NCBI GenBank assembly: GCA_964521295.1
Contig: CAZFRF010000001.1
Span: 398,146 to 462,145, forward strand
Length of the DNA: 64,000 nt
Direction of reading: 5' to 3'
Origin: an uncultured Gammaproteobacteria bacterium
Lineage (GTDB): Bacteria; Patescibacteriota; Microgenomatia; Levybacterales; UBA12049
In this document: positions 1 through 64,000 of the stretch, piece by piece
Layout of the letters: the number at the start of each line of letters is the position of its first letter
How positions within the stretch are numbered: the stretch's first letter is position 1
Made by a program: the position numbers and the translations under genes
Notes under the pieces: generated by a model
What the model saw: only the letters and a program-made list of their open reading frames with translations
The model's database searches: none
What the model was told of the DNA's origin: nothing

Positions 1-691
1 TGAAAAGGTTCCAAATGGCTTTGGCTCCATCTCTAAAAGTATTTAATTTCTTGCCTTCTTCATAACCCCTAGGAGTTACTTCAATAGGAACTTCTAGTAT
101 TTTAAAATTCTTCTTCATTAATTTAGCAGTTATCTCTGGTTCGAATTCAAATCCTCTTGCGTTCAATTTAATCCCATCTAGTGCGTGTGCAGGAAAAAGT
201 TTATAGCAAGTTTCCATGTCTGTTATCCATTGTCCATATAAAATACTTGTGCATAGGCTCAAAAATCTATTACCTAAGAAGTGTAATAAAAATCTAAAAG
301 TTTTTTCTTCCTTTTTTAGATTTGGCTTCCTTTTAAGCCTTGTGCCGTAAACAACCTCAGCTTTTTTAGCAATTATTGGCTCAAGTAAGCTATTAATAAA
401 CTTAGGATCATATTCCAAATCTGCATCTTGAATAATAATATAATCTCCAGTCGATTCTTTTATACCTCTTATAACAGCTGCTCCTTTACCTTGGTTTTTA
501 GGTTGGAAAAATATTTTCAAATCTTTAGTTTTGAATCCTTCTAACTTTTCTTTTGTAGAGTCTGTAGAACCATCATCAACCACAATTATCTCTTTAGTTA
601 CGTTATTAATTTTCTGATCAATAACTCTATCTAAAACCTGAGTAATTGTCTTTTCTTCATTAAAAACTGGAATGACTATTGATAACTTCAT
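1..691 (-). CDS. GT2 glycosyltransferase (GtrB/Dpm1-type polyprenyl-phosphate sugar synthase-like); C-terminus runs off the window start
   Basis: Minus-strand ATG at 689-691 overlaps the TGA of the downstream gene (ATGA). My own translation reads [31 protein letters not shown] ... [10 protein letters not shown], a typical GT2 N-terminus. It is absent from the ORF track because no stop lies inside the window. Confidence 0.6.
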
Positions 692-1611
692 TTTGAATAA
701 ATTCCTGTAACTTCCTTATCTGTTTTCGTAAACAGCTTAATATTATTATATCGATAATACAATACTTTTGGAATATTTAATATAGCCTTAATAAAACCTA
801 AATAGAATGCGTATTCACCCTTTAATAGGGTATTTAGAAAATGGTAAGGAAGCCAAATAAAATGTTTAATTATTAAATTTAAATCTGTTGCATTTGTCCA
901 AACAAAATAAAACATATTTCGATATACAATAGATTGAACATAAGACTTTTTAAATTGTTTTTTAATTACTCCTTTTTCATGTTCATGAAAAACGGTGCTC
1001 TTAGGTTCAAAAACTAATTTATAACCTGATTTCAGCGCTCTGTATGATAAATCAATATCTTCCCAATAAAAAGGGCTAAACAATGGATCCATTCCTCCCA
1101 ATTTATCCCAAATAGACCTTCTAAATGTCCCACTCCCACCGCTCACCCAAAGCGTATCTGTTAAATTAACTTCTCCTCTTGAATGAACCAAAAATCCCCT
1201 TTTCCAAGAACCTACCCCTCTACCTCTTAAAACATGGCCATCTTTTTCAATACTTCTATCCATACAGCCTACTGCAAAAACAGCTTCATCTTTAAAATTA
1301 GCAAGTAGCGGGTCAAGAAAACCTGCTTCTGGATATACATCTGTATTAAGTAACAATAATATTTCCCCATTGGCCTTAGAAACTCCGAAATTTACGGTTT
1401 TTGCAAAACCCATATTTTGCGGATTTTGAAACAAAGTTACTTCAGAAAGAGTCTGTAAGTACAAAACAGAGTTATCGGTTGAAAAATCATCAACAACAAT
1501 TATCTCTATCTTCCCTCTTTGGTACTTTTTTAATTCAGAAATAATTTTTGGAAGATTCTTTTTTAAAAGTTCTTCACCATTATAATTTGGAATAATTACA
1601 CTAATATTCAT
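688..1611 (-). CDS. GT2 glycosyltransferase
   Basis: N-terminus [12 protein letters not shown]...[12 protein letters not shown] is a GT2 DxD-fold signature. It is in an operon with neighbours through 4-nt overlaps. Confidence 0.75.
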
Positions 1612-1613
1612 TA

Positions 1614-3872
1614 TTAAAACAATGTATTATAAAAAACTAGCTTATGTTTTCCGGCTGGGATTATAACACCTCTAAAATTATAGTCTGTAAGATATATATT
1701 TGCATTATTACCATCTATTGACGCTTTCCAAGACGGATAGTAACTATCTGTTAAAATTAAAAATCCTTCTTTTTCATTATCGGTATTAATCTCAACTTTA
1801 TTTGCAGAATAGGATACAATTTTTACTGCTCCAACATTCCAAATTTTATCCCATTTCGAATCGCTCGATGCAACCACTGCTCTTTGACTTAAGGGAATAT
1901 TCTCATAGAGTTTATTAATTTCATCTTGCTTACTTACAGCATTAATTGTTCTCTGAACAAAAAAAGCTCTAGGCAAAGCACCATTGTTTTCGTAGATATG
2001 TGTTTTACCCTCAGTCAAAACTTTTACATATTTTGAGCCCTCAAGCTTATCTGCTGTTAAAATATATTTGACTCCTAAAAGATCAATTATTGGAGATTTA
2101 TAATTTTCAACCTTAATAATCCTATTGAACCCAAATGGAGAGTGAATATCCGGACTATTTCTGCCAACGCTAGCCATTAACTCTCCATACCTTTGTAAAT
2201 ATAGAGGGTCATAACCATCAATGCTTTGTAGCTTATACATAATTGCAAAATTAGGTGGAAAAATTTCACCATTTGTTTCCATTATTCTCGCAAGACCTGT
2301 ATTTTCTTGTAAGAAAGAAAGAGCTTTAGTGGTTGGATAAAGATATTCTTGTTTTGAAAACGTAAGGTATTTCCAACCCATTCTAAATAAATCAAATAAA
2401 TTTATTGCAATAAGTAAGATTATTAAATACTTAATATATTTTTGTTTATTTTTCAAAACAAAAAAATAATTAACAACTAGTAGAGATGCTAAAGATATGA
2501 AAATAACAGTTGGAAATACTAAATTTCTCTTAGTTACTAATAAATTTTCTGCTGAAATATTTCCCAAACCATTAAAAAATACAAACAACCAAAGGCTTGT
2601 AAATATTAATGCAAAAATTAATAGATTAATAAATATTTTTTTATCTTTCTTCTTTATGATAAATTCATGAATACCATAAGATGCTAAAACAATTAAACAG
2701 AAATCAATTACTGCTAAAAGCCGCGTTGGCTGAGAAGTGGAGATAAAAGGTATGTGTAAATAAAATGGAAGCTTAGAAATTAAATTGGGAAAAGCAAAAA
2801 CTAATGATAGTAATAAAGAAATAATGAAAAATATTTTTTCCTTGCTAACCTTAAACAATGAATAAATTGCAAAAAATAAAGCAATAACACCTATATATCC
2901 AATAAATTCTCCATAATTCCACTCTCCAAAATAATTCAGTGTTGTAGGATTTCCAAAAAAATCAGGAGCTATAAACTGAACTGCATTTTGCCAAGGAATA
3001 AACCAACCTTTTGCAAGCCAATCAATTTGATCTGAATTTCTAGCCGACAAATTGATAAACTGAAATACAAGATAAAGACTAGGCAATGCAATAACTACGA
3101 AAATAATATTTGCAATAAAAAAATATGGCACTACCTTAACTAAGCTTTTGTTAGATAAAAGTTTATAAATAAAATAAACTGTACTTAGTAATAGAATATA
3201 AAAAAAGATTTGCAAATGCCCTGCGAAAAATGAAAAAAGTAAAGCAATCGAATATAACCCTAACCAAATAAATAACTCCTTTCGCTTATTCAAATTATCG
3301 ACTAACTTATCAATCGCCAAAAACAACATGGGAAGCCAAAGATAAACGCTAACTATATTTCCCCATTCCATCCAGGAAATTGCAAATCCACAAAAAGCAA
3401 AAGCAAGTGATCCAAACATAGCCGCCTTTAGCTCTAATTTTAGATTTTTTAAAAAAAGAAACATAAATAAACCAGCTAAAATTGGTTGAGAAATAATTAA
3501 TAGACTCCAAGCGAGCTCAAAAGGCATTAGAAAAAATAAGAAATTCAAAGGATAAAAAGCTGCTGACTGGAAATTTGCTAACAATGGGCTACCCGAAAAG
3601 GAATATGGGTTCCAGAGGGGAAACTCAAATTTCTTTTCTGCTTCGATTACCAAATTCTTCCAAGGATACTGTTGTCTAACAGGATCAGTAGTTAAAAAAT
3701 TCTTAAATGGAATTCCATTTGGATATTCACTTGCATATCTATCTCTATATGGATGATATAGGCCAACAATTGTATCAGAAGGAATAGGCAATAAGCTTTT
3801 CAGAAATACATCTTTAAAGAAAATTGAAATTATCCCAATATAAATTACTAATAAAATTACTTTAAACTTCAT
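1614..3872 (-). CDS. YfhO-family polytopic membrane protein (GT-C fold glycosyltransferase)
   Basis: 752 aa with many TM helices. Motif WNPYSFSGSPLLANFQSAAFYPLN and C-terminal YYPSWKASIDGN domain are shared with two paralogs in this window. Confidence 0.7.
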   Translation of the reverse strand: MKFKVILLVIYIGIISIFFKDVFLKSLLPIPSDTIVGLYHPYRDRYASEYPNGIPFKNFLTTDPVRQQYPWKNLVIEAEKKFEFPLWNPYSFSGSPLLANFQSAAFYPLNFLFFLMPFELAWSLLIISQPILAGLFMFLFLKNLKLELKAAMFGSLAFAFCGFAISWMEWGNIVSVYLWLPMLFLAIDKLVDNLNKRKELFIWLGLYSIALLFSFFAGHLQIFFYILLLSTVYFIYKLLSNKSLVKVVPYFFIANIIFVVIALPSLYLVFQFINLSARNSDQIDWLAKGWFIPWQNAVQFIAPDFFGNPTTLNYFGEWNYGEFIGYIGVIALFFAIYSLFKVSKEKIFFIISLLLSLVFAFPNLISKLPFYLHIPFISTSQPTRLLAVIDFCLIVLASYGIHEFIIKKKDKKIFINLLIFALIFTSLWLFVFFNGLGNISAENLLVTKRNLVFPTVIFISLASLLVVNYFFVLKNKQKYIKYLIILLIAINLFDLFRMGWKYLTFSKQEYLYPTTKALSFLQENTGLARIMETNGEIFPPNFAIMYKLQSIDGYDPLYLQRYGELMASVGRNSPDIHSPFGFNRIIKVENYKSPIIDLLGVKYILTADKLEGSKYVKVLTEGKTHIYENNGALPRAFFVQRTINAVSKQDEINKLYENIPLSQRAVVASSDSKWDKIWNVGAVKIVSYSANKVEINTDNEKEGFLILTDSYYPSWKASIDGNNANIYLTDYNFRGVIIPAGKHKLVFYNTLF

Positions 3873-4946
3873 TTATTTAAATATTCCTCTAATCTTATCG
3901 CAGAAAATATCTGAAACAAAAGCACTAGATCTTTTAATTGCTGCTTTTGATATTTCATTTAATTTTTCTTCATCCTGTGTCAATAAAATTGTCTTTAGCA
4001 TTAATTCTTCTTCGTCTGACCACAAGAATCCATTTACTCCATCCTCTACAATCTCTGGTTGACCACCTGCATTAATAACAATTGGGACATCACCGTTGGC
4101 CATTGATTCAACTGTTGTTATACCAAAGTGCTCTGCTCGCTCTGGATTAATAATTAAATCCTCTCCGAAACCAGATGCATGCCAATAAATTTTTGCTAGT
4201 GCATACTCTTCCTGCAAGACTTGGTTGTCAACATTTTCTAATATTTTTATCGGGTAATTTTTTATAATTTTTTTTAATTCTTCTATATAAAGTTTATCTT
4301 TAGGAAAATAGCTTATAACCAAATGCAATTCCCAACCTTTAAAACCTTTATCTACCATTTTTTTAAACGTATCAATTAAAAATTCTTGTTTTTTAAAAGA
4401 GGTTTTATTTTCGAATCGCTCATACCTACCAATATTTAAAATAATATTTTTCTTTTTATTAAAATCTATTTTACGCTGATCCTTAGAAAAAAAAGTAGGA
4501 GGGTAAATAATATCGCTATTTATTTTAAATTCTTTGTCAATAAATTGCTTAGTAAAATTAGAATTGCAAATAATTCTATTTACTCTTTTTAACTTAATCT
4601 TATCTAATACTTCAAGTTTTTTATTTTTAACAGGAAATTGAAAATGTATAATTAAACTAGAACTTACCAAAGGCAAGCTTCCATCACTTAAGACAAAAAT
4701 ATAATCATATTTTTTTGTTAGAAGTAATCTATTAAATAAGGAGGTTTTATTATTAAAGATGTTTTTTACAATTCTTACTTTACTCAAATCTATTCCTAAT
4801 TTAGCTTCAGCCCTCTTGACAATCGAAGCATCATCCCAAAAGACCTCAACATCTGAAGAAATCGACAAACATGCTGCAGCGAGCAGCATATATTTTTCCC
4901 CTCCGCTTAGAGTGTCTAAATAGGGAGAGTAAATTCCAATCTTCAC
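3873..4946 (-). CDS. GT4 (GT-B fold) glycosyltransferase
   Basis: C-terminal EHFGITTVESMANGDVPIV...GGQPEIV matches the GT4 E-X7-E region. Confidence 0.75.
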   Translation of the reverse strand: MKIGIYSPYLDTLSGGEKYMLLAAACLSISSDVEVFWDDASIVKRAEAKLGIDLSKVRIVKNIFNNKTSLFNRLLLTKKYDYIFVLSDGSLPLVSSSLIIHFQFPVKNKKLEVLDKIKLKRVNRIICNSNFTKQFIDKEFKINSDIIYPPTFFSKDQRKIDFNKKKNIILNIGRYERFENKTSFKKQEFLIDTFKKMVDKGFKGWELHLVISYFPKDKLYIEELKKIIKNYPIKILENVDNQVLQEEYALAKIYWHASGFGEDLIINPERAEHFGITTVESMANGDVPIVINAGGQPEIVEDGVNGFLWSDEEELMLKTILLTQDEEKLNEISKAAIKRSSAFVSDIFCDKIRGIFK

Positions 4947-5010
4947 ATTCTTATTTTAGCAACTTTTAGACTGCATTGCATATTAAAATAATTAAGACTA
5001 TAATAATCTT

Positions 5011-5244
5011 ATGAATTTATTAGATATGAATCAATCTTCAGCACTACTTTTCTTTGGAGCATTCCTCTGGTCTATTTTTTGGAAAGGGCTTGCACTATGG
5101 AGATCTGCAAATCTAAAACAGAAAAATTGGTTTGTCGCTTTACTAATCCTCAATACAATTGGAATTGCAGAGATTGCATATCTTTTCTTTTTTGCAAAAA
5201 AGAAAATGGCTATATCAGAACTTAAATTTTGGGAAGCAAAATAA
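5011..5244 (+). CDS. small two-TM membrane protein, hypothetical
   Basis: 77 aa with two hydrophobic segments. It is a lone plus-strand ORF between minus-strand operons and may not be coding. Confidence 0.3.
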   Translation: MNLLDMNQSSALLFFGAFLWSIFWKGLALWRSANLKQKNWFVALLILNTIGIAEIAYLFFFAKKKMAISELKFWEAK

Positions 5245-7555
5245 CTTTTCCTCTTAAAATATATACTACAACCATCATTCCAAATCCAAATAATGCTAAT
5301 CCCACGCCACAGGCAAATGAAGTAGGTTGAAAAATTAATTGCAAATCATGTGCTCCCTTAGGCAAAATAATTCCTTGGAATGCAAAATTAGCTCTATATA
5401 TTTTAGTTTTTACACCATCAACATAGGCATTCCAACCAGGTGAATAAGGGTTAGAAATAAATAGCATTGACACTCCATCGGTATTTAATTTAAAACGCAT
5501 TGAATTTGCAGTTGACCTAACCAACTTAATTTCCGACTCAATAGCATCAAGTCGCACAGCCGGATCTTCTTCAAGATAAATAGTATCTTTTAAATTTTTA
5601 TCAGTAAAAACTTGCCTTAACTCTGTCTTTACATCTTTTATTACTGAGTAATTTATTACTGTAAAAAAACGTGGCATTGCATCCTTATTTTCAAATATTT
5701 GATATACATTATCATCATAAACTAATTTGTAAGTATCTGGATATTTCCAAAACGGATAAACCCATACGTTTCTACCATCAGCAATTTTATGAACAATATA
5801 TTTAACTCCTAATAAATCAAGCGTTTCTTTGGCAAATTTACCATTTTTAGGAAATAAAACTACAGACCTAAAAGCTTCATGTAAATTTCCCTCCTCTGCT
5901 GCTGAAATAAATTCACCATACCGTCTTAGATATACAGCATCATATCCTTCAATGGAAGGCAATTTATTAACTACTGTTTCTTCTGTACCTAAATTACCAA
6001 AAAATCTATCTACTCCAGAAAGCTTTTCATACTCTTTAACAATGGGAGTTTTGGGGTAAAATAATGATTTTGGTCCAAATTCTTGCCACTTACCCACAAA
6101 TCTCAACATCTCAAATGAAACCACCAAAATAAGAAGTAAAGATAAAACCTGCGCAAATCTTGGCTTATTGAATTTAATAAATAAATATTTAACTAGAACC
6201 CAAAAAATTAATAACGAAAAGATTAAAGAAGGCAAAATAAAATTTTGTTTTGCAATATAAATTTTATCAACTGGAATTAAAAACTTTAATAGAATACTAA
6301 TCCAAACTAAAGCAAATAAACCAACCAATCCACTTAACCATACTCCAATTTTACTTATTTTTTTTAAATCCTTATTTAGAAATTCAAAACCATACGCTCC
6401 CAATACAGCCAAACTAAAACTTGTAATAACAATAATTCTACTTAAGGCGCTTGTAGAGATTACTGGAATTTTAAAAGCTACGATTAAATCTAAAAACGGG
6501 GTGTTAATACAGAATGCTAGCGAAACCAAAACAGCAATAGCAAAAAAAAGTATCTTTTTAAATTTAAGATAAAAGAAACTAAATGAAGCCAATAATAAAA
6601 CTGAAGTTCCTACATATCCATTCCATTCGGCATAATGTCCAAACCAATCATTTCGGGTTACTGGATTTCCAAAAAAATCAGGAGCTAATATTGTAACTAA
6701 ATATCCAAAAGGAATAGCCTCATTTTTTTGAAAAATGGTACTTCGGAGAGATTGAGAATATATTTCTATTGAAGGAAGAAGTTGAGGCAGAGTTAAAAAT
6801 AATCCAAAAATAGCATAAAACAGGGTATACAAAAATTTTCTTTTTTCTTTTTCTTCCCATAACTTAAACAAAAGATATATAAAAGTAAAAATTAAAAAGT
6901 AAACACTAATTTGAAAATGTCCGCTAAAAAATGAAAGCGGAAATGTGAATGCTAAAAGAAATAGATATTTAAATTTTTGTGATAAATAGAATTTTTCTAT
7001 TGAAAAAAGGGCTAAGGGTAAAAATAAAATTGCGTATCCAAGAGTTGCGTAGTCCATCCACGTAGTTAAAAAACCGCAAAACATAAATGATATCGCTCCT
7101 AATACCGCAGATTCGTTTTGCAACTTTATGACTCTCAAAAAAAGCAACATAAATATTCCTGCTAATAGAGGTTGTAGTAAAACGAGAATACTCCAAGCAT
7201 CAACGAATTGAAAAATGAAAAATATTAAATTAAATGGACTTAAAACTGCTGATTGGTAATTTGCTAAATGATTTGTACCCGAAAAACTATATGGATTCCA
7301 AAACGGAACCTCTCCAGATTTAAATGTCTCAATTGTATGCATTTTCCAAGGAATTATTTGTGAAATAACGTCTGGCATAGCATTGTTCTTAACAGGGCCA
7401 ACATAGGTAGAATATGCGCTCCAAGGGGTAAAAAAATTAGTTAAATAAGTTGAAGAAAAAGGAACCTTGTTACCCGAAAAAACAGGTAATGCAAAAATAA
7501 ACCAAATTGCAATGATAAATAAATATGGCCAGATTTTACTTAATATTTTAGACAT
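5222..7555 (-). CDS. YfhO-family polytopic membrane protein (GT-C fold)
   Basis: Motifs WNPYSFSGTNHLANYQSAVLSPFN and SPGWNAYVDGVKTKIY. The ORF-track start at 7639 overlaps the upstream GT2 by 92 nt. The internal ATG at 7553-7555 (MSKILSKIWPY...) lies 2 nt after that gene's stop and is the likelier start. Confidence 0.7.
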   Translation of the reverse strand: MSKILSKIWPYLFIIAIWFIFALPVFSGNKVPFSSTYLTNFFTPWSAYSTYVGPVKNNAMPDVISQIIPWKMHTIETFKSGEVPFWNPYSFSGTNHLANYQSAVLSPFNLIFFIFQFVDAWSILVLLQPLLAGIFMLLFLRVIKLQNESAVLGAISFMFCGFLTTWMDYATLGYAILFLPLALFSIEKFYLSQKFKYLFLLAFTFPLSFFSGHFQISVYFLIFTFIYLLFKLWEEKEKRKFLYTLFYAIFGLFLTLPQLLPSIEIYSQSLRSTIFQKNEAIPFGYLVTILAPDFFGNPVTRNDWFGHYAEWNGYVGTSVLLLASFSFFYLKFKKILFFAIAVLVSLAFCINTPFLDLIVAFKIPVISTSALSRIIVITSFSLAVLGAYGFEFLNKDLKKISKIGVWLSGLVGLFALVWISILLKFLIPVDKIYIAKQNFILPSLIFSLLIFWVLVKYLFIKFNKPRFAQVLSLLLILVVSFEMLRFVGKWQEFGPKSLFYPKTPIVKEYEKLSGVDRFFGNLGTEETVVNKLPSIEGYDAVYLRRYGEFISAAEEGNLHEAFRSVVLFPKNGKFAKETLDLLGVKYIVHKIADGRNVWVYPFWKYPDTYKLVYDDNVYQIFENKDAMPRFFTVINYSVIKDVKTELRQVFTDKNLKDTIYLEEDPAVRLDAIESEIKLVRSTANSMRFKLNTDGVSMLFISNPYSPGWNAYVDGVKTKIYRANFAFQGIILPKGAHDLQLIFQPTSFACGVGLALFGFGMMVVVYILRGKVILLPKI

Positions 7556-8306
7556 TTTTTTTACTAATTTCTTTTTGCTGTAACTCCCAAAGCTTTGCAT
7601 AGGTAATAAAAATACTAAATGCTTGAAACATACTCTCAACTAGACCTGCTGTTCTTGCTTTGTATCCTTGTTGCTTAATATAAGAATCAAAAAATGCCAT
7701 TATCATTACTCTCGGAAACCTCCACCAAGTCATCTTAGGATGATTTTGGTTATATCTTAAAATTGCTTCAGTAGTTGACCATCTTAATGTCTTATTAATC
7801 ATTGATTCTAAATCCCGATGTGTAAAATGCAAAATAAAACCATCTAGTATTTTGCCCTCTCCTTTAACATCTGGTGTCTCATGCAGCTGCCCCTTCCACC
7901 CCTGTAAATCTTTTTTCCTAAATAACCTTTCCATTTTTTCAATACGAGGCCAAGGATTTTTACCCAAATAATAATTTTGACGTTTTAAATAATAAAAAGA
8001 AAAATTGTCTTCACTAGCTGCTTTAATAATTGAATTCTTTAATTCACTATCAATTCTTTCGTCTGCATCTAAATACAGGAGGTATTCATGACTTGCTTTT
8101 TGTAGTCCTAGATTTCTTAACTCAGAGAAATCATTTGTATCAATTGAAAAAACTTTAGCACCTTGCTTCTGTGCGATATCTTTAGTTTTATCGATAGAAG
8201 CATTATCGATAACTATTATTTCATCACAAAAAGATAGGCTTTCCAGACAATCCCCTAACATTTGCTCTTCATTTTTAGCAATAACAACTGCGGAAATTTT
8301 ATTCAT
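7548..8306 (-). CDS. GT2 glycosyltransferase
   Basis: ISAVVIAKNEE...IIVIDNASIDKT...LYLDADE (DxD) motifs. Confidence 0.75.
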   Translation of the reverse strand: MNKISAVVIAKNEEQMLGDCLESLSFCDEIIVIDNASIDKTKDIAQKQGAKVFSIDTNDFSELRNLGLQKASHEYLLYLDADERIDSELKNSIIKAASEDNFSFYYLKRQNYYLGKNPWPRIEKMERLFRKKDLQGWKGQLHETPDVKGEGKILDGFILHFTHRDLESMINKTLRWSTTEAILRYNQNHPKMTWWRFPRVMIMAFFDSYIKQQGYKARTAGLVESMFQAFSIFITYAKLWELQQKEISKKNV

Positions 8307-9217
8307 TATTTTTGATAAGAACCTTTACCGAATACATTTAAATAAAAATCTCTAATACCAATCTTTTGCCATTTTCTTCCTTTAAGCAAAATTAAAATAC
8401 TTTCTTTAACAAGCGCTGCCTTAACTCTTAAATTTACATATTTAAAACCAAATAACATTCTATTTCTGGAAATATAATAATCTTGCAAGCTTGATCCAGA
8501 ACCTCCAGTCGCTGCTGCATTTAAATGCCACAAAATAGCTCTTGGGTTAAATGTTATTTTATATCCCAATTTTTTAATTCTCATTCCTAAATCTGCATCC
8601 TCATAATATAGAAAAAATCTTTCATCAAAAAAACTAGATTTTTCTAAAACTTCCCTACTTAGCATCATGCAACAACCTGTTGGTATCTCTGTTTCATTTA
8701 TTTCTGAGAATTGACCTTTATCAACTTCATCAACTCCAATATGCTTGCCAATTACATTGGCCCAGTCCATAAAGCCTCCTGCATACCAGATAACCTTTCC
8801 TAGCTCTTGTTCCTTATATCTATCTTTATGATACTCATGACCCTTAGCAAAATATATTTTTGGGACAACAGCGCCAACCTTATCATCTGCAAACGGCTTA
8901 AGCAACTCCTCTACCAAATCTTTATCGAGTATCGTGTCATTATTTAAAATTAATACAAAATCTGCTCCATTACGAATAGAAAAATCTATCCCAGTATTTT
9001 GACCTCCAGAAAAACCAAGATTTTTTTCGTTTCTTAAAACAAATAACTCAAAATTATTATATTTATTTTCAGTTGCAAATTCTTTCTCGGAAGCATTATC
9101 TACTACAACTACTGATAATTTAAAATTATTTACTGAAAGTTTTTCAATACTATCTAAACAGTCTTGAGTCGACTGATTATCATTAAAAGTTAGAATAGAA
9201 ATAAAAACATGTTTCAT
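8306..9217 (-). CDS. GT2 glycosyltransferase
   Basis: ISILTFNDNQ...VVVVDNASEKE motifs. Confidence 0.7.
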   Translation of the reverse strand: MKHVFISILTFNDNQSTQDCLDSIEKLSVNNFKLSVVVVDNASEKEFATENKYNNFELFVLRNEKNLGFSGGQNTGIDFSIRNGADFVLILNNDTILDKDLVEELLKPFADDKVGAVVPKIYFAKGHEYHKDRYKEQELGKVIWYAGGFMDWANVIGKHIGVDEVDKGQFSEINETEIPTGCCMMLSREVLEKSSFFDERFFLYYEDADLGMRIKKLGYKITFNPRAILWHLNAAATGGSGSSLQDYYISRNRMLFGFKYVNLRVKAALVKESILILLKGRKWQKIGIRDFYLNVFGKGSYQK

Positions 9218-10131
9218 AAGGGTAACTTTGATGTTATTTTTACGAGTGTTTTTTTAATTGGATTTTTTACTTGTTCTAATTTTTCTTTTGCAATCCAAAA
9301 CACGATATCTTTTCCAGCCTTTTTAAACTCTTTTTCAGTTTCTTCAAGAAAATTATTATTATTGTATTCTTTAAACCCTTTTTTCTCCCAAATTAAAGTA
9401 AAAATGATAAAATGATAAAATCCCATAAGTAGAGACAAGATTAATCCATGGAATCCATCTTTATAGCCTTTTCTTGCAAAAAATCTACTTAAAAATTCTG
9501 CAACCGGAAACTTGATAGCATCAAAATAATTGAAATCATATCCTTTCTCTACAATATTTTCAGCTTCATTTTGTGCATAATTTAAGGTTTTAGTTGTAAA
9601 CTGAAAAATTGATTCATAATTATTATGTATTAAATGTTCTTTTAGCTTTGCTGTTTGACCTTCAATCTGAAGATGTTCATGAACATGTTTTGCGCCATAT
9701 TTTCCTTTACCTTTTCTAAATAATCTTAATTGATAATCAGGATACCAGCCAGTATTTTCAATCCATTTCCCAAAGATTATATTTTTTCTTGGAATCCAAA
9801 AACCATTAATATACTCTATTTGTGAAGGCGCACTTAAAATCTTTTTAATTTCCCCCGCTAACTCTTCTGAAACCATCTCATCAGCATCAATACTTAATAT
9901 AAAGTCGCATGTTGTTTTATCAAAACCAAAGTTTTTTTGGATATCAATATTTTGAGGATTATTTTTTTGAGTATATACTTTCTCTGTATATTTTTTAGCT
10001 ATTTCTTCTGTTTTATCATTAGAAGAATTATTGACTACTATTATCTCATCGCAAAAAGCTAAAGACTTTAGTGTTTTTTCAATATTTCTTTCTTCATTAT
10101 ATGCACTGATTACGGCAGAAATTTTGTACAT
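9214..10131 (-). CDS. GT2 glycosyltransferase
   Basis: ISAVISAYNEE...IIVVNNSSNDKT...LSIDADE motifs. Confidence 0.75.
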   Translation of the reverse strand: MYKISAVISAYNEERNIEKTLKSLAFCDEIIVVNNSSNDKTEEIAKKYTEKVYTQKNNPQNIDIQKNFGFDKTTCDFILSIDADEMVSEELAGEIKKILSAPSQIEYINGFWIPRKNIIFGKWIENTGWYPDYQLRLFRKGKGKYGAKHVHEHLQIEGQTAKLKEHLIHNNYESIFQFTTKTLNYAQNEAENIVEKGYDFNYFDAIKFPVAEFLSRFFARKGYKDGFHGLILSLLMGFYHFIIFTLIWEKKGFKEYNNNNFLEETEKEFKKAGKDIVFWIAKEKLEQVKNPIKKTLVKITSKLPL

Positions 10132-10134
10132 AAT

Positions 10135-11589
10135 TTATTTTCTCAAGCTTTGCTTAATAAGTAAAATATCAGCTTTAATTTGCTCACGGCCAATCAAGAA
10201 ACTAACTCCAAAATAAACAAATATACCAACCAGTATACACGCGAAAACCCCAAATAAGCTTCCGCCAAGAAATCCTGCTAAGACATAAAGAATTACTCCC
10301 ATAACAACCGTGCTGATTGTTGGATACAAAACTGAACTTAATACACTAAAATTTAGATATCTTTTTACAATCAAAACTACCAAAACTACCGACAATGAAA
10401 TTAGAGCAGAAGATATCGCAACGCCGTTAAATCCAAATGTAAAAATCATAAAAGGAGTCAACACCCATGTAGCAATTGTCCAAAAAACCATTAAATATAA
10501 GGTTATTTTAATTTTTCCAATCGCATTTAATGCATTCGTTAAAGGCGTAGATACTGAAGACAATGCTGAGCTAATAGCAAAAAACACTAAAGAAAGTAAT
10601 GCAGGCTCCCATTTAATATATTTGGGAATTAAATTCACAAAATATGGCCCTAGAAGCACTAAACCTACTAATGAAGGGAAGATTAAAAAACAGGCTGCAA
10701 AAATCGATTTCTCAATTGCTTTTACTAAGATATCTTTTTCATCCTGCAAGCGAGAGAAAGATGGAAATGTAATTCTTATCACATTATCCATAATTAGCCT
10801 AAGAGGCATGAGTGCCCACTTTTGCGCAAAGCCAATATAGCCTACTTGCGCAATAGGCAAAGCTTTTCCTAAATAAGCTATGAATAAATCATCCTTTACT
10901 AAGGCTAGAAAACTATTTAATTGGAAGGGAATTCCAAACGACAAAAGTTGTTTTGCTGAACTTTTGGAAAAACCCAAACTAATTCTCCAAGGCTTAATCA
11001 AGTAAATTGTAATAAGCCCCGAAACACCCCTAGCTAAAACAGCATAACTAAAGCTCGCAATTCCAAATCCATTGACAGCCAGAGCTACAACAATTACATT
11101 GAAAAAAATAGTCTCAACAATTTGAGGAATTACTAACTTATCAAAATTTAAATTTCTTTCTAAGATAATGGATGGGATGGTTTTTAATGAAGATAAGAAA
11201 AAAGAAATTGCTAAAGCTTGAAAAAGAAAAACCCCATCTGATCCTAGATTATAAAACTTACCTACAAAACCTGATAAAAGTAAAGCAATAATAACTATAC
11301 TTAAAACTAATATTTGCTGCAAAGTAAAGGTAGTTTTTAAATCTTCCTCTGTTAATTTATCTTTTTTTTGAATTAATGCAGCAGCGAGTCCGATATCAGA
11401 AAAGTATGACAAAAACGCAATTGCTGCAGATACAACAAAGAAGATTCCAAAGACAGAAGGCGATAAGAAAATAGTTAAGATAAAATTAGCTGAAAAACTA
11501 ACTAATTGAATAAAAAAAGTTCTGGAGGTTAACGCAAAAATTCCATGAATGGATTTTTTTGTTATCAGAGCTATATCAGTTTCTTCCAT
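10135..11589 (-). CDS. MOP-superfamily polysaccharide flippase (Wzx-like)
   Basis: 484 aa with about 12-14 TM helices, typical of polysaccharide biosynthesis protein architecture. Confidence 0.6.
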   Translation of the reverse strand: MEETDIALITKKSIHGIFALTSRTFFIQLVSFSANFILTIFLSPSVFGIFFVVSAAIAFLSYFSDIGLAAALIQKKDKLTEEDLKTTFTLQQILVLSIVIIALLLSGFVGKFYNLGSDGVFLFQALAISFFLSSLKTIPSIILERNLNFDKLVIPQIVETIFFNVIVVALAVNGFGIASFSYAVLARGVSGLITIYLIKPWRISLGFSKSSAKQLLSFGIPFQLNSFLALVKDDLFIAYLGKALPIAQVGYIGFAQKWALMPLRLIMDNVIRITFPSFSRLQDEKDILVKAIEKSIFAACFLIFPSLVGLVLLGPYFVNLIPKYIKWEPALLSLVFFAISSALSSVSTPLTNALNAIGKIKITLYLMVFWTIATWVLTPFMIFTFGFNGVAISSALISLSVVLVVLIVKRYLNFSVLSSVLYPTISTVVMGVILYVLAGFLGGSLFGVFACILVGIFVYFGVSFLIGREQIKADILLIKQSLRK

Positions 11590-12292
11590 ATTTTAGGTTG
11601 AGTTCTTTCCAGAGATATAAACTTTCCTTAACTGCTCTAAGTATTACCCTAATATTACCGCCACTTTGGTCGCCAAAAATTCTAGGGTAGTGATTAACCT
11701 CAACCTGACTAATTTTTAAATGGTTTTTTTTGAGCTTCGCAAGGATCTCTGTTGTTATCATTGCACCCTCAGATTTAAGGGGTAAAATTTTTTCAACTGC
11801 TTCTTTCTTAAAAAGCTTGAATCCACAATCAATATCTTTAAAGTAGAAATTAAAGAAAATCAGATCCCAAATTTTTAACATATTCATTAAAATATGCCTA
11901 AAAGGATTATCTAATCTCTTTTTTCTAAACCCAATTACAACATCTGAGTTATCAATTTTTTCCATAAAGCGATCTATTTCAGCAAAGTCAAACTGACCAT
12001 CTCCATCATTGAAAACGATATATTTATACTTTGCAGTCTCAAATCCGGTTTTTAACGCTGCCCCATAACCTCTATTTTTCTTATGTGAAACTGAAACCAA
12101 CCTTTTATCTTTTTTTGATAATTGTTGCATTTTTTCCAATGTGGAATCTGAGGAGCCATCATCAACCATTATTATCTCCCATTTATCAGCTATCTTACTA
12201 ATCACTGGAATAGCTTTCTCAACAGTAGCTACAACATTTTGCTCTTCATTCCAGAAAGGGAAAAATAAACTCAGTTCGTCAAATTTTTTCAT
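11576..12292 (-). CDS. GT2, Dpm1/GtrB-like polyprenyl-phosphate glycosyltransferase
   Basis: IIMVDDGSSDST...RGYGAALKTGF...FNDGDGQ motifs, typical of dolichol/undecaprenyl-phosphate sugar synthases. Confidence 0.7.
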   Translation of the reverse strand: MKKFDELSLFFPFWNEEQNVVATVEKAIPVISKIADKWEIIMVDDGSSDSTLEKMQQLSKKDKRLVSVSHKKNRGYGAALKTGFETAKYKYIVFNDGDGQFDFAEIDRFMEKIDNSDVVIGFRKKRLDNPFRHILMNMLKIWDLIFFNFYFKDIDCGFKLFKKEAVEKILPLKSEGAMITTEILAKLKKNHLKISQVEVNHYPRIFGDQSGGNIRVILRAVKESLYLWKELNLKYGRN

Positions 12293-13961
12293 CTTTAAAC
12301 CTAAAATAGATTATACCAACAATAAGTAGTATTAATCCAGATAGAGACATTATACTAGAAATTAATTCAATTTGCGTTTGTTTAAAATTAAAGACTATCT
12401 CATGATTACCTTTTTCTAAATTTAAGTCCATACCTCTTCTTGATTCACTAATACTCACTTCTTTGCCGTCTACATACGCTCTCCATGCAGGAAAATAGGC
12501 TATCGGAAATGTTACTCTTGCGTCTTTATCTACTACAACTTCAAGTCTAATATAACCGGTTTTCTTAGTAACAGAATTAGCTCTCAGGTTTTTTATGCTC
12601 CTAAGGTTTGCTATTTGATCAGAGGATGCTGGTAGTATAAATTTCTTTGGCATATATTCTTTCGATATTTTGGAAATTTCCCACTCAATATTTTTAATCG
12701 CAGTGTAATCCAAGGCTGTTTTATAATTAATGAATTGAGGCTGGAAAAATTTTAAATTTAATATTATTACCGCACCACAAATCAGAATTGAGATTAAATA
12801 ATAATTATTATTCTTTAAAAATTTTGAAATTAACCATAACAAAGAAGAAGAAATAAATGCTAAAAAGAAAGTTGTAATTATTAAAAATCTCCATGGATAT
12901 TGAAAGTATTCCATAGGCTTTAGTAAAGCCCAGAAAGAACTAGAAATTTCTAACATAAAAAACACGGAGGCTAAAGTAAATAAACTAAAGAGTAAAATTA
13001 TACTTATTTTCCCAAAATCTCTTATTCCATCCAACTTTCTTAATACCCCCAATACTAAAAGTAAAATTATACTTAATAATGGGAATATAATATGAAGCTT
13101 TCCAACCATATAAGAAATCCCATCGTAACAACCCTTGACAGATCCACCAAACCCCCAGTGACTTGACCAAAGTTGACTCAAGCAAACAAAATGATCCTTA
13201 TAATCTGCTCCACCACCAACCTGAGAAATTACGTTTGTATAATTAATTTCTATTAGTGCTGGTATAAAATAAAATGCTGAAATTAGGAGTCCAAAAGAAA
13301 AAGCTAAGATAAAATTTACAAGCGTTTGCTTCTTAATAATAATTAGATACAAAGAAAACAAAATCGCAAAAGGAAAAATCATTAGTGCAGTTAAATTATG
13401 TGAAAGCGTAACACCAGCCAATGCTAATGCTGGAATTAATACACTAGAGAATTTATTATCCAAATACAACTTATATAAACCATAAAAAAGTAAAGGAATA
13501 AATGCATACGCATAAAACTCCGTTACGTCTCCCCTAACATAAATATCAACGGCATGATATGGTGCATACAAATAAAGTATTGCAGCTAAAATTCCAGGAA
13601 ACTTACCAAAAACTTCTTTAGCAAACATATACATAAACACTCCTGATATCGATACGCCTAACATCATCATTAATTTAGTCGCCAACAAAGCATCTAACCC
13701 TAATAAACTAAATCCAGCTCCAACATAATAAGAAAGCGGAGCATAATAATTAAATATCGGATACCCAAAACCGAAACCCAAATCTTTTGTCCATCTAACT
13801 GGAAACTGTTGATCTTTTAATGCCTGTGTCATTTGAAATACTCTTGTAGGTTGAGTATCATCATGCATAGTAAAAAATCCTGTATTTAGTAAGGGTAGGA
13901 GTATTAAAATTGAAAACAGTAATATCAATAATAAAGGTGTAACTTTATTTAAAATTTTCAT
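12279..13961 (-). CDS. polytopic membrane protein, putative GT-C glycosyltransferase (YfhO-like C-terminal domain)
   Basis: N-terminal NTGFFTMHDD motif, more than 10 TM helices, C-terminal FPAWRAYVDGKEV similar to the YfhO C-terminus. It is a paralog of the next gene. Confidence 0.45.
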   Translation of the reverse strand: MKILNKVTPLLLILLFSILILLPLLNTGFFTMHDDTQPTRVFQMTQALKDQQFPVRWTKDLGFGFGYPIFNYYAPLSYYVGAGFSLLGLDALLATKLMMMLGVSISGVFMYMFAKEVFGKFPGILAAILYLYAPYHAVDIYVRGDVTEFYAYAFIPLLFYGLYKLYLDNKFSSVLIPALALAGVTLSHNLTALMIFPFAILFSLYLIIIKKQTLVNFILAFSFGLLISAFYFIPALIEINYTNVISQVGGGADYKDHFVCLSQLWSSHWGFGGSVKGCYDGISYMVGKLHIIFPLLSIILLLVLGVLRKLDGIRDFGKISIILLFSLFTLASVFFMLEISSSFWALLKPMEYFQYPWRFLIITTFFLAFISSSLLWLISKFLKNNNYYLISILICGAVIILNLKFFQPQFINYKTALDYTAIKNIEWEISKISKEYMPKKFILPASSDQIANLRSIKNLRANSVTKKTGYIRLEVVVDKDARVTFPIAYFPAWRAYVDGKEVSISESRRGMDLNLEKGNHEIVFNFKQTQIELISSIMSLSGLILLIVGIIYFRFKDEKI

Positions 13962-15514
13962 TTTATAAAATTATATCTTTTTATTATAAATAATAAATAA
14001 ACTAATAATAAACCTCCGCTTATAAAAGAGATTAAATTTGCAATAATCCTAAGCATTGTTTCCTTAAAACTAACGACAACATAATTTTCCCCAGGATCTA
14101 AATTTAAAATTATAAGTCCATTACCATCTAGATAACTTATTTCTGTATTCCTACCATTTATCACTGCTTCCCAACCAGGAAAATAAATTGTATTAACTCT
14201 AATTTTTGCTACTTTCTCGTTAATAATTTTAAAAATTATTTGATTGGGTTTATTCTTTAATATCTCTACTTGCTCTTTAGTGGAAATATTTTCAACTTTT
14301 TGTGGATTATAATTCCCTAAATTTCTTACCCATATTGGCATATACTCATTCTTAACAGTTGTCGTATCTTGATTTGTTGAATAAAACGAATCAGGATAGT
14401 TTTGATAAGTTGTTACGTTTATAAACGGAATTGCCGAAAGAATGAATATTCCAGAAATTAAAATAGCTAAAATAATCTGAATATTTTTCTTAAACTGGCT
14501 TACGATAAACGCTGCTAAAAACGCTATGGAAATAATTAAGATAGACAAAATCCTAAAGGGAAATTGAATAAACGAAACAGGAAGAAAACTCCACAGGAGA
14601 TTACTAACCGGCAGGGATATAAAAATTGCAATAATTGATAAACATATAAAAAATAATACTGATTTATTTCCTAAAATCTTAATTTTTCTTTTTACATATA
14701 ACAAAATTGCAGTAAATATTATTGCAATACTAAAAATGCCTATTAGATTAATGTCTGCAAAATAATTTCCATAATCAGAAATTTTAATGCTAGAAAAAAC
14801 AGTATATTGTAAATCAAAAACTGCAGGTATCCAGAAAAAACTAGATAGACCAAGTCCCAATACAGCACTAAAAATATATTTACTCAATACTTTATAAGAA
14901 TCTTTAACGCTAATATTTTCAATTAGCGTATAAGGAATGATGACAAGAAGAAATAGTATCGCTAATGTATTATGAGCTAAAATTAATAAACTAACTCCGA
15001 TTGAAATCCCTAGAATACTTTTTCTCTTTATTTGCCATAGCAAAAATGGAAACACTGCTAATGCTAAAACTTCCCCAACTGATCCTCTTTTGTAAACATC
15101 ATACATGTGGTAAGGAAAATAGATATAAACAATTGATCCCACCAAAGCAGAAATAGAATCAAAATATTTTTTTAACCAATAAAATGCAAATACACCCGAC
15201 AAAACTATACTCAAGATAAGAATAATTTTTATCGTTTCAACTAAGCCCACACCCATCAAATGAATGGGGCTTCCTAGATACATAAATAAAGGATATAAAA
15301 AATTAGCAACAGGATAGCCATAACCATTATTTAGTTGACCTAGAAATCTAACTGGAAATTCTCCAGCACTAAGAGCACTATAAAAAGCTGAAAACCTAAT
15401 AATCATCCAATTGCCGTCATCGGTTAGAGGAAAACCTGAATTTAGTAAATTAAATATTGCGGGTATACTACTTAAGATAATAAAAAGGATAATAAAAAAA
15501 TTTTTTTTAATCAT
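13958..15514 (-). CDS. polytopic membrane protein, putative GT-C glycosyltransferase (paralog of 12279-13961)
   Basis: NSGFPLTDDGNWMI motif, many TM helices, C-terminal FPGWEAVINGRNTEI. Confidence 0.45.
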   Translation of the reverse strand: MIKKNFFIILFIILSSIPAIFNLLNSGFPLTDDGNWMIIRFSAFYSALSAGEFPVRFLGQLNNGYGYPVANFLYPLFMYLGSPIHLMGVGLVETIKIILILSIVLSGVFAFYWLKKYFDSISALVGSIVYIYFPYHMYDVYKRGSVGEVLALAVFPFLLWQIKRKSILGISIGVSLLILAHNTLAILFLLVIIPYTLIENISVKDSYKVLSKYIFSAVLGLGLSSFFWIPAVFDLQYTVFSSIKISDYGNYFADINLIGIFSIAIIFTAILLYVKRKIKILGNKSVLFFICLSIIAIFISLPVSNLLWSFLPVSFIQFPFRILSILIISIAFLAAFIVSQFKKNIQIILAILISGIFILSAIPFINVTTYQNYPDSFYSTNQDTTTVKNEYMPIWVRNLGNYNPQKVENISTKEQVEILKNKPNQIIFKIINEKVAKIRVNTIYFPGWEAVINGRNTEISYLDGNGLIILNLDPGENYVVVSFKETMLRIIANLISFISGGLLLVYLLFIIKRYNFIK

Positions 15515-15620
15515 TAAAAATCAGAAGTTTAAGCATAGTTTACAGTAATAACTAAGTTTATTCAAATAAATAGTCTGATACTTTATTTTGGGGTTAATTT
15601 AATATACTATTAAGCTAATA

Positions 15621-17288
15621 ATGAATTTATTAAATTTTATTAAAGCTAATTTAGTTTTAATCTTAATCTTTATTGCCGCACTTTTTCTAAGAACATATCA
15701 GCTCGGAGATTTTCCAGTTGGACTGCATGGAGATGAAGCCAGTATTGGATATAACGCATACTCAATTTATCAAACTCATAAGGATCAAGATGGTAAAAAT
15801 TCTTTAGCAATTGATCAATTTGGAGATTTTAGACCAGCTGGATACCATTATATAGATGCTCCTTTTATTGGTCTAGGGGTAAATGAAACAGCAGTAAGGC
15901 TTCCGGCAGCACTATTTGGAACTTTAAATGTTCTGTTAGTTTACTTCTTGGTTAATCTTATTTTTAAAAGAAAACAAATCGCACTCTTAAGCGCAGGCTT
16001 ATTGGCTATACTTCCCTGGGATATTAATATTTCCAGGGCAACTTCAGAGAGTATAATTGCCGCATTTTTCGTAACCTTAGGCGTTATTCTACTTTTACTT
16101 GGAATTGAAAAGAAAGGGAAGAGTTTTATCTTGTTTTTGCTCAGCACCATTTTTGTTCTAACCAGTTTTCTCTTTTATCATGCCGCAAGATATTTTACAA
16201 TTTTAATTATTCCTTCGATAACACTAATAACTTTTTTAAATAATAGAAAAAAAGCAATTGCACCCTTAATAATTACCGTCTGTGTATTTATAGGTTTAGT
16301 CTTTTTCCTTAGCGTTGGCAAAGGAACGGGAAGAGTTTCGGAAGTAAGTTTACTTTCAATTCCTGGTGGAACTACAGCTTTAAAACACGCAATGGATCAA
16401 GAAGGAACGGCTAATCCACTGATCACACGTTTCTATAGTAATAAACTACTTTATTACGGAAGATTTTTCATTACTTTTTACTCTCAACATCTTTCCGGAG
16501 ATTTCTTATTTGTTAATACTGGTCTGCCAATCAGATATTTCATACCGCAAACCGGAAATCTTTACCTAGTACAGGCACCCTTTCTTATCTTAGGCCTAGC
16601 ATTTTTAATCTATGAAGGATTAAAAAATAAAAAATATAATTATTTAATTCCAATTATTTGGTTATTTTTAGCACCAATCCCAGCAGGGCTTACCTGGGAA
16701 GATTTACCAAATGTACAACGATCAATGTTTATGATTATCCCACTGGTTATTATTTCTGCATTTGGATTCTATGAATTAATTAACATGTTGAACAAAAAAA
16801 TTAAGTATCCAGTTATTATTTTCTGTGCTCTACTACTTACATATGGATTCTTAATTTTTTACCACAATTATTTTTGGAGAATGAAAATTGAAGAGCCATG
16901 GCACAGAGGCTATGCGGCCAAAGAACTGGTCGTAACAATTCAAATTATTACTGAACAAAATCCTAAAGCCAAATTTATTATGACAGCTCAAAATTACAAT
17001 AACTTCATATTTTATCTATTCTTCTCAAAATTTGATCCAAAAAGGTTTCAAGAATTAGGTTCACCAAAAGAACATGATGGCTTACAATTTGAAAACTTAA
17101 CATATCTAAATGATGGTTGTCCGTTAAAAGAGAACATGGGAGATACGCAAATGAAAGACCCCAATCTATACTTTGTTAATAAACCCGATTGCCCACTACC
17201 AAGTAGTGCTGAAATTTTGAATGTTATAAGAACTTCAGACGGAATACCTGCATTAAATGTAATTAAGATCCGACAAAATGAGAAGTAA
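15621..17288 (+). CDS. GT39/PMT_2 (ArnT-like) polyprenyl-phosphate-dependent glycosyltransferase
   Basis: N-terminal LRTYQLGDFPVGLHGDEASIGYNAYSI (DE motif in the first periplasmic loop) with a polytopic body. Confidence 0.65.
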   Translation: MNLLNFIKANLVLILIFIAALFLRTYQLGDFPVGLHGDEASIGYNAYSIYQTHKDQDGKNSLAIDQFGDFRPAGYHYIDAPFIGLGVNETAVRLPAALFGTLNVLLVYFLVNLIFKRKQIALLSAGLLAILPWDINISRATSESIIAAFFVTLGVILLLLGIEKKGKSFILFLLSTIFVLTSFLFYHAARYFTILIIPSITLITFLNNRKKAIAPLIITVCVFIGLVFFLSVGKGTGRVSEVSLLSIPGGTTALKHAMDQEGTANPLITRFYSNKLLYYGRFFITFYSQHLSGDFLFVNTGLPIRYFIPQTGNLYLVQAPFLILGLAFLIYEGLKNKKYNYLIPIIWLFLAPIPAGLTWEDLPNVQRSMFMIIPLVIISAFGFYELINMLNKKIKYPVIIFCALLLTYGFLIFYHNYFWRMKIEEPWHRGYAAKELVVTIQIITEQNPKAKFIMTAQNYNNFIFYLFFSKFDPKRFQELGSPKEHDGLQFENLTYLNDGCPLKENMGDTQMKDPNLYFVNKPDCPLPSSAEILNVIRTSDGIPALNVIKIRQNEK

Positions 17289-19626
17289 TTGGATAAAATC
17301 TCCACTTTTTATCTTTACAATAATTGTTTTATTATTCTTTTTTAAATTTTTTATCCTAGGCAAAATACCTCTAGCTGCTGATCTTTTAATCTCAGAATAT
17401 AATCCCTGGAAACAATATTCATTCTTAGGCTACAACCCCGGAACCTTCCCCTCTAAATTTCAATACGGAGATGTAATTCATCAACTATATCCTTGGAAAA
17501 CTTTTACAATTGAGTCTTTTAAAAATTTAACCACTCCCCTTTGGAATCCCTACAACTTTTCTGGACATCCATTCCTGGCAGATATTCAGTCAGCAGTATT
17601 TCAACCTCTGAATCTTTTATATTTAATCCTCTCTCAACCCTTCGCATGGGGACTAACAATTGCCCTACAGCCCTTCATAGCCTTAATGGGAACATATCTA
17701 TTTGGAAGAAAAATTGGCTTAAAAAAAGAAGCTGCGATTTTTTCCTCTATTGCCTACGCCTTTTCATTATATATGACGACTTTCCTTGAGTACAATACAA
17801 TGGGTCATGTAATCGCAATCTTACCACTCATTTTATATGGAATTGAATTAATACTTCTAAAAAATAAATTTATAGGAATTTTAATATTTTCTTTATCAAT
17901 TGTTTATGCAATTTTTGCTGGACATATTCAACTTGCGGGCTTTAATATTCTCTTTGCAATTATTTATGCTTTATTTAGATTAAGTACTACAAAAGATAAG
18001 CTTAAGCACAGTCTACTTCTTTTTATCTCATTTACTATTTCTTTACTAATTGCATCTATTCAGTTATTACCCACGCTAGAACTACTTAGCTTAGCTGCAA
18101 GAATGAATCAGAATTACCAATTCTTAATCGAAAAGTTATTACTACAACCTTTCCAATCAATATTGTTTTTCTCACCTGATTTTTTTGGAAATCCAGCAAC
18201 TGGCAACTATAGAATAGCTGATTCATATCCTGGAAATTCTATTTATATAGGCTTAGCTACTGTTATTCTTGCGATCAGTTCAATAATATTAATTAAAAAA
18301 AATAATTTTATTAAATTTTTTATATTTATGTCTTGCCTATTTATCCTTCTATTTTTTAGAAATCCACTATCAGAAATGTTTTTCAAAATTAATATACCTT
18401 TTTTCTCAACAGGTTCTCCAACTAATGCTATTTACCTTTTAAGTTTTTGCCTTTCCCTTTTGGCAGGATTTGGAATTGAAAATTTAAAAAACAAAAATAA
18501 ATTACTGCTCTTTCTCTCTTTAATTATTATTTGCTTTCTGGGTATAAATAGTTTTATTTTTAAAGATTTAGTTAACAGTAAAAACTTAATATTATCTTTA
18601 CTCTTGTCATTTGCAATATTAACAATTTTAATAGTAAATAATTTTAATAAAGTAAAACACACAATTATAATCACTATTTTTACAATAATTACAGTTATTG
18701 ATCTTTTCTTTTATTTCCAAAAATTTAACTCATTTGTCCCTAAAGAGATTATTTTCCCAGACACAAAAATATTCAGTTATATCCAACAGAATTCTGGAAT
18801 TAATAGGATTTGGGGGTATAAAGATGCAAATCTAGAGCCCAATTTTAATACTCAATATAAAATTTTTTCAGCTGAAGGAACAGATCCTCTTTATCCTAAA
18901 TCATATGGAGAGATTATTAAAGCTTCTTATAAGGGAGATGTTAATGTAGATTTTTCTAATCAAACAAGATCTGATGCAATAATTTCTCAACATAATTTTG
19001 GTTTTACAAATCCTTTCCGAAGTAAAATACTCCAACTTACAGGAACAAAATATATTCTGGATATAAAAAATAGCACACAAGATAATTTCCCAATAGATGA
19101 ATATAACATTATCTACGAAGAAGCTCTCTGGAGAGTGTTAAAAGATTCAAAAGCAGCAGAAAGAATTTTTTTTGCAAAAAAATTAAATTATTATTCTAAT
19201 TCAGAAGAGTTTGCTAATAAATTCTTCAACTCAAACTTTAATGTTCAACAAGATATATTAATTGAAAACAATTCATATCCTAAAAATTATTTAGATAAAA
19301 TTGACAATAATCCAAAATATAAATTGATCGAATATTCACCAAACCAAATTATTATCAATACTCAAAGTAAAACTAAACAAATCTTATTTATTTCTGATAC
19401 CTATTATCCAGGCTGGAAAGCTACAGTTGATAATCAGGAAACTAAAATCGTAAAAACCAATTTTGCATTTAGATCTGTTGCCATTCCCCAAGGACAGCAT
19501 ACCGTAAAAATGATTTATAATCCAAATTCATTTAGAAATGGGTTTTATCTAACAATACTAGGATTTGCAGGTCTAGTTATTTTATGTATACTTTACTTTA
19601 GGAATGAATATTTTAAAAAGGACTAA
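17278..19626 (+). CDS. YfhO-family polytopic membrane protein (GT-C fold)
   Basis: WNPYNFSGHPFLADIQSAVFQPLN and C-terminal YYPGWKATVDNQETKIV motifs. Confidence 0.7.
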   Translation: MRSNWIKSPLFIFTIIVLLFFFKFFILGKIPLAADLLISEYNPWKQYSFLGYNPGTFPSKFQYGDVIHQLYPWKTFTIESFKNLTTPLWNPYNFSGHPFLADIQSAVFQPLNLLYLILSQPFAWGLTIALQPFIALMGTYLFGRKIGLKKEAAIFSSIAYAFSLYMTTFLEYNTMGHVIAILPLILYGIELILLKNKFIGILIFSLSIVYAIFAGHIQLAGFNILFAIIYALFRLSTTKDKLKHSLLLFISFTISLLIASIQLLPTLELLSLAARMNQNYQFLIEKLLLQPFQSILFFSPDFFGNPATGNYRIADSYPGNSIYIGLATVILAISSIILIKKNNFIKFFIFMSCLFILLFFRNPLSEMFFKINIPFFSTGSPTNAIYLLSFCLSLLAGFGIENLKNKNKLLLFLSLIIICFLGINSFIFKDLVNSKNLILSLLLSFAILTILIVNNFNKVKHTIIITIFTIITVIDLFFYFQKFNSFVPKEIIFPDTKIFSYIQQNSGINRIWGYKDANLEPNFNTQYKIFSAEGTDPLYPKSYGEIIKASYKGDVNVDFSNQTRSDAIISQHNFGFTNPFRSKILQLTGTKYILDIKNSTQDNFPIDEYNIIYEEALWRVLKDSKAAERIFFAKKLNYYSNSEEFANKFFNSNFNVQQDILIENNSYPKNYLDKIDNNPKYKLIEYSPNQIIINTQSKTKQILFISDTYYPGWKATVDNQETKIVKTNFAFRSVAIPQGQHTVKMIYNPNSFRNGFYLTILGFAGLVILCILYFRNEYFKKD

Positions 19627-21310
19627 TTTAATCATTATTATTGCTTCAATAATTATCTTAGCAGTAGGATTATTTTTCAGAATTTATAAATTGGATTCAA
19701 TTCCACCCGGTCTTTATCAAGATGAAACAGCAATTGGCTACAACGCCTACTCAATACTTAAAACTGGGGCAGATGAATATGGTAAAAATCTACCTTTATA
19801 CTTTAAATCTTTTGGCGACTATAAACTTCCTGTTTATATCTATTCAACTATACCGTCGATTATAATCTTTGGACTAAATGCTTTTGCTGTCAGATTCCCT
19901 TCTGCCCTATTCGGCTTCTTAACCCTGCCTCTAGTGGGTCTTTTGATGCTTAGATTTACTAAGAATAAATATTTCGCTCTAGTCTCTATGGCTATCTTGT
20001 CGATACTACCTTGGCACCTACACTACAACCGCGCAACCTTTGAAGTAAGCATTTCGCTCTTTTTATTTACTCTAGGAATTTATTTCTTACATAAAGCTTT
20101 TATTGATCAAAAACCAAAAGGTCTATTTTTACTAGGAACTATTTCGTTTATATTGGGTCTTTACACATATAACTTAACCAGACTACTTGCTCCCCTTATC
20201 TATATCTTAGTTTTAGTGTTTTTTAGAAAAAAAATAAGCCAAATAAATAAAGCAGAAATTATTCTAACGTCTGTAACTGGTTTTGTTTTACTAATTCCTG
20301 TTTTACTTACATTTTTTCAAAACGGAGGATCATCATCTGCCTCTGGAACATTAATCTTTTCAAGCGCTGCTGTACAAGCTCCACTTCTTGAATTTAGATC
20401 TTTTTTAGTTAATTCAAATGTACCCTTTATTGGAATGCTTTTTAATAAACTATTCCTAACAAGTTGGCAGTATTTGAATAATATTACAACCTATTTCTCT
20501 GTAGATTTCTTTTTCCTAAAAGGCTCTTTACATGGCAATCACGGAATAGGAAATTTTGGAGAATTCTACATAATACAACTTCCTTTCCTTATCTATGGAA
20601 TAGTTACAATTATTAGAAAAAAACTTGAATGGGGATATTTACTTATTGCCTGGGCAATATTAACTATTTTAACAGCGGCATTAACCAGAGATGTACCACA
20701 TGCTACTAGAAGTTTTTTCCTAATTCTGCCCTGCGTTGGATTTATTACGCTCGGCGTCTTTGAAGCTTTTAATTATCTTAAAACTCAAAAGAAATCACTG
20801 CAGTACTTAGCACTTTTTATTATTATTACCTTATCAACATATAATATAATTTATTACTTTAGTTCTTACTATTTTAGATTTCCTGTTGTGTACGCTAAGG
20901 CTTGGAGTTATTCAGATAAAGAATTAGTTAATTACTTAAAGCCCTTGGTTAATAGCTATGATCAGATTATCATTGATCCTAGCGGCCCAAAATATACATC
21001 CCTACTGTTTTACCTGGAATACTCACCTAAAGATTTTCAAGAAAGCTCTATTAGAGCCCGAGATGATTCGGAAGGATTTAGCGAAGTTAAATCTTTTGGT
21101 AAATTTATTTTTAAAAATATCGACTGGAATAATGATCTAAATTCACTAAATACACTACTAATTGCTAGCGCAGATAAAGTCCCTGGAAATGCCAAGGTAA
21201 TCAAAACATTTACGCTACCACAAAGGCCCGTTGTTATCCCTAAAGGACAGGAAATACTTAGCTTTCCAACAACAGACACAAGCTACGCAATAGTGGAAAC
21301 CGCAAGATAA
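19604..21310 (+). CDS. GT39/PMT_2 (ArnT-like) glycosyltransferase, paralog of 15621-17288
   Basis: FRIYKLDSIPPGLYQDETAIGYNAYSI motif. Confidence 0.65.
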   Translation: MNILKRTNLIIIIASIIILAVGLFFRIYKLDSIPPGLYQDETAIGYNAYSILKTGADEYGKNLPLYFKSFGDYKLPVYIYSTIPSIIIFGLNAFAVRFPSALFGFLTLPLVGLLMLRFTKNKYFALVSMAILSILPWHLHYNRATFEVSISLFLFTLGIYFLHKAFIDQKPKGLFLLGTISFILGLYTYNLTRLLAPLIYILVLVFFRKKISQINKAEIILTSVTGFVLLIPVLLTFFQNGGSSSASGTLIFSSAAVQAPLLEFRSFLVNSNVPFIGMLFNKLFLTSWQYLNNITTYFSVDFFFLKGSLHGNHGIGNFGEFYIIQLPFLIYGIVTIIRKKLEWGYLLIAWAILTILTAALTRDVPHATRSFFLILPCVGFITLGVFEAFNYLKTQKKSLQYLALFIIITLSTYNIIYYFSSYYFRFPVVYAKAWSYSDKELVNYLKPLVNSYDQIIIDPSGPKYTSLLFYLEYSPKDFQESSIRARDDSEGFSEVKSFGKFIFKNIDWNNDLNSLNTLLIASADKVPGNAKVIKTFTLPQRPVVIPKGQEILSFPTTDTSYAIVETAR

Positions 21311-21313
21311 AAC

Positions 21314-22837
21314 TTATTGAGGAATAACTTTATAGAGTTGATAGTAAAAATCTGTATTCCCTTGCCTAACCTGAAAAACCAGTTTTAAAGGATATTTAGG
21401 AACGTTATCTCGATTTGCATCTTGATAAAAAACAAAATATGTTGGCATTTCTTTTGCTTTATCTAAAACTTCCTGAGGAAATTTATCTACAGGCCAATAG
21501 CCTTTAATAGCAATGTTTTTATTGTTCACGAGGTACATTTCAAGCCCGGCCGGCATTAAACCAAAAGTGCCTTCTGTTGCAACGAAAATTTTACCAGATA
21601 GCGCTTGATTCCTAAAATAATCTACGCTTTCTTTTAATCCCCAACCTGCGGCCCAACTATTAATGTATTGATTATTATCTGCCTTAGCTATTCTTGAATT
21701 TACTGGATCAATTGCGAACTGTAAGGAAACAAATCCTGAATAAATTACAAATATTAATACTAAAGAAATAGTTAAAATTACATCAGCTTTTTTAAACTTT
21801 ACTGTTTTTTCAATAAAATCTATTAAGTAATTTAAACCATAAGCGCAAAGTGGCAAAAGCATAACTGTCATAAAAAATATAAAACGAGGGAAAATTACTT
21901 TTCCAAAAAGAGCTAGTGCTAAAAAAGGAAGTAAAAAATAAACAGTTAAGATAATTTTTTCTTTAAAAAATTTAAAGATTGTTAAATAAGCTACTATCAA
22001 AAGCACTAAATAAGGAAGCTTTAAATACTGAACAAACCAACTAGCTAATCCATTGAAATTACCAATGAAAAAAGTAAATGGATGCATTAACCATTCTGAA
22101 AAAGGATAAACAAAAACGGCATTCTTTGCCTGTATCATTTGAAATAAAGGCGATAGTCTTAAAAGATTGTACATTCCATAAGCAATTATTACGGAAAACC
22201 CTAAATATAAAATTGTTTTAACTAATTTCTGAATAGAATTTTTTTCTTTATAATTAATTAAAATAAGAAGAACCGGTAAAAGATAAATATTAAAAAAATT
22301 AGTCGATTTAGTAAGCACTCCTGCTCCGATTAATAGGCCTAAGGTATATGCTAGGTCAAGTCTTAATTTTCTAACTAAAAGTACTGAAAAATACACAGAC
22401 CAGGTAAAAAATGCAGCAACTAAACTATCATACAAGGCCATTCTGTCTAAAACTTGGGCAAATGGGAAAAATACGTATAGAATTGATGATAAGAAAGCAA
22501 TTTTCTTACTCTTAAAAAGTTCAAAAGTCAGAAGCCATAAGCCTATGAGAGTAGCAAATCCCCCAAAAACAGAAACTAATCTCCCAGCTATTAAAGGGTC
22601 AGATACAACTTTTAGGAAAATCATCGCAAACCAAACATACATTGGCTGCTTTCCATCAGTTAAAGAAATAAATCTCCAGGAAGAATCTTGCAGAGCTATT
22701 TGCGACCATCTAATATAAATCGCCTCGTCAGTAAAAAGAGGCATACGATCTAGAAAAAGTAGCCTTAATAAAAAATAAATAATACCAATGCTAAAAAAGA
22801 GTCCTATTTCTTTTTTGTATTTTAAAATTAACTGCAT
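21314..22837 (-). CDS. GT39/PMT_2-like membrane glycosyltransferase
   Basis: MPLFTDEAIYIRWSQ... N-terminal DE motif, polytopic. Confidence 0.5.
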   Translation of the reverse strand: MQLILKYKKEIGLFFSIGIIYFLLRLLFLDRMPLFTDEAIYIRWSQIALQDSSWRFISLTDGKQPMYVWFAMIFLKVVSDPLIAGRLVSVFGGFATLIGLWLLTFELFKSKKIAFLSSILYVFFPFAQVLDRMALYDSLVAAFFTWSVYFSVLLVRKLRLDLAYTLGLLIGAGVLTKSTNFFNIYLLPVLLILINYKEKNSIQKLVKTILYLGFSVIIAYGMYNLLRLSPLFQMIQAKNAVFVYPFSEWLMHPFTFFIGNFNGLASWFVQYLKLPYLVLLIVAYLTIFKFFKEKIILTVYFLLPFLALALFGKVIFPRFIFFMTVMLLPLCAYGLNYLIDFIEKTVKFKKADVILTISLVLIFVIYSGFVSLQFAIDPVNSRIAKADNNQYINSWAAGWGLKESVDYFRNQALSGKIFVATEGTFGLMPAGLEMYLVNNKNIAIKGYWPVDKFPQEVLDKAKEMPTYFVFYQDANRDNVPKYPLKLVFQVRQGNTDFYYQLYKVIPQ

Positions 22838-22860
22838 AAAAAAATTATAGTAAAATCTAC

Positions 22861-24036
22861 CTACTTGATCAATCGTGTCTTTACAAAATATAAGAATGTT
22901 ATCGCTACTATTGCTACTAATCCATATAATTCAATTTTACTAATCAATTCTGGATAACCAATTGAATAATCAGTAAGTAACACATAAGATACATAAATAA
23001 TTGAACAAAATATCGAAGAGACAATTACTGGTATAAATACATAATATTTTCTAGAAACAAACGCAGCTAAGGAAAATGGAAACATTAAATACCATGGCTG
23101 AAATGTTGTCCTGTAACTTGCAAAAATTATTGCTAATAAACTAACTATTGTAGAAATTAAAAATACATATTCATAATTTATATTTTTCTTAAGTCTTTCA
23201 AATATAATAACTCCTATAAAAATAGGAACTAAAATTACAGACGCATATTTAATACCAATTGAAAAAATTAATGACAAAAATGAACCAAACTTTTTTTTCT
23301 TAAGAAAAAGATAAAAACCCAAGAGTGCAAAAAATATTAAAGGGAAGTCATTATGAACCGAAACTAAACCTTCAAACATTACTAAAGGGTTTAAAGCAAA
23401 AAACAATGTATTAAAAATTTTTTCTTTTGGAAAAATGATCTCAGAAATTTTATATATTAAATAACAACTTCCTAAAAATGTTAAAACAATTAATCCTTTA
23501 AACAAAAAGAAATTAACAAGGAATATATTAAAAGCCATATAAGAAAGCGGTAGGGTCAAGACTAGCCAACTTGGCCCATAGGGATAAAACCTATGAGTCC
23601 ATCTCATAAAATTAAGCATTGGATCTCCTGCAAAATCTATTGGCGCATGGAAATAGGGATTTTGCTGATAAAAAGTAACTATTTTTGCATCAAAAATATA
23701 ATTAAATAAATCGTAAGAAAAAGCATTATAAGATAATCCTAAAATTATAACTACCAACGGAATTAATAATTTTAAATGGAATGATTTAATAATTCCTTTT
23801 TTCGAAAGAAACAAAAATAATAAATAATAAATAAATAAAAGCGTAGCAATAATCCCAAAAATAGTCGCTGAAAGAGGTCTTTGGAAAAAGCCAATATGCT
23901 GCATGAATTTTTGTACTGTCTGAAAAATAGAACTTTGAGAAAAAGTTAGGCTTAAATCAACCTGAGTAAAAGTATAGAGAAACAAAGCAATAATTACTGC
24001 TATGTAGCTTAAAATAAGCAGTTTAATTTTTGTCAT
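22861..24036 (-). CDS. polytopic membrane protein, possibly GT-C/DUF2029-like glycosyltransferase
   Basis: 391 aa with about 10 TM helices, located in the glycosylation operon. Confidence 0.35.
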   Translation of the reverse strand: MTKIKLLILSYIAVIIALFLYTFTQVDLSLTFSQSSIFQTVQKFMQHIGFFQRPLSATIFGIIATLLFIYYLLFLFLSKKGIIKSFHLKLLIPLVVIILGLSYNAFSYDLFNYIFDAKIVTFYQQNPYFHAPIDFAGDPMLNFMRWTHRFYPYGPSWLVLTLPLSYMAFNIFLVNFFLFKGLIVLTFLGSCYLIYKISEIIFPKEKIFNTLFFALNPLVMFEGLVSVHNDFPLIFFALLGFYLFLKKKKFGSFLSLIFSIGIKYASVILVPIFIGVIIFERLKKNINYEYVFLISTIVSLLAIIFASYRTTFQPWYLMFPFSLAAFVSRKYYVFIPVIVSSIFCSIIYVSYVLLTDYSIGYPELISKIELYGLVAIVAITFLYFVKTRLIK

Positions 24037-24791
24037 AAATTCTTGTATTTTCCAGAGAGCTCGCTTACGCGAATTCTTATTAAATCTTCTAATGCTTCGA
24101 CCGAATCTTTTACAGGGCTCACTCTTCTAGTTTCAACGTATAACCAATTAACACCAACTTCTTTAATCTTATACCCTCTCTTAGCAGCTAAAAACAAAAG
24201 CTCAACATCAAAACCTGCTTTTACAGAAGAACCGGAAATTTGTTTATATCCATTATGGAATTTTTCTAGTTTTGAAAAAAGATCATAAGCTACTGCCTTT
24301 TTAAATAGCTTAAAACCACATTGAGTATCATTTAGCCCTGCAAGACCAACAATCACAGATCTTAACATTATCATTCCTTTTGCCATCAATGTCCTTGTCC
24401 AGGGTGCGCCTTTTCGAGTAGAACTCCTACTACCAATAACAATATCGTAACTTTTTGTAAATTCTAATAATTTCTCTACTTCCTCAATTGGAGTTGCCTG
24501 ATCCATATCCGTGAATAACACCCATTGCCCTTTTGATTCCAAAACTCCTTTCGTTACCGCCCCTGCTTTACCACTATGTGTTCCTCTAATTAATTTAAAA
24601 TTCTTATCTTCCTTAACGAACTTCTCAACAAATTCAAAGCTTCCATCATTAGATCCATCATCAACTACGATTACTTCATATGCATATTTTTGTTTGGATA
24701 AATAATGAGCAACTTTGTCTAAAACACCTTTTTGCAGGTTGCTCATCTCATTATAAGAGGGAATTACTACAGACAATAAAATTGTATCCAC
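24033..24791 (-). CDS. GT2, Dpm1/GtrB-like polyprenyl-phosphate glycosyltransferase
   Basis: LSVVIPSYNEMSNL...VIVVDDGSNDGS...FTDMDQATP motifs. Confidence 0.75.
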   Translation of the reverse strand: MDTILLSVVIPSYNEMSNLQKGVLDKVAHYLSKQKYAYEVIVVDDGSNDGSFEFVEKFVKEDKNFKLIRGTHSGKAGAVTKGVLESKGQWVLFTDMDQATPIEEVEKLLEFTKSYDIVIGSRSSTRKGAPWTRTLMAKGMIMLRSVIVGLAGLNDTQCGFKLFKKAVAYDLFSKLEKFHNGYKQISGSSVKAGFDVELLFLAAKRGYKIKEVGVNWLYVETRRVSPVKDSVEALEDLIRIRVSELSGKYKNL

Positions 24792-24831
24792 GAATAGATT
24801 ATAGCTGAAAAATGAAGGGTAAACAAATAAT

Positions 24832-24860
24832 TTGTCTATAACTTCATTTTAAGGTAAAAT
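24832..24860 (+). promoter_or_regulatory. sigma70-like promoter for the tRNA-Glu gene
   Basis: TTGTCT (24832-37), 17-nt spacer, TAAAAT (24855-60), placed about 9 nt upstream of the mature tRNA 5' end. Confidence 0.45.
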
Positions 24861-24869
24861 ATACACCAT

Positions 24870-24946
24870 GCCGCCATCGTCTAGTGGCCTAGGACGTCGG
24901 ATTCTCATTCCGAAAATCAGGGGTTCAACTCCCCTTGGCGGTACCA
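24870..24946 (+). tRNA. tRNA-Glu (anticodon CUC), CCA encoded
   Basis: Hand-folded cloverleaf: acceptor GCCGCCA/TGGCGGT (one G-U pair), D-arm GTCT..GGAC, anticodon stem TCGGA/TCCGA with loop TTCTCAT (anticodon CTC), T-arm AGGGG-TTCAACT-CCCCT, discriminator A, then CCA. Confidence 0.8.
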
Positions 24947-26463
24947 AACGAGATAGGGTGCTTGTCCATATATCGAATAGATTGATATATCGGGCTAATT
25001 CTATGGTTCAATGTTCCATTATAGTCCCAAGCTATTTCAAAGAGGAAGATTGAACCAAGAAGCACCCTGATCTGACTAATATTAGATCTTTTATAAGTTT
25101 CTCCTAAATCAGCTAGCAATGTTTTCATAAAAGTTGTTAATGCCTCTATATTATATTTATCCAATACCGAATCTTCTTTAACTATCTGCGCTCTCATTAT
25201 CTTATCTTCTATTATTGAATTTTGTTCTTTGAATATTTCATCAGAATAAATTCCTGATAGATTTTTTTCAATAAGTAATTCTCTAGTTGATTTCAATCTG
25301 ACAATTTCATCATCAGCACTTTCTTTAATTTTTTTCAGCCTAGAAAATCTCTCATTATAAGTTTTATACAAAAATTCCATAAATAGATCTAAACACTCTT
25401 TTGTTGGCGTTATCTCTTTTAATAATAGTATTAGTGCTTTTTCCAAATCTTTTACTTTTATTGAGGAATTAGGACAATTATTACTGCAACGATAGTACGC
25501 ATACATTGCACTTCTTCCCTTGCTCCAAGCTGCTGTTAATCCAGCGCTACATCTACCGCATTTTATTATTCGTCTTAGTGGAAACTCTGGATTTTCAAAG
25601 TTTCTCCTGGAAAGCGCAATTTTGTTAGGATTTCTACCATCTAGAATAGCCTGAACTTTATAAAACTTTTGCTCAGTAATCATCGGCACATGTTGGCCCC
25701 TTATCTCCTCCGGATATTTCTCAGAAGTCAAAACACCCATGTAAAATTTCAATCTAAAAATTCTATTAACAGTTTGTGGCCTTAGCTTATATTCTCTATT
25801 TTTTATTTTCGTCCTAATACCCCAGCTATTCATAATCTCTGCCATTTCAGATAAGCTTTTTGTTCCTGTCGCCATTAGATTCCAAGCATTGTTAATCAAA
25901 TCAAAAGTTTTTGGATCTTTTACGGCATATCCTGATTGAAATACATATCCAATTGGCGGTTTTGAGCTTATTAAGCCTGTCTTAAATCTTGCACGCATTC
26001 CATGCTTCGTTCTTTCACTTCTTATATCATTGTCCAACTGTGCAAATCCAGCAAGAATAGTTTCAACTAGCTTTTCAGTAGGACTATTACCTGTTGGTTC
26101 AGTGGCAGAAAGAATTACCACTCCGTTTTCAGCAAGTTTCTTTCTAATTGCTAAATAATCTCCAGTCTGCCGAGAAATTCTATCTAACCTATAAACAAAT
26201 AGTGCCTGAATTCTGTTTTTGTTTTTTCGAGAATATTCTAACAATTCAATAAGAGCAGGTCTTCCTGAAATATTCTTGGCTGATCTTCCTTCATCTTTAA
26301 ATATGTTAATGATTTCATATCCCCTTTTGACTGCCTCTTTTCGACAAATATCTTCCTGCGTCCTTAGGGAAAAGTTCTCAACCTGCTCCTCAGATGACAC
26401 ACGCAAGTATATAATTGCTTTTTTACCTGCTTCATAAACAATGGGATAACCGCTTGGCTTCAT
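24925..26463 (-). CDS. large serine recombinase (integrase)
   Basis: N-terminal resolvase domain AIIYLRVSSEEQ with the catalytic Ser, a central recombinase domain, a Cys-rich zinc ribbon (CGRCSAGL...YYRCSNNC) and a coiled coil. The 3' end overlaps the tRNA by 22 nt. Confidence 0.85.
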   Translation of the reverse strand: MKPSGYPIVYEAGKKAIIYLRVSSEEQVENFSLRTQEDICRKEAVKRGYEIINIFKDEGRSAKNISGRPALIELLEYSRKNKNRIQALFVYRLDRISRQTGDYLAIRKKLAENGVVILSATEPTGNSPTEKLVETILAGFAQLDNDIRSERTKHGMRARFKTGLISSKPPIGYVFQSGYAVKDPKTFDLINNAWNLMATGTKSLSEMAEIMNSWGIRTKIKNREYKLRPQTVNRIFRLKFYMGVLTSEKYPEEIRGQHVPMITEQKFYKVQAILDGRNPNKIALSRRNFENPEFPLRRIIKCGRCSAGLTAAWSKGRSAMYAYYRCSNNCPNSSIKVKDLEKALILLLKEITPTKECLDLFMEFLYKTYNERFSRLKKIKESADDEIVRLKSTRELLIEKNLSGIYSDEIFKEQNSIIEDKIMRAQIVKEDSVLDKYNIEALTTFMKTLLADLGETYKRSNISQIRVLLGSIFLFEIAWDYNGTLNHRISPIYQSIRYMDKHPISFGTAKGS

Positions 26464-26807
26464 TTCCCACCTCTTTCATGTAAAAATTCATTTAATGTTC
26501 TATTTCCCAGAATACTTCGCTCATAATCATCAAGCCAGCTTGCAATCAAATATTGAATTTCAGCAACAACCTCTTCTAATTGTTCTTTAGAGAATTCATT
26601 AGCTACTTTACCTAATATTTCCCTTGCTCTCTGGATCGATTTATCTTCATATTGCTGCTCAGGAAATAAAATATCCAAAGACTCTTTAATTGATCTTGAA
26701 GAATGTTTTATTCCTGGACGTGTAGGGCCTTCGCTATTTAAAACATTTATTAACGGTGTAGTAATTTTATCTTTACTTATTATTAACTGTTGTTCTGAAA
26801 CTTGCAT
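26460..26807 (-). CDS. small acidic hypothetical protein translationally coupled to the integrase (candidate regulator or recombination directionality factor)
   Basis: 115 aa. Its stop overlaps the integrase ATG (ATGA). No motif recognised. Confidence 0.4.
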   Translation of the reverse strand: MQVSEQQLIISKDKITTPLINVLNSEGPTRPGIKHSSRSIKESLDILFPEQQYEDKSIQRAREILGKVANEFSKEQLEEVVAEIQYLIASWLDDYERSILGNRTLNEFLHERGGK

Positions 26808-26820
26808 ATTTGAGCCTAAT

Positions 26821-26840
26821 ACTATCGATATATCGATAGT
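26821..26840. promoter_or_regulatory. perfect 20-bp palindrome ACTATCGATATATCGATAGT; candidate operator of the integrase operon
   Basis: It lies 14 bp upstream of the 26807 start. It overlaps a minus-strand promoter guess, -10 TATACT (26838-43) and -35 TTGACA (26862-67). Confidence 0.45.
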
Positions 26841-26907
26841 ATATATCTATATTTAGATAGTTGTCAAGGAGTATTTGTGCCTAAATTAACAATCTGTTTT
26901 ATAGATT

Positions 26908-26933
26908 TTCTTGTGTTATACTACGCACAAGAA
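26908..26933 (+). promoter_or_regulatory. inverted repeat TTCTTGTG-N10-CACAAGAA enclosing an extended -10 (TGtTATACT); candidate promoter and operator for the T4CP gene
   Basis: Seen directly in the sequence. It is divergent from the integrase operon. Confidence 0.35.
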
Positions 26934-26965
26934 ATCTACTATTACTGTCTACCTGCTCGAAGGAT

Positions 26966-29506
26966 ATGAATAACATTCAGCAGTTTGAAGCAAGTAACAT
27001 ACTTCATTTACTGTCCGCCAATCTATTAGGGAATCCTATTGCCAAAATCAGCTTTCCCCTCGTTCTATATGTCATAGTATTCTTAATAATTTGCTTGGCT
27101 ATATACGTTTTAAGAAAACTTATTGTTCTAAAAATGTTTTTAGACGAAAAACAAATAATATTAGAAATTACTCCTCCACAATTTATCGAAAAAGAAGCAT
27201 ATACAACAGAGCAACTCTTCTCTCTTATCCACGCTTTAGGAAAACAAAAAACATTTATGGATACGCTACTTGGAAGAAAAGTTCAGTTTTCTTTAGAAAT
27301 TGTTTCAACGAAAAATGAAGGCATTAGATATTTGATTAGGACAACACCCGAAAAAGCAAATACTTTAAGAAAGACATTAATTTCCTATCTTCCCCAGATA
27401 ATTATTAAAACAGTTGATGATTATCTTCCTAAAAATGATGAATTGAATACTAGTGAATATAAAATTGTTGAATATAAATTAACAAATCATTTTGCATATC
27501 CACTTAAGAAACAAAACTTACTAGATAAGCACGATCCCATTTCGTACATAACAGGAATGATGACAAAGCTAAATTCTAAAGAGCTTGTATCTCTTCAGAT
27601 AATACTTACTCCCGTAGCGTTAAAAGAAACAAAGAAAATTGCAAAATATATACTTAAAAATGCAGATACTCTTCATTACCTTAATTCAACAAAACTTCTA
27701 AGGCTTTTATCAATAGCTCCGAGTAAAACAATTGAGAGACAATCGTCATCTGAGAAAAAGATAATCGAATCAGTTGAAGAAAAAATAAAGCAACCACTTT
27801 TTAATACCTCTTTAAGGGTCTTCTTAATTTCAGATAGTAATAAGAATATTTCTGAAAGACTAAGTGGTATAAACTCTTCTTTTACTAGTTTTTCTGCTTC
27901 TAATTATCAATCAATAGCTTCCCGAAAATACTTAAACATTAAATTTATGAAAAATGTATTGTTATTTTCATTCAAAAAAAGACTTTCCCTACTAAACAAG
28001 TCTTTTCTTTCAATATCAGAAATTTCCTCAATATATCATTTTCCATTTGCGAACATAGTTAGCGCTGAAGATTTAGTTAAAACGCACAGCAAAACTTTAC
28101 CTGCTCCACTAAGCTTAAAACAATTAAATAAATATGAGGTTGTCTTTGGAAGTAACCATTATGGAGGCTCTATAACTGAAATTGGCTTAACTGAAGAGGA
28201 AAGGGCAACACATATGTATATTATTGGCCGAACCGGGTCAGGTAAAACCACGATGATGTTTTCAATGGCAAAACAGGACATTGAACAAGGCAGAGGTATG
28301 GCTTTTCTAGATCCCCATGGGGATGTTTCCGATGATCTTCTATCCATTATTCCGAAAGGGCGGCTGAATGATCTTGTTTATATAAATCCAATCGATTTAA
28401 AGTATCCAATCGGAATAAATATTCTAGAGCTAACCAAAGGACTTGACGCCGACGAAGCAGAGCTTGAAAAAGAAGTCGTTTGCGAAGGCGTTATTTCTTT
28501 ATTTCGAAAAGTATTCTCAAAAGAAGAGAATGTAAACGCTCATAGAATTGAATATATTCTCCGAAATGCTATTTATACAGCCTTTACAGTTGAGAATAGG
28601 ACTATCTTTACTGTATATGATCTTTTGAATAATCCTCCGTTCCAAAAACAGGTTATTTCAAAGCTAAAAGATGAGAACTTAAAAAACTTTTGGAAATTTG
28701 AATTTGGCAGAGCTGGAGATTATCAAGTGGTTAAAATGGTCGGTGGAGTTACAGCGAAGATTGGAAGATTTCTTTTTTCACCAACTGCTAAAAGAATTTT
28801 AGAACAGCCAATTTCAACAATTAATTTTGACCAGTTGCTAGATGAGAAAAAAATAATTATTTGTAATTTATCTCAAGGAAAACTTGGTGAGGATACCTCA
28901 AAACTTTTAGGAACAACTATAATGACCAAGATTCAACAGGCTGCTCTTAAGAGAGCCAATATTCCAGAAAACGAAAGAGTTCCGTTTTACCTATATGTTG
29001 ATGAGTTTCAAAACTTTGCAACCCACTCTTTTACTAAAATGTTATCAGAAGGCAGAAAATACAAACTGCGCGTAATACTTGCAGAGCAATCAACTTCTCA
29101 GCAGGATGATCGAAATATTGTGAATGTAATTCTTGCAAATGTAACAACTGTTGTAGTTTTTAGAAGTGCAAATTACATTGATGAAGAGTTGATGTTAAAT
29201 CAATTTGCTCCTTACATCGACAGAGGTGAGATATCAAATCTTCCAAAGTATAATTTCTATATTAAAATTTCAGCTCTTGTTCCGGAGGAACCATTCTCGG
29301 GAGTTACGATCTATACGCCACTTAAAAAAGACTATAAATTGATTGAAGAATTAATTAATGCTTCCAGAAAAAATAATGCGATAGTCTATCAAAAAGTAAA
29401 ACAACAAACTGTTGAAATTTCAACTAAAGACACCGAAGAAAAGAGTATGAATAGCAGAAATATTATTAATACTAAAGGTGGATTTCCTGTTAGTAGAGTT
29501 GCTTAA
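26966..29506 (+). CDS. type IV coupling protein (VirD4/TraG/TrwB family ATPase)
   Basis: N-terminal TM. IIGRTGSGKTTMMFSMAKQDIEQGRGMAFLDPHGD matches the TrwB/VirD4 Walker A region with its following DPxGD motif. Walker B is YLYVDEFQNF. Confidence 0.65.
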   Translation: MNNIQQFEASNILHLLSANLLGNPIAKISFPLVLYVIVFLIICLAIYVLRKLIVLKMFLDEKQIILEITPPQFIEKEAYTTEQLFSLIHALGKQKTFMDTLLGRKVQFSLEIVSTKNEGIRYLIRTTPEKANTLRKTLISYLPQIIIKTVDDYLPKNDELNTSEYKIVEYKLTNHFAYPLKKQNLLDKHDPISYITGMMTKLNSKELVSLQIILTPVALKETKKIAKYILKNADTLHYLNSTKLLRLLSIAPSKTIERQSSSEKKIIESVEEKIKQPLFNTSLRVFLISDSNKNISERLSGINSSFTSFSASNYQSIASRKYLNIKFMKNVLLFSFKKRLSLLNKSFLSISEISSIYHFPFANIVSAEDLVKTHSKTLPAPLSLKQLNKYEVVFGSNHYGGSITEIGLTEEERATHMYIIGRTGSGKTTMMFSMAKQDIEQGRGMAFLDPHGDVSDDLLSIIPKGRLNDLVYINPIDLKYPIGINILELTKGLDADEAELEKEVVCEGVISLFRKVFSKEENVNAHRIEYILRNAIYTAFTVENRTIFTVYDLLNNPPFQKQVISKLKDENLKNFWKFEFGRAGDYQVVKMVGGVTAKIGRFLFSPTAKRILEQPISTINFDQLLDEKKIIICNLSQGKLGEDTSKLLGTTIMTKIQQAALKRANIPENERVPFYLYVDEFQNFATHSFTKMLSEGRKYKLRVILAEQSTSQQDDRNIVNVILANVTTVVVFRSANYIDEELMLNQFAPYIDRGEISNLPKYNFYIKISALVPEEPFSGVTIYTPLKKDYKLIEELINASRKNNAIVYQKVKQQTVEISTKDTEEKSMNSRNIINTKGGFPVSRVA

Positions 29507-29510
29507 AAAA

Positions 29511-29530
29511 TGTACCTACGTGTAGGTACA
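29511..29530. promoter_or_regulatory. perfect 9-bp-arm inverted repeat TGTACCTAC-GT-GTAGGTACA flanked by A/T runs; candidate oriT or bidirectional terminator
   Basis: Lies between the coupling protein gene and the replication-relaxation gene. Confidence 0.35.
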
Positions 29531-29686
29531 AAAAATTAACAAAATTGAAGCTAAAAATGTGAAAAGCGCAGACTCTTTATACTTATATAAATATAAGGGG
29601 ATGTAAATGAATCTAAAACAAAGATTAAAAACCTGATATCTGTGTAACTCTTCTGCTCTCTGCTCTAATTTACTAATTAATTTAAA

Positions 29687-30448
29687 ATGAAACTTCAACC
29701 AATTACTAAAACACAAAAACTCATACTTCTACTCCTCTATAAATTTCGCTTCTTAACTGTAGCCCAATTGCAACAATATCTTAACCATAAAGACCCACAT
29801 AGAATTAAAGCTTGGCTTAATGATTTAAAAGATAAAAAATATATATCTGCGGTTGTAGATACGAAAGACGTTACGGTTCCTTTTATCTATTGTCTCGCAA
29901 CTGGATCAAGACAAATTTTTAAAGAAAAAAATTATGATGAAGATTTCTTGAATAGAATATATAAAGAAAAAAGTTTATCAAAGGAATTTAAGAATCATTG
30001 CCTTTTTATTTTAGATATATATTTGTTCTTTCGCTCTCAACAAGAAAAAGATTCCATGCTTAATTTTTGTACAAGACAAGATTTAGCGGGTTTTGATTAT
30101 TTACCCGATGAAATTGATGCTTTTATAGAAGTTGGCATTAAAGACGAAATAAATAGATATTTCTTAGAACTATTTGACGAATATAGAAAAACAGCTGGAG
30201 AATCAAGATACGCTATTAGAAAATATATTTCGTATTCTGAAGAAGGTAATTGGCAAGGAAATACCGGGAATGCTCCATTTCCATCAATTCTTTTTGTTCT
30301 TCCAGATGAAAGACGAAAAAAACATATTAAATTTTATGGACATGCAAAACTGTCAAAAACTTTTGAAGACATTTCTTTATTCATAACTACAAAAAATAAT
30401 ATTCAATTTGCCAAGAAAAATATTAATATCTGGCAAAAGATAAGTTAA
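29687..30448 (+). CDS. replication-relaxation family protein (PF13814-like)
   Basis: N-terminus KTQKLILLLLYKFRFLTVAQLQQYL matches the characteristic winged-helix start of replication-relaxation proteins of conjugative elements. Confidence 0.5.
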   Translation: MKLQPITKTQKLILLLLYKFRFLTVAQLQQYLNHKDPHRIKAWLNDLKDKKYISAVVDTKDVTVPFIYCLATGSRQIFKEKNYDEDFLNRIYKEKSLSKEFKNHCLFILDIYLFFRSQQEKDSMLNFCTRQDLAGFDYLPDEIDAFIEVGIKDEINRYFLELFDEYRKTAGESRYAIRKYISYSEEGNWQGNTGNAPFPSILFVLPDERRKKHIKFYGHAKLSKTFEDISLFITTKNNIQFAKKNINIWQKIS

Positions 30449-30493
30449 ATAGAAAAATAAAAGTATAAACATTAGGCTGTTATCAAATAAAAC

Positions 30494-31381
30494 TTACCCA
30501 GCCTTATCTCCTGGAGGACAATCCACAAGCTCTGTTTCTATAGTTGCGTGCTCAATCTGAAAATCATTTCTAAGTTTTTCTTTAATTACCTTTACTACCT
30601 CTATGCTTTCTTCCAATGTGCATTTTTCAATGGTAATATGACAACTAAGCGCAGCGTCGTGAGAAGAAATTGCCCAAGCATGTAAATCATCTGCATTCTT
30701 TACATTGGGAGTATCAAGTATTGAATGCTTTACCTTTTCTATATCTAATCCTTCAGGAGTACCCTCTAGCAGCACATGAACAGAAGCTCTTACAACACTC
30801 CAGCTTCCTCTAATGAGAAATATTCCAATAACGACACTAATCATTGAGTCAAAGATTGACATTCCGGTAATCATAATCAAAACACCCGCTACAAGTGCTC
30901 CAAAAGAAGCCAGGGCGTCAAAGATCATATTCATGTAGGCGCTTCTCATATTCAGATCTTTCTTTTCGCTTCTGAAAAGTAATGCAACACAAATATTTAC
31001 ACAAAGGCCTATAAACGCCACTATTGCCACAATTCCCCCCTCAACAGATTGCGGCGTTAAGAATCTTTGATAAGCTTCATAGAAAATATAAAGAGCGAGG
31101 AGGAATAATATCAAGCCGTTTATTAATGCTGCAAGAATTGTGGCTCTTCCGTATCCATAAGTATGTTCATCATTAGCTTTTCTCTTTGCAACCCTATTTG
31201 TTAAAAAAGAAATAAGTAAAGTTAAAGCATCAGTTAAATTATGTCCTGCATCTGAAATTAATGCGAGACTTCCAGACAGAATTCCTGCAATGAATTCAAT
31301 AATAGTGAATCCAACACTTAAGAATAGGCCTATTTTAAGTTTCTTATCAAGTCTTTCAGGGATATTATGATTTTCGCTCAT
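30494..31381 (-). CDS. cation diffusion facilitator (CDF) family metal efflux transporter
   Basis: Six TM helices, HNLTDAL, DALASFGAL and a His/Asp-rich cytoplasmic C-terminal domain. Confidence 0.75.
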   Translation of the reverse strand: MSENHNIPERLDKKLKIGLFLSVGFTIIEFIAGILSGSLALISDAGHNLTDALTLLISFLTNRVAKRKANDEHTYGYGRATILAALINGLILFLLALYIFYEAYQRFLTPQSVEGGIVAIVAFIGLCVNICVALLFRSEKKDLNMRSAYMNMIFDALASFGALVAGVLIMITGMSIFDSMISVVIGIFLIRGSWSVVRASVHVLLEGTPEGLDIEKVKHSILDTPNVKNADDLHAWAISSHDAALSCHITIEKCTLEESIEVVKVIKEKLRNDFQIEHATIETELVDCPPGDKAG

Positions 31382-31435
31382 GGCTTAATCTTAACATTTA
31401 GTTAAGTATAAAAATCACTTAGGCAAAATAAGGAA

Positions 31436-32620
31436 TTAATTAACATGAAGATAGTAGCTTTGTGTTCCATCATTATGTTCAATCCTAGAATAAAGTAATT
31501 GCCCACCACCGCATGCAATTCCTCCCTTATAAAGGGTGCCACCTTTTACAGCTTTTACTGATCTTGTAGATGTAGATGACATATCTATTCCAGTGTGAGG
31601 ACCGCCGCCATAATATACATTTGACCAAGCAGTTATACCATATCCTTGATTTATTGAAACAGGATCTGACAAAGGCCAAGTCCAAGAACCACTAAAGCTA
31701 AATTGTCCGTCAGGGCTATTATTCCATGTCACAGATTTATTACTTAAATAATTTCCTGGGTTATCTCTATTTCCGCCATTTTTCACTTCAAAATGCAAAT
31801 GTGTTCCTGAGGAACAAGTTGATGCTCCGCTTATCATACTTCCAATAGTATCACCTTCGTTAACAGGTCCCTGTGATATATCATCTCCACCTCCTGAGGT
31901 TATGCCAGCGATAGCTCTTTGTTCAGCAAGTGCTTTTTCAAGCCTATCCTGATAAATAGCTTCATCATTTTTTGTCAGTTCTAAAAGAGTATCTTTTTCT
32001 CGTTTTTCATTTGCTAGTTGAGTCGTATATCCTTCAAGATCTTTTTGTAATGATTGTATTTTCAGCTTTTTTCCTTCCAAAAGATTTTTTTGATTAGAAT
32101 AGTCATTTTTTGCTTGAACTGTGTCATAAATTAGTCTCTTATCACTCTGCTGAGCTATTTTTAGATAATTTGCTCTGACCATAAGATCAGAAATATTATT
32201 TGATGAAAGTAAAGTCTGAAAATTATTAGCTGATCCTGCTATATACGTTGCCCTTATTCTATTTATTAGAATTTCTGTTATGCCACTTAATGAGTTGTCC
32301 AATTTTTCTACTTTGTTATCAGCAATATCAATATCTAAAGTTATATCCGTTATCTGTTGTTTCGAAGATTCTATCTTTAAAGTTGTTAGTTCTATTTGAT
32401 TGTCCATCACTTGAATTTGAGATGATAGAGTCTTAGCTTGTCCCTGAAGTTCCGAAATTTTACTTTGATATTCATTAATCTGCTTTTGTAATTCGCTTGT
32501 TTTTGAAGCTTGCTCAGGAGAAACAGAAGGGGTAATAGACTGCGCATAAACAAAATTTAGTTCACTAAAAAATATAAGATTAATAGCAATGATTATTATT
32601 AATTTAAATTTGGACAGCAT
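31436..32620 (-). CDS. M23 family metallopeptidase with a long N-terminal coiled coil (EnvC-like)
   Basis: Signal peptide, Q/E/L-rich coiled coil, and C-terminal HTGIDM...HLHFEV M23 motifs. Confidence 0.7.
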   Translation of the reverse strand: MLSKFKLIIIIAINLIFFSELNFVYAQSITPSVSPEQASKTSELQKQINEYQSKISELQGQAKTLSSQIQVMDNQIELTTLKIESSKQQITDITLDIDIADNKVEKLDNSLSGITEILINRIRATYIAGSANNFQTLLSSNNISDLMVRANYLKIAQQSDKRLIYDTVQAKNDYSNQKNLLEGKKLKIQSLQKDLEGYTTQLANEKREKDTLLELTKNDEAIYQDRLEKALAEQRAIAGITSGGGDDISQGPVNEGDTIGSMISGASTCSSGTHLHFEVKNGGNRDNPGNYLSNKSVTWNNSPDGQFSFSGSWTWPLSDPVSINQGYGITAWSNVYYGGGPHTGIDMSSTSTRSVKAVKGGTLYKGGIACGGGQLLYSRIEHNDGTQSYYLHVN

Positions 32621-32640
32621 TGTGAATTACCTGATTTGAA

Positions 32641-32877
32641 TTATTTAGATTTTCTAGTGTTTAAATAGAAACCGATTGAAATTATAAACAAAGATATAAC
32701 TAAGAATCCTAATAAAACCATGTCATGGAATAATCTTGATTCAATCCCAAATACTGCCGGACAACCAATATTACCACAAAACGGAGTTCCCCCAAACTCA
32801 TCTCTAATTTTAAACTGAACTAAAGATAAAACTATAAGGATGGAAGAGATGGAAATTATTAATTTTTTTCTAGTCAT
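32641..32877 (-). CDS. small membrane protein with a CGNIGC Cys pair, hypothetical
   Basis: 78 aa, two TM helices. Its start overlaps the upstream DsbA stop. Confidence 0.3.
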   Translation of the reverse strand: MTRKKLIISISSILIVLSLVQFKIRDEFGGTPFCGNIGCPAVFGIESRLFHDMVLLGFLVISLFIISIGFYLNTRKSK

Positions 32878-33536
32878 AGCTCGGCGTCTATTTTGCCTTT
32901 AAACTCCTCGTAACTCATTACATTCCCTGCAAACATGCCATTGATATAGAATGTTGGAGTTCCATTAACACCTATCTCAATTCCTTCCTGCTTATCTCTA
33001 TTGGCTTTTTCATTATATTTGCCACTCTCAAGAACTGCTTTAAACTTTTCTATATCCAGATCCAACTCCTGTGCATATTTAATAAACAATTCTGTTTGAG
33101 GCTCTTTTTTTTCGCCCCAATCGAGCTGGTCCTCAAATAATTTGTCATGATATTCCCAATATTTTCCTTGTTCTCCTGCAGCCTCTACCGCATTAACTGC
33201 GAGAAGGGAATTATTATGATTTGGGAAATTTCTTACAACAAAATTTACTTTTCCTTCGTATTCTTTAAGAATCTGTTTAGAAACAGGGTGTACTGCCTTA
33301 CATGCTTCGCATTCATAATCAATAAACTCTACGATCGTTACTTTAGCATTCGGAACTATTATTTTTTGACTGTCTTCTCTAATAAGCTTTTTAGGATCAA
33401 TTTTTTGGGTCGCAAGCTGAGGGCTTTTTGATGATGGCACAGAATCTTTACTTAAAAAGAAAATTGCACCTCCTAGAATTACTAGCGTAATAAATCCTAA
33501 GCTCAATAATGCTTTTGCTTCACCACTTATGTTCAT
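32874..33536 (-). CDS. DsbA-like thiol:disulfide oxidoreductase
   Basis: TM anchor and a thioredoxin fold with the CEAC active site. Confidence 0.7.
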   Translation of the reverse strand: MNISGEAKALLSLGFITLVILGGAIFFLSKDSVPSSKSPQLATQKIDPKKLIREDSQKIIVPNAKVTIVEFIDYECEACKAVHPVSKQILKEYEGKVNFVVRNFPNHNNSLLAVNAVEAAGEQGKYWEYHDKLFEDQLDWGEKKEPQTELFIKYAQELDLDIEKFKAVLESGKYNEKANRDKQEGIEIGVNGTPTFYINGMFAGNVMSYEEFKGKIDAEL

Positions 33537-33961
33537 TCTTCTTGGACCTTTCTATAAATAAGCATACAAATAGTTATTACAGCAAAAGCTGTTAATGATA
33601 GGAATGGAATAGTAATAAATCCAAACCATGCAAAAAACTTCGTAGTGCATGAGATACCTAACTGACACGGTTTTATAGCTTCAGGAATTAAACCATAGTA
33701 AAGTAGGTTGTGATATCCTGAAATTACGAGTCCCGTTATGCTTAATGGCAGAACATACCTATAAATCCGTTTATTTTTTTCGAGAATTCCAACAGCAATA
33801 ATTACAACTAGCGGATACATTAATATCCGCTGATACCAACACAACACGCATGGAGTAAACTTCATTATTTCACTAAAGAAAAGGCTGCCTGACATTGCAA
33901 CTAGAGCCTGAATCCAGGCAATATATAATATATTTTTTTCTAAAAATTTTGTCATTTTCAT
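33533..33961 (-). CDS. DsbB-like disulfide bond formation protein
   Basis: Four TM helices, CVLCWYQR and a C-x-x-x-x-x-C pair in the second loop. Confidence 0.65.
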   Translation of the reverse strand: MKMTKFLEKNILYIAWIQALVAMSGSLFFSEIMKFTPCVLCWYQRILMYPLVVIIAVGILEKNKRIYRYVLPLSITGLVISGYHNLLYYGLIPEAIKPCQLGISCTTKFFAWFGFITIPFLSLTAFAVITICMLIYRKVQEE

Positions 33962-34227
33962 TCTCTTGCTAATTCTGCATCATAATTATCATCAATACCT
34001 CTAATAATAGTGACCAGTTTTTCAACTGATGTTACCTCAGGATCAAAAGTCACTTCAGTTACTTGCTTAGCATAGTTAGTTTTAGATTCTTTAACTCCTT
34101 CCGAATCTTCAAGCTCACCATCAATATTCATTGCACAACTTGTACAATGCATCCCAAAGATATTTAGCTTAATTTTGTTCATAATTATATTACATTTATT
34201 GTTCCACGAAACATTCCCATACTGCAC
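33958..34227 (-). CDS. heavy-metal-associated (HMA) domain protein (CopZ-like)
   Basis: GMHCTSCAMNI metal-binding motif. The true start is probably the internal MNKIKL at 34182, which would remove the overlap with the upstream gene. Confidence 0.65.
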   Translation of the reverse strand: MQYGNVSWNNKCNIIMNKIKLNIFGMHCTSCAMNIDGELEDSEGVKESKTNYAKQVTEVTFDPEVTSVEKLVTIIRGIDDNYDAELARE

Positions 34228-35222
34228 ATAAAAGCAAGTTGTGTTCCAGGTTCATTAGGAGCCGTAAAAGTGATTGTATCTGAATTACCCGTTGTTACGA
34301 TTTTCTGAATGTTAAATTTCGGTATCGTAAAAGCCTGAGCGCAACCTCCTCCACCATTATTTACCAAACGAAGCGTAACTTTTGATCCTGCTTTTACAGT
34401 TAAATTATCAGGGGTATATCCATTACCGTTTATCGTAATTGTTGCGTCAGTTACAGGATTTCCAGCTTTTAATCCTGAGGAATTAAAATCTTTATCACAA
34501 AAACTTATCGTGCAGTAAAAACTAGACCACGCATTTTCTAGAGTAAAATTGCTTCCAGTAAGAGCTAGGGCATTATTCATATTAAAAACTGCAAGAAGAA
34601 TAAGAGCATAAGCAGCCAACTTCATAAATCTTTTCTGCATAGCTTCTCCTAATCTTGTTGCCATATACCCTAAAATAAAAAATAGAGGTGAAGTACCTAA
34701 TACAAAAGCAAACATTATGGCTGCTCCTGAAAGCGGATTACCTGATGCGATTGCCAACGCCATCATAGCTTGAGTAGTTCCGCAGGGTATAAATACTGTA
34801 AATGCTCCAAGTATTGCAGGAGCAAATATACTTTTACTTTTTGATTCTTTTCTAACTAAACGGGTTAAAAAACGAGGAGGTTGAATAATAAAATATCTAA
34901 ATATCGGATGTACATTAAGTAACGCAAGTGCTGTACCTATCATAAAAATTGCCACAGCAATCTGAAGAAGAACATTTGTCGTAAGAGACATTTGGAAAAA
35001 AGATCCAAACCATCCAAGAAAAAACCCCAAAAATGTATATGCGACGAGTTTTGCAAGAACAAATGCAAGGATAGGAAGAGCATTACCTGTTTTTTTTGTT
35101 TTATCTTTTAACTTTTCTTCCTCTCGCTGCGCAATAGTAGTCGCAAGAAGTCCACCTTGTACTGCCAAACACGTAAGTGCTCCAGCAAAAAGTCCTGTTA
35201 AGAATATTGTTAATAAACTCAT
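34185..35222 (-). CDS. CcdA/DsbD-like (COG2836-type) membrane permease with a C-terminal cupredoxin-like domain
   Basis: Conserved Cys in TM1 (TCLAVQGG) and TM4 (IPCGTTQAM). The C-terminal soluble domain is beta-rich with Cys/Met (GGGGCAQAF...MCSMGMF). Confidence 0.4.
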   Translation of the reverse strand: MSLLTIFLTGLFAGALTCLAVQGGLLATTIAQREEEKLKDKTKKTGNALPILAFVLAKLVAYTFLGFFLGWFGSFFQMSLTTNVLLQIAVAIFMIGTALALLNVHPIFRYFIIQPPRFLTRLVRKESKSKSIFAPAILGAFTVFIPCGTTQAMMALAIASGNPLSGAAIMFAFVLGTSPLFFILGYMATRLGEAMQKRFMKLAAYALILLAVFNMNNALALTGSNFTLENAWSSFYCTISFCDKDFNSSGLKAGNPVTDATITINGNGYTPDNLTVKAGSKVTLRLVNNGGGGCAQAFTIPKFNIQKIVTTGNSDTITFTAPNEPGTQLAFMCSMGMFRGTINVI

Positions 35223-35225
35223 AAT

Positions 35226-36053
35226 TTATTTTAATTGTTTATCAATTTCAGTTTGAAATTCACTATAAGGCTGGGCTCCTATTATAGGTGTGCCAGTAAT
35301 GACTCCGTCAGAACTTGATTTTCCTATAAAAAACGATGGCGTACCAGTTGCTCCAACAGATGATGCATCAGCTAAATCTTTGTCTACTTCTTTCTTATAT
35401 TTCTCAGAATCCAAACATGCTTGCAATGCTGCTCCACTCAAACCAATATCATCTGCAATAACAGAAAGGTCTGTTAAAGCTATTCCGGCACCATTAGACG
35501 TGGTTCTCTTAAAAATCTCGTCATGATACTTGAAGTATGCGTCATCTCCACCTTGCTCTCTTGCGCACTCTGCTGCCTGTGCTTCCTTATGGGCATTTGC
35601 ATGAAAACTTAATGGCAAATCCCGAACAACATATTTTATTTTTCCTGTGTCTATATAGTTTTTCTTAATTTCAGAAAATGTTTCATCAAAATATCTCTTA
35701 CAGAATGGACATTCATAATCTGTAAAGTCTATCATGGTAACCTTAGCATCTTTATTACCTAGAATTGGATCATCATCTATCGATACTTTTTTAGGCGTAG
35801 TATCTTCAGGGGGATTTGCTTGAGAATCTCCAACTGCCTGCGGATCAGCTTGAATACTATTGCTTGATCCATTTGAATCTTCTAAGTAATTTACCTTTGT
35901 CCAAAGAGATCCTATTACAAAAGCTGCTAACACAAGCAATATCATTAAAATATACTGGATTTTGTTAGTTTTATTTATAGCAGGGGATAAACTCTTAGTA
36001 TCTTTATCGTCAACTAAACTATTTGTTTTAAATTTAGGTATTAGTCTTTTCAT
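35226..36053 (-). CDS. DsbA-like thioredoxin-fold oxidoreductase
   Basis: TM anchor, low-complexity linker, CPFC active site. Confidence 0.65.
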   Translation of the reverse strand: MKRLIPKFKTNSLVDDKDTKSLSPAINKTNKIQYILMILLVLAAFVIGSLWTKVNYLEDSNGSSNSIQADPQAVGDSQANPPEDTTPKKVSIDDDPILGNKDAKVTMIDFTDYECPFCKRYFDETFSEIKKNYIDTGKIKYVVRDLPLSFHANAHKEAQAAECAREQGGDDAYFKYHDEIFKRTTSNGAGIALTDLSVIADDIGLSGAALQACLDSEKYKKEVDKDLADASSVGATGTPSFFIGKSSSDGVITGTPIIGAQPYSEFQTEIDKQLK

Positions 36054-36123
36054 ATTCTTACTACGTATTGTAGTAGTAACTATTTTGCTTTGTCAAGAGC
36101 AATAATATTTAGATATTCTCTAT

Positions 36124-37140
36124 CTAATGCGCTGGGGTAAAAAGTTGCTCGGATTGTAAAGATTTATTATTTACTTCAGGTATTTCCGAATAAAATTTTT
36201 CTAAATTCTTTGGATCAGAACATGAATTTTTACAATTTCCATCAGCGCAAAGCATTATTACATCATGATTTTCATGATGTAATTCTCTTGCGTGAACAGG
36301 TAAAACAAAGACTGCAGTCAAAATTGCAAATGAAATCATGCTAAGTACTAGATTTTTAAAATTAAGCCTTCTTTTTTTATATGGTTTATTAAGTAATGAA
36401 AAAATTCTTGGTTCCAACGTATCATGATCTGCAATAGCAGCAACTACAACCATTTCAACAGTTGGAAAAGCGATAAGCTTCCTAAGTGCCGAAATAAGGA
36501 CATTCTGATCTCCTACTTTAGCGATAGAAAACTTATCCGCATCTATCTCTCTTTCAATTCTATATTTTTTTATCAAATCTCCTACAATTGGAAAAAATGG
36601 GAAGAGGGAGTATGCAACTGAGGCAACGGTCATTATAAAGGTATCATTTCTTTCAAGATGATACTGCTCATGCCTTAATACAGCTTCAAGCTCTCTCATT
36701 GTCAAGCCAGAAGAAAGACCTGTTGAGAAATAAATTTTAGGTTTTCTAAATCCCAAGCAAAACGCAAATCTTTTTTTTGATTTTATTAACACAGCTTTAT
36801 TTTGTAAACCCAAATTCGATAAGAAGATATTTGTATTTTTATCAGAGATTGCATCTTTTTTTAGCTTAATCCTAAGATCATGAACTTTAATGTTCAAAAC
36901 GAAAAATTTTAAAAATGAAATTACTAAAATTACTGAAAGAAACAAGAAGGGAATTATGCTTAGATAAAAAGGGATGGGAATCATCTTTGCATCAACCAAT
37001 AATGATTGACAGTAGTAAGTTACATGACCTATAAGCGGAAACAGCTTTTGAAATGTCAAAAATAGGACCATTCCTAATAAAATAAGAAGCCCTAAAAATG
37101 TAACTAAATTTCTATTTATTATTCTCATCATACTCATCAA
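36124..37140 (-). CDS. BlaR1/MecR1-like M56 family membrane zinc metalloprotease (signal transducer)
   Basis: Four TM helices, HEQYHLERND (HExxH with a downstream E). Translationally coupled (overlap) to a BlaI/CopY-family repressor gene. Confidence 0.65.
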   Translation of the reverse strand: MMSMMRIINRNLVTFLGLLILLGMVLFLTFQKLFPLIGHVTYYCQSLLVDAKMIPIPFYLSIIPFLFLSVILVISFLKFFVLNIKVHDLRIKLKKDAISDKNTNIFLSNLGLQNKAVLIKSKKRFAFCLGFRKPKIYFSTGLSSGLTMRELEAVLRHEQYHLERNDTFIMTVASVAYSLFPFFPIVGDLIKKYRIEREIDADKFSIAKVGDQNVLISALRKLIAFPTVEMVVVAAIADHDTLEPRIFSLLNKPYKKRRLNFKNLVLSMISFAILTAVFVLPVHARELHHENHDVIMLCADGNCKNSCSDPKNLEKFYSEIPEVNNKSLQSEQLFTPAH

Positions 37141-37495
37141 GAATTTTTAAAAAATATTTTCTTTTTTCGGCAGGTAATTCATCTATACTTTCCGCGAATG
37201 AAGCTACCGCTGTATCTCCATATGAATTAATAAAATTCTTTATAAATGATTTGGCAACATTTTTAGTATATTTTTCTTTTGAAACTTTAGGCGAATAAAT
37301 ATGTCCGGTGGCATTTTCTTTTCGAATGAGTAATCCTTTGTCGTAGAGTCTTTGAAGAATTGTTGCTACAGTTGTGTAAGCTAGCTTCTTGTCTTTCTCA
37401 AGCTCAATAAGTACATCTCGGACAGAGCAACTTTTACGCTCCCAAACAATGTCCATTATACGTTGCTCAAGTTCACCTAAAGAAGTCGATTTCAT
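37112..37495 (-). CDS. BlaI/MecI/CopY family transcriptional repressor
   Basis: Winged-helix N-terminus LEQRIMDIVWERKSCSVRDVLIEL...YTTVATILQRLYDKGLL. Confidence 0.75.
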   Translation of the reverse strand: MKSTSLGELEQRIMDIVWERKSCSVRDVLIELEKDKKLAYTTVATILQRLYDKGLLIRKENATGHIYSPKVSKEKYTKNVAKSFIKNFINSYGDTAVASFAESIDELPAEKRKYFLKILDEYDENNK

Positions 37496-37532
37496 AATAC
37501 TACATATTGTAGCAGGTTAGATAAAAAAATCA

Positions 37533-38453
37533 CTATTTTAAATATTTATCAAAAAAGTTGATCGTTCTTTCAGAAATCAAATCCCATCCCAAGTTTTGAA
37601 AGTTGTGATCTTGCCCTTTATATTCAAAGTATTCTATCTGCTTATTTTCTTTTTCTAAAGAGTTTAAAAGAGTGATGCTTGTTTTAGGATCAACTTCTGC
37701 ATCTAATAATCCTTGATGCAAACTAACTGGTAATAAAATATATTTAAGATTATCCATAAGATCAACATCTGAAGTATGACCACCACCGAGCGTTGGCGCC
37801 CAAAGGACTAATGCTTTTATTTTGTTTGTAGCTTCAACGGTTCGTAGAGACACCTCTCCACCCATGCTATGGCCCCACATGCCAACACGGGTTGGATCTG
37901 CTTTCTCTATATTCTCTACAGAAGCAATTAAATTGAGCACGTCTATTGCGTATTCTGGTTGATGACCTCCACCTTCTCCTTCAGATTCTCCATGCCCGCG
38001 ATAATCTGAAGCTAGAGTTATATAGCCATTATTTGCCAAAATTGTTGCCATTCCATTGGTCCCATCTCCAGTTTTAAATGTACGAATATTATAATAACCA
38101 TGATTGAGAAGAATTATGGGAAAGGGCCCATTTCCGTCTGGAATATTCATTGCAGCATAAATTTTGAGATTATCAGATGTGTATGAAATTATATATGGAG
38201 TAAAATTAGATTTTTTTGGAAGTTTTTTCTCAATTGTTATTTCTCCTTTGTTAAATTTGCGTAGACGCAGTTGTTCAATAAATGAATTTTCATCTTTAGT
38301 TGTAGCTTCTTGTAAGGTGCTATTTACTAATGAAGTGTTCTTATTGGTTGTTTTAAAGCCTTCCGTTGATAAATTTGTCTTTTTCCAATAAAAAAAGCCA
38401 CCAGCAATCATCACTACCAATATTACTAATAAAATATTTCGCAACTTCATCAT
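37533..38453 (-). CDS. secreted alpha/beta hydrolase (dienelactone hydrolase / S9-like)
   Basis: Signal anchor and a GHSMGG nucleophile elbow. Confidence 0.55.
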   Translation of the reverse strand: MMKLRNILLVILVVMIAGGFFYWKKTNLSTEGFKTTNKNTSLVNSTLQEATTKDENSFIEQLRLRKFNKGEITIEKKLPKKSNFTPYIISYTSDNLKIYAAMNIPDGNGPFPIILLNHGYYNIRTFKTGDGTNGMATILANNGYITLASDYRGHGESEGEGGGHQPEYAIDVLNLIASVENIEKADPTRVGMWGHSMGGEVSLRTVEATNKIKALVLWAPTLGGGHTSDVDLMDNLKYILLPVSLHQGLLDAEVDPKTSITLLNSLEKENKQIEYFEYKGQDHNFQNLGWDLISERTINFFDKYLK

Positions 38454-38459
38454 TATAAA

Positions 38460-39383
38460 TTATCGAACTTTGTTCCATGAAATCCCTTCATCTGTACTTT
38501 TATAAATACTGTTTTTATCTGTGAGCAGGTAAAGCATTTCAGGTTGTTTTTTGTTAAACGCTATATAAAGCGGCGTTTCTTGGGCAAAATTTACTTCAAT
38601 TTTTTCCCATGATTTCCCCCCATCTTTACTTTGCATAAGCTGTTGATCTTGGGAATAAATGAGTACCTGCTGAGGATTTTTGGGATGTATAGCAATTGCA
38701 GTTACGAGATCATCCAATAATTTATTCCAGGCATCACCTTTATTTGTACTTACCATTAGCCCCTGCTGACTTGCTGCATAAACAATGTTCTCATCATTTG
38801 GATCAGCTGCTAGACTTACAATAGGAAAAGTAGCACTCTTTACTATCTCCCAGTTTTTTCCTTCATCAGTAGTTCTTTGCAATTCTCCCATAAATGTACC
38901 ATAAATAAGATTTGGATTTGGGGGACTGACAGTCATTGTATGATAATCAACAGGTCCATTAATTCCATCTGATATTTTCTCCCAACTTAACCCACCGTCT
39001 TCACTTTTTTGAAATCCTAAATTTCCACCTGTTTGCGGATGTCCACTGCTAAAATATACTTTGGGATTAGTGGGATGTGCTGAAAAACCCATCAAATCGT
39101 CCTCAACGGTACCGATTCGAGAAAGTATTGAGTCATTTTGCAAGACCAATAATCCGTGATGGGTAGCAATATACAATTTACTTCCATCCACTACATCAAC
39201 GCTTAATCCATGTGCATGCGATATGGAATCAACAGGAGTAAGTTGATTTTCTGATATCAGCGTGTTGGATGATTGACTATTTGTACTTTGCTTATTCTTG
39301 TCTCTGGAACTTGCTACAACAATTCCAATCACTAACAGTAATGTTATTCCAACTACACCATAAATAATATATTTATTTTTCAT
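38460..39383 (-). CDS. BNR/Asp-box repeat beta-propeller protein (Ycf48-like)
   Basis: Repeated S/TxDGGxSW motifs: SEDGGLSWE, TDEGKNWE, KDGGKSWE, TDEGISWN. Confidence 0.55.
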   Translation of the reverse strand: MKNKYIIYGVVGITLLLVIGIVVASSRDKNKQSTNSQSSNTLISENQLTPVDSISHAHGLSVDVVDGSKLYIATHHGLLVLQNDSILSRIGTVEDDLMGFSAHPTNPKVYFSSGHPQTGGNLGFQKSEDGGLSWEKISDGINGPVDYHTMTVSPPNPNLIYGTFMGELQRTTDEGKNWEIVKSATFPIVSLAADPNDENIVYAASQQGLMVSTNKGDAWNKLLDDLVTAIAIHPKNPQQVLIYSQDQQLMQSKDGGKSWEKIEVNFAQETPLYIAFNKKQPEMLYLLTDKNSIYKSTDEGISWNKVR

Positions 39384-39385
39384 AA

Positions 39386-39583
39386 TTATATTTTGTACTC
39401 ATTCTTCATAGAAAATGATATGTTACCTCGCATAAAAAAACAAACGACAAATGATAATAAAAATATCAATATTGTAAAGCCAACATATGGTAGAAAATAG
39501 ATTAATCCAGAAACTAAGAAAAATCCTGTTGTAATAACCAACGAATTTATAAGTCTTCTGTGTAAAATAAAAAAGTTACTCAT
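39386..39583 (-). CDS. small hydrophobic protein, hypothetical
   Basis: 65 aa, two TM helices, sandwiched with 3-4 nt overlaps between copA and the propeller gene. Confidence 0.25.
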
Positions 39584-41892
39584 ATTTTAGATTTCTTTAA
39601 AAGAAGAGAATTTGTTATAACTGAAACGCTGCTAAATGCCATTGCAGCTCCTGCAATAGCAGGACTAAGCATAACTCCTGTAAATGGATACAAAATTCCA
39701 GCGGCAATTGGTATACCTATAATATTATAGAAAAATGCCCAGAAAAGATTTTGTTTTATTACACGCATAGTTGATCGAGATAGCCTTATAGCTTTGGGTA
39801 ATTTTGAGATATTACCACCAAGAAGGGTAATTCCCGCTGATTCAATTGCAACATCTGTCCCTGTACCCATCGCAACTCCAACATCAGCAGTAGCAAGCGC
39901 CGGAGCATCGTTAATACCATCCCCAACCATTGCCACCTTGTATCCTTCATCCTGTAACTTCTTAACCTCGTTTGCTTTATCTGCTGGGAGAACTTCAGCA
40001 ATTACTCGATCAATCCCTACTTGCTTTGCTATATGCTCTGCAGTACGACTGTTATCTCCAGTTAACATAGCTACTTTTATACCAAGGTCATGTAATGCTG
40101 ATACTGCTTCTTGTGCATCATCTTTTATCGTATCGGCAATAGCAATATACGCAAGAATTCCTTTTTTAGTTGCAAGAATTACTGGTGTTTTCCCCTGTGA
40201 AGTCATTTTCTTAATAAGATTAGCATCAACTTTTAATCCCAAATCTTCTACTAGCTTAAGATTTCCAGCAAAATATTGCACCCCAGCAATCGTCCCTTCG
40301 AGTCCTTTCCCTTCTAGTGCTTTAAAGTTTGAAACCGACAATAAGTCCACCTTGTCTTCATTTGCCTTTTCTACAACAGCTTGAGCCAATGGGTGTTCTG
40401 ATTGTTTTTCAAGAGATGCAAGAAGCTGCAGCACCTTTTTCTGCGCTATTTTTGCAGTTACATTAACATCAGTAACTGCAGGCTTACCATTGGTTATAGT
40501 TCCTGTTTTATCCATTACAACAAAGTTAATACTTTGGAATTTCTCAAGACTTTCTGCATTTTTAATCAAAATTCCATTCTGTGCTGCCTTTCCAACTCCA
40601 ACTATTACCGCTGTTGGGGTTGCAAGTCCCATTGCGCAAGGACAAGCAATGACAAGAATACCAACAAAACTAATCAAACCAAGTGAAAATGCCTGTGAAA
40701 TTGGCATAAATTGAGAACCAATAATAATCCATATAAGAAACATAACTACTGCAAAAACCAAAACAATAGGAACAAAAACACCAGATACTTGATCTGCAAT
40801 TCTTTCTATAGGAGCCTTTGATCCCTGTGCTGACTCAACCATTTTGATAATTTGCGATAACACCGTTTGCTCGCCTACTTGAGTCGCTTTCATCTGAAAT
40901 GCACCATATTTATTCATCGTTGCACCAATCACAGAATCTCCAGCAACTTTATCTACAGGAATTGGTTCACCGGTAATCATTGATTCATCAACTGAAGATT
41001 TGCCAGAAATAATCTCACCATCTATTGGAATTTTTTGGCCCGGTTTAACAATTAAAATATCACCGACTACGACTTGCCCTATTGGGACCTCTAACTCTTT
41101 TCCGTCACGGATTACTACAGCAATTTTTGCACTAAGACCTAACAATTTTTCAATTGCCGCACCAGTTTTTAGTTTTGATTTCGCTTCAAGATACTTTCCC
41201 AACGTAATAAATCCGATAACGACAATCGTAACATCATAATATAACCCTTCAGGCGCATTCAAAAAAATCTTTATTTCAGGGAAGAACAGCATTATGCTAC
41301 TGTAAAAATATGCAACAAGAGTACCGATACCTACTAATGTATCCATATTGGCAACTCTATATTTGATAAAACGAGTGACACCTTCTATAAATGGTTTCCC
41401 AATCCAAAACATCACAGGTGTTGCTAAAATAAATGAAGCAATGTTAAAAGCATCCATAGAAAGTGGAAAAGTAGGCAAAAAAGCGACACGCTGCGAAAGG
41501 ATTTCCCAGAGCATAAGAATAAATACGATTATTGCTATCGGCATGACAAATATGGTTTTTTGTCGCATTTCTTCCAACTCTTTAAGCTTCTCTTCTTTTG
41601 ATTGAGATGTTCCTAAATGCTCTGAATGATCCATACCAGCTTGCTGACTATGATCCATCGTTTTATGCTCTGCGTGATTTTCTGTATTTACGAATGAGTA
41701 CCCAAGTTTATTTATTTCGCGATTCATTGTATTTACTGAAACTTGAGATGGATCATATGCGACTGAGGCTTTTTCAGTTGCAAAATTAACTTCACAACTC
41801 GATATACCTGGGAGCTTTTTTAACTTTCTTGTAATAATTGCACTACAACTTGCGCAATGCATACCTTTTATCTGAAACGTATTTGTTTCCAT
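39580..41892 (-). CDS. copA: copper-translocating P1B-type ATPase
   Basis: N-terminal HMA domain [15 protein letters not shown] motif ([12 protein letters not shown]), DKTGTIT phosphorylation site, GDGINDAP hinge. Confidence 0.9.
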
Positions 41893-41895
41893 TTT

Positions 41896-43050
41896 TTAAG
41901 GTGTCCCTCCAGACTTATGTGACCATAAACTAATTCCATTTGGCATTCTACCTACTTTTATTTTTGTAATTTCTTTATCGGTTGCAGTACTAATAACTGA
42001 AACATCATCGCTCAAAAGATTAGAAACATATACTCTTTTTCCATCAGGAGAAACAACTACGCCATGGGGTGCAACTCCAGCTTTAATAGTCGAAGCGATT
42101 TGTCTTGCCTGTACATCAATCTTATATACAAAATCGCTTGTTGGCTTCTCAAAATAAAATCCTTGATCGGCTACATATAAATACTGGCCATCTGGCGTAG
42201 CGTATAATTGTATTGCGCCTTCAGCTCCAAATGGCAAATCTACATAGAAGACCTCCTCTGTAAGAGAATCGTAAAAAGCTATCTGTTTTGTGTCGTAAAC
42301 AGAGGCTGCAACATAGTTAGTATTAGGAATAACTGCTGTCTGTACTGCACTACCAGAAAGTGAAATTGTTTTTACTTCATTTGTTCTAGTGTTAACTAAT
42401 CCAATTCCTTTACCACCTATAAGAGCGACATATGCTCTCATATCGTCTCCTGAAAGCCTAAGACCATGCGGTTGTGTATCTTTAGCGAAAGCTATCGTTC
42501 TCTCTATATTATATGTCTCTCCATTGATTTTATAGACCAATCCTGATTCCTGGGCAGTTGCAAATATACTTTTCCCATCACGAGTTATTACTACATGAGC
42601 TAAATGTTGATCTATTCCTATGTCAATACGCTTGACTATCACATCTCTTTGAGGATCAATAATAATTATCTGATCTGGAAATGCCTTTTCTACTTCTTTC
42701 TCAGAATTATTGCTTTCCTCTCCATGCTCTTCAAGTCCCATGAAGTTTGCTGTTACCCATATACTCTTACCATCTGGGGCTACCTGAACATTGTGTGCAA
42801 TGTATTTCTTCTTCATATCTCCTCCTGAGTCAGTAATATCAATATTGCCAAGTAGCGAATTATCACTCGTATCAATTACAGCGACTGCTCCACCCTCTTC
42901 TAAAGCAACATATAGTTTTTCAGCAGCTTGATTTTGTTTTACGGACGAGCTGCTTGGGGATGCAATTTGATCCGAAATAAAAGCAAATCCTAGAACAATC
43001 ACAACAAAGATAAAGGAAATAATTACATATGTGTATTTTGATAATTGCAT
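41896..43050 (-). CDS. YVTN-family beta-propeller repeat protein
   Basis: Signal anchor and repeated about 40-aa units (YVALIGGKGIGLVN, YVSNLLSDDVSVIS) typical of YVTN/lactonase propellers. Confidence 0.5.
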   Translation of the reverse strand: MQLSKYTYVIISFIFVVIVLGFAFISDQIASPSSSSVKQNQAAEKLYVALEEGGAVAVIDTSDNSLLGNIDITDSGGDMKKKYIAHNVQVAPDGKSIWVTANFMGLEEHGEESNNSEKEVEKAFPDQIIIIDPQRDVIVKRIDIGIDQHLAHVVITRDGKSIFATAQESGLVYKINGETYNIERTIAFAKDTQPHGLRLSGDDMRAYVALIGGKGIGLVNTRTNEVKTISLSGSAVQTAVIPNTNYVAASVYDTKQIAFYDSLTEEVFYVDLPFGAEGAIQLYATPDGQYLYVADQGFYFEKPTSDFVYKIDVQARQIASTIKAGVAPHGVVVSPDGKRVYVSNLLSDDVSVISTATDKEITKIKVGRMPNGISLWSHKSGGTP

Positions 43051-43125
43051 ATAATTTATTTTTAAGTTTTAACTAGTTATCTCCTTGGAAGAAGTGCATT
43101 TCTTATTGCACCTCTCCTAAAAAGA

Positions 43126-43773
43126 TTACTGAGAATAACCCCAATCAGCATACCATTGCCTCATCTGGTCAATTTCATCTGTCTGAGCAGTTATTATGTC
43201 GTCTGCTAACTTCTTCATTTCAGGTCTTTGTGTCCCTCCTTTAAGCATACTTGCCATCATCACAGCCATTTGGTGATGTGGAATCATATCTTCTATGAAC
43301 GCTTTATCAAAGTCCTCTGTATTTTCAAGTCTTGTCATGTCAGTATCGTTACCCATCATTCCCATGTGCATACTGTTTCCCATTCTCATTCCGTGTTGAT
43401 TCATGACATTATTTCCTTCAGGAACATCTTTGCCAAACCAAGCTATGTACCAATCTTTCATTTGGTTAATTTCTGCTCCTTGAGAACTAATGATATTTTC
43501 TGCTAACTGTTTTATTTCAGGCCTCTGTGCTTTTTCCTGAGCAAGTTCTGCCATCGTTATTGCATCTTCGTGATGTGGAATCATTTGTTCTATAAAATGT
43601 GCGTCGATTGTATTAGAATCCTGCACTGTGCTTAGCTGATTTCCATTTTTATAACCCATCATTCCCATCACATTCGCATTATTTGAATTAACAATTATCA
43701 TAGTAGTAATCCATACAATTAACCCTCCAACAATTAACCCTCCAATTCCATACATTAGTTTATCGTTTTTCAT
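43126..43773 (-). CDS. DUF305 domain protein, internally duplicated (copper-associated family)
   Basis: Two repeats, FIEQMIPHHEDAITMA...INQMKDWY and FIEDMIPHHQMAVMMA...IDQMRQWY, plus a Met/His-rich linker. Confidence 0.6.
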   Translation of the reverse strand: MKNDKLMYGIGGLIVGGLIVWITTMIIVNSNNANVMGMMGYKNGNQLSTVQDSNTIDAHFIEQMIPHHEDAITMAELAQEKAQRPEIKQLAENIISSQGAEINQMKDWYIAWFGKDVPEGNNVMNQHGMRMGNSMHMGMMGNDTDMTRLENTEDFDKAFIEDMIPHHQMAVMMASMLKGGTQRPEMKKLADDIITAQTDEIDQMRQWYADWGYSQ

Positions 43774-43827
43774 ATTCTCACCCCCTTATCTTATTAAGAT
43801 TAAATACCCATATTCATATTTATGCAC

Positions 43828-44637
43828 CTATGATTCAACAACGCTTACGACACCTCCAAAGCCGGGATTTATATGATCATGAAATTCCCATTTACCCTTT
43901 TTGTCAAATACATATCTATAAATTGCACTTTTTTTGTAAGCTCTAAATTGATCAAATGTTGGTAATATGGTGTGTTGTGGATGAGACATAGACGCAACCC
44001 ACATATCTGTACTACTCTCATTTATAAATTCAACCGTACTACCAACTGGAACATCTACTTTATCCGGCACAAATCCTTTATCCGTATAACGAATTTTCGC
44101 CATAGTTTTTGCGCCTTTCATTGCATGAGTCATTCCAGCAGATTCTCCTTCAGTAATACTTGTTGGTAATGATTTACCTGATTTTACGTATCGGGCCGTC
44201 ATAAAACCGTTTTCATCAATTGCTGGCATGTCAAGATCGTTAAATGTACTGTCATTTGCATAATCCTCATAAATCATGACAATCAGCTCTTGATTTGCAA
44301 CTTTAGCATTTCCTAGTGGAATCTCTACATTTTTATGCATGCCTTTTTGTAATGGTCGACTCATTTCAATAACTTGACTCAACTTACCATCATTCATTTG
44401 TCGAACTACAAGAAAACCGTTCTTTTGTAATATTGCACTTGCAACATTTACCTTATCTTTAGGTTTTTGGGGAACAACCACAAGATTTTTTGTATTTTGA
44501 CTATTAACCTTTTCTCCTCTATCTTGAGACCGAAGTGTTTTTGTCGATGGCTTACTTTTATTCAGAAAAATAAAAACTACTGAAACCGTTACTGCTAGAA
44601 ACCCACAAAAAACGATAAAAAATTGTAGTGCTTTCAT
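43828..44637 (-). CDS. secreted hypothetical protein with His/Met-containing C-terminal beta domain (possible cupredoxin-like metal binder)
   Basis: Signal anchor. The C-terminus reads GSTVEFINESSTDMWVASMSHPQH...EFHDHINPGFGG. Confidence 0.3.
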   Translation of the reverse strand: MKALQFFIVFCGFLAVTVSVVFIFLNKSKPSTKTLRSQDRGEKVNSQNTKNLVVVPQKPKDKVNVASAILQKNGFLVVRQMNDGKLSQVIEMSRPLQKGMHKNVEIPLGNAKVANQELIVMIYEDYANDSTFNDLDMPAIDENGFMTARYVKSGKSLPTSITEGESAGMTHAMKGAKTMAKIRYTDKGFVPDKVDVPVGSTVEFINESSTDMWVASMSHPQHTILPTFDQFRAYKKSAIYRYVFDKKGKWEFHDHINPGFGGVVSVVES

Positions 44638-44909
44638 TATTGTCTTTTTTTAAAAACCTCCATTATTTCATTAATTGATTTATCAGCTTCTCCTTTTTTA
44701 ATCGCATCCGAAACGCAAGACTTAAGGTGATTTTCAAGAAGTAGGTTGCCCGTTTCTTTAAGTCCTGATTCAACTGCCTGAATTTGATGAATAACATCAA
44801 TGCAATAAGCATCTTCATCCATCATCTTAATGACTTTATCGAGGTGTCCTCGTGCAATCTTGAGACGGTGAGTAATTCTTTCGTGTGTGTCTTTTGGTCT
44901 GTATGCCAT
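44637..44909 (-). CDS. csoR: CsoR/RcnR family metal-sensing transcriptional repressor
   Basis: 90 aa all-helical. It carries the conserved C-H-C ligand set (YCIDVIHQ ... HLKSC). Confidence 0.8.
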   Translation of the reverse strand: MAYRPKDTHERITHRLKIARGHLDKVIKMMDEDAYCIDVIHQIQAVESGLKETGNLLLENHLKSCVSDAIKKGEADKSINEIMEVFKKRQ

Positions 44910-44932
44910 ATATCCCCCTATGAGGGATATAT
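44908..44932. promoter_or_regulatory. candidate CsoR operator: ATATATCCC-N7-GGGATATAT perfect 9-bp inverted repeat
   Basis: It resembles known CsoR operators (AT-rich arms with internal C/G tracts). It overlaps the csoR start codon and the -10 region. Confidence 0.55.
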
Positions 44933-44957
44933 TAAAGATTTACGAAATGAAAGTCAA
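44929..44957 (-). promoter_or_regulatory. sigma70-like promoter for the csoR/copper operon
   Basis: Read on the minus strand: -35 TTGACT (44952-57), 17-nt spacer, -10 TAATAT (44929-34). Confidence 0.45.
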
Positions 44958-44995
44958 GAGTTCTTAACAATAAATATTTTTATATCTTTTAACTA

Positions 44996-45025
44996 TTGAC
45001 ATATAAATCAACCTCTGATATAAAT
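44996..45025 (+). promoter_or_regulatory. sigma70-like promoter for the T4SS operon
   Basis: TTGACA (44996-45001), 17-nt spacer, TATAAAT (45019-25). Divergent from the csoR promoter. Confidence 0.5.
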
Positions 45026-45053
45026 TGATCCAATTAAATATTGTTTGTTCTAG

Positions 45054-45080
45054 AAACTGCTTGGGGGCAGTTTTTTGGTT
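45054..45080 (+). promoter_or_regulatory. leader stem-loop (AAACTGC-TTGGGG-GCAGTTT) followed by a T-run, between the promoter and the pilin RBS; terminator-like attenuator candidate
   Basis: 7-bp stem and 6-nt loop, then TTTTTTGGTTTT. It sits immediately upstream of the SD AGGAGG at 45086-91. Confidence 0.35.
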
Positions 45081-45098
45081 TTGAAAGGAGGTGAGAAT

Positions 45099-45443
45099 AT
45101 GAAAAAGTTAATCATAATTCAATCTGTTTTTATTACTTCATTAATAGTCGCTACTCCTGCGCTCGCTCAAACCACTGGAGGAGACGTTACAAGAATTCAA
45201 AATTTCATTCAAAGCATAATTGGTATTTTTGTAACTCTTTCTGGACTTATCGCAACTGGATTTTTTGTATATGGAGGAGTTCGCTATATAACAAGCTCAG
45301 GAAATCCTGAAGCACTAGATTCAGCAAAAAAAACTATTTTATATTCATCAATTGGTCTTGCTATAGTTCTAGGAGCGTTCGTTTTAAGTAATATAGTCAC
45401 ACAGGTTGCAACAACAGCTTTTGGTTCAAGTTCTGGTCTATAG
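45099..45443 (+). CDS. VirB2/TrbC-like conjugative pilin
   Basis: The signal peptide ends in PALAQ. Two hydrophobic helices separated by a short polar loop. SD AGGAGG lies 7 nt upstream of ATG 45099. The ORF-track start at 45075 is a TTG upstream of the SD and is unlikely. Confidence 0.6.
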   Translation: MKKLIIIQSVFITSLIVATPALAQTTGGDVTRIQNFIQSIIGIFVTLSGLIATGFFVYGGVRYITSSGNPEALDSAKKTILYSSIGLAIVLGAFVLSNIVTQVATTAFGSSSGL

Positions 45444-45460
45444 AAATTAGAAAGGAACTT

Positions 45461-46741
45461 ATGAAATTATTAAAAATTGCTGGCTTTTTAGCTACAATAT
45501 TTTTTATATCTGCCAATCCTGCATTCGCTGCAGGAGGAAACCTTGCGACTTTTACTTCTCAAACTCTGAATACATTAATAATCTTTGCCACTCTTGGAGC
45601 AACTTTCTTCTTAATAAAAGGTGGATATTCATACATCACTTCTGCTGGTAAGCCAGAAGCTTTAGAACACGCCAAGCTAACTATAAGAAATGCTGTAATA
45701 GGCTTAGTCTTAGTTTTAGGTGCATCTCTAATTACTTCTCTTTTAACCAATGCATTTAATACACCAACTGGTAATTTTACTTCGACTCAAATAGCGCTCT
45801 CCCCAATTGTGCCTGCTACTCCTTCAAACGGATTAACGCAGGTACTTTTAGACGCTATTGCAGGATTTTTACAAAACATAGTACAAAGCGCAACTAAGCC
45901 TCTTGTTGATGGAATAATTAGCTTTTTAACTACTACCCCCTCTTTAACTTCAAATTCAGTAATATTTAATTTTTGGCTTGTAATAGTAGGCATCACTGAT
46001 GCACTTTTTGCAATAGTTATTGCTCTTCTTGGACTTCATATTATGAGCGCTTCCACTTTTGGATTTGATGAGATTGAATTTAAACATCTTCTCCCTCGTA
46101 TTGGACTTGCATTTTTACTTGCTAATACTTCAATCTTTTTAGCAAATTGGGTTATTCAAGCTGCGAACGCATTAGTAAACGCACTAATAAATTCATTTGG
46201 AGGGATTGAAAGCGCTTGGATTTTAAACGCATTTAATCCGGCATCACTAATAGCTGGAACAACTTCTATAATTACTCTTATTTTTATGATTATTTTTGTA
46301 ATTCTTGCAGTAGTGCTTATTCTCTTCTACATATCTCGTCTTATTTTAATTTCGCTTGGAGCTGTTCTCTCTCCACTCATTTTTCTTCTTTGGATAATAC
46401 CAAGATTCTCTGATTTTGCTGAAATTACAATTAAAACATATATAATCACTGTCTTTTCTACTTTTGTTCACGTTGTAATAATTCTTTTAGCCTCTGCTTT
46501 TCTTACCATTCCAGGGCAAAGGGGAACGAATTCTCTGATTTCAATTCTCGTTGGGATTGGCTTACTTTTTACTCTTCTTAAAACTCCTGGAATTATGATG
46601 CAGATGGTTTTCTATAACTCAGGACGAGGTATGGTAAAAAAAGTTGGAAGTCAGATTATTAATGTGATTTCAACTCAAAAAGCATCCGAAGCAGTTACCG
46701 GAGAAATTGTAAAAACCCCAAGAAAGGTTATTGCAGCATGA
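45461..46741 (+). CDS. VirB6/TrbL-like polytopic T4SS membrane protein with an N-terminal pilin-like domain
   Basis: The N-terminal 100 aa are homologous to the preceding pilin (YSYITSAGKPEALEHAK vs VRYITSSGNPEALDSAK), followed by 6 or more TM helices. Confidence 0.5.
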   Translation: MKLLKIAGFLATIFFISANPAFAAGGNLATFTSQTLNTLIIFATLGATFFLIKGGYSYITSAGKPEALEHAKLTIRNAVIGLVLVLGASLITSLLTNAFNTPTGNFTSTQIALSPIVPATPSNGLTQVLLDAIAGFLQNIVQSATKPLVDGIISFLTTTPSLTSNSVIFNFWLVIVGITDALFAIVIALLGLHIMSASTFGFDEIEFKHLLPRIGLAFLLANTSIFLANWVIQAANALVNALINSFGGIESAWILNAFNPASLIAGTTSIITLIFMIIFVILAVVLILFYISRLILISLGAVLSPLIFLLWIIPRFSDFAEITIKTYIITVFSTFVHVVIILLASAFLTIPGQRGTNSLISILVGIGLLFTLLKTPGIMMQMVFYNSGRGMVKKVGSQIINVISTQKASEAVTGEIVKTPRKVIAA

Positions 46742-47250
46742 GAACTCGAATAATTCCAGCTCAAATTACTACAGTCGAGGACAAAATTGCTGGAAATCTT
46801 AGTTTAACTCAGCTTTTGCTTTTAGTTTTTCCTGCTTTTATTTCGGCTTTAGCATATATCGTTCTCCCTCCAATACTTTCCTTTTCAATTTATAAGCTAC
46901 CTATAATTTTTATCTCAATTTTCATTTGCTGTACTCTCGCTATACGAATCAAAGACAAATTAATCCTTAATTGGATTACTATATTTATTTCTTACAATGT
47001 CAGGCCAAAGTTTTATGTATTTAATAAAAATGATGCTTATCTAAGAGATATAGATTTACCATTAAATAAAAAATCACGACCAATTTTTAGAAAAAAAGTT
47101 ACGCGAAGTGCAAAAAAAGTAATCCCAACCATAAGTCCTAATGAACTTGTAAGACTTGATGATTTAATAAGTAATCCGAGATATAGATTTAGCATTAAAA
47201 ATAGCGGAAAAGGAGGTATGCATGTTGCTTTTGAACAAGAACAAAAATAA
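46738..47250 (+). CDS. VirB3-like (PrgI/TcpE-type) small membrane protein
   Basis: Two adjacent TM helices near the N-terminus. Position immediately upstream of VirB4. Confidence 0.4.
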   Translation: MRTRIIPAQITTVEDKIAGNLSLTQLLLLVFPAFISALAYIVLPPILSFSIYKLPIIFISIFICCTLAIRIKDKLILNWITIFISYNVRPKFYVFNKNDAYLRDIDLPLNKKSRPIFRKKVTRSAKKVIPTISPNELVRLDDLISNPRYRFSIKNSGKGGMHVAFEQEQK

Positions 47251-47833
47251 AACATCGTCAAGACAGCAAATTCAAATAAAAGAAGTGCGAGATGGAATTT
47301 TGATACTACCAAAGAGTGAATTTCGAGTAATTATCGAAACTTCTTCAATAAATTTTGAATTAAAAAGCGAAGAAGAACAAGATATATTAATTGATAGTTT
47401 TCAAAACTTTCTTAATTCCCTTCCGGGAAAGCTTCAGGTACTTGTTAGAGTAAGAGAAATTGATATTGAGAGTTATCTTGAACAAATAGGAAAAAGTAAG
47501 GAGATTGAAAAAGAAAAAATATATAAGATGCAAATTGACAATTACAGTTCTTTTATTAAAAACCTAGTAACGGGTAATAAGATATTATCCAGACGCTTTT
47601 ATATTGTTATTTCATATGAACACACTGATAAAAACAAGGAATATTCAATAATAAAAGAGCATATGTATCTGCAAAGAGATCTTGTTGGAAGAGGTCTTGA
47701 AAAACTTGGAATGAAAGCAAGAGTCTTAGACAGCCTTGAAGTATTAGATTTATTCTATAGCTTTTATAACCCAAATCAAATCAAAACACAGCAGCTAAAA
47801 GAGCAAACTATAGAAATGTTACTTAAGAATTAA
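47222..47833 (+). CDS. VirB4 N-terminal domain fragment (split or frameshifted virB4, part 1)
   Basis: KEVRDGILILPKSEFRVIIETSSINFELKSEEEQDILIDSFQNFLN resembles the VirB4/TraE N-terminal region. Its stop is 1 nt before the next ATG, in a different frame. Confidence 0.45.
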   Translation: MLLLNKNKNKTSSRQQIQIKEVRDGILILPKSEFRVIIETSSINFELKSEEEQDILIDSFQNFLNSLPGKLQVLVRVREIDIESYLEQIGKSKEIEKEKIYKMQIDNYSSFIKNLVTGNKILSRRFYIVISYEHTDKNKEYSIIKEHMYLQRDLVGRGLEKLGMKARVLDSLEVLDLFYSFYNPNQIKTQQLKEQTIEMLLKN

Positions 47834-47834
47834 T

Positions 47835-49655
47835 ATGCAAAACCTTAATAAACAATTTAATAAACTACCATCCAAGTATTCAATACCATATTTTGGAAAG
47901 AAAGGTAGAAAAGCGAAAAAAGCGCAACTGCTTAGAAAGTCTTTTGAGTATAACTTTGGTGAACAGGATCAAGTTGATTTAATCTCATACTCTGGTCTTG
48001 AAGAAAATGGTACCTATCTTAAAATAGGAGATAAATATGTTCGAACATTATTTATATCCGCCTTTCCCTATATAGCCTCTACTGGATGGCTAAATATGCT
48101 TATTAATTTTAATCATGATATTGATATCTCCTATCATATTGAACAAGTTGACCCGCTTGTTGCTTTACCTAAACTAAATAGAAAAATAACAGAGCTTGAA
48201 TCTACAAAAAGAGCCATGCAAAAAAATGGCAAAATAATTGGTTCTGAAATAACAGATCCATTAGAATCGGCAATTCTTTTGAAAGATAAAATTCAAAGAG
48301 GTCAAGAAAAACTTTTTCAAATATCAATCTACATGGGTTTAAGCGCCGACAGTCTAGAGCAACTAAACAAATTAACAACCATTCTCGAAACAGCAATGTC
48401 CACTCATCTTTTTTATATAAAGACAGCAGCTTTTCAACAACTTGAAGGCTTGCAATCTGTTCTTCCCCGTTCTGAAAACAAGCTTAATCAAAAAAGAAAT
48501 TTGGATTCCTCATCAGCTGCTCTAACCTTCCCTTTTGTTTCATCAGAACTCGTTCAAGAAACAGGAATATTATATGGAATTAACAAATCAAATAATTCAT
48601 TAGTTATCGTTGACAGATTTTTACTTAATAATGCAAATAGCATTATTTTTGCTCAATCTGGAAGCGGTAAAAGCTATGCTGCAAAAGTTGAAATACTTCG
48701 TCAACTTATGCAAGGAACACGCGCAATTATTATCGATCCTGAACGCGAATATAAACAGCTTGCAGAATCAGTTAATGGAACTTATATAAAACTTTCTGCA
48801 AAATCCCATGAAAAAATCAACCCATTTGATTTTTCTCTTACTTCAAACAATGATGGCGGTGATCTCGTTGAGCATATTCAAGATCTAACAGAAATTATTT
48901 CCCTTCTTGTTGGCTCTCTTACTACAGAAGAAAAAGCAATTGTAGACAAGGCAATAATTCAAACATACAAAGAGCATGGTTTTTCACTTAATGCCAAGAA
49001 TATTTCAAAAAAAGACAAAGAATTTCCACTTTTAAAAGATTTCTATAAGGTGTTAAAAGACATGAAGCAAAAAGATCTTAGCAATAGACTGGAACGCTTT
49101 GTAAAAGGCTCTTTGTCATCTGTTTTTGACCAACAGACCAATATTGAGATTAATAATAGACTAGTGGTTTTTGATATTAAAGATTTGAATGAATCACTTC
49201 GACAAATTATGATGATGGTAATTGCAAACTTTGTAAATTCCCAGGTTAAATCAAATCCTCAAAAAAGAATATTAGTAATTGATGAAGGATGGATGCTTCT
49301 TGAACATCCAGAAAGTGCAAGATTTATTTCAGGCCTAGTTAGACGAGCAAGAAAATATTATCTAGGCGTAACAATTATTACGCAGCAAGCAAATGATTTT
49401 CTCACCCAAGAATATGGAAGAGCAATTGCAAGCCAATCCTCCCTTAGAATTCTAATGCGCCAAGATACGACAACAATTAAAAAAGTCGCACAAGAATTTA
49501 AATTAAGTGAATATGAAGAACACTTTCTTTTAACTTGCGATCGTGGAGAGGGATTAATTATAGCCGATCAAAATCATGTAGCCTTAAAAGTTGTTGCATC
49601 AGAAAAAGAACATCCACTGCTTACGACAGATCCTAAGGAGATATATTTAATCTAG
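47835..49655 (+). CDS. VirB4-family conjugal transfer ATPase (part 2, ATPase domain)
   Basis: Walker A IIFAQSGSGKSY. The VirB4-type Walker B is LVIDEGWMLL (the DEAW box). Combined with the upstream fragment the length is about 809 aa. Confidence 0.75.
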   Translation: MQNLNKQFNKLPSKYSIPYFGKKGRKAKKAQLLRKSFEYNFGEQDQVDLISYSGLEENGTYLKIGDKYVRTLFISAFPYIASTGWLNMLINFNHDIDISYHIEQVDPLVALPKLNRKITELESTKRAMQKNGKIIGSEITDPLESAILLKDKIQRGQEKLFQISIYMGLSADSLEQLNKLTTILETAMSTHLFYIKTAAFQQLEGLQSVLPRSENKLNQKRNLDSSSAALTFPFVSSELVQETGILYGINKSNNSLVIVDRFLLNNANSIIFAQSGSGKSYAAKVEILRQLMQGTRAIIIDPEREYKQLAESVNGTYIKLSAKSHEKINPFDFSLTSNNDGGDLVEHIQDLTEIISLLVGSLTTEEKAIVDKAIIQTYKEHGFSLNAKNISKKDKEFPLLKDFYKVLKDMKQKDLSNRLERFVKGSLSSVFDQQTNIEINNRLVVFDIKDLNESLRQIMMMVIANFVNSQVKSNPQKRILVIDEGWMLLEHPESARFISGLVRRARKYYLGVTIITQQANDFLTQEYGRAIASQSSLRILMRQDTTTIKKVAQEFKLSEYEEHFLLTCDRGEGLIIADQNHVALKVVASEKEHPLLTTDPKEIYLI

Positions 49656-50278
49656 TGAGTCCACTTCTAATTTCTACTATCTGGTCTTTTAAAAAAGAAC
49701 TTATAATTGTTTCCTCAGCATTCCTAATAACTCTTTTAATTCCGGTCGTTGCTGTAATTCTTTTGACTAATTCAGGTATTGATATAATTTCCGACAGGCT
49801 TGCAACAAAAAACTTACAAACTCAGACAGTTACGATTCATGATCCAGCAACCGGAAAAATAATTAGCACTATAAATGTTAATACCTCTTGGCCTACAAAT
49901 GGCGTAGTTACATTAGAATTTGGAGAGCCAAATCTACCCTATCAACTTTTCCATTCTGGAATTGATATAGCCAGTCCAAACGGAAAAGTGGGAAATCCAG
50001 TCACAGCTCTCATGCCTGGAAAAGTCATTTATGCAGGAGAGATATCTTGGGGGTTTGGAAAACATATAATAATAGATCACGGAAACAACGTAACCTCAAT
50101 TTATGCCCATCTAGATAAAATTTACGTAGCTAAAGATCAAGAAATTAAAACTACAGATCAAGTAATAGGACTTGAAGGGGAAACCGGATGGGCAACTGGT
50201 CCACATCTCCACTTTCAGGTAAATGTTTTCGGAATACCCGTTAACCCAAGAACTTTTTTATCGGGAAACCCAAATTAA
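49655..50278 (+). CDS. M23 peptidase (T4SS-associated cell-wall hydrolase, VirB1 functional analog)
   Basis: N-terminal TM and HSGIDIA...HLHFQV M23 motifs. Confidence 0.65.
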   Translation: MSPLLISTIWSFKKELIIVSSAFLITLLIPVVAVILLTNSGIDIISDRLATKNLQTQTVTIHDPATGKIISTINVNTSWPTNGVVTLEFGEPNLPYQLFHSGIDIASPNGKVGNPVTALMPGKVIYAGEISWGFGKHIIIDHGNNVTSIYAHLDKIYVAKDQEIKTTDQVIGLEGETGWATGPHLHFQVNVFGIPVNPRTFLSGNPN

Positions 50279-50305
50279 TAAATACCTATGTTATAATATC
50301 GATAT

Positions 50306-50524
50306 ATGAATAATCCTAAATTCAGAAAAGAAGTAGGAGAAAGAATAAAAGCAGCTAGATTAAAAGCTAAACTCACTCAAGCAGAAGTGGCTAAAAAAGC
50401 CGGAATAAATACAAATTATTATTCTGTAATAGAACGTGGAGAAGTAAATACAACTCTTGAAAAATTACAAAAAATAAGTAAAGCTTTGGGGCTAGACGTT
50501 TCAGATATAACTAAGACTAAATAA
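50306..50524 (+). CDS. XRE-family helix-turn-helix transcriptional regulator
   Basis: 72 aa. LTQAEVAKKAGINTNYYSVIERGE HTH. Confidence 0.75.
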   Translation: MNNPKFRKEVGERIKAARLKAKLTQAEVAKKAGINTNYYSVIERGEVNTTLEKLQKISKALGLDVSDITKTK

Positions 50525-50960
50525 ATTTACCAAGCTTTAGGAAATTAAACATTTCCAAAGTAAATTCCTCACTTTCTATTCTTCTCATAATTTCTCTACT
50601 TTTTATTTGAGATAAAATATTAAGACTTCCTTCCCAGAGTATTTTTCGATCCAATATTGCCAACTTTCTGTGATGATTTCCAACACATATAAAGGTTTGT
50701 ACGCCCATAGTTTCAAATTCGACAATTGCCTGCTCTGATTGGCTTTGTAATGACTCAGAATGTTCCCTTGGATCACGTGTAACAACATAGATTTTTATCT
50801 TCTTTTCAATTAATTTTTCGAATATGGGCATTAAGAAGGACATGCGCTCTGAAGTGATATATGGACTTTCTACAATAACCTCGTTCTTACAATTCAGAAG
50901 ATCTCTAATAAAGATTTTATAAAAAGTCCTTTCATCAAATAAAGCAGAGGAAAACATCAC
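50517..50960 (-). CDS. phospholipase D-family (Nuc-like) nuclease, single HKD domain
   Basis: HKD motif HRKLAILDRKILWEGSLN (H-x-K-x4-D-x6-GSxN). Confidence 0.65.
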   Translation of the reverse strand: MMFSSALFDERTFYKIFIRDLLNCKNEVIVESPYITSERMSFLMPIFEKLIEKKIKIYVVTRDPREHSESLQSQSEQAIVEFETMGVQTFICVGNHHRKLAILDRKILWEGSLNILSQIKSREIMRRIESEEFTLEMFNFLKLGKFI

Positions 50961-51044
50961 TCATCCTCCTTTTTGGCTTGATAAGCCTCCATTAAGTTGT
51001 TAAAATGAGCCAAGAGCGGTTCAAAATAAGAGTCGTCAGGAGTA

Positions 51045-52268
51045 CTAAAAAATATTAAATAGAGGATAAATCTTCCACAAACTTGTTATATAAATACAAT
51101 TAAAAACTACTCCTACTGCAATAAATAATAAATCATTTTTGGATAATTTAGGTGAAAGCGAAGGGATGAGAATAAGTAATAAAAATGGTAAAAAATCCAA
51201 TACATATCTATATCCATATTGAGAAAACCCAATACTATAATAAATAAGTATAGGAATTAATAAGGCAATAACTGCAATTACCGCAGAGGACGTATAAATC
51301 CCCTTTTTAAAATTAAAAAGTAGCTTTAAAAGTAATGGGGTTGTAAACCAAATTGCCATTCCCCATGGACTGGCTGATAAGTAAGGAAATTTTAAAACAA
51401 ATCCGAATTGATCGTGTGTTAAGGGTTGAGGTGCCATAACAAGCATGCTATATAAATTTGCGGGAATATGAGACAGACTCATATAACCAAAATCTAAATT
51501 ATGCGAAAGTGGAAATGCGGCCAAACTAACACTGTGTTCATAGCCTGTATCAAAAAATGAATGGAAACGAATAAAATTGTAGATTGCGAAAATTAGTATA
51601 GAAACAAAAATTGGAATTAATATTTTAAATAAATCTTTAAGTGTAAGTCTTTTTTGCCAAAATTCAAAAATAAAGAACACCAAAGCCAAAATTAAATTTG
51701 GCCTTGTTAAAAAAGAAAGACCTAGTAATACACCTACAGCTAACATTCTTTTGCTTATTAGATATTCCCTTAATGCAAAAACTATCAGCACAACACCCAA
51801 GGCTTGAACTTGATATGCAGAAATATTAATTAATGATGCAGCGAATAACACAGTTGAAAAACAGAAAAACAAAGCAATAAACAAAGCGTCAATTTTTTTA
51901 AATTTGAAAAACTTTGCAATTGAATAAACTCCCCCAAAAGAACCAATTAATGCAAATAAACCGAGTACATATTGAGGGAAATTCTTACCGAAAAAAACCA
52001 CAAACGGCATAAGCGAGATTGAGGCAAAAGGCGCATAAAACAAATAGAATTTACCATTAAATTTAGAGATATCTCCTAATGGCATTTCTTTATTAAATTC
52101 ATAAGAAACATGACCTTTTACAAATTGACTTGCCATAAGAGACAGAGAGTAATCTTTATTGTGATTTTGACTATAAATAAAAATCAATGCTGCAGAAAAA
52201 ATAGCAAAGGAGAATAAGATTAAAAAAAGACTTTTTTTATAATCTTTCAGAAAAGATAAATACTTCAC
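51045..52268 (-). CDS. polytopic membrane protein, possibly GT-C/DUF2029-like (host backbone)
   Basis: 407 aa, about 11 TM helices. Composition and architecture resemble 22861-24036. Confidence 0.35.
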   Translation of the reverse strand: MKYLSFLKDYKKSLFLILFSFAIFSAALIFIYSQNHNKDYSLSLMASQFVKGHVSYEFNKEMPLGDISKFNGKFYLFYAPFASISLMPFVVFFGKNFPQYVLGLFALIGSFGGVYSIAKFFKFKKIDALFIALFFCFSTVLFAASLINISAYQVQALGVVLIVFALREYLISKRMLAVGVLLGLSFLTRPNLILALVFFIFEFWQKRLTLKDLFKILIPIFVSILIFAIYNFIRFHSFFDTGYEHSVSLAAFPLSHNLDFGYMSLSHIPANLYSMLVMAPQPLTHDQFGFVLKFPYLSASPWGMAIWFTTPLLLKLLFNFKKGIYTSSAVIAVIALLIPILIYYSIGFSQYGYRYVLDFLPFLLLILIPSLSPKLSKNDLLFIAVGVVFNCIYITSLWKIYPLFNIF

Positions 52269-52277
52269 AGGTTAATT

Positions 52278-52772
52278 TTAACTAGTAATACACCCCATGA
52301 CAAGCCTAAAGCTTGTTTGACCAACTTCTTGAATTGAAGGATTATATGAGGCATCATACATTTTCCCAGACTCTGAGAAACTAAATCCATTTTTCGTGAA
52401 ATTAACGCCTTTAATATTTTGCCCATCCAGCACTGATGCATCGATAAATTGAGCTGTATCTCTAACTCTTACATTCAGCTTCCCCTCTCCAGCTCCTTGA
52501 ACTGTTACTAAAGGATCTAGAGGAGCAACAAATAAATCAATACCACTCAAACCAACTGTTTCTCCATTTTCTAAACCTGTTGCAAATTCCACCCAACCAG
52601 AACCATTAGCGCAATCTAACATTGCTGGATTTCCCTTAACCTCATAAGGTCTTACTGACAAAGAATTTAAGAGTGGCAGTCCCATTGCTAAAGTTAATTC
52701 TGCAGCGAATAACCCACCTGCTATTCCTGTAGCTATAACTCTCGAGGTTTTTGACTCAACAATATTTCGCAT
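52278..52772 (-). CDS. hypothetical protein
   Basis: 164 aa, Gly/Ala-rich. No motif recognised. Confidence 0.3.
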   Translation of the reverse strand: MRNIVESKTSRVIATGIAGGLFAAELTLAMGLPLLNSLSVRPYEVKGNPAMLDCANGSGWVEFATGLENGETVGLSGIDLFVAPLDPLVTVQGAGEGKLNVRVRDTAQFIDASVLDGQNIKGVNFTKNGFSFSESGKMYDASYNPSIQEVGQTSFRLVMGCITS

Positions 52773-52808
52773 GGGGGTATTATAGTTTGTCTGAGGCCAA
52801 TGTCAATA

Positions 52809-53474
52809 TTATCCAAATAACTCCATTATTGGAGTATGGAAACGATCAGTAACTAGTCTCTCAACTTCAGCAATAGTTTCCTCAATTTGACCGTCTCGAT
52901 TTGTAACCTTAAAGGGAAATTTTTCTCCAAACTGTTCAGTTAAAATTTTATCTTGAACTCTTCTTGTTTCTAAATCGCCAATTCCGTGTCTTCTACCCTC
53001 ATACCATTTTCTTTGCGTCTCATCAGATTCAGGAGTAAAGAAAATACACATAGTGCGATCAATTATTCTTTGCGCTGTTTCTGGGTCATAAGCTCTTTTA
53101 AGATGCTCAGGTAAAGTTGCTGCGCCTGAGATTTCCATTGTAGAAACTAACGATTTGCCATTCAAAACTTGCTCTAATTCTTGTTTAGTCGTGCCGTATA
53201 ATCCACCAGGGTATGATACGTACTCAACAAACTCTCCTCTTTCAACCATGCCTTCAAAAGTTACTGGAGTGACAAAATGATAGTCAACTCCATCTACCTC
53301 AGGTTTACCATCTGTTTTTGCTTCTAATCTTGGAGGCCTAGAAGTAGTTGTCACAAGTGGTCTTAAATTTGGATATTTACTCAAAAGTCTTTCTCTTGTT
53401 TCAGATTTTCCCGAAGCAGTAGGGCCTGTAAGAACAAGCAATGCGCCTAATCTTGATTCTGGAGTTATACCCAT
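52809..53474 (-). CDS. gmk: guanylate kinase
   Basis: P-loop LVLTGPTASGKSE, TTTSRPPR...DGVDYHFV, YGTTK, FFTPES lid region. Confidence 0.7.
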   Translation of the reverse strand: MGITPESRLGALLVLTGPTASGKSETRERLLSKYPNLRPLVTTTSRPPRLEAKTDGKPEVDGVDYHFVTPVTFEGMVERGEFVEYVSYPGGLYGTTKQELEQVLNGKSLVSTMEISGAATLPEHLKRAYDPETAQRIIDRTMCIFFTPESDETQRKWYEGRRHGIGDLETRRVQDKILTEQFGEKFPFKVTNRDGQIEETIAEVERLVTDRFHTPIMELFG

Positions 53475-53504
53475 AGTATGAAGATTATAGCATAATTCTT
53501 ACAA

Positions 53505-54098
53505 TTAATTAAGCTTTTGCGCTTTATTTGCTAATGAATACCAAACACCTTCATCCATAATCACATTATCTCTTACTTTTACTGTATCAACTAGCTCTTC
53601 ACCAGTGGGAAGCTCTAATTTCAATATTCCAAATGTTTCCTGGGGTTTTTTTGCTTCATTTATAGCTTGTTTAATTCCAAATGAATCAAGTTTTTGTTGA
53701 TCTTCCAGAGCACACGCTACTGCATCAACCTGATCCATGTTATTTTCAATAATTGATCTTGCAGCTGATTCTGCACCATGAGCACCAATTCTTTCTGCAA
53801 TATGCACATCCCAGCTTGTACCCGATTCTCCAGTAGCATGAGGAGCTAAGGCTGCGATAGCATTGGGTGCTATTAAAGTTGTTAAACCTAAATGATCTTC
53901 TGTTGGAATAATATCAACGCTTTGCACCTGAGTACCTGTCTCTAAAGCAGCAACTACATGCTTTGCCTCGTGTCTTGCTGTTCCATTTACAGGTTTTCTT
54001 CTCTTCAGAACTGGAACTTCCAATGAAGCTCTTGCTCCCTCTAGTACAGCAAGCGGAGGAGCTTTTATATCAATATGTCTGGGTATTTCGGCTATCAT
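53505..54098 (-). CDS. hypothetical protein with HExxH motif (possible small zinc metallopeptidase)
   Basis: HEAKH motif at residues about 43-47. No other support. Confidence 0.25.
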   Translation of the reverse strand: MIAEIPRHIDIKAPPLAVLEGARASLEVPVLKRRKPVNGTARHEAKHVVAALETGTQVQSVDIIPTEDHLGLTTLIAPNAIAALAPHATGESGTSWDVHIAERIGAHGAESAARSIIENNMDQVDAVACALEDQQKLDSFGIKQAINEAKKPQETFGILKLELPTGEELVDTVKVRDNVIMDEGVWYSLANKAQKLN

Positions 54099-54142
54099 AG
54101 TAAATTACTATCTTTTTAAAAGAAGTTAATTCAAGCTCTATC

Positions 54143-56542
54143 TTAATCTGCTTTAAGTGGCTTAGGTGTTGCATGTAATTCTAAGTGTGAAGTTGTAAAC
54201 TCAGGCATATTTTTCCTAGGAAGTGGCTTTATAAACGCAGCATCTAGTACCTCGTCTAAATGAGTTACAAAAATAAACTTTAAGTCTTTAATTACTTCTT
54301 TTGGTACATCTTCTAAATCTTTTTTATTTTCTTTAGGCAAAATTACAGTTTTAAGACCAGCTCTATGAGCAGCTATTACCTTTTCTTTTACTCCACCAAT
54401 TTCTAAGGCTCTGCCTCTTAAAGTAATTTCTCCAGTCATACCCACAGTTCTATTGACTGGAATTTTGGTCAAAGCAGATGTAATTGCTGTAGCAATTGCA
54501 AGACCTGCTGATGGACCATCTTTTGGTACTGCGCCTTCTGGAACGTGAACATGTACGTCTACTTTTGAATAGAATTTTTCATCTAGCCCCAAAGCTCTTG
54601 CTCTTGCTCTAATATAGCTCATAGCAGCTTGACAAGATTCTTTCATAACCTCTCCAAGTTGACCAGTTAAAATAAGCTGGCCCTTACCTGGCATTAAAGC
54701 CACTTCAATAAATAATATATCTCCACCTGCTTCTGTCCAAGCAAGACCAGTTGACATACCAATCTCATCTTTTTTCTCAATTAAAGCAGAGCTTATCTTA
54801 ATTGGACCTAAAAGCTTAGGAACCATTTTTTCATCTACTATAATCTTGTCTTTTTTGCCCTCTGCTACTTTTTTAGCAATTTTTCTAAGAAGTGTAGCAA
54901 TTTGTCTTTCTAAGCTTCTAACACCAGCTTCTCTTGTGTAATGATCGATAACGAATCTAATAGCTTTATCTGTTACTTCTACGTTAGTTTCCTTAAGTCC
55001 ATGTGCTTCCATTTGTTTTTCCAAAAGAAAATCTTTAACAATTTTGAATTTCTCAAGTTGTGTATAACCAGCAAATTGGATAATTTCTAATCTATCTCTT
55101 AACGCAGGTGGAATGGTGTCTAAGACGTTGGCTGTTGTTACAAACATAACATCAGATAAATCAAATGGAACTTCTAAATAATGATCTGAGAAAGCAAAGT
55201 TTTGTTCTGGATCCAAGGCTTCAAGTAAGGCACTTGATGGATCGCCTCTAAAATCTGCACCTACTTTATCTATTTCATCAAGCATAAAGACTGGATTCTT
55301 AGTCTTTGCGTCTTTAATACCTTGAATAATTCTTCCCGGCATAGCTCCAACATAGGTTCTTCTATGTCCTCTAATTTCTGCCTCATCTCTAATACCTCCT
55401 AGGGAGACTTTAATAAATTCTCTACCTAAAGATTTAGCAATTGATTTACCAATAGATGTCTTACCAACACCAGGAGGTCCTACGAAACAAAGTATTGGTC
55501 CTTTCATCTTACCTGAGAGCTTATGAACAGCTAAATATTCTGTGATTCTTTCTTTAACTTTTTCTAAACCATAGTGATCTTTATTTAAAATCTTCTCTGC
55601 TTGCTTGATATTTACATTATTTTTACTTGTTTCATTCCAAGGCAAACTAAGCAACCAATCTAAATAGTTTCTAATATATCCTGATTCAGGATTGAATTGA
55701 TTCATTTGCGAAAGCTTTTTAATTTCTTTTTTAGCTTTCTCTTCTATCTCTTCGGGCATTTTTGCTGCTTTTAGTTTATTGTACAAATCCCTAATTTCAC
55801 TATCTTCGTCTGATTCGCCTAGTTCTTTTTCTATTGTCTTGAGTCTTTCTCTAAGCATTACTTCTCTTGCGCCCTTTTCAAATCTTTCTTGGGTTTTAGA
55901 AGCAATCTTTTTTTCTAGCTCCAATACCTTTATTTCCTTAGATAAAACTTCAATAACTTTTTCCAATCTTTCTTTAACATTGAGTTCTTCCAAGAACTCC
56001 TGCTTATCTGACGGCTTAAGATCTAATACTGAAGCAACTAAATCAGCCAACTGAGATGGCGAATTATCGCTCATAACATTCATAAATACTAAAAAGTCAA
56101 CAAATTTACCCAAATTTACTGCTCTTCTGAATTCATTTATTAAATGGTTACTTAAAGCCTTAACTTCAGCTGAATCTTCTATTGGGTCTTCTATCTCCTC
56201 AACTCTTGCCATTAGATATGGGGCGTCTTGAACGTATTCTAAGATTCTTATTCTTGAAATACCTTTAACTTGGGCATTAATTTCTCCATCGCTTTTGATC
56301 ATTCGCTCAATGTGAGAAAGTGTACCTATGGAATATAAATCAGTAGAAACCGGTTCGTTTAATTTTGCATTCTTTTGCAACACGAACCCAACAATTCTTT
56401 CCTGGCTAAATGAAGATTCTAAGGCTGCTAAACTCTTTGGTCTACCGAAGGTCAAGACCGAGTCAGTATATGGAAAAATAATTCCATCTCTAATAGGTAT
56501 AATTGGTATTATTTTGCTTACGCTCATTTCTTGTATTAGCAC
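54143..56542 (-). CDS. lon: ATP-dependent Lon protease
   Basis: Lon N-domain, AAA+ module GPPGVGKTS, and protease domain PKDGPSAG with catalytic Ser followed by the Lys region. Confidence 0.9.
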
Positions 56543-56636
56543 TCTATCATATTAGTTGCTAGATTGTCAACACTTAATTGCTGGCTTTTTTACAGGGTTG
56601 ACACGGCTCGCAATGCGAAACTACAATTAACCTATT

Positions 56637-57824
56637 ATGATATTTCTAAGCGATTTGCTTGGTAAAAACGTCTATTTCGACCGAAAAGTCTACGGAAAAA
56701 TGGTCGATTTTGCAGTACTCGAAAGCTCACCTAACCCATCAGTTTCAAAAATAGTAATTAAGAAAGGTAGTAAAAAATTTACTATTACTCCTAAGGCGCT
56801 AACCATTAAGCGCTTTGGAGGAATTCTTAATTCCAATAAAGTTCCTTTCCTTCCGTACGATGATACGGATTTTTATTTAAATGAGGACTTATTAGACAAA
56901 CAAGTCATCGATACTGACGAAAAAAAATTAGTTAGAGTTAATGATGTTGCCCTTGAAAACGAAGGGGAATTAAAAGTAGTAGGGATAGATATTGGCACTG
57001 CTGGAATACTTAGAAGACTTAGCCTAGGGAAAATAATTAAAATAGAGCCAAAAATTATCCCATGGCAAATGATCGAAGCTTTTGACTTTCATACGGGAAA
57101 CATCAAAATTAGCCTCACCCAAAATAAATTAAGCAAAATGCATCCAGGGGAACTTGCCGACATTTTAGAGGACTTGGGTAGCAAAGAAAGACTATCAGTT
57201 GTTCAAAGCTTGGACGCTAAATATGCTGCCAAGACAATTGAGGAGACCGACGAAAGAACTCAAGAAGCTATATTTGAAGAATTAAAAGGTACAGCTTTAG
57301 GCCAAATTGTTAGCGGAATGCATTCCTCTGCCTTAGCTGAAATATTCTCCAAATTAAATCCTTTAAGAATCAAGGAAATCTTAAAACTCCTAAGCAATGA
57401 GAAAGCTCAAAGAATAGAAAAGTTAATGGATTTTGGCACAGAAACAGCAGGCGGAATGATGCGGACCAGTTTTTGGAAATTTGATGGAAACCTAACGGTC
57501 AAACAAGCCTATAATGAATTATTTGAACAATCACCTAAGCCTGAGGTAATTGTAGTTACCAACGGCAATGAAAAACTAGTAGGAACAATTAATACTAAAG
57601 ACATGCTAGATAGCGACTCGCTTGCTATCTTAAAAGACATTGTGAGTGAAAGAAAATTTGTTTACCCAACAGTTGGAATTAATGAATTGATATTTTTATT
57701 TGCAAAATACAATCTTAGACTTATTCCCGTTGTTGATAAAGATAAAAAGCCAATCGGCGTTGTAAAAATTGACAGATTACTAGAAAAAATCGAAGAAAGG
57801 ATAAAAGAAGATGAATTTATTTAG
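56637..57824 (+). CDS. cytosolic PRC-barrel + MgtE N-domain + CBS-pair protein with no transmembrane domain
   Basis: MgtE_N-like ELADILEDLGSKERLSVVQSLDAKYAAKTIEE, then tandem CBS. There is no TM segment. Its stop overlaps the start of the next gene by 14 nt. Confidence 0.55.
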   Translation: MIFLSDLLGKNVYFDRKVYGKMVDFAVLESSPNPSVSKIVIKKGSKKFTITPKALTIKRFGGILNSNKVPFLPYDDTDFYLNEDLLDKQVIDTDEKKLVRVNDVALENEGELKVVGIDIGTAGILRRLSLGKIIKIEPKIIPWQMIEAFDFHTGNIKISLTQNKLSKMHPGELADILEDLGSKERLSVVQSLDAKYAAKTIEETDERTQEAIFEELKGTALGQIVSGMHSSALAEIFSKLNPLRIKEILKLLSNEKAQRIEKLMDFGTETAGGMMRTSFWKFDGNLTVKQAYNELFEQSPKPEVIVVTNGNEKLVGTINTKDMLDSDSLAILKDIVSERKFVYPTVGINELIFLFAKYNLRLIPVVDKDKKPIGVVKIDRLLEKIEERIKEDEFI

Positions 57825-59076
57825 TAGAATAAAAAACAAATTTATATTTTTAGTTCCAATCCTAGCAATCTTAGGCCCAGGGATAATTGCTGGAAACGCA
57901 GATAATGACGCCGGAGGAATTACGACCTACTCTGTGGCGGGAGCAAATTATGGATTATCCTTACTGTGGGTTTTACTACTTACTACTTTCGCCTTGGCAA
58001 TAACCCAAGAAATTGGAGCCAGGATGGGACTTGTTACTGGTAAAGGACTTGCTTCACTTATTCGTGAGAAATTCGGACTCAGATGGACAGCATTCATAAT
58101 GGTATGTTTATTTATTGCAAATATGGGTACTATTGCTGCAGAATTTGCAGGCATTGCCACAGCTATGAGTATCTTCAATATCCCAAGATTCGTATCTGTA
58201 CCAATCGCAGCAATCACCGTGTTTTTACTCGTAACTAAAGGTAATTTTAAGAAACTGGAAAGACTTTTTCTAATTCTTTCATCTTTTTATCTTTCATATA
58301 TTGTCTCTGCAATTCTTGCACGTCCAAATTTTGGAGAAGCGATTCATAGCCTAGTATCACCTGAAATCGGCACGCTCTCTCCTTCATATATTCTAATGAT
58401 CATGGCTTTGGTCGGAACAACTATCACCCCTTGGGGACAATTTTTCATTCAAGATTATGTAGTAGATAAAAAATTAACTAAGGAAGATTTAAAAATTGAA
58501 AGAGGGGATGTTTTCTTTGGAAGTTTCTTCACAAACTTTATCTCTTTCTTTATTATTGTTGCCTGCGCAACGACTCTTTTTGCAAAGGGAATACATATAA
58601 CTGACGCTAGCCAAGCAGCTCAGGCATTACAACCTCTGGCTGGAGAGTTTGCTAAGACACTCTTTGCTTTCGGATTCTTAAACGCATCAATCTTTGGAGC
58701 GGCCATCGTTCCAATTACTACCGCTTATGTTATTACTCAAGCTTTTGGGATGGAATCAGGCTTAAACTATTCATTTAAACAAGCACCAGAATTCTATGGA
58801 ATTTTTTTGATGCTACTTATCCTTGGAGGACTTATGGTAGTACTTCCTTTCCTACCTTTAATTACAATTTTAGTCGTCACTCAAGCAGTAAATGCAGTAC
58901 TGCTTATTCCAATCTTTATTTTTATCTACCTACTATCAAATGACAGAAAATTATTAGGTCAATATGCAAATAACAGGTTAATAAATATAATTGTAATCGT
59001 TACTTTAATAGGAATCTCAGTGGCATCAACTATCTACATGATTTCTCTTTTTGCTCCTAATCTTCTAACTTTTTAA
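57811..59076 (+). CDS. NRAMP-related divalent cation transporter with non-canonical metal site (NRMT-like, possibly Mg2+)
   Basis: NRAMP TM1 region GPGIIAGNADNDAGG (DPGN becomes DAGG) and TM6 GTTITPW (MPH becomes TPW). About 11 TM helices. Confidence 0.55.
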   Translation: MNLFSRIKNKFIFLVPILAILGPGIIAGNADNDAGGITTYSVAGANYGLSLLWVLLLTTFALAITQEIGARMGLVTGKGLASLIREKFGLRWTAFIMVCLFIANMGTIAAEFAGIATAMSIFNIPRFVSVPIAAITVFLLVTKGNFKKLERLFLILSSFYLSYIVSAILARPNFGEAIHSLVSPEIGTLSPSYILMIMALVGTTITPWGQFFIQDYVVDKKLTKEDLKIERGDVFFGSFFTNFISFFIIVACATTLFAKGIHITDASQAAQALQPLAGEFAKTLFAFGFLNASIFGAAIVPITTAYVITQAFGMESGLNYSFKQAPEFYGIFLMLLILGGLMVVLPFLPLITILVVTQAVNAVLLIPIFIFIYLLSNDRKLLGQYANNRLINIIVIVTLIGISVASTIYMISLFAPNLLTF

Positions 59077-59113
59077 TTTTGGTTTTTTAAATTTATATCA
59101 AAAATATTTGAAG

Positions 59114-59512
59114 CTATTTTTCTTCTTTAAAATTAAGCGCACAAGAGTTAATACAATATCTAAGACCAGTTGTTTCCTTGGGCCCATCACTAAACAAATG
59201 CCCCAAATGAGATCCGCAATTTCTACATACAACTTCTGTTCTATGCATTCCATATGAATTATCATCTTGTAGAATAATATTTTCTGTATTGACTGGATTA
59301 TCAAAGCTTGGCCAACCTGTACCAGAATCAAATTTAGTACTTGATGCAAAAAGCTTTTGGCCACAGGCTGCGCATTCATACATACCAGATTTATGATTAT
59401 CATAAAGGTGTCCTGAGAATGCTGGCTCAGTACCCTTTTCTCGCAATACTTTATATTGCTCGGGGGTTAGTTTTTTCTTCCAATCTGCATCTGTCATTTG
59501 TTTTGTATCCAT
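59114..59512 (-). CDS. msrB: peptide-methionine (R)-S-oxide reductase
   Basis: Two CxxC zinc motifs ([16 protein letters not shown]) and the SelR signature GWPSF...RTEVVC. Confidence 0.85.
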
Positions 59513-60552
59513 AATTTTATTTTATCAAAATTAAGAAAAGTAACTATTTTATTTAAAATAATAACCATAACTATACTTATGCTACTTATAATGGAAAATT
59601 GGATAAACGGGTTTTTTAAAAAAACATTATGTTTTGCCAAAACTAATACTAAATCCAACAGTATGTAGTGTATGAAAAATATTTGATAAGAATTATTACT
59701 TATAAAGAAATATATATTTTTAAGAAATTGCATCTGCCAAAATCTAAATCTGGCAATGAGCAAACTAAAGCAAGTCAAAGCTATGCCAAAAGTTAAATAA
59801 TAAAAATCAGTAGGATACTTATGGTCATAAAAATTCAAACTCTTAGCTAGATCTAAATTGTTATTATATAAACCTAAAAATAATACAAAAAATATTAGTC
59901 CAATTAAAAAGTATCTTTTATTCGTGTCACTTGCCTTTTCATCTTTATTTGCTTTATGCGAAATATACATTGCCAATAATAAAACAAGTGACCACGGAAT
60001 CCACATGACTAAACGATAATGATCATAAGGAAAACGCAAGAATGTAAATAAGAATGTTATAAACCCCGCACCAATTAAATAAACATATAAGATTTGTTTT
60101 TTATGTATCCAGTTTTTAAAAAATGGGAATAAAAATGTTAACTGCAAAAACAACAAAGGCAACCAATTATAATTTGTTCCTCCAACAAAAATTGCTGATT
60201 TTAGAATGTAACTCAAGTCCATTCTTAAACCTAGACCTTGAAAATAATTAGGAAAAATTATCCATAATAAATAATGAGCAATTAAATAAATCCAAAAAGG
60301 AATAATAAGCCTTATAAATCTTTTTTTATACCAAGAAATTGTTTTAAATGGATCTGTAAATCCATTTCTATAAATTGAGGACAAAACAAAACCTGAACAG
60401 AAGACAAAAGATACTACTACAAACTGAAAATTATTCCATAAAAACTTTGATAATGGATTTCCTAAATTATAAGTTAATATATGAACAATAATTACCCCAA
60501 TTATTCCAAACGCTCTTAATACATCAATCTCATCAAATCTTTTTCTTTCCAT
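59494..60552 (-). CDS. acyltransferase family 3 membrane protein (OatA-like)
   Basis: N-terminal [20 protein letters not shown] and about 10 TM helices. Confidence 0.55.
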
Positions 60553-61154
60553 TATTTAGATTCCTCAATCTCCCTATCTAATTCTTTTAAAAAATCTTCC
60601 ATCACTTTATGTCTTCTTAAGGCCATCTCATAACCAATTTTTGTGTAAAACATTTTAATCCAACGAGACTGGTACATTATTTGATGATAAATCGATCTTC
60701 TATCATTGGATGAAGGTTCTAATTTTAAATTTTCTTCAGTATATGCAGGCAACTTATACTTATGTGAAACTGCCCTAACAACGCCAATTGCTCCCATGCC
60801 GTCAATCTTATCTGCATCCTGCAAAATATTATCTAGCTTATTGAATGTCTCTATTTGACTATGTACTTCTATTGCATACAAGATTCTTTGCTTAGCTTCA
60901 TCTGAAAAATCTGTATATTTATCAAGCATTTCTTTGGCAATTGGTACTCCCAAAGGACCATGTCTTTCTGAGTCTTCAACAGCCCTACCAACATCATGCA
61001 AAAGACCAGCTACTTCAGCTTCTTTCTGATCATATCCTTCTTCTTTAGCTATTAATTTAGCAAAATAAGCAACTTTTTTTGCATGTAAGAAATCATGAGC
61101 AAGTACAAATTTATCAGCAAAATATTCTTCAACCTTTTTATACAATAGATCCAT
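60552..61154 (-). CDS. HD-domain phosphohydrolase
   Basis: HD motif LLHDVGR and downstream D residues. Confidence 0.6.
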   Translation of the reverse strand: MDLLYKKVEEYFADKFVLAHDFLHAKKVAYFAKLIAKEEGYDQKEAEVAGLLHDVGRAVEDSERHGPLGVPIAKEMLDKYTDFSDEAKQRILYAIEVHSQIETFNKLDNILQDADKIDGMGAIGVVRAVSHKYKLPAYTEENLKLEPSSNDRRSIYHQIMYQSRWIKMFYTKIGYEMALRRHKVMEDFLKELDREIEESK

Positions 61155-61186
61155 TCTTAAATTATAACATTAGAGGCTAAAAGTAA

Positions 61187-61684
61187 CTACAGCAAGAAGA
61201 TGAAACCAATTCCTAAAATCGCAATTGCAACACCTATGATACCAAAACTTAATAGGTTATTTGGTCCAGTTTCAGGAATACTTCCAGCTCCCTTAACATT
61301 AGTGCTTAGCGTTTGTGACCAAGGACCATAAGAGCAGTTGTTTACTGCTCTAACCTTAAAGAAATAATTGGTTTTAGGAAATAAATCATGAACAACATAC
61401 TTAACTGCTCCATCAAGTATACCCATATTTACAACAGTTGAATATGCGTCAGCTGAGCTAGTTAATCCGTAAGAAATTACATACCCTGTAAAAGTTGATT
61501 TAGGTTGAGCAAAATATAATGTCGCAGAAGTACTACTGTAATTTATTTGGTACAAATTTGGAGCATCAGTTGGAGTCTCATAGCTACAATTGTCATCTGC
61601 CAATACCACACGAGGAGTTAAACCTAGCAAGAAAATAAAAGCTAAGGTTACAAAACCTGCCACAAAAAGTTTAAAAGGTTTCAT
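61187..61684 (-). CDS. cell-surface protein with fibronectin type III-like domain and C-terminal PETG-type sorting/anchor signal
   Basis: Signal peptide, an Fn3-like beta domain, then SIPETGPNN followed by a TM helix and a short basic tail. Confidence 0.45.
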   Translation of the reverse strand: MKPFKLFVAGFVTLAFIFLLGLTPRVVLADDNCSYETPTDAPNLYQINYSSTSATLYFAQPKSTFTGYVISYGLTSSADAYSTVVNMGILDGAVKYVVHDLFPKTNYFFKVRAVNNCSYGPWSQTLSTNVKGAGSIPETGPNNLLSFGIIGVAIAILGIGFIFLL

Positions 61685-61787
61685 TCCTTATATATCTATA
61701 TTAGCACTTTTTGATCGTAACAATGCAATATGCAAATTAATATAGGATTTTAGATCTAATTGTAATTATTGTAAGATTTTAAGTTTT

Positions 61788-63974
61788 TTAGAAAAGAAAT
61801 ATTCTTAAAGTTCTTAATCTATCTTTGAGTGAAATTTTTGACAAAAAAAGCTTTGATACATACTCTCTTTTTCTATAAATTCTAAGGAGTGAATAAACAC
61901 TGATCACAAATAATAAAAAAATGAAATATGTTATTTCTCTTGTTTGACGAGCAACCCTAACAGTCTTATTAAGATTCATCGCCCCCAAAACACTTGGGGG
62001 TTCATTATTTGTTAATAGAGTATTTATAGGTACATCTAAAATATTAAATGAACTTTCTGCCTCTGCTGAAACACTATGATTATCTGGTCCCACATTCCCT
62101 TCAACTAAAGCAACTGCTAAATATTTACCGTCTACTGCATCTTTAGACAATACTAAACCTGTAGAAAGCTTTGCGGTCTTCCCCGATGGAATATCTCCAA
62201 TATCAAATATTCCTCCGCCCATTGATTTACCATCTTTAACTAAATAAAGTTTTAGTTTTGTACCATATACTTTTCCTGCGCCTGAATTTTTAACTTTTAC
62301 AAAAAAAGTTACTGTATCTCCAGGATAAACATATTGACCTACATTATTTGTTTGCTCAACGCTAAGCAATCCTCCCTCTTCTTGTTTTGCATTTTCTTCA
62401 CTTTTTCCACTATCGATCTCTGTCTGATTATTGTGCTCAGTAGGTGCTTTATTATCTAATGCATCAAACTCAGTTTTTCCACCAATATCTCCCGCCCAAT
62501 CACCAAAGATATTTAAAAAACCAAAAAAACCTACTGAATTTATAAAATTTGCATTCACAAAATTCACTAACGAAACAGCACTATATGCATTCCCAGTATT
62601 AATACTCCCTTTCCCATTGACTAAATTTTGCCCTGTATTTGCATAAGAGGAAATATTATTCTCTACGTACGCACTATTATAGATAGTTAAATCTCCAACG
62701 CATGAGGTACAATTACTTGAATCTTCAGGCAAAAGCCCACCTGATGAAAAAAATGAAAGATTTGATCCTCCCGATTCCTTTACAAATCCATTCCATCCGA
62801 TAAAGTCACCTAGCCAATTCCCGACTAAATTAATAAACAAACCATATACACTTGTATTTACATAATTTGCATTAATTAAATTTAAATTATTTACAATTGA
62901 AGCAGCGTTACCACTATCTATTGTCCCATTACCTTTGATAGTATTTTGCCCACTGTTTGCAGAGGAATCTATATTATTAACAACTGTTGCATTGTTTTCT
63001 GCTACTAGTGACATTCCGCATTCAACACAAGAACTGGTTTTTATATCTGGAAGAATTATATTGCCATTTAATTTTCCAAAAACATTTATCGAAACAACAT
63101 GAACCACTGAATTTACGATTGTAAAATTAACTTTATTTAAAAGCGATACAATTGAATAGGCATCGCCCGTATTAACAATTGCTTTAAGATCAGATTCTCC
63201 AGAATTTATAGAATTTTGCCCTGTATTTGCATAAGATATTGCATTATTTGAAACAAAAGCATAATTTTCTAAATTTGTAAAAGAAACATTTATTATTTGA
63301 TCATCAGGATGATCTTGAATCATTGATGATGCTACTTCAAAAGGATCAGAAAGGTTTAAATCTCCAGATTGATCAATAAATATATTAACTGTCTGATAAA
63401 CCACCTGAGAATTAACCGAATTTGTATTTACCGAATTATCAAGTATTGTTTCAGACAAAGCATTACCACTTTGAATCTCTCCTCCCTGAAACTCTTCTAC
63501 TGTACATGAATTATCATTTTCATTAGAAACAGGAACCATTGATGCTGCAACAGATGCAATGACATTCTGCCCAGTATTACTATCTGAATTAATGTTGTTA
63601 TTTATTTCTCCATTATTTACCAAGCTTACTGAACTAGACTCTGAATTATGAATACTCTCAAATGATGAAGACGTTGAATTTTCAGCATCTTCCTGATCAG
63701 TCTCTAAAGGTTGATCCACAGGTGTATCTTGCACTATTTCACTTGTTTGACTTAATGGATTCATTACTGCTTCTTCAACAGGAGAAGGTGTTGGCGTTAA
63801 ATCAATAATATTCTCTCCAGTATTGGAAACCGTTTGTGTATTAGTTTCTAATATTGCATTATTCTGCTCTGTTATTGTTGGCTCTAAATTCGGAGCCTCT
63901 GTTGCTACTTGAGGAACATCGGATTCTATTTCATCAGCAAATGCAATCCTTGGTACTAAGATATTATTTAGCAT
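61788..63974 (-). CDS. large cell-surface repeat protein (four NTGQN-containing repeats of about 65 aa) with C-terminal TM anchor
   Basis: Repeats begin SYANTGQN and continue with N/S/G-rich stretches with conserved spacing. A beta-rich domain follows, then a C-terminal hydrophobic anchor. Confidence 0.5.
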   Translation of the reverse strand: MLNNILVPRIAFADEIESDVPQVATEAPNLEPTITEQNNAILETNTQTVSNTGENIIDLTPTPSPVEEAVMNPLSQTSEIVQDTPVDQPLETDQEDAENSTSSSFESIHNSESSSVSLVNNGEINNNINSDSNTGQNVIASVAASMVPVSNENDNSCTVEEFQGGEIQSGNALSETILDNSVNTNSVNSQVVYQTVNIFIDQSGDLNLSDPFEVASSMIQDHPDDQIINVSFTNLENYAFVSNNAISYANTGQNSINSGESDLKAIVNTGDAYSIVSLLNKVNFTIVNSVVHVVSINVFGKLNGNIILPDIKTSSCVECGMSLVAENNATVVNNIDSSANSGQNTIKGNGTIDSGNAASIVNNLNLINANYVNTSVYGLFINLVGNWLGDFIGWNGFVKESGGSNLSFFSSGGLLPEDSSNCTSCVGDLTIYNSAYVENNISSYANTGQNLVNGKGSINTGNAYSAVSLVNFVNANFINSVGFFGFLNIFGDWAGDIGGKTEFDALDNKAPTEHNNQTEIDSGKSEENAKQEEGGLLSVEQTNNVGQYVYPGDTVTFFVKVKNSGAGKVYGTKLKLYLVKDGKSMGGGIFDIGDIPSGKTAKLSTGLVLSKDAVDGKYLAVALVEGNVGPDNHSVSAEAESSFNILDVPINTLLTNNEPPSVLGAMNLNKTVRVARQTREITYFIFLLFVISVYSLLRIYRKREYVSKLFLSKISLKDRLRTLRIFLF

Positions 63975-64000
63975 TAAAAATGCTATTAAAATAATTGATA

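Follow-up and report, generated by a model that had tools for sequence, protein, structure and literature searches.

The 64,000-nucleotide stretch of DNA that was analyzed (the window) raises the question of whether a type IV secretion system (T4SS) encoded near a tRNA gene on a CPR chromosome belongs to an element that transfers itself. The host is Candidatus Levybacteria (CPR/Patescibacteria); almost every top match of its Lon protein (73 to 86% identity) comes from a Candidatus Levybacteria or Patescibacteria MAG, bearing out the CPR-like host guessed in a first-pass annotation of the sequence. Positions 24945 to 51045 of this chromosomal stretch probably constitute an integrative and conjugative element (ICE) of ~26.1 kb. 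It consists of three blocks: a left backbone (integrase, small ORF, VirD4-type coupling protein [T4CP], candidate oriT, and Replic_Relax [MOB_C superfamily] protein), a 14.6-kb cargo, and a right backbone (pilin, VirB6, VirB3, split VirB4, M23 hydrolase, XRE regulator, and PLD nuclease).

The integration target is a tRNA-Glu(CUC) gene at 24870 to 24946 (plus strand; ARAGORN; Rfam tRNA, 61.6 bits). In the relatives L027, L031, L039, and L049, Lon, tRNA-Glu, and GT2 are adjacent, with gaps of 161 to 205 bp; in the window, the Lon and GT2 neighborhood of the tRNA is spread 29 kb apart. These empty sites support the insertion proposed in the first-pass annotation, though not in the form it had pictured (tRNA-Glu followed by the gene at 51045 to 52268): the right neighbor in relatives is Lon, not this 407-aa gene. 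Positions 51046 to 54142 are an additional variable segment outside the element. The expected compositional discontinuity is present but modest, with a GC content of 0.32 to 0.35 in the element versus 0.30 in the left flank and a tetranucleotide distance of 0.18 to 0.21 versus 0.07 to 0.12 for equal-sized host chunks. Empty sites, a shift in composition, and T4CP and VirB4 assignments that hold in HMM searches all agree with the island as first proposed.

The same element was found at tRNA-Glu in a contig from another sample (L174), which comes from a different Levybacteria species. Inside the element, L174 and the window differ at 3 bases over 15.5 kb (99.98% identical), while the flanking DNA is only 51 to 72% identical and the flanking proteins GT2, MptA_B, and PMT_2 share 64, 54, and 56% of their amino acids, respectively. 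The L174 tRNA has compensatory differences in its acceptor stem; host-specific bases extend to 24939, and from GGTAC onward the sequence is 100% identical to the window, an exact switch point. This switch marks the attL core and crossover region (GGTAC, 24940 to 24944, tRNA positions about 70 to 74). attL falls in the 3′ end of the tRNA gene, and the element provides the CCA end; tRNA-Glu genes of relatives read GGTAC followed by non-CCA sequence. The GTAC of this core recurs at the right element border as the attR core (51042 to 51045), and the homology of two related elements, L084 and L085, to the window ends at 51046 to 51048, with unrelated DNA beyond. As judged from these junctions, insertion took place at the 3′ end of tRNA-Glu(CUC) with crossover within GGTAC. 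This is as expected for a serine recombinase, which leaves no long direct repeat behind. The borders given in the first-pass annotation (24870 and 51044) match the derived ones to a few bases.

A sister element (L172 and L084 on a single 87.6-kb contig) sits at tRNA-Glu(UUC); both of its backbone halves are ~85% identical to the window at the nucleotide level, while flanks and cargo differ. The near-identical copy in L174, at the corresponding tRNA of a plainly distinct species, demonstrates, at the level of sequence, that the element moves as a unit, and with the sister at the other tRNA-Glu gene it upholds the island as the unit of mobility. The ~26-kb island is a recently mobile integrative element. 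A related locus (L177 and L170) lacks integrase and tRNA, so such elements can become fixed.

The large serine recombinase (integrase; 512 aa; 24925 to 26463, minus strand) matches Resolvase (112 bits), Recombinase, and Zn_ribbon_recom, carries the active-site motif YLRVSSEEQ, and has XisF and CcrA/B/C as its nearest NCBIfam families; at least 913 clusters are homologous to it. The gene does not start in the tRNA 3′ end, as had been thought, but lies on the minus strand and ends there. Its stop codon is at 24925 to 24927, so that it overlaps tRNA-Glu by 22 nt and the host tRNA encodes its final 4 codons and stop. A separated 3′ piece of the integrase ORF, which forms the P arm of attP, was located at the other end of the element (50957 to 51041, minus strand). 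It encodes a 27-aa tail, PDDSYFEPLLAHFNNLMEAYQAKKEDE, and overlaps the ATG of the PLD nuclease gene with its stop codon; 14 right ends or relics show conservation of this sequence. Joining 51045 to 24945 restores the ORF, and joining the element ends rebuilt a single integrase ORF across attP in all four reconstructions (window, L152, L121, and L133). One database integrase (P0453) has the attP-form tail, and in four distinct elements the terminal bases of the P arm are those of the target tRNA. No circular junction was found for the window element, including in an IMG/VR scan for attP. The reconstructions show that the integrase ORF spans attP, so that integration exchanges its last 27 residues.

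attP sites inside genes are known from the integration-dependent immunity of mycobacteriophages and from SSV1-type integrases, which are split by integration. As in those cases, attP of the window element lies within coding sequence, and integration therefore alters the C terminus of the encoded protein. Unlike in those cases, the affected gene encodes a large serine recombinase, which loses only its last 27 residues and gains 1 to 5 or more encoded by the host tRNA.

A small ORF of 115 aa (26460 to 26807, minus strand), translationally coupled to the integrase, lies directly upstream of it in 77 of 80 related loci. It has no Pfam or NCBIfam match, and its product is possibly an accessory or directionality factor. 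The adjoining divergent intergenic region (26808 to 26965) contains a perfect 12+12-nt palindrome at 26819 to 26842 and is a candidate operator or promoter.

Of 67 metagenomic loci, 64 have the integrase relative immediately next to the 3′ end of a tRNA (16 tRNA species in all); in those 64, the distance from that end to the codon matching the crossover is 4 to 9 nt. Among the 23 family loci with enough upstream sequence, T4CP was present in 17 and Replic_Relax in 21. The window element thus belongs, by these sequence comparisons, to a large family with integrases at the 3′ ends of at least 16 tRNA species. The family includes small members with the same ends but without a T4SS (L121, L133, and L152) and decayed relatives that survive as scars (L004, L008, L010, and L016).

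The T4CP (VirD4/TrwB type, 846 aa; 26966 to 29506, plus strand; Pfam TrwB_AAD_bind and TraG-D_C) has an N-terminal transmembrane (TM) segment, a Walker A motif (GRTGSGKT), and a Walker B motif (YLYVDE). Its only PDB sequence matches are TrwB (1.9e-6) and DotL, and its NCBIfam matches are TraD and CedD. Between this gene and that of the Replic_Relax protein lies a candidate oriT (29507 to 29686, plus strand), with a 9-bp inverted repeat at 29511 to 29530 and a 38-nt block at 29570 to 29607. The block is identical in four of the six elements compared, 1 base off in L123, and 5 columns off in L177 (2 bases and a 3-nt deletion), even though the T4CPs of these elements are only 65 to 88% identical to that of the window. 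The inverted repeat carries a compensatory change in L123, consistent with a covarying hairpin.

The first-pass annotation had recognized no MOB relaxase. A candidate does exist, the 253-aa Replic_Relax protein (29687 to 30448, plus strand), because Pfam represents the MOB_C relaxase superfamily by PF13814, also called MobC (PMC5357655). The window protein scores 24.2 bits, just under the Pfam cut-off of 25.3 bits, and 44 of 50 members of its family match PF13814. An AF2 model (pLDDT 92) has an N-terminal wHTH and a C-terminal domain with weak fold matches to PD-(D/E)xK nucleases (E values of 7e-3 to 5e-2). No match was found among PLSDB plasmids, nor a sequence match in the PDB.

The right backbone encodes the T4SS, all on the plus strand. 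A VirB2-like pilin (45075 to 45443; T4SS_pilin, 46 bits; TrbC) also matches the NCBIfam Mbov_0395 ICE pilin-like family (43.4 bits; cut-off, 40). It is followed by a polytopic membrane protein (45461 to 46741) with a pilin-like N terminus (T4SS_pilin, 27.8 bits), a VirB6/TrbL-like body (TrbL_4, 21.6 bits, under the cut-off), and eight TM-like segments, and by a PrgI/VirB3-like protein (46738 to 47250; PrgI, 30.6 bits; cut-off, 27). VirB4 is split. A TrsD-like protein (47222 to 47833), equivalent to the VirB4 N-terminal domain, covers positions 4 to 175 of the NCBIfam CD1110 profile and also matches the TrsD family; TrsD is typical of CPR T4SSs (PMC12102498). The VirB4 ATPase itself (47835 to 49655; Pfam P-loop_TraG and AAA_10) is of the CD1110/MPF_FATA type, Patescibacteria clade (NCBIfam conju_CD1110, 387 bits; cut-off, 325), and is 31 to 37% identical to VirB4 of Firmicutes and Actinobacteria plasmids. 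An M23 peptidoglycan hydrolase (49655 to 50278; Peptidase_M23, 94 bits), a functional analogue of VirB1, is encoded directly 3′ of virB4 in every sister element. No VirB8 homologue was detected in the element.

Beyond the T4SS lie an XRE-family HTH regulator (50306 to 50524, plus strand), called from its ORF translation and from HTH_3/HTH_31 matches of the L084 and L085 orthologues and 93 to 99% identical in the sister elements, and a PLD/Nuc-type nuclease (50517 to 50957, minus strand; likely start, ATG 50957; PLDc_2, 35 bits) with one HxK(x)4D motif (HHRKLAILD). The nuclease gene is the final right-end gene call in the window, L084, L085, L152, and L168 and, by tblastn, the sole window homologue near the right end of L121. 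All of the genes listed in the first-pass annotation were recovered in place, with its T4CP, VirB4, and recombinase calls passing HMM cut-offs.

From this gene content we infer that the element conjugates. The serine integrase, possibly assisted by the 115-aa protein coupled to it, would excise the element as a circle, which would remake a 535-aa integrase with the conserved 27-aa tail and bring the gene for the PLD nuclease immediately downstream of it, the two then sharing an operon. The Replic_Relax/MOB_C-like protein, with its wHTH and nuclease-like domain, would nick the conserved hairpin region that separates its gene from that of the T4CP, and the VirD4-type coupling protein would pass the DNA to a monoderm-type T4SS of VirB2-like pilin, VirB6, VirB3, split VirB4, and M23 wall hydrolase. 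In the recipient, the integrase would insert the circle into tRNA-Glu, which would gain a new 3′ end including CCA.

T4SSs of the Patescibacteria clade have been described as chromosomal, mostly relaxase-less, and co-opted for nonconjugative roles (Quinonero-Coronel et al. 2025, PMC12102498). With the systems in that survey (and in Wang et al. 2023, cited therein), the window T4SS shares gene set and order: VirB2-like pilin(s), VirB6, PrgI/VirB3, TrsD, VirB4 of MPF_FATA ancestry, and a wall hydrolase, with the T4CP gene more than 20 genes from virB4. It differs in its setting, being part of an element that has defined borders, was transferred recently, and also encodes a serine integrase, a T4CP, and a MOB_C-type protein. 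An alternative that we regard as unlikely is that the island is mobile but not self-conjugative, its T4SS being payload, a CPR "lifestyle" machine used in attachment to the host, in import, or in the delivery of effectors, with spread by another route followed by integrase insertion. Natural transformation, a helper element, or vesicles could provide such a route. This T4SS clade is close to universal in Patescibacteria (~80% of genomes), usually with no relaxase detected alongside, and one Saccharibacterium requires it, but not its T4CP, for epibiotic growth (PMC12102498), so it may serve host interaction rather than self-transfer; the family members that keep the same ends without a T4SS also fit. 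Conjugation is favored by the intact T4CP and MOB_C-type protein beside a conserved candidate oriT and by the fact that most family members have this module linked to the integrase. In addition, uptake of a 26-kb circle with site-specific integration fits poorly with import of single-strand fragments, and the T4SS proteins outconserve Lon across orders (Levybacteria versus Woykebacteria: VirB4, 82%; Lon, 57% identity), in line with a T4SS that itself spreads horizontally. An element with integrase, relaxase-like protein, T4CP, and T4SS questions the published view that CPR secretion systems are past DNA transfer.

Streptococcal integrative and mobilizable elements (IMEs) carry a compact triad of serine integrase, VirD4-type coupling protein, and PF13814 MobC relaxase, as in class 8 (Coluzzi et al. 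2017, PMC5357655), but these are mobilizable only and lack the T4SS that the window element has. The CPR integrases further differ in lying at tRNA 3′ ends with attP in their own ORF, and the proteins are beyond BLAST-level similarity, with no PLSDB match for the relaxase. With Firmicutes MPF_FATA ICEs and plasmids (CD1110/CTn2 and pGO1 TrsD types) the element shares a CD1110-family VirB4 and TrsD and PrgI homologues, with Mycoplasma ICEs the Mbov_0395-family pilin-like protein, and with both a monoderm architecture without an outer-membrane core; it differs from them in its divergent, split VirB4 (TrsD plus body), its VirB2-like pilin, and its host phylum. The 2025 survey makes no mention of an integrase, tRNA site, att site, or ICE boundaries, and no description of this family was found in the literature searched, within which the earlier claim of an essentially undescribed element holds.

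It is highly improbable that the island is what remains of an old insertion, now fixed, decaying, and no longer mobile. Decayed relatives are known (the four scars and the integrase-less L177 and L170), and a cargo gene is truncated, but every backbone ORF is full length with catalytic motifs present, and the L174 copy amid diverged flanking genes contradicts this reading. Least credible of all is a prophage, phage-like element, or assembly artifact: a tRNA-adjacent serine integrase is also a prophage signature, but Pfam detected no capsid, terminase, portal, or tail family in the 28 element ORFs scanned, the IMG/VR scans (VirB4 relatives and attP junction) returned nothing, and at least five SRA runs contain contigs with 100% matches to the window.

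The cargo of the element, noted earlier as ~14 kb of metal resistance and confirmed by Pfam, occupies 30443 to 45012 (14.6 kb); sister-element homology to the window halts at 30442 and returns at 45013. Lying between the left and right backbones, it carries genes for copper/zinc efflux and for disulfide bonds. Encoded are a CDF transporter, the truncated coiled-coil/M23 protein, DsbA, DsbB, HMA, DsbD-cupredoxin, and a further DsbA; a BlaR1-like M56 peptidase, a BlaI-like repressor, an alpha/beta hydrolase, and a BNR protein; and a P1B copper ATPase, a beta-propeller, DUF305, DUF7282-cupredoxin, and CsoR. In sister elements, the cargo is made up of different metal genes or of genes for defense against phages. 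A second accessory-gene hotspot (50279 to 50305), empty in the window element, is occupied in relatives by a Shedu SduA_C gene (L084) or by AAA_15 and a 244-aa gene (L085 to L087).

The window holds a single tRNA gene, tRNA-Glu(CUC) at 24870-24946 on the plus strand (ARAGORN), which was also the sole match in an Rfam scan. The Lon protease encoded at 54143-56542 has 289 relatives in the species-representative genome set, and the best 80 of these, at 73 to 86% identity, come nearly all from metagenome-assembled genomes (MAGs) of Candidatus Levybacteria, Levyibacteriota, or Patescibacteria. This places the host in the Microgenomates group, within the CPR lineage that the first-pass annotation had suspected. 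About 40 Lon loci share the gene order Lon, tRNA-Glu(CUC), GT2, MptA/B-like, PMT_2, the same genes that flank the island in the window. While Lon and GT2 are 29.35 kb apart in the window, they are separated by only 161 to 205 bp in four relatives (L027, L031, L039, and L049). These are empty sites, and they confirm the proposed insertion at tRNA-Glu. The empty site had been predicted to consist of tRNA-Glu followed by a 407-aa gene. That arrangement was not seen; a segment that is variable and in part of foreign composition (51046-54142, with a GC of 0.38 at 52271-54142) stands between the element and Lon. In other relatives, the Lon-GT2 interval is hypervariable (0.2 to 8.4 kb). It contains homologues of the VirD4/TrwB-type coupling protein (T4CP) in L035 and L070, a CsoR/CopA/DsbD-cupredoxin/HMA cassette in L044, and scars of earlier elements in L004, L008, L010, L016, and L033.

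The borders and internal organization of the element were defined by comparison with related elements. Two loci found through a 92%-identical VirB4, L084 and L085, align to window positions 45012-50281 and 50279-51048 at 82 to 87% nucleotide identity, with unrelated DNA to the left of 45012, at 50280, and to the right of 51047. L172, which lies on the same 87.6-kb contig as L084, aligns to 24869-30442 at 85% and adjoins tRNA-Glu(UUC) in a neighborhood that differs from the window's. In two more distant elements, L168 (from a Woykebacteria genome) and L170, homology likewise starts exactly at 45013. These limits divide the element into a left backbone (24945-30442), a cargo slot (30443-45012) in which homology with the related elements is absent, and a right backbone (45013-51045), which includes another small hotspot, at 50280. 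The left and right junctions, attL and attR, were set to within 4 to 5 nt by three independent comparisons, and the borders originally proposed were correct within a few bases. Extension of the element as far as Lon (54142) was considered, since relatives have Lon beside the tRNA, and was rejected: homology to three elements ends at 51046-51048, and the integrase open reading frame (ORF) is restored exactly at the 51045/24945 join.

Long direct repeats of the tRNA 3′ end were sought in the window as att sites, and none was found beyond chance. Their absence fits a serine recombinase, so the borders were taken from comparison. In all family members, the last few bases of the right end match those at the 3′ end of the tRNA that the element targets: GTAC in the window, GCAC in L152 at tRNA-Leu(UAG), TCCGCAC in L133 at tRNA-Leu, and CCCGCTCCA in L121 at tRNA-Gly(GCC). 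While tRNA-Glu in most relatives reads ...GGTAC followed by a non-CCA sequence, the window has GGTAC followed by CAaacgag, so the CCA is supplied by the element. The shared end bases and the switch to CCA therefore confine the crossover to GGTAC at 24940-24944 and GTAC at 51042-51045. The common core of attL and attR is only GTAC/GGTAC, a short crossover core as for large serine recombinases. The reconstructed junction of the circular form (attP) is ...AATAAGAGTCGTCAGGAGTAC joined to CAAACGAGATAGGGTGCTTG..., and that of the empty target site (attB) is ...CAACTCCCCTTGGCGGTAC joined to TAAAAAATATTAAATAGAGG.... The reconstructed attP sites show only weak dyad symmetry (5 to 6 of 12 positions), too little to pinpoint the crossover dinucleotide. 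Logan contig breaks at 24890 and 24978 were considered as signs of mixed occupied and empty sites, but k-mers common to other tRNA-Glu genes and sister elements explain them better. Together, these comparisons establish insertion at tRNA-Glu, defined junctions, and a modular structure.

The strongest evidence for mobility came from L174, a 60-kb contig from run SRR32046553 in which the element lies at tRNA-Glu(CUC) beside GT2, MptA/B, and PMT_2. Only 3 positions distinguish L174 from the window between 24940 and 40448, where the retrieved stretch ends (99.98% identity), and the 1.9 kb to the left of the element is 51 to 72% identical. The flanking proteins are 64%, 54%, and 56% identical and the element proteins 99 to 100%. 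Compensatory changes distinguish the two tRNA acceptor stems (GCCCCGT/ACGGGGT versus GCCGCCA/TGGCGGT), and host-specific sequence ends with base 24939. There the host-specific 3′ strand of the acceptor stem is joined directly to element DNA, a junction that chimeric assembly through the common tRNA core cannot explain. A near-identical element beside diverged flanks is therefore the same element in two distinct Levybacteria species. As judged from the sequences, its presence in both demonstrates a very recent horizontal transfer between species with site-specific insertion, the decisive result of this analysis. Contigs 100% identical to the window were found in runs SRR14271340, SRR14271344, SRR14271365, and SRR14271372.

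The integrase gene (24925-26463, minus strand) encodes a 512-aa large serine recombinase. Its Resolvase, Recombinase, and Zn_ribbon_recom domains all score above Pfam cutoffs, and the active-site motif YLRVSSEEQ is present. The gene had been thought to start within the tRNA; it ends there, with its TGA stop at 24925-24927 within the T arm. When the two ends are joined, right to left, the integrase ORF becomes longer, ending in ...HPISFGT-PDDSYFEPLLAHFNNLMEAYQAKKEDE, and its stop codon overlaps the ATG of PLD, the last gene at the right end. The ORF is restored in the same way in L152, L121, and L133, with a conserved tail motif, YF.PLL..HF..LMEAYQ. In the integrated state, this tail is swapped for residues read from the tRNA, AKGS-stop in the window and P-stop in L174, which explains the integrase lengths of 512 and 509 aa, respectively. 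Read-through into the tRNA occurs at the C terminus of at least 47 of 120 database integrase homologues, and the attP-form tail was found in one, P0453. The P0453 tail and an attP-like junction in L004 provide a hint of joined ends. The right-end 90 nt are strongly conserved because they encode the integrase tail in the attP form. Mimicry of the T loop by the conserved right-end GGTTCAAAATAAG, an idea also considered, is at least partly explained by its coding for the integrase tail (SYFEP). The integrase gene is coupled to a 115-aa ORF, which lies upstream of it in 77 of 80 retrieved loci. The integrase operon and the T4CP gene diverge from a common promoter region, in which a perfect 24-nt palindrome at 26819-26842 (ATACTATCGATA/TATCGATAGTAT) is likely a regulator binding site.

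The integrase has homologues in at least 913 90%-identity clusters at an E value of ≤1e-30, and 284 relatives were found in JGI metagenomes. Among the 67 retrieved loci with enough downstream sequence, 64 have a tRNA 3′ end 4 to 9 nt from the crossover-equivalent codon, and 16 tRNA species are targeted (five Leu, three Gly, three Ser, two Glu, and one each of His, Met, and Val). The element thus belongs to a large family of tRNA-targeting serine integrases. By the source names of database proteins, its hosts are Levybacteria, Woesebacteria, Daviesbacteria, Woykebacteria, Curtissbacteria, and related groups. Where at least 6.5 kb of upstream sequence was available (23 loci), T4CP was present in 17 and the PF13814 protein Replic_Relax in 21. 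L100 carries tRNA-Leu(CAG), integrase, T4CP, Replic_Relax, pilin, VirB6, PrgI, and TrsD, with merely 2 kb between modules, and L113 and L114 have pilin homologues (L114 also VirB6) a few kilobases from Replic_Relax before the sequence runs out. Small versions of about 5.6 to 9.8 kb (L121, L133, and L152) have the same two ends, the integrase end and the PLD/tail end, without a type IV secretion system (T4SS) and mostly without T4CP. These look like mobilizable relatives of the large element, or minimal integrative ones. L177 and L170 lie 16 bp apart on a 566-kb scaffold (ENA BAEC19-1 scaffold_3, 194-237 kb) and together comprise T4CP, Replic_Relax, about 18 kb of cargo, and a T4SS; in place of an integrase and tRNA there are a Phd/YafQ pair and short ORFs, and the locus looks like a fixed derivative. 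In some metagenomic loci, a second right end (L123:12246-12331) or a second, diverged integrase (L139 and L142) lies inside the same tRNA cluster, which shows that neighboring tRNA genes of one genome can be occupied by several family members. This family of large serine recombinases, with its predictable attB, may interest those seeking genome-engineering tools, including for genetically intractable CPR bacteria.

The gene list of the first-pass annotation was upheld by Pfam and NCBIfam scans. The right-hand set encodes a VirB2-like pilin, a pilin-VirB6 fusion, PrgI/VirB3, a 203-aa TrsD-like protein, VirB4, an M23 hydrolase, an XRE regulator, and a PLD/Nuc nuclease. VirB4 scored 387 bits against the NCBIfam CD1110 family (cutoff, 325) over profile positions 187 to 734, and the TrsD-like protein corresponds to positions 4 to 175 of that profile, which means that VirB4 is encoded in two pieces. 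PrgI, pilin, and M23 were above their cutoffs, VirB6 was under its own, and no VirB8 was found in these scans of the element genes. The best VirB4 clusters listed are 78 to 92% identical, with source names mostly of Patescibacteria. The gene set, a monoderm FATA-type VirB4 adjoined by TrsD, PrgI, and a VirB2-like pilin, fits the Patescibacteria clade derived from MPF_FATA. Between Levybacteria and Woykebacteria, identity is 82% for VirB4, 75% for pilin, and 74% for TrsD, compared with 57% for Lon.

T4CP (846 aa) has one N-terminal transmembrane segment, Walker A and B motifs, and Pfam matches to TrwB_AAD_bind (31.7 bits; cutoff, 20.5) and TraG-D_C (29.8 bits; cutoff, 22); its sequence matches in the PDB are TrwB and DotL only. 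The gene after it encodes the 253-aa Replic_Relax protein. No canonical relaxase had been recognized in the element, but this protein is a probable MOB_C-type relaxase. The domain match is borderline for the protein itself (24.2 bits against PF13814; cutoff, 25.3) and clear for its family, as 44 of 50 homologues match PF13814 (best E value, 2.6e-14). A profile search returned 1,267 50%-identity cluster representatives, 853 of them at an E value of ≤1e-10. An AlphaFold2 model (pLDDT 92) has an N-terminal winged helix and a C-terminal alpha/beta domain. The best Foldseek matches were weak (E values of 7e-3 to 5e-2) and were to Cdn1, Can2, XisH, and the restriction enzyme PaqCI, which we take to be PD-(D/E)xK-type nucleases. 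A sequence search with Replic_Relax found no match in PDB chains or PLSDB plasmids. PF13814 is the domain named MobC by CONJscan, and the streptococcal "class 8" integrative mobilizable elements (IMEs) likewise pair a PF13814/MobC relaxase with a serine integrase and a VirD4 coupling protein (PMC5357655). The T4CP and Replic_Relax genes are separated by a 180-bp spacer (29507-29686) that is strikingly conserved, although the T4CPs are only 65 to 88% identical to that of the window. One feature of the spacer is an inverted repeat of 9 bp, in which L123 shows a compensatory change; another is a 38-nt block shared without differences by four of six elements and nearly identical in L123 and L177. 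This conserved hairpin spacer is a candidate oriT.

CPR/Patescibacteria account for a large part of bacterial diversity; their genomes are tiny, and the cells live attached to other microbes. To our knowledge, little is known of how they gain genes. The element is probably an integrative and conjugative element (ICE), a known class, and it departs from known ICEs in its phylum, in a T4SS clade now regarded as nonconjugative, and in an attP within the integrase's own reading frame. The interpretation in the first-pass annotation was largely correct, and we infer that the element is transferred by the T4SS, T4CP, and MOB_C-like protein that it encodes. The chief rival explanation is that the T4SS serves the epibiotic lifestyle of CPR bacteria and that the island travels by other means; the CPR T4SS was recently reported to be essential in one cultured species and repurposed away from conjugation (PMC12102498). 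The locus offers an element whose limits and junctions are exactly defined, together with candidates for its relaxase and oriT, and it provides direct sequence evidence of very recent interspecies transfer, with metal-resistance cargo here and defense cargo in sister elements. Whether CPR bacteria conjugate becomes a specific, assayable question. A prophage is disfavored: no virion structural or packaging family was found among the ORFs scanned against Pfam, and IMG/VR gave no match for the VirB4 sequence, the VirB4 profile, or the attP junction.

A 2025 survey of the Patescibacteria T4SS found VirB4 in 2,417 of 3,035 genomes, in a clade nested in MPF_FATA, with TrsD, PrgI, VirB6, and VirB2-like pilins near virB4; it counted 5,713 T4CPs, mostly distant from virB4, and only 109 MOB relaxases (PMC12102498). 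The T4SS in the window has exactly this gene set. The right end of the Woykebacteria element L168 adjoins KsgA and YidC, neighbors of the origin-proximal kind listed near virB4 in the survey, which makes no mention of recombinases, integrases, or tRNA sites (PMC12102498). A literature search returned nothing combining Patescibacteria, serine recombinase, and conjugative, and no description of this element family. A broader proposal, to which as a whole we give somewhat less than even credence, is that the near-universal "chromosomal" T4SS of Patescibacteria, at least in Microgenomatia, would be the mating apparatus of a very large, still mobile ICE/IME family with a tRNA-targeting serine recombinase and MOB_C-like relaxases largely missed by standard MOB typing. 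The ultra-small CPR bacteria would then routinely conjugate, T4SS loci would be mobile elements (some later fixed) and not a co-opted housekeeping organelle, and attP in the integrase ORF, with the tail swap and circle-specific coupling to PLD, would act as a switch between the integrated and free states.

The cargo of about 14.6 kb is devoted to copper, zinc, and redox functions (CDF, DsbA/B/D, HMA, BlaI/BlaR1-like, P1B-ATPase, DUF305, cupredoxins, and CsoR). A secreted coiled-coil (PcsB-like) protein encoded at 31436-32620 stops in the middle of its M23 domain (profile positions 2 to 52 of 96) and is equally long (394 aa) in L174; its gene may be cargo that has been truncated. In L044, another Levybacteria MAG, the CsoR, CopA, DsbD-cupredoxin, and HMA cassette lies immediately 3′ of Lon (L044:13151-17499) with 46 to 64% amino acid identity to the window cargo, and neither a T4SS nor an integrase is visible in the retrieved stretch. 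The gap between the M23 and XRE genes (50279-50305) is an insertion hotspot in sister elements, holding a Shedu SduA_C gene in L084 (12442-13470) and AAA_15 with a 244-aa gene in L085 (9422-11259). The main cargo slot of L168 and L170 holds restriction- or defense-like genes.

The surroundings of the tRNA also bear traces of past events. L004, the closest relative by Lon (86%), has layered scars at 7960-10800: two copies of the element right end, a PLD pseudogene, a RelE/Phd pair, an attP-like joined junction at 8793-8817 (GGGGTACCAAACGAGATAG), and a partial tRNA 3′ end with an integrase C-terminal relic. These layers suggest tandem accretion and later decay. In eight Levybacteria relatives (L004, L021, L038, L048, L049, L062, L070, and L083), tRNA-Glu(CUC) is reversed within the same short Lon-GT2 interval, which may be a trace of recombinase-mediated inversion. 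The three genes at window positions 52271-54142 (164 aa; guanylate-kinase-like, 221 aa; and 197 aa) exceed the rest of the window in GC and are outliers in tetranucleotide composition. Weak homologues of the 197-aa protein occur at the corresponding position in L005 and L007. The glycosylation cluster of the left flank (PMT_2, YfhO, PTPS_related, and GT2) differs in gene content between the window (1-24800) and L174 (1-5100), and three plus-strand genes at 15621-21310 are without a counterpart in the retrieved L174 stretch, which suggests that a variable cell-surface glycosylation locus adjoins the tRNA hotspot.

Follow-up and report, generated by a model that had tools for sequence, protein, structure and literature searches.

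Within a 64,000-nucleotide window of a Patescibacteria chromosome (the window being the whole stretch of DNA analysed), all 18 of the 18 ORFs at 30494-44909 lay on the minus strand (Table 1). Families were assigned by Pfam profile search and motifs were read from the translations, and both the strand and the families agreed with those named in an earlier sequence-only reading of this DNA. CopA carried CPC, DKTGT, YN and MxxSS motifs as well as an N-terminal CASC, and the soluble part of the DUF7282 protein contained His, with Cys absent. The Peptidase_M23 match in the coiled-coil protein covered profile positions 2-52 of 96, with HLH (residue 274) lying N-terminal to HTGID (342). Starts called in the identical contig L115 suggested that DsbB probably begins at 33955 (140 aa) and the HMA gene at 34182 (74 aa); the 78-aa membrane protein was also present in identical contigs L115 and L116. 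Homologues of the CDF exporter were found in L004/L011 and L015, the alpha/beta hydrolase was syntenic in L002, L006 and L008, and more than 7,700 homologues of DsbB were found.

Table 1. Features of the inserted segment and its boundary, with positions in the window
Feature	Position	Strand	Evidence
tRNA-Glu(CTC), attachment-side boundary of inserted segment	24870..24946	+	ARAGORN, Rfam
Large serine recombinase, 3' end overlapping tRNA	24925..26463	-	Resolvase + Recombinase + Zn_ribbon_recom; XisF/Ccr-like
Type IV coupling protein, VirD4/TraD-like	26966..29506	+	TrwB_AAD_bind, TraG-D_C
Replic_Relax-like protein, candidate relaxase	29687..30448	+	PF13814, 24.2 bits vs 25.3 cut-off
CDF cation exporter	30494..31381	-	Cation_efflux 1.4e-44, ZT_dimer
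Coiled-coil protein, incomplete or permuted M23 domain (EnvC/PcsB-like)	31436..32620	-	Peptidase_M23, CC_PcsB
78-aa membrane protein, C34/C39	32641..32877	-	ORF, no Pfam match
DsbA1, membrane-anchored DsbA-like, CEAC	32874..33536	-	Thioredoxin_4 1e-29, DSBA; motif
DsbB/BdbC-like protein, CVLC + C99/C105	33533..33961	-	PF02600 5e-12
CopZ-like HMA protein, CTSC	33958..34227	-	HMA 5.7e-13
DsbD_2 (CcdA-like, 6 TM) + CupA-like cupredoxin fusion	34185..35222	-	DsbD_2 1.5e-32 + Cupredoxin_1 2.5e-13
DsbA2, membrane-anchored DsbA/BdbD/ScsC-like, CPFC	35226..36053	-	Thioredoxin_4 2.1e-29
Promoter-like TTGACA-18-TACAAT ahead of dsbA2, overlapped by BlaI-box variant CTACAATACGTAGTA (36059-36073)	36059..36096	-	
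BlaR1-like M56 zinc protease, HEQYH	36124..37140	-	Peptidase_M56 / M48
BlaI/MecI-type repressor without C-terminal CxC	37112..37495	-	Penicillinase_R 2.9e-27
BlaI box CTACAATATGTAGTA, directly 5' of blaI ATG	37498..37512	-	
Alpha/beta hydrolase, membrane-anchored or secreted	37533..38453	-	Hydrolase_4, Peptidase_S15
BNR/sortilin-type beta-propeller	38460..39383	-	Sortilin-Vps10 3.3e-19
65-aa membrane protein	39386..39583	-	ORF; identical copy in L001
CopA, P1B-1 Cu(I) ATPase	39580..41892	-	E1-E2_ATPase, Hydrolase, HMA
YNCE/YVTN-type beta-propeller	41896..43050	-	YNCE 2.6e-10
DUF305 protein, Met/His-rich insert	43126..43773	-	DUF305 9.6e-46; residue list
DUF7282 + cupredoxin-like protein	43828..44637	-	DUF7282 1.8e-13; Cupredoxin_1 22.4 bits, under cut-off
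CsoR Cu(I) repressor, C36/H61/C65	44637..44909	-	Trns_repr_metal 5.4e-25
csoR promoter-like site TTGACT-17-TAATAT + CsoR-type operator ATATCCCTCATAGGGGGATAT (44910-44930)	44910..44957	-	
T4SS genes: VirB2-like pilin, TrbL/VirB6, PrgI/VirB3, split VirB4, M23 hydrolase	45075..50278	+	
Rest of inserted segment: HTH, PLD-like nuclease, orf407, orf164, guanylate-kinase-like gene, orf197	50309..54142	.	

The whole copper/thiol block was contained in a 29.2-kb segment (24947-54142), identified as an insertion because tRNA-Glu followed straight after Lon in relatives whose Lon was 75-85% identical. In these relatives the tRNA started 2-25 nt past the Lon stop codon, and the junction was uninterrupted in at least eight of them, with the whole 29.2 kb missing, T4SS included. 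The large serine recombinase abutted a tRNA in the window, L015 and L101, the L015 homologue (62% identical) likewise abutting tRNA-Glu(CTC), and in other islands serine recombinases adjoined tRNA-Glu, tRNA-Gln or tRNA-Lys. A Logan contig of 100% identity stopped 32 nt beyond tRNA-Glu(CTC). Among the transfer genes, VirB4 scored over the NCBIfam CD1110-family cut-off (387 vs 325 bits), the coupling protein had a TraD-like NCBIfam match below cut-off, and Replic_Relax-like homologues adjoined the coupling protein in L010, L015 and L025, where cargo occupied the matching slot. Profile search of the window found no canonical relaxase above the Pfam threshold, and a search for att repeats returned none. 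Genes at 50309-54142 were also missing from relatives with Lon abutting tRNA-Glu and are candidate members of the element only. That the block is cargo on a mobile element, as proposed earlier, was supported by the conjugation and integration genes that flank it and by the absence of the segment from close relatives.

The sequence-only reading had further held that the region is GC-richer than its surroundings and was recently acquired from a different background. Mean GC per gene was indeed raised (0.341 in the region vs 0.311 in host genes, p=0.0014), but most of the excess fell in the first and second codon positions, GC3 was close to that of the host (0.247 vs 0.224), housekeeping genes on the right had the same overall GC as the region, and module GC in relatives, ranging between 30 and 45%, followed that of the surrounding genome. 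Recent acquisition from a different background thus found no support in composition. The homologue check gave it none either, as the nearest homologues came from other Patescibacteria (CopA 81-82%, in L002/L008; the fusion protein 83%).

The core of the module, CsoR-CopA ... BlaI-M56-DsbA-(DsbD_2/cupredoxin)-HMA, recurred in about 22 Patescibacteria loci (>20) and in varied mobile contexts, comprising a T4SS element, recombinase-only islands and a prophage-like region; the copper/thiol module was present twice in one genome. The earlier suggestion that CsoR/CopA efflux is coupled to thiol-disulfide proteins was supported, the coupling being conserved across several such contexts. The dsbA2 gene followed the M56 gene in about 22 loci, while in simpler loci dsbD2cup-HMA stood directly after copA within a csoR operon. 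The BlaI/M56 pair adjoined CopA in most loci long enough to show neighbours; L014 and L029 had no CopA within the stretch fetched. None of the other M56 loci was found to carry DsbB, the 78-aa protein or the coiled-coil M23 protein, so DsbB is an accessory in the window, and the complete DsbA/DsbB/CcdA system claimed earlier describes the window, but not the other M56 loci.

Two metal-sensor repressors had been proposed. CsoR has the sequence features of one, aligning at C36/H61/C65 with M. tuberculosis CsoR (2hh7, 1.1e-18); its predicted operator occurred once within the window, and the same box also preceded csoR in L002, L004 and L006. The second repressor was instead of BlaI type. Its identification as CopY was rejected because the CopY-defining C-terminal CxC is absent, which makes copper sensing by the CopY mode impossible, and a C-terminal Cys was found in 0 of 24 homologues. 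Its nearest matches were S. aureus BlaI (1sd4, 1.9e-11), MecI and Rv1846c, and an ASFA segment, which the alignment placed opposite the 'NF' region of BlaI/MecI, was conserved among the 24 homologues. The adjoining M56 protein had S. aureus BlaR1 (8exp) as its best fold match; whereas BlaR1 bears a penicillin-binding sensor, the M56 protein lacks that domain and has a conserved Cys/His tail in its place, together with an extracytoplasmic loop with H39/C44. Across 65 sequences HExxH, C44, C128 and C307 were invariant, and H39, H288, D293, C298 and C303 were kept in at least 90%. The AF2 model of the ectodomain was unreliable (pLDDT ~50), so no metal site was visible. The repressor looks like a BlaI-type protein that is the cleavage target of a BlaR1-like protease, one whose ectodomain is of Cys/His type, and the pair appears to be a so far undescribed second switch, for which we infer a copper response only from its regulon.

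In nearly all loci the predicted BlaI operator CTACAnnnTGTAG preceded both blaI and dsbA2, and several loci had it ahead of csoR as well. The M56 loci contained 42 sites in 390 kb, whereas related control DNA lacking M56 contained 0 in 1.09 Mb. About 42 of the 49 TACAnnnTGTA sites in M56 loci immediately preceded blaI, dsbA2 or csoR, and the window held two exact 15-mer boxes, one before blaI and one before dsbA2. In L002, L004, L006, L008 and L010 a BlaI box lay in the csoR-copA promoter beside the CsoR box; none was found at the window's own csoR promoter, so the CsoR and BlaI circuits are not wired together here.

Matches of DsbA2 in the PDB included BdbD (9e-17) and the ScsC family (1e-10 to 1e-7). 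What had been read as a CcdA-like permease with a cupredoxin-like tail was a DsbD_2/Cupredoxin_1 fusion, and the tail could be refined further: its best fold match was CupA (4f2e, TM 0.80), the metal-binding domain of pneumococcal CopA (4f2f) came after it among the hits, and both Cys and the CxMxM motif coincided in the alignment with CupA. Judged by these residues, the tail ends in a predicted CupA-like Cu(I) site, C...CxMxM. Invariant cysteines formed three pairs, in the membrane (C18/C147), in the linker (C237/C242) and at the copper site (C294/C333, with invariant M335/M337), an arrangement that suggests a thiol relay. By the positive-inside rule only, the tail is predicted to face outside, whereas pneumococcal CupA faces the cytoplasm (PMC7558416).

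The fusion could instead be a metal transporter, its outer CupA-like domain and membrane cysteines passing Cu(I) across the membrane with the HMA protein, on the model of mercury handling by MerP-MerT, while DsbA2 would be an ordinary folding catalyst. A transporter role is conceivable because CcdA was absent from the top fold matches of the membrane domain and the NCBI family name is TauE/SafE; the HMA gene always lay 3' of the fusion gene in the loci examined, the copper ligands were invariant, and DsbD-type membrane domains belong to the wider LysE superfamily, which includes metal exporters. We nevertheless think this unlikely, as Pfam DsbD_2 and DsbD_TM both matched, one Cys in TM1 and one in TM4 in a 'PC' arrangement are the CcdA/DsbD signature, and a further CxxxxC, also invariant and lying between the membrane part and the copper site, resembles a redox relay. 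In a single-membrane cell, moreover, copper import followed by CopA export to the same compartment brings no obvious benefit, and the HMA protein may be just the CopZ partner of CopA.

Similar doubt attaches to the reading that the BlaI/M56 pair answers some general signal from the envelope or cell wall that has nothing to do with copper (such as misfolded exported proteins, zinc or cadmium), with its adjacency to copA reflecting co-transfer on islands. Sensor-less BlaR1 homologues without a known ligand, the poor ectodomain model, the nearby CDF exporter and M23 proteins and the csoR promoter without a BlaI box in the window would all fit such a role, but conserved regulon members bear Cu(I)-type sites (CxMxM cupredoxin, CxxC HMA), and both the paired boxes at csoR-copA in five loci and the frequent adjacency to CopA, L014 and L029 apart, point to copper. 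It is equally improbable that the flanking T4SS is a resident, non-conjugative one of the kind described for Patescibacteria, and that the copper genes are ordinary genes of a variable chromosomal region. T4SS clusters in Patescibacteria are reported to be almost universal, to lie on the chromosome and in most cases to lack detectable relaxases (PMC12102498), a picture that the sub-threshold Replic_Relax match, the split VirB4 and the lack of att repeats in our search would suit. Against it stand the uninterrupted Lon-tRNA-Glu junctions of relatives, the serine recombinases at tRNAs in the window, L015 and L101, other module copies ending in such recombinases at tRNA-Gln or tRNA-Lys, and the prophage-like and duplicated occurrences of the module.

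Taken jointly, we consider it moderately likely that the block is cargo of an integrative conjugative-type element at the tRNA-Glu(CTC) 3' end in a Patescibacteria chromosome, probably a Microgenomatia one, and that it forms a copper-stress regulon with two inputs, a scheme that draws directly on gene content, motifs, operator conservation, synteny and insertion status. In the cytoplasm, CsoR would take up Cu(I) at C36/H61/C65 and free the operator ATATCCC-N5-GGGGGATAT overlapping the csoR promoter, whereupon transcription would proceed through csoR, DUF7282, DUF305, propeller, copA, BNR and hydrolase genes, and CopA would export Cu(I). At the envelope, the Cys/His/Met/Asp ectodomain of the M56 protein may detect external copper or copper-driven thiol oxidation; the activated zinc protease would then cleave the BlaI-like repressor, which would leave the boxes overlapping the -10 elements of blaI-M56 and the dsbA2 operon and, in several relatives, the box at csoR-copA. 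Conserved products derepressed in this way would be the DsbA/ScsC-like oxidoreductase, the CopZ-like HMA protein and the CcdA-like transporter with its CupA-like tail, with DsbB, a second DsbA and the CDF exporter as local extras in the window. The CcdA-like part of the fusion would act as electron transporter and the tail as outside-facing Cu(I) domain, the relay holding the external copper site, probably along with DsbA2, in the reduced state and so allowing Cu(I) binding and the repair of wrong disulfides made by copper. Patescibacteria reportedly lack a respiratory chain (PMC8672522), which counts against the scheme in that DsbB would have to be reoxidised. The Scs system offers a precedent for a copper-thiol link (PMC10907172), and the function of the block would be copper/thiol defence of a known kind, which may increase the copper tolerance of its host.

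The copper block lies within a 29.2-kb segment between tRNA-Glu(CTC) and Lon. A 2025 paper argued that the T4SS clusters of Patescibacteria are resident and chromosomal, mostly lack a recognisable relaxase and are non-conjugative (PMC12102498), and we therefore asked if the segment had been inserted, using 80 metagenome loci that encode a Lon 71-87% identical to that of the window. The order in most of these was Lon, tRNA-Glu(CTC), GT2, MptA-like and PMT_2, and in at least eight relatives (L037, L047, L051, L062, L064, L093, L102 and L113) only 2-25 nt separated the Lon stop codon from tRNA-Glu, compared to 29.2 kb in the window. In other relatives the interval ranged from 0 to 9 kb, and in one (L058) it held a small island running from csoR to the genes for a DsbD_2/cupredoxin fusion and an HMA protein. 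In the window, a large serine recombinase gene overlapped the 3' end of tRNA-Glu with its own 3' end, and beside it lay a small ORF, then genes for a VirD4-type coupling protein and a Replic_Relax-like protein. Serine recombinases likewise abutted the tRNA in L015 (tRNA-Glu(CTC); the recombinase there was 62% identical to that of the window) and, within the Lon/tRNA interval, in L101. Together, the empty sites in relatives, the recombinases at tRNAs and the recurring cargo slot indicate that the segment is an element inserted at a Lon/tRNA-Glu(CTC) integration hot spot. No direct repeats of the tRNA 3' end of at least 12 nt were found at a plausible right end in the window; none would be expected of a recombinase of the serine type, and the right boundary may consequently lie anywhere between ~50.3 and ~54.1 kb. 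An exact 29-mer search for the host-side junction in JGI metagenomes gave no match, as did an exact-protein look-up of Lon, and look-ups of GT2 and gmk recovered only short same-strain contigs. A guanylate-kinase-like gene and two ORFs of no known kind, all inside the segment, were missing from relatives in which Lon adjoins the tRNA, and may be cargo, host genes that have moved, or relics of another island.

To the right of the block were genes for a VirB2-like pilin, a TrbL/VirB6-like protein, PrgI/VirB3, a split VirB4 and an M23 hydrolase. VirB4 scored 387 bits against a cut-off of 325 for the NCBIfam CD1110 family; it was spread over two neighbouring ORFs that differ in frame, of which the larger covered positions 187-734 of the 752 in the profile, and the division is either a frameshift (a pseudogene or a sequencing error) or a natural split. 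With a recombinase at its end by the target, an empty site in relatives, and VirB4 and coupling protein genes, the segment has several of the sequence hallmarks of an integrative and conjugative element (ICE). Searches of the element with Pfam and NCBIfam found no canonical relaxase above profile threshold; the Replic_Relax-like protein scored 24.2 bits, under the Pfam cut-off of 25.3, with no match in NCBIfam. The same protein repeatedly adjoined the coupling protein in related loci (L010, L015, L025 and L074), and may represent a diverged relaxase beyond the reach of standard MOB profiles in this phylum. Like monoderm MPF-FATA ICEs with large serine recombinases (Clostridioides CTn/Tn5397 type), the element combined a CD1110-family VirB4, a coupling protein, VirB6/VirB3-like proteins and a cell-wall hydrolase with a large serine recombinase at its end. 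It differed from them in possessing only the sub-threshold Replic_Relax-like protein in place of a canonical relaxase, in its VirB2-like pilins, and in its host phylum, for whose T4SS a non-conjugative role has been proposed (PMC12102498).

ORF calling placed 18 back-to-back ORFs in the block, all on the minus strand, and the gene list drawn up in the sequence-only reading agreed with Pfam families and, for the signatures, with reading of the motifs.

Features of the copper block, its carrier element and the flanking DNA, in window positions; block genes are numbered from the low-coordinate end
Feature	Position	Strand	Assignment
Glycosylation cluster	1-24.8 kb		Left of segment
tRNA-Glu(CTC)	24870-24946		Left side of segment
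Inserted segment	24947-54142		Between tRNA-Glu(CTC) and Lon
Replic_Relax-like protein	29687-30448		Sub-threshold Pfam match
Copper block	30494-44909	minus	18 ORFs
Gene 1		minus	CDF exporter
Gene 2	31436-32620	minus	Coiled-coil M23 protein
Gene 3		minus	78-aa membrane protein
Gene 4	32874-33536	minus	DsbA1 (CEAC)
Gene 5	33533-33961	minus	DsbB/BdbC-like (CVLC, C99/C105)
Gene 6	33958-34227	minus	Small HMA protein (CTSC)
Gene 7	34185-35222	minus	DsbD_2 + Cupredoxin_1 fusion
Gene 8	35226-36053	minus	DsbA2 (CPFC)
Gene 9	36124-37140	minus	M56/M48 protease
Gene 10	37112-37495	minus	Penicillinase_R repressor (BlaI-like)
Gene 11		minus	Alpha/beta hydrolase
Gene 12		minus	BNR/sortilin propeller
Gene 13		minus	65-aa membrane protein
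Gene 14		minus	CopA
Gene 15		minus	YNCE propeller
Gene 16		minus	DUF305
Gene 17		minus	DUF7282 with weak cupredoxin match
Gene 18		minus	CsoR
Inverted repeat ATATCCCTCATAGGGGGATAT	44910-44930		Predicted CsoR-type operator
VirB4, smaller ORF	47222-47833		
VirB4, larger ORF	47835-49655		CD1110 family
ORF of no known kind	52278-52772		
Guanylate-kinase-like gene	52809-53474		
ORF of no known kind	53505-54098		
PRC-barrel/MgtE_N/CBS-Nramp pair	56637-59076		

CopA carried DKTGT, TGE, GDGxND, a transmembrane CPC, YN and MxxSS together with an N-terminal CxxC HMA domain (CASC), all at the expected positions by motif reading and Pfam, which is the signature set of a P1B-1 Cu(I) ATPase. The CsoR domain (PF02583, DUF156) scored 88 bits against a Pfam cut-off of 22.8, and the protein aligned with M. 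tuberculosis CsoR (2hh7; E=1.1e-18) such that the ligands C36, H61 and C65 matched; all three were kept in 11 homologues. Upstream of csoR, a promoter-like TTGACT-17-TAATAT was followed by a G/C-tract inverted repeat, ATATCCCTCATAGGGGGATAT, that occurred once in the window and recurred upstream of csoR in L002, L004 and L006. The domain, the x-Cys-His-Cys ligand set and the operator predicted at its own promoter place the protein, by sequence, in the Cu(I)-sensing CsoR/RcnR family. Similar to CsoR-CopZ-CopA operons of the M. tuberculosis and B. subtilis type, the block thus paired a C-H-C CsoR and its G/C-tract operator with a P1B-1 CopA bearing an N-terminal HMA domain and with a small CxxC HMA chaperone. 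Unlike those operons, the chaperone gene sat in a separate operon downstream of the DsbD_2 fusion, the csoR operon added DUF7282, DUF305, two propellers and the hydrolase, and the csoR promoter in relatives of the window bore a second, BlaI-type operator. In the coiled-coil M23 protein at the other end of the block, HLH at residue 274 preceded HTGID at 342 and the sequence ended halfway through the M23 profile; it looks like an EnvC/PcsB-like protein that is permuted or truncated and probably non-catalytic.

The repressor of the second regulatory pair had a Penicillinase_R domain (95.8 bits, Pfam cut-off 22.6), its residues 6-107 aligned to S. aureus BlaI, and its closest relatives were S. aureus BlaI, MecI and M. 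tuberculosis Rv1846c. A winged-helix domain and C-terminal dimerisation helices could be recognised in the sequence, as expected of BlaI/MecI, and the segment aligned to the 'LNFA' region of BlaI, a candidate cleavage region by this alignment, read 'ASFA' and was conserved among homologues. The sequence-only reading had also offered CopY as an identity. CopY is defined by a C-terminal CxC or CxC...CxC metal site for Cu(I)/Zn(II), and its cop box is TACAnnTGTA, with a 2-nt spacer (PMC5772342). The sole cysteine of the repressor was C23, within the DNA-binding domain, a C-terminal cysteine was present in none of 24 homologues, the CxC motif was missing from the repressor as from all 24, and the spacer of its predicted box was 3 nt, not 2; for want of the defining CxC we rejected the CopY assignment. 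What is shared with CopY/CopR of Enterococcus, Lactococcus and Streptococcus is the Pfam family of the DNA-binding domain, a related TACA..TGTA box and the copper-locus setting, whereas CopY has no protease partner.

The blaI gene overlapped the M56 gene in the window, and the two were neighbours in every M56 locus (those with an M56 homologue) that we examined. The M56 protein contained a Peptidase_M56 domain (42.1 bits, Pfam cut-off 31) with HEQYH, the HExxH motif being invariant across 65 homologues, and its predicted structure best matched the membrane/zinc-protease part of S. aureus BlaR1 (8exp/8exr). A repressor gene adjoining or overlapping that of its putative cognate M56 zinc protease, with a palindromic TACA/TGTA dyad at its own promoter that would allow autoregulation, is the arrangement of Staphylococcus BlaI/BlaR1 and MecI/MecR1 and of M. 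tuberculosis Rv1846c/Rv1845c. Three differences set the window pair apart. The M56 protein is 338 aa long, with ~55 residues beyond its last TM helix, and a Pfam scan gave no transpeptidase domain match that would mark a penicillin-binding (class D beta-lactamase-like) sensor; NCBIfam blaR1_generic scored 30.7 bits against a cut-off of 400. Instead of that sensor it had a Cys/His tail, PVHAKELHHEEHDVMMLCTDGxCMNSC, and an H/C loop: across the 65 homologues, C44 in the first extracytoplasmic loop (HxxYYCQS) and the third of the three tail cysteines were invariant, and H39, H288, D293, C298 and C303 were conserved in at least 90%. AF2 pLDDT was ~50 in both loop and tail, and we drew no Cys/His cluster from the model. 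The half-site spacing was 3 nt in the window and its relatives, as opposed to 2 nt (PMC5772342), and the predicted regulon consisted of copper and thiol genes rather than beta-lactamase or PBP2a.

That regulon could be outlined from the predicted operator. The 15-mer CTACAATAYGTAGTA occurred exactly twice in the window, immediately upstream of the blaI ATG (37498-37512) and immediately upstream of dsbA2 (36059-36073), where it overlapped the -10 of the best promoter-like site of the region (TTGACA-18-TACAAT). In related loci, ~42 of 49 TACAnnnTGTA sites lay directly upstream of blaI, dsbA2 or csoR, and the dyad lay upstream of blaI in ~18 loci. In M56-containing loci (390 kb) the extended box with its 3-nt spacer, CTACAnnnTGTAG, had 42 occurrences, against none in 1.09 Mb of related Patescibacteria DNA free of M56. 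The csoR-copA promoters of L002, L004, L006, L008 and L010 had both a BlaI box and a CsoR box; the window promoter (44910-44990 compared) had the CsoR box only, indicating that it lost, or never had, the BlaI box and that the wiring of the circuit, as predicted, differs among module copies. From the positions of these boxes we infer that BlaI/M56 regulates both its own operon and that of dsbA2, plus copA in some relatives; the signal is most likely copper, or thiol damage made by copper, outside the cell.

The conserved effector core comprised dsbA2, the DsbD_2/cupredoxin fusion and the HMA gene, in that order. The fusion matched DsbD_2 (113.6 bits) and DsbD_TM (31.3 bits) in Pfam and belonged to a family of >5,500 matches, usually annotated 'TauE/SafE', of which the best 120 were 69-83% identical. 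Eight residues were invariant in 52 sequences: C18, C147, C237, C242, C294, C333, M335 and M337. C18 in TM1 and C147 in TM4 (PCG) form the CcdA/DsbD signature of one cysteine in each of these helices, assigning the membrane domain by sequence to that type; the top Foldseek matches of the fusion included no CcdA structure. C237 and C242 followed just past TM6, and C294 and C333-x-M335-x-M337 fell in the cupredoxin domain. The best PDB match of this tail by Foldseek was CupA (4f2e; TM-score 0.80, rmsd 2.6), the metal-binding domain of pneumococcal CopA was also among its fold matches, and in the sequence alignment with CupA both cysteines and the CxMxM were matched (C294, C333-S-M-G-M). The tail is therefore predicted, from alignment and modelled fold, to be a CupA-type cupredoxin domain with a binuclear Cys...Cys-x-Met-x-Met Cu(I) site. 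By the positive-inside rule it is predicted to face outward, the three K/R-rich loops being cytoplasmic. CupA of Streptococcus pneumoniae, in contrast, faces the cytoplasm and feeds CopA (PMC7558416). We rejected the architecture of the CupA chaperone for the fusion (a single N-terminal anchor, a cytoplasmic orientation and a CopA partner of cupredoxin type), because its tail is C-terminal to a 6-TM DsbD_2 protein and predicted outward, and the CopA N-terminus is a ferredoxin-type HMA domain. Relatives of the window also had small, membrane-anchored CupA-like genes between csoR and copA: in L004 (5904-6263) and L006 (5550-5909) these encoded cupredoxin proteins with one N-terminal TM helix and C...CxMxM, in an order that mirrors pneumococcal copY-cupA-copA, although the CopAs there have ferredoxin-type HMA N-termini.

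Two readings of the fusion can be weighed. Its membrane cysteines might pass metal to the HMA protein in a MerT-like relay, and the HMA gene does end the conserved core. The extra invariant pairs C237/C242 and C294/C333 would instead fit electron transfer from cytoplasmic thioredoxin to a thiol partner outside, and the most economical reading of the sequence is that the fusion would act as a thiol relay from the cytoplasm to the external Cu(I) site and probably also to DsbA2. A tie of the fusion to copper independent of the protease pair came from two MAGs labelled Limnocylindrales and Methylomirabilota (L033, DATLDE010000004.1; L034, DASQPC010000054.1), in which it directly followed copA in a csoR operon with neither BlaI, M56 nor DsbA. 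The fusion was 70-71% identical there, in the order csoR-cupredoxin-copA-fusion-HMA, and reflects either cross-phylum transfer or mis-binned Patescibacteria contigs.

The sequence-only reading had described a complete DsbA/DsbB/CcdA system coupled to copper efflux. The coupling of efflux with thiol chemistry held, and the window itself encoded a plausible DsbA/DsbB pair, in that DsbA had a CxxC thioredoxin fold and DsbB two predicted extracytoplasmic cysteine pairs. The place of DsbB was overstated: blastp found it in no other M56 locus. DsbB, the 78-aa protein and the coiled-coil M23 protein were specific to the element in the window, while DsbA1 and the CDF exporter occurred in few other loci. 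Unannotated genes of 157-179 aa after HMA in L002, L004 and L006 were rejected as DsbB, their products being His-rich with a single N-terminal hydrophobic segment. The DsbB/BdbC-like gene has >7,700 database relatives, and reoxidation of DsbB in a DsbA/DsbB pair depends on quinone. Patescibacteria MAGs have been reported to lack electron-transport-chain complexes (PMC8672522). Against PDB, DsbA2 matched BdbD better than the ScsC structures, which it matched weakly (1e-10 to 1e-7). In Proteobacteria the Scs system connects copper with redox homeostasis of the envelope (PMC10907172), and the thiol relay of the window may be functionally analogous to it. In Scs (ScsABCD of Salmonella, Proteus and Caulobacter), too, a DsbA-like protein is tied to copper tolerance together with a membrane reductant transporter of the DsbD family. 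Scs in Salmonella is under Cpx control, whereas the window system is apparently under BlaI/M56; in the latter, a 6-TM DsbD_2 protein that ends in a CupA-like tail takes the place of ScsB as membrane partner, and the whole is carried on a mobile island in a Patescibacteria cell, presumed to be single-membrane.

The module recurred in differing mobile contexts, which, with the insertion relative to empty sites, bore out the proposal of a mobile cargo joining efflux with thiol chemistry. Other copies ended with a serine recombinase at tRNA-Gln (L002, L008), tRNA-Lys (L004) or tRNA-Glu(CTC) (L015), and in L010, L015 and L025 the module occupied the same slot, adjoining the coupling protein and Replic_Relax-like genes. 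A 1.6-Mb genome (OZ246394.1, source of L010 and L011) had two diverged copies, one beside T4CP/Replic_Relax/VirB4 and the other ending at a serine recombinase and tRNA-Lys. In L006 (JGI Ga0400895_000052, 1-17050) the module was flanked by SU10-type genes for a major capsid protein and a portal, a prophage-like setting; a scan of viral contigs found no M56 relatives, so this remains a single case. ARAGORN also made an odd tRNA-like call in L006 at 11080-11151, between M56 and dsbA2.

All named M56 relatives were Patescibacteria (Woese-, Levy-, Gottesman-, Collier- and Roizmanbacteria, and WWE3), and the nearest homologues of the cargo came from the same group (fusion 83% identical), including the closest matches of CopA, at 81-82%. 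This did not favour the recent acquisition from a different background that had been proposed from a visibly higher GC of CopA and its neighbours. Window GC was ~30%, and cargo genes were GC-richer than host genes (per-gene means of 0.341 and 0.311, p=0.0014). Most of this difference fell at the first two codon positions; GC3 was 0.247 and 0.224, respectively (p=0.02). The right-hand housekeeping genes (Lon and its neighbours) had the same overall GC as the cargo, and the GC of the module in relatives tracked the local genome from 30 to 45%. On these grounds we rejected a foreign GC signature as evidence of a distant donor; composition fits, at most, exchange within the class, among members slightly richer in GC. 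The cargo looks GC-rich because of its contrast with the very AT-rich (27-33% GC) cell-envelope glycosylation cluster to the left, which encodes three YfhO-like proteins, several PMT_2/PTPS_related membrane glycosyltransferases, GT2 and GT1 enzymes and a flippase. Beyond the segment to the right, a gene for a PRC-barrel, MgtE_N and CBS protein, with no MgtE membrane domain reported, overlapped the start of an Nramp gene; the pair was conserved beside Lon in relatives, which suggests that the protein may be a regulatory partner of Nramp.

Our functional statements throughout draw on sequence, synteny and operator conservation. We tentatively propose a joint reading, which falls somewhat short of probable, in which M56/BlaI would be a previously unrecognised class of extracytoplasmic sensor for copper, or for thiol oxidation induced by copper, whose BlaR1-type protease has exchanged the penicillin-binding sensor for a metal- or redox-sensing Cys/His tail. 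Together with CsoR it would govern a regulon for copper defence, to date found mainly in Patescibacteria, its key effector would be a self-contained thiol relay (CcdA-like membrane domain, CxxxxC linker, outward CupA-like Cu(I) site), and its carrier would be a genuine site-specific, T4SS-bearing integrative element. CsoR/CopA efflux, copper-linked Dsb oxidoreductases, BlaI/BlaR1 proteolytic signalling, CupA cupredoxins and monoderm ICEs with serine recombinases are all known kinds. In the open-access literature, where absence is no proof of novelty, we found no account of a Cys/His-tailed BlaR1-like protease controlling copper/thiol genes through a 3-nt-spaced TACA/TGTA box, of a CcdA-CupA fusion, or of a conserved association of protease pair and fusion on mobile islands across Patescibacteria.

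Copper-resistance islands on integrative elements are frequent among bacteria, and in that respect the one described here is ordinary; the noteworthy part is the regulatory pair, the fusion protein and the evidence for insertion in Patescibacteria. The clean empty-site comparison bears on whether T4SS clusters of this phylum can be mobile, and the Lon/tRNA-Glu hot spot on the published view that they are fixed in the chromosome (PMC12102498). If a BlaR1-like protease does sense copper or thiol oxidation, BlaR1/BlaI signalling would reach beyond antibiotics, and one of the many sensor-less M56 proteins would gain a ligand, while the CcdA-CupA fusion would be a new mode of copper handling outside the cell. 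Patescibacteria are tiny, mostly uncultured and host-dependent, and little is known of their stress responses; a copper/thiol module that is both mobile and widely shared, and for which a clear operator can be predicted, offers a concrete, testable regulon.

Follow-up and report, generated by a model that had tools for sequence, protein, structure and literature searches.

Why would a secretion locus encode a pilin twice, once as a free protein and once as the amino terminus of a VirB6-like protein? The question is raised by an operon in the window, a 64,000-nucleotide stretch of DNA from an uncultured bacterium of the GTDB class Microgenomatia (Patescibacteriota). The six genes of the operon follow the order free pilin, pilin::VirB6, PrgI/VirB3, TrsD-like protein, VirB4 and cell-wall hydrolase:

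45099..45443, + strand: free VirB2-type pilin, 114 aa, ATG at 45099
45461-46741, + strand: pilin::VirB6 fusion, 426 aa in a single uninterrupted frame
46738..47250, + strand: PrgI-type VirB3 homologue, 170 aa (PF12666 PrgI, 30.6 bits; gathering score 27)
47222..47833, + strand: TrsD/TraC-N-terminal-like protein, 203 aa, with a weak PF11130 TraC_F_IV match
47835..49655, + strand: VirB4-family ATPase, 606 aa (PF19044, PF12846, PF01935)
49655..50278, + strand: M23 peptidase, 207 aa (PF01551 at 94 bits)

These genes form a chromosomal type IV secretion system (T4SS) of the monoderm type, flanked by housekeeping and metal-homeostasis genes, with a GC content of 31-37% throughout and no compositional island. 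None of the six encodes a relaxase; a T4CP-like gene lies 15.6 kb from the operon. A promoter scan gave fewer matches than were found in shuffles. The VirB4 protein reaches 387 bits against NCBIfam conju_CD1110 (cutoff 325) and, together with the PrgI-type VirB3, displays features of the MPF-FATA-like class, the adjacent TrsD-like gene contributing weak matches only. Besides PF11130, the latter are to PF26593 TraC-like (on record), to NCBIfam TrsD (21.5 bits) and to the N-terminal part of conju_CD1110. The start of the PrgI/VirB3 gene overlaps the stop of the fusion gene, which is found directly upstream of PrgI, TrsD-like and VirB4 genes both here and in locus L061 of Saccharimonadia, as is expected of a VirB6 encoded with VirB3 and VirB4. 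The position of the PrgI/VirB3 homologue is identical in L061 and that of the TrsD-like gene is conserved. The M23 peptidase is a probable cell-wall hydrolase at the position of a VirB1 analogue, and a CHAP-domain protein takes its place at the matching position in Saccharimonadia.

The free pilin, whose ATG is preceded by the ribosome-binding site AAAGGAGGTG, gives 46 bits to PF18895 T4SS_pilin (gathering score 26.6), 34.5 bits to PF04956 TrbC/VirB2 (gathering score 27.9) and 43.6 bits to the pilin-like model NCBIfam NF045849 Mbov_0395, exceeding its cutoff of 40. Residues 1-23 are predicted to be a signal peptide, ending in ATPALA before QTTGG, and precede a hairpin of two helices whose loop reads YITSSGNPEAL. 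The fusion is composed of a predicted signal peptide, a VirB2-like hairpin, a 28-aa Pro/Thr/Ser linker and a complete VirB6 core:

45461..45529, + strand: predicted Sec signal peptide, residues 1-23, MKLLKIAGFLATIFFISANPAFA followed by AGGN
45530..45754, + strand: VirB2-like pilin hairpin, residues 24-98
45755..45838, + strand: inter-domain linker, residues 99-126, Pro/Thr/Ser-rich, consensus AFxTP...LxPIxPxxPxxGLTQ
45839..46672, + strand: complete TrbL/VirB6-like core, residues ~127-404, seven long helices
46673..46741, + strand: C-terminal tail and stop codon, residues 405-426, 25% mean identity in the close family, pLDDT <50

The signal peptide of the fusion has the n/h/c layout, and its (-3,-1) positions obey the small-residue rule in all homologues with an intact, alignable amino terminus, A23 being invariant; cleavage at this site is predicted. 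At the level of motifs, the free pilin and the fusion both keep this layout together with an AxA-type (-3,-1) site. The AF2 secondary structure of the fused hairpin consists of a helix at residues 28-60, a turn at 61-64 and a helix at 65-100, giving two helices and a short charged loop with K64, K72 and R76 in its region. The linker, predicted to be extracytoplasmic and disordered, has pLDDT <50 at residues 101-122 of the AF2 model, and in 51/51 close homologues it keeps its prolines and a length of exactly 28 aa. The C-terminal tail is probably cytoplasmic.

Residues 16-113 of the free pilin align by BLASTP with residues 16-104 of the fusion (41/98 identical, 42%, E=1e-15). As the preliminary description stated, the alignment spans the signal peptide, helix 1, the GG(Y/V)xYITSxGxPEALxxAK loop and helix 2, and it extends to a (T/N)AF motif that both proteins have where helix 2 ends. 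The likeness is highly significant: the Smith-Waterman score is 158, whereas globally shuffled sequences score 34+/-6 (z=20) and sequences shuffled only inside 10-aa windows, so that their hydrophobicity profile is preserved, score 47+/-11 (z=10). Elsewhere in the 426-aa protein, scores against the free pilin do not exceed background. A likeness of membrane helices driven by composition is ruled out by the window-preserving shuffle and by these background scores. The profiles of the free and fused forms align in hhalign with 99.6% probability (E=7e-25). The fused hairpin reaches 27.8 bits against PF18895, slightly above the gathering score of 26.6, and gives no match to PF04956, to which the free pilin does match. 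The earlier proposal of a pilin domain present twice, free and at the N-terminus of a TrbL/VirB6-like protein, is borne out, the fused copy being a module added to a VirB6 core that is complete without it.

A sequencing frameshift or misassembly that joined a second pilin gene to a separate virB6 gene would produce such an ORF artificially. There is practically no chance of this: the reading frame runs unbroken in the window, three independent contigs carry the identical 426-aa protein, and the PF18895+TrbL architecture is common to over 1,600 full-length homologues (of more than 1,688 homologues in all, 120 are listed, with lengths of 412-443 aa, and PF18895 is present in 118 of these). Among GTDB species representatives there are 58 related loci, and in none of 56 is the fused gene split at the domain junction. 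The ORF is interrupted in two related loci, L056 and L046, with the breaks inside the TrbL core and away from the junction. The possibility that the N-terminal domain is in truth a separate ORF, left open by the preliminary description, is refuted by the three contigs, the homologue family and the related loci, where the single ORF is kept.

The free pilin gene is located directly upstream of the fused gene in all 54 related loci for which upstream DNA is available. The fused architecture is found in both Microgenomatia and Saccharimonadia, the classes being assigned by the names attached to the homologues. No match to the fused form was found among 72,556 plasmids. Its qualification as unusual holds in so far as it is absent from model T4SSs and from these plasmids, but it is the standard form of a large Patescibacteria family and has an archaeal precedent in CedA, whose N-terminal region and the CedA1 pilin are homologues (PMC9905601). 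Open-access papers and bioRxiv yielded no description of the fusion; the architecture is kept in related proteins numbering in the thousands and is apparently undescribed in print.

For each of 108 sequences out of 108 the nearest neighbour is of the same type, free or fused. Free and fused forms are 33.9% identical within a genome and 33.8% between genomes, and comparison between classes gives same-type scores of 287 and 217 versus cross-type scores of 146 and 132. Recent duplication or gene conversion between the neighbour genes is ruled out by the same-type neighbours and by the two identity values. Sequence comparison points to ancient paralogues, older than the Microgenomatia-Saccharimonadia split and free of gene conversion. 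The most conserved segment of the fusion is the loop core (residues 54-77), with 71% identity in the close family and 52% versus distant fused forms, the corresponding values of the TrbL core being 64% and 35%; conservation is lower in the two hairpin helices. Free and fused paralogues have one loop motif in common across class-level divergence.

Residues 125-404 of the window protein match TrbL_4 with E=1.5e-4 and 21.6 bits, below the gathering score of 27. The precomputed record of the identical protein holds PF19590 TrbL_3, a fused Saccharimonadia homologue (P0300) reaches 25.9 bits against PF04610 TrbL/VirB6, which equals the gathering score, and a distant relative (P0218) reaches 32.4 bits. 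By the TrbL_3 record and these PF04610 matches the core therefore belongs with VirB6 at the level of the family, and marginally for the window sequence alone. In Foldseek, the four best matches of the core-only AF2 model (pLDDT 73.7) are R388 TrwI chains, with probability 0.98-1.00, E 0.018-0.054 and TM 0.41-0.46 over 262-290 aligned columns of targets of 260-272 residues, which is the whole TrwI chain; matches unrelated to TrwI have probability <=0.16. The core is thus predicted with moderate confidence to have the VirB6 fold of about seven long helices, as in R388 TrwI, the structure models behind this link having pLDDT 64 and 74. In hhalign, residues 294-385 of the fusion align with TrwI 170-270. 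A sequence-profile search of solved structures returned noise only.

The hairpin could have been the first helical pair of VirB6 itself, in line with the deep VirB2-VirB6 N-terminal homology of Beltran. This is ruled out by the observation that the core alone spans TrwI. Mapping by Pfam and hhalign places TrwI residue 1 at about residue 120-125 of the fusion, an offset of ~120 residues, and a TrbL-only query retrieves relatives without the fusion, 280-300 aa long, whose sequence starts with the first core helix. The hairpin also has no similarity to the core's own helices, the first ones included, or to TrwI. High-GC relatives of the core have a signal-anchor and a Pro-rich linker where the hairpin would be. 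Since distant relatives lack it, the hairpin is an added module. In single-sequence hhalign comparisons no significant match to R388 TrwL is obtained, and TrwL versus TrwI gives nothing; the weak VirB2-VirB6 similarity reported for A. tumefaciens is therefore not reproduced. The architecture and its evolution, as described above, are in our judgement very nearly certain.

What becomes of the fused hairpin is less clear-cut. The preliminary description put forward processing that releases a second pilin. The product would then be a polyprotein cut where helix 2 ends or within the linker, its hairpin entering the pilus as an additional pilin (minor, tip or priming) and an ordinary VirB6 remaining behind. 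VirB2/TrbC pilins such as RP4 TrbC and VirB2 undergo C-terminal processing, which provides a precedent, and the same loop motif in both paralogues would be expected if both entered the pilus. The likeness between the two reaches the very end of the free pilin, (T/N)AF motif included, but what follows in the fusion, a linker of fixed length with conserved prolines, does not resemble a discarded spacer. At the junction, helix 2 is oriented like a signal peptide, and Ala98-Phe99 and Pro102 are nearly invariant; however, the (-3,-1) rule at residues 96/98 is satisfied in only 40/84 sequences, with the -3 position drifting through Q/N/H/R/K, whereas the true N-terminal site obeys it wherever intact. 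Release of the hairpin by signal peptidase I is accordingly disfavoured by the sequences. Ala98-Phe99 and Pro102 could serve a protease other than signal peptidase I. The operon lacks a dedicated protease gene, the M23 and CHAP proteins being interchangeable wall hydrolases, and in no operon are hairpin and core encoded by two genes divided at the junction. We consider the polyprotein quite unlikely, and the proposal of processing is disfavoured, the junction having no conserved signal-peptidase-type site and the linker being constant. The hairpin probably stays attached because the 28-aa linker is invariable, the junction has no conserved (-3,-1) site and no junction split occurs in 56 loci.

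The tethered hairpin can be read as a docking or nucleation module. We give preference to this explanation, taken as a whole with the architecture, at somewhat short of an even chance; its mechanistic part is a little more tentative still. After removal of the signal peptide, the hairpin would be N-out/C-out, with the linker and the first amphipathic core helix outside, signal peptide and topology being read solely from motifs and hydropathy. This orientation agrees with the known N-out topology of VirB6. The conserved K/R-bearing loop (GGYxYITSxGKPExLxxAKxTIRN) would face the cytoplasm and the hairpin would remain covalently bound to the VirB6 core. R388 has a pentameric VirB6, which recruits VirB2 through transmembrane helix alpha1, and the base of its pilus consists of a VirB2 pentamer (PMC9259494). 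A pentamer of the fusion would carry five tethered hairpins, within the linker's reach from the core's first transmembrane helix, the putative counterpart of that recruitment site, and these would present a pilin-like surface matching the five-subunit base layer of the VirB2 pilus. Free pilin might then dock on this surface and VirB4 assemble the pilus or a short wall-spanning conduit, the tethered copy acting as a built-in docking and nucleation layer and not as a polymerising subunit. AlphaFold 3 predictions with 5 PrgH(B6) and 10 or more PrgF(B2) also place the pilus on VirB6, and the lumen is lined by loop residues of PrgF that are indispensable to conjugation (bioRxiv 10.64898/2025.12.18.695078). 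Growth of pili is believed to occur at the base, and a permanently tethered bottom layer is hard to fit with this; the conflict would be eased if the hairpins stay in the membrane or if the structure is a short static conduit. Anchoring of the pilus base, the other role suggested at the outset for the fused copy, appears compatible with all the observations made here.

A simpler role is conceivable, in which a leftover duplicate of the pilin is reused for export and anchoring, placing the N-terminus of the core outside without any pilin-specific interaction. Relatives of the same TrbL core have at this place a simple signal-anchor with a Pro-rich linker, or nothing, so that the N-terminal module is exchangeable across the wider family. 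Such an anchor needs hydrophobicity alone, yet in the fusion it is the loop core that is the most conserved stretch, ahead of the two helices, and the motif of the free pilin was kept across class-level divergence. The conservation of the loop and the motif common to both paralogues argue for a function of the hairpin beyond that of a plain anchor, and we regard the latter as unlikely. Alternatively, the hairpin could act in cis without taking part in an extracellular structure, filling the pilin site of VirB6 or binding VirB3/VirB4 via its cytoplasmic loop, and thereby control the entry of pilin or link the VirB6 pentamer with the ATPase. The conserved element common to both paralogues would be precisely the cytoplasm-facing loop, a place for contact with VirB4 or VirB3, and such a role avoids the conflict with growth from the base. 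In keeping with it, VirB4 reportedly dislodges VirB2 from the membrane, and VirB3 alpha1 and VirB2 co-evolve (PMC9259494). Gating or coupling overlaps, however, with the docking and nucleation explanation, from which it is inseparable on present data, and we see it as rather improbable.

A bolder form of the docking explanation, which we hold to be doubtful, is a fixed pilin-like collar of five hairpins that would sit on the VirB6 pentamer and template the five-start pilus in cis. If true, the collar would be the cis equivalent of VirB5 and of the VirB6 'assembly site' in Gram-negative systems and a natural covalent snapshot of a VirB2-VirB6 assembly intermediate. Taken together with CedA/CedA1, it would also speak for a common descent, one from the other by gene fission or fusion, of conjugative pilins and the VirB6 N-terminal module.

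How VirB2 is recruited to VirB6 and how the filament starts are open questions of T4SS biology, and docking, co-evolution and mutagenesis in a single plasmid system are the basis of the current VirB2-VirB6 model. A pilin copy tethered to VirB6 at fixed length in two Patescibacteria classes is a natural construct for probing the recruitment model, and it could show how the pili of ultra-small bacteria start on their base. Such T4SSs are essential to the epibiotic lifestyle in the one Patescibacterium tested, which makes a minimal six-gene version useful to understand. Databases name the ~430-aa fusion proteins either 'pilin' or 'TrbL family protein'. Recognition of the fusion would supply the missing channel subunit and shorten apparent 'pilin arrays' by one.

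Among known systems, the T4SSs described for the Patescibacteria clade (PMC12102498, PMC10633639) share with the window a chromosomal location, an MPF-FATA-related VirB4, a PrgI-type VirB3, TrsD adjoining VirB4, PF18895/PF04956 VirB2-like pilins and a cluster without relaxase. They differ in that VirB2 and VirB6 are given as separate components; the only fusions mentioned are VirB3-VirB4 ones, none of which was found. The 2025 survey of Quinonero-Coronel et al. reports VirB6 as "scarce" in Microgenomatia, and for three Microgenomatia genomes checked its table has only VirB4 and TrsD at the locus (PMC12102498); the pilin::VirB6 fusion is probably this "scarce" VirB6. S. epibionticum ML1 has instead a different 1,088-aa VirB6-like protein and six free pilins.

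pCF10, with PrgF(B2)-PrgH(B6)-PrgI(B3)-PrgJ(B4)-PrgK, and the Mycoplasma ICE with Mbov_0395/0397 likewise have a pilin-like gene just 5' of VirB6, VirB3, VirB4 and a wall hydrolase. The kinship extends to the protein models, the free pilin passing that of Mbov_0395 and VirB4 that of conju_CD1110, and in PrgF the pilin loop is functionally critical (bioRxiv 10.64898/2025.12.18.695078). In these elements, however, the VirB2-like protein is separate and small, a fused form is unreported, and they are mobile and conjugative whereas the operon here is chromosomal. R388 TrwI/TrwL (MPF-T; PMC9259494) is similar in the fold class of the core, in the PF04610 clan reached by the homologues, in the PF04956 match of the free pilin, as in TrwL, and in a functional logic where the pilin is assembled on a VirB6 pentamer. 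Unlike the fusion, TrwI starts at what corresponds to residue ~121-125 and lacks hairpin and linker, and R388 has VirB5, VirB7-11 and an outer-membrane complex, all absent from the operon.

The closest precedent is the archaeal Ced system of Sulfolobales/Aeropyrum (PMC9905601). The likeness is architectural and not familial, CedA and CedA1 being compared by description, and the only NCBIfam Ced matches are weak ones of the two ATPases to CedD (35 bits, cutoff 600). CedA, which is VirB6-like, has an N-terminus homologous to nearly the whole CedA1 pilin; as here, the pilin is also encoded separately and the system is a chromosomal, domesticated T4SS without relaxase. Ced is archaeal and imports DNA, and CedA1 is reportedly secreted unprocessed; the free pilin and the fusion, by contrast, have predicted Sec-type signal peptides. 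The relationship between CedA and CedA1 needed profile methods to be found (PMC9905601), while the free and fused forms of the window are 42% identical by BLASTP.

The 114-aa free pilin, of VirB2 type, is encoded 17 nt upstream of the gene of the fusion protein, in which a pilin hairpin precedes a TrbL/VirB6 core:

45099-45443 (+), free pilin, 114 aa; passes Pfam PF18895 (T4SS_pilin) and PF04956 (TrbC/VirB2)
45461-46741 (+), fusion protein, 426 aa, a single uninterrupted frame; passes PF18895, with a TrbL_4 match at residues 125-404 under the gathering score

BLASTP aligns pilin residues 16-113 to fusion protein residues 16-104 with 42% identity (E=1e-15). The local alignment score of 158 stands well above full shuffles (34+/-6, z=20) and shuffles confined to 10-aa windows, which keep the hydrophobic profile (47+/-11, z=10); local alignment of the remainder of the fusion protein with the pilin gave no similarity elsewhere. 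These results bear out the preliminary description, which had read the pilin domain twice, free and at the N-terminus of the VirB6-like protein.

The fusion recurs well beyond the window. The identical 426-aa protein is found on three independent contigs, the longest of 935,984 bp, and more than 1,688 proteins were retrieved as its homologues. Those listed, 120 in number, range in length over 412-443 aa; nearly all have 95-100% query coverage, and 118 have PF18895, usually alongside PF19590/PF19597 TrbL. Their products are named 'pilin' or 'conjugal transfer protein TrbL family protein' and the names attached to them, on which the class assignments rest, are Woyke-, Levy- and Daviesbacteria or 'Patescibacteria group'. 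A divergent set named Saccharimonadales/Saccharibacteria has the same architecture in 470-500 aa, with a core ~42% identical, and, as in the window, the operon of the Saccharimonadia locus L061 comprises six genes (free pilin, fusion, PrgI, TraC-like, VirB4, wall hydrolase). Scanning GTDB species representatives gave 58 loci, and a free pilin of ~108-112 aa lies directly 5' of the fused gene in all 54 having upstream DNA. The fused form was absent from the 72,556 plasmids searched. Contig JBBDPM010000004.1 of Candidatus Woykebacteria holds two complete free-pilin and fusion loci (L004, L005) ~55 kb apart, so that some genomes hold the system twice.

In two related loci the fusion ORF is broken within the TrbL core (L056, 4317-4967, 216 aa; L046, 4342-5409, 355 aa); tblastn matches extend past the break, indicating either assembly errors or pseudogenes. 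Neither interruption falls at the domain junction. A frameshift or misassembly artefact, with the N-terminal domain as a separate ORF, is rejected given the single frame on three contigs, the many full-length homologues and the position of these breaks.

The fusion protein is conserved along its whole length in a 41-sequence alignment (mean column identity 71%), from which AlphaFold2 (pLDDT 64) predicts:

residues 2-17, signal helix
residues 28-60 and 65-100, hairpin helices separated by a four-residue turn
residues 101-124, disordered stretch
up to residue 404, seven long helices

Four lines of evidence show that hairpin and linker are an addition to a complete VirB6. A search with the TrbL part only returned 699 representatives. 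The hairpin is N-terminal to the core in 54 of the top 150 relatives, at core identities down to about 27-30%; more distant ones either are 280-300 aa long, with the first core helix as their exact start, or have a signal-anchor and Pro-rich linker in place of the hairpin, and these hairpin-less relatives match canonical PF04610 TrbL/VirB6. PF04610 spans residues 40-259 of TrwI, the solved VirB6 of R388, and the equivalent profile positions begin near 159 in a fused homologue, while hhalign pairs fusion protein residues 294-385 with TrwI 170-270; both methods give an offset of ~120 residues. The top Foldseek matches of a core-only model (residues 125-426; pLDDT 73.7, pTM 0.62) are four TrwI chains (probability 0.98-1.00, E 0.018-0.054, 262-290 aligned columns for chains of 260-272 residues), with unrelated matches at probability <=0.16. 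The predicted VirB6 fold of the core comes from models of moderate confidence. Neither TrwI nor the first helices of the core itself showed similarity to the hairpin profile.

Six high-GC, actinobacteria-like relatives of the core (P0224, P0228, P0235, P0236, P0269 and P0270) have a signal-anchor and a 60-100-aa Pro-rich low-complexity linker at the position of the CPR pilin hairpin. The sole match in the plasmid collection lies in a Streptomyces replicon.

Across 54 genomes free and fused hairpins form two classes, the nearest neighbour being of the same type for 108/108 sequences. Free pilins share 67% identity and fused hairpins 54.5%; free-versus-fused identity is 33.9% within a genome and 33.8% between genomes, so neighbouring pilin genes have not been homogenised. 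When Microgenomatia are compared with Saccharimonadia, hairpins of the same type score higher (287, 217) than hairpins of different types (146, 132), which places the duplication before the two classes split. The stretch shared by both paralogues runs from the end of helix 1 across the turn into the start of helix 2 (GG..YITS.G.P..L..AK.TI....GL). Within the fusion protein, conservation is highest in the hairpin loop core, at 71% identity within the close family and 52% towards distant fused forms, compared to 64% and 35% for the TrbL core, 38% and 16% for the linker, and 28% and 20% for the signal peptide. This strong constraint speaks against the hairpin being merely an anchor, a reading that we consider unlikely.

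The linker (residues 99-126) has exactly 28 aa in 51/51 close homologues, measures 23-34 aa in more distant homologues, and contains conserved prolines (AFxTP...LxPIxPxxPxxGLTQ). The (-3,-1) rule of signal peptidase I is obeyed at the N-terminal signal site of every homologue with an intact N-terminus. At residues 96/98 the small-residue pattern is found in only 40/84 sequences, as residue -3 varies among Q/N/H/R/K. Processing to release a second pilin had been suggested earlier; the fixed-length linker and a junction devoid of a conserved cleavage site make release of the hairpin quite improbable.

Motifs for the signal peptide and topology suggest that the hairpin lies N-out/C-out, which would place its K/R-bearing loop in the cytoplasm and both the linker and the first amphipathic core helix on the outside, in agreement with the N-out topology of VirB6. 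The hairpin would remain attached to the core. In R388, VirB2 is recruited by the first transmembrane helix of a pentameric VirB6, and five VirB2 subunits make up the base of the pilus (PMC9259494). For the Gram-positive pCF10 system, AlphaFold 3 builds a pilus of PrgF (VirB2) on a pentamer of PrgH (VirB6-like), and the pilin loop is essential (bioRxiv 10.64898/2025.12.18.695078). By analogy, we tentatively favour the possibility that five tethered hairpins, within linker reach of the core, could offer the free pilin a pilin-like layer on which to dock or nucleate. A real difficulty is that a fixed bottom layer fits awkwardly with pili thought to grow from their base. That the tethered loop gates, or couples to the ATPase, is rather doubtful, and the present data do not separate this from docking.

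The free pilin passes the NCBIfam model of Mycoplasma-ICE pilin-like proteins, PrgI passes PF12666 and VirB4 passes conju_CD1110. VirB4 function is split (47222-49655, +) between a 203-aa TrsD-like protein, whose gene overlaps the end of the PrgI gene and which corresponds to the first ~190 residues of CD1110/TraC-type VirB4, and a 606-aa ATPase matching the rest; L061 shows the same split. The last operon gene encodes an M23 peptidase (49655-50278, +). A CHAP-domain hydrolase has its position in L061 (10316-10825), in what looks like a non-orthologous replacement of VirB1-like function. An 846-aa protein (26966-29506, +) with coupling-protein domains TrwB_AAD_bind and TraG-D_C, and weak NCBIfam TraD/CedD matches, is encoded 15.6 kb from the operon, not adjacent to it.

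In the operon leader, ~10 nt 5' of the pilin RBS, lies a hairpin resembling a terminator (45052-45075, +), with the sequence (A)CUGCC-loop-GGCAG and a U-run after it; it is also found upstream of the free-pilin gene in ~25/54 related loci. For 23 leaders, RNAalifold predicts a stem of 7 bp, 3 of them with compensatory changes, although the CUGCC/GGCAG core is conserved in sequence. Possible roles are those of an attenuator, of a stem-loop stabilising the 5' end or of a palindromic operator. Metal-homeostasis and housekeeping genes flank the operon, and the GC content (31-37% throughout) indicates no compositional island. A copper/metal module (39580-44909, -) lies directly upstream on the opposite strand:

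44637-44909 (-), CsoR-type repressor
43828-44637 (-), DUF7282 protein
43126-43773 (-), DUF305/DUF4142 protein
41896-43050 (-), 384-aa protein
39580-41892 (-), HMA-domain P-type ATPase

A dense run of large membrane glycosyltransferase-like genes occupies 1614-21310:

1614-3872, 5222-7639 and 17278-19626, three YfhO-like genes
15621-17288 and 19604-21310, two PMT-like genes
12279-15514, two PTPS-related membrane proteins

This cluster may bear on envelope glycosylation, of which the Ser/Thr/Pro-rich fusion linker would be a conceivable substrate.

The system agrees with the T4SSs surveyed in Patescibacteria, which are chromosomal, relaxase-less and MPF-FATA-related (PMC12102498). We found no description of a bacterial VirB2-VirB6 fusion in the open-access literature. 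That 2025 survey mentions only VirB3-VirB4 fusions, finding none, and reports VirB2 'arrays' as abundant in Microgenomatia and VirB6 as 'scarce', 'suggesting extreme sequence divergence' (PMC12102498). Its table gives the locus as VirB4 and TrsD only in the three Microgenomatia genomes checked, in which the fusion is unconfirmed. S. epibionticum ML1 has a different VirB6-like protein of 1,088 aa. In A. tumefaciens VirB2 resembles VirB6, more weakly than CedA and CedA1 resemble each other (Beltran et al., PMC9905601); a VirB2-VirB6 resemblance sought in R388 was not reproduced. The nearest precedent of the fusion is this archaeal pair of VirB6-like CedA and VirB2-like pilin CedA1, in which CedA1, over almost its whole length, is a homologue of the CedA N-terminus (Beltran et al., PMC9905601).
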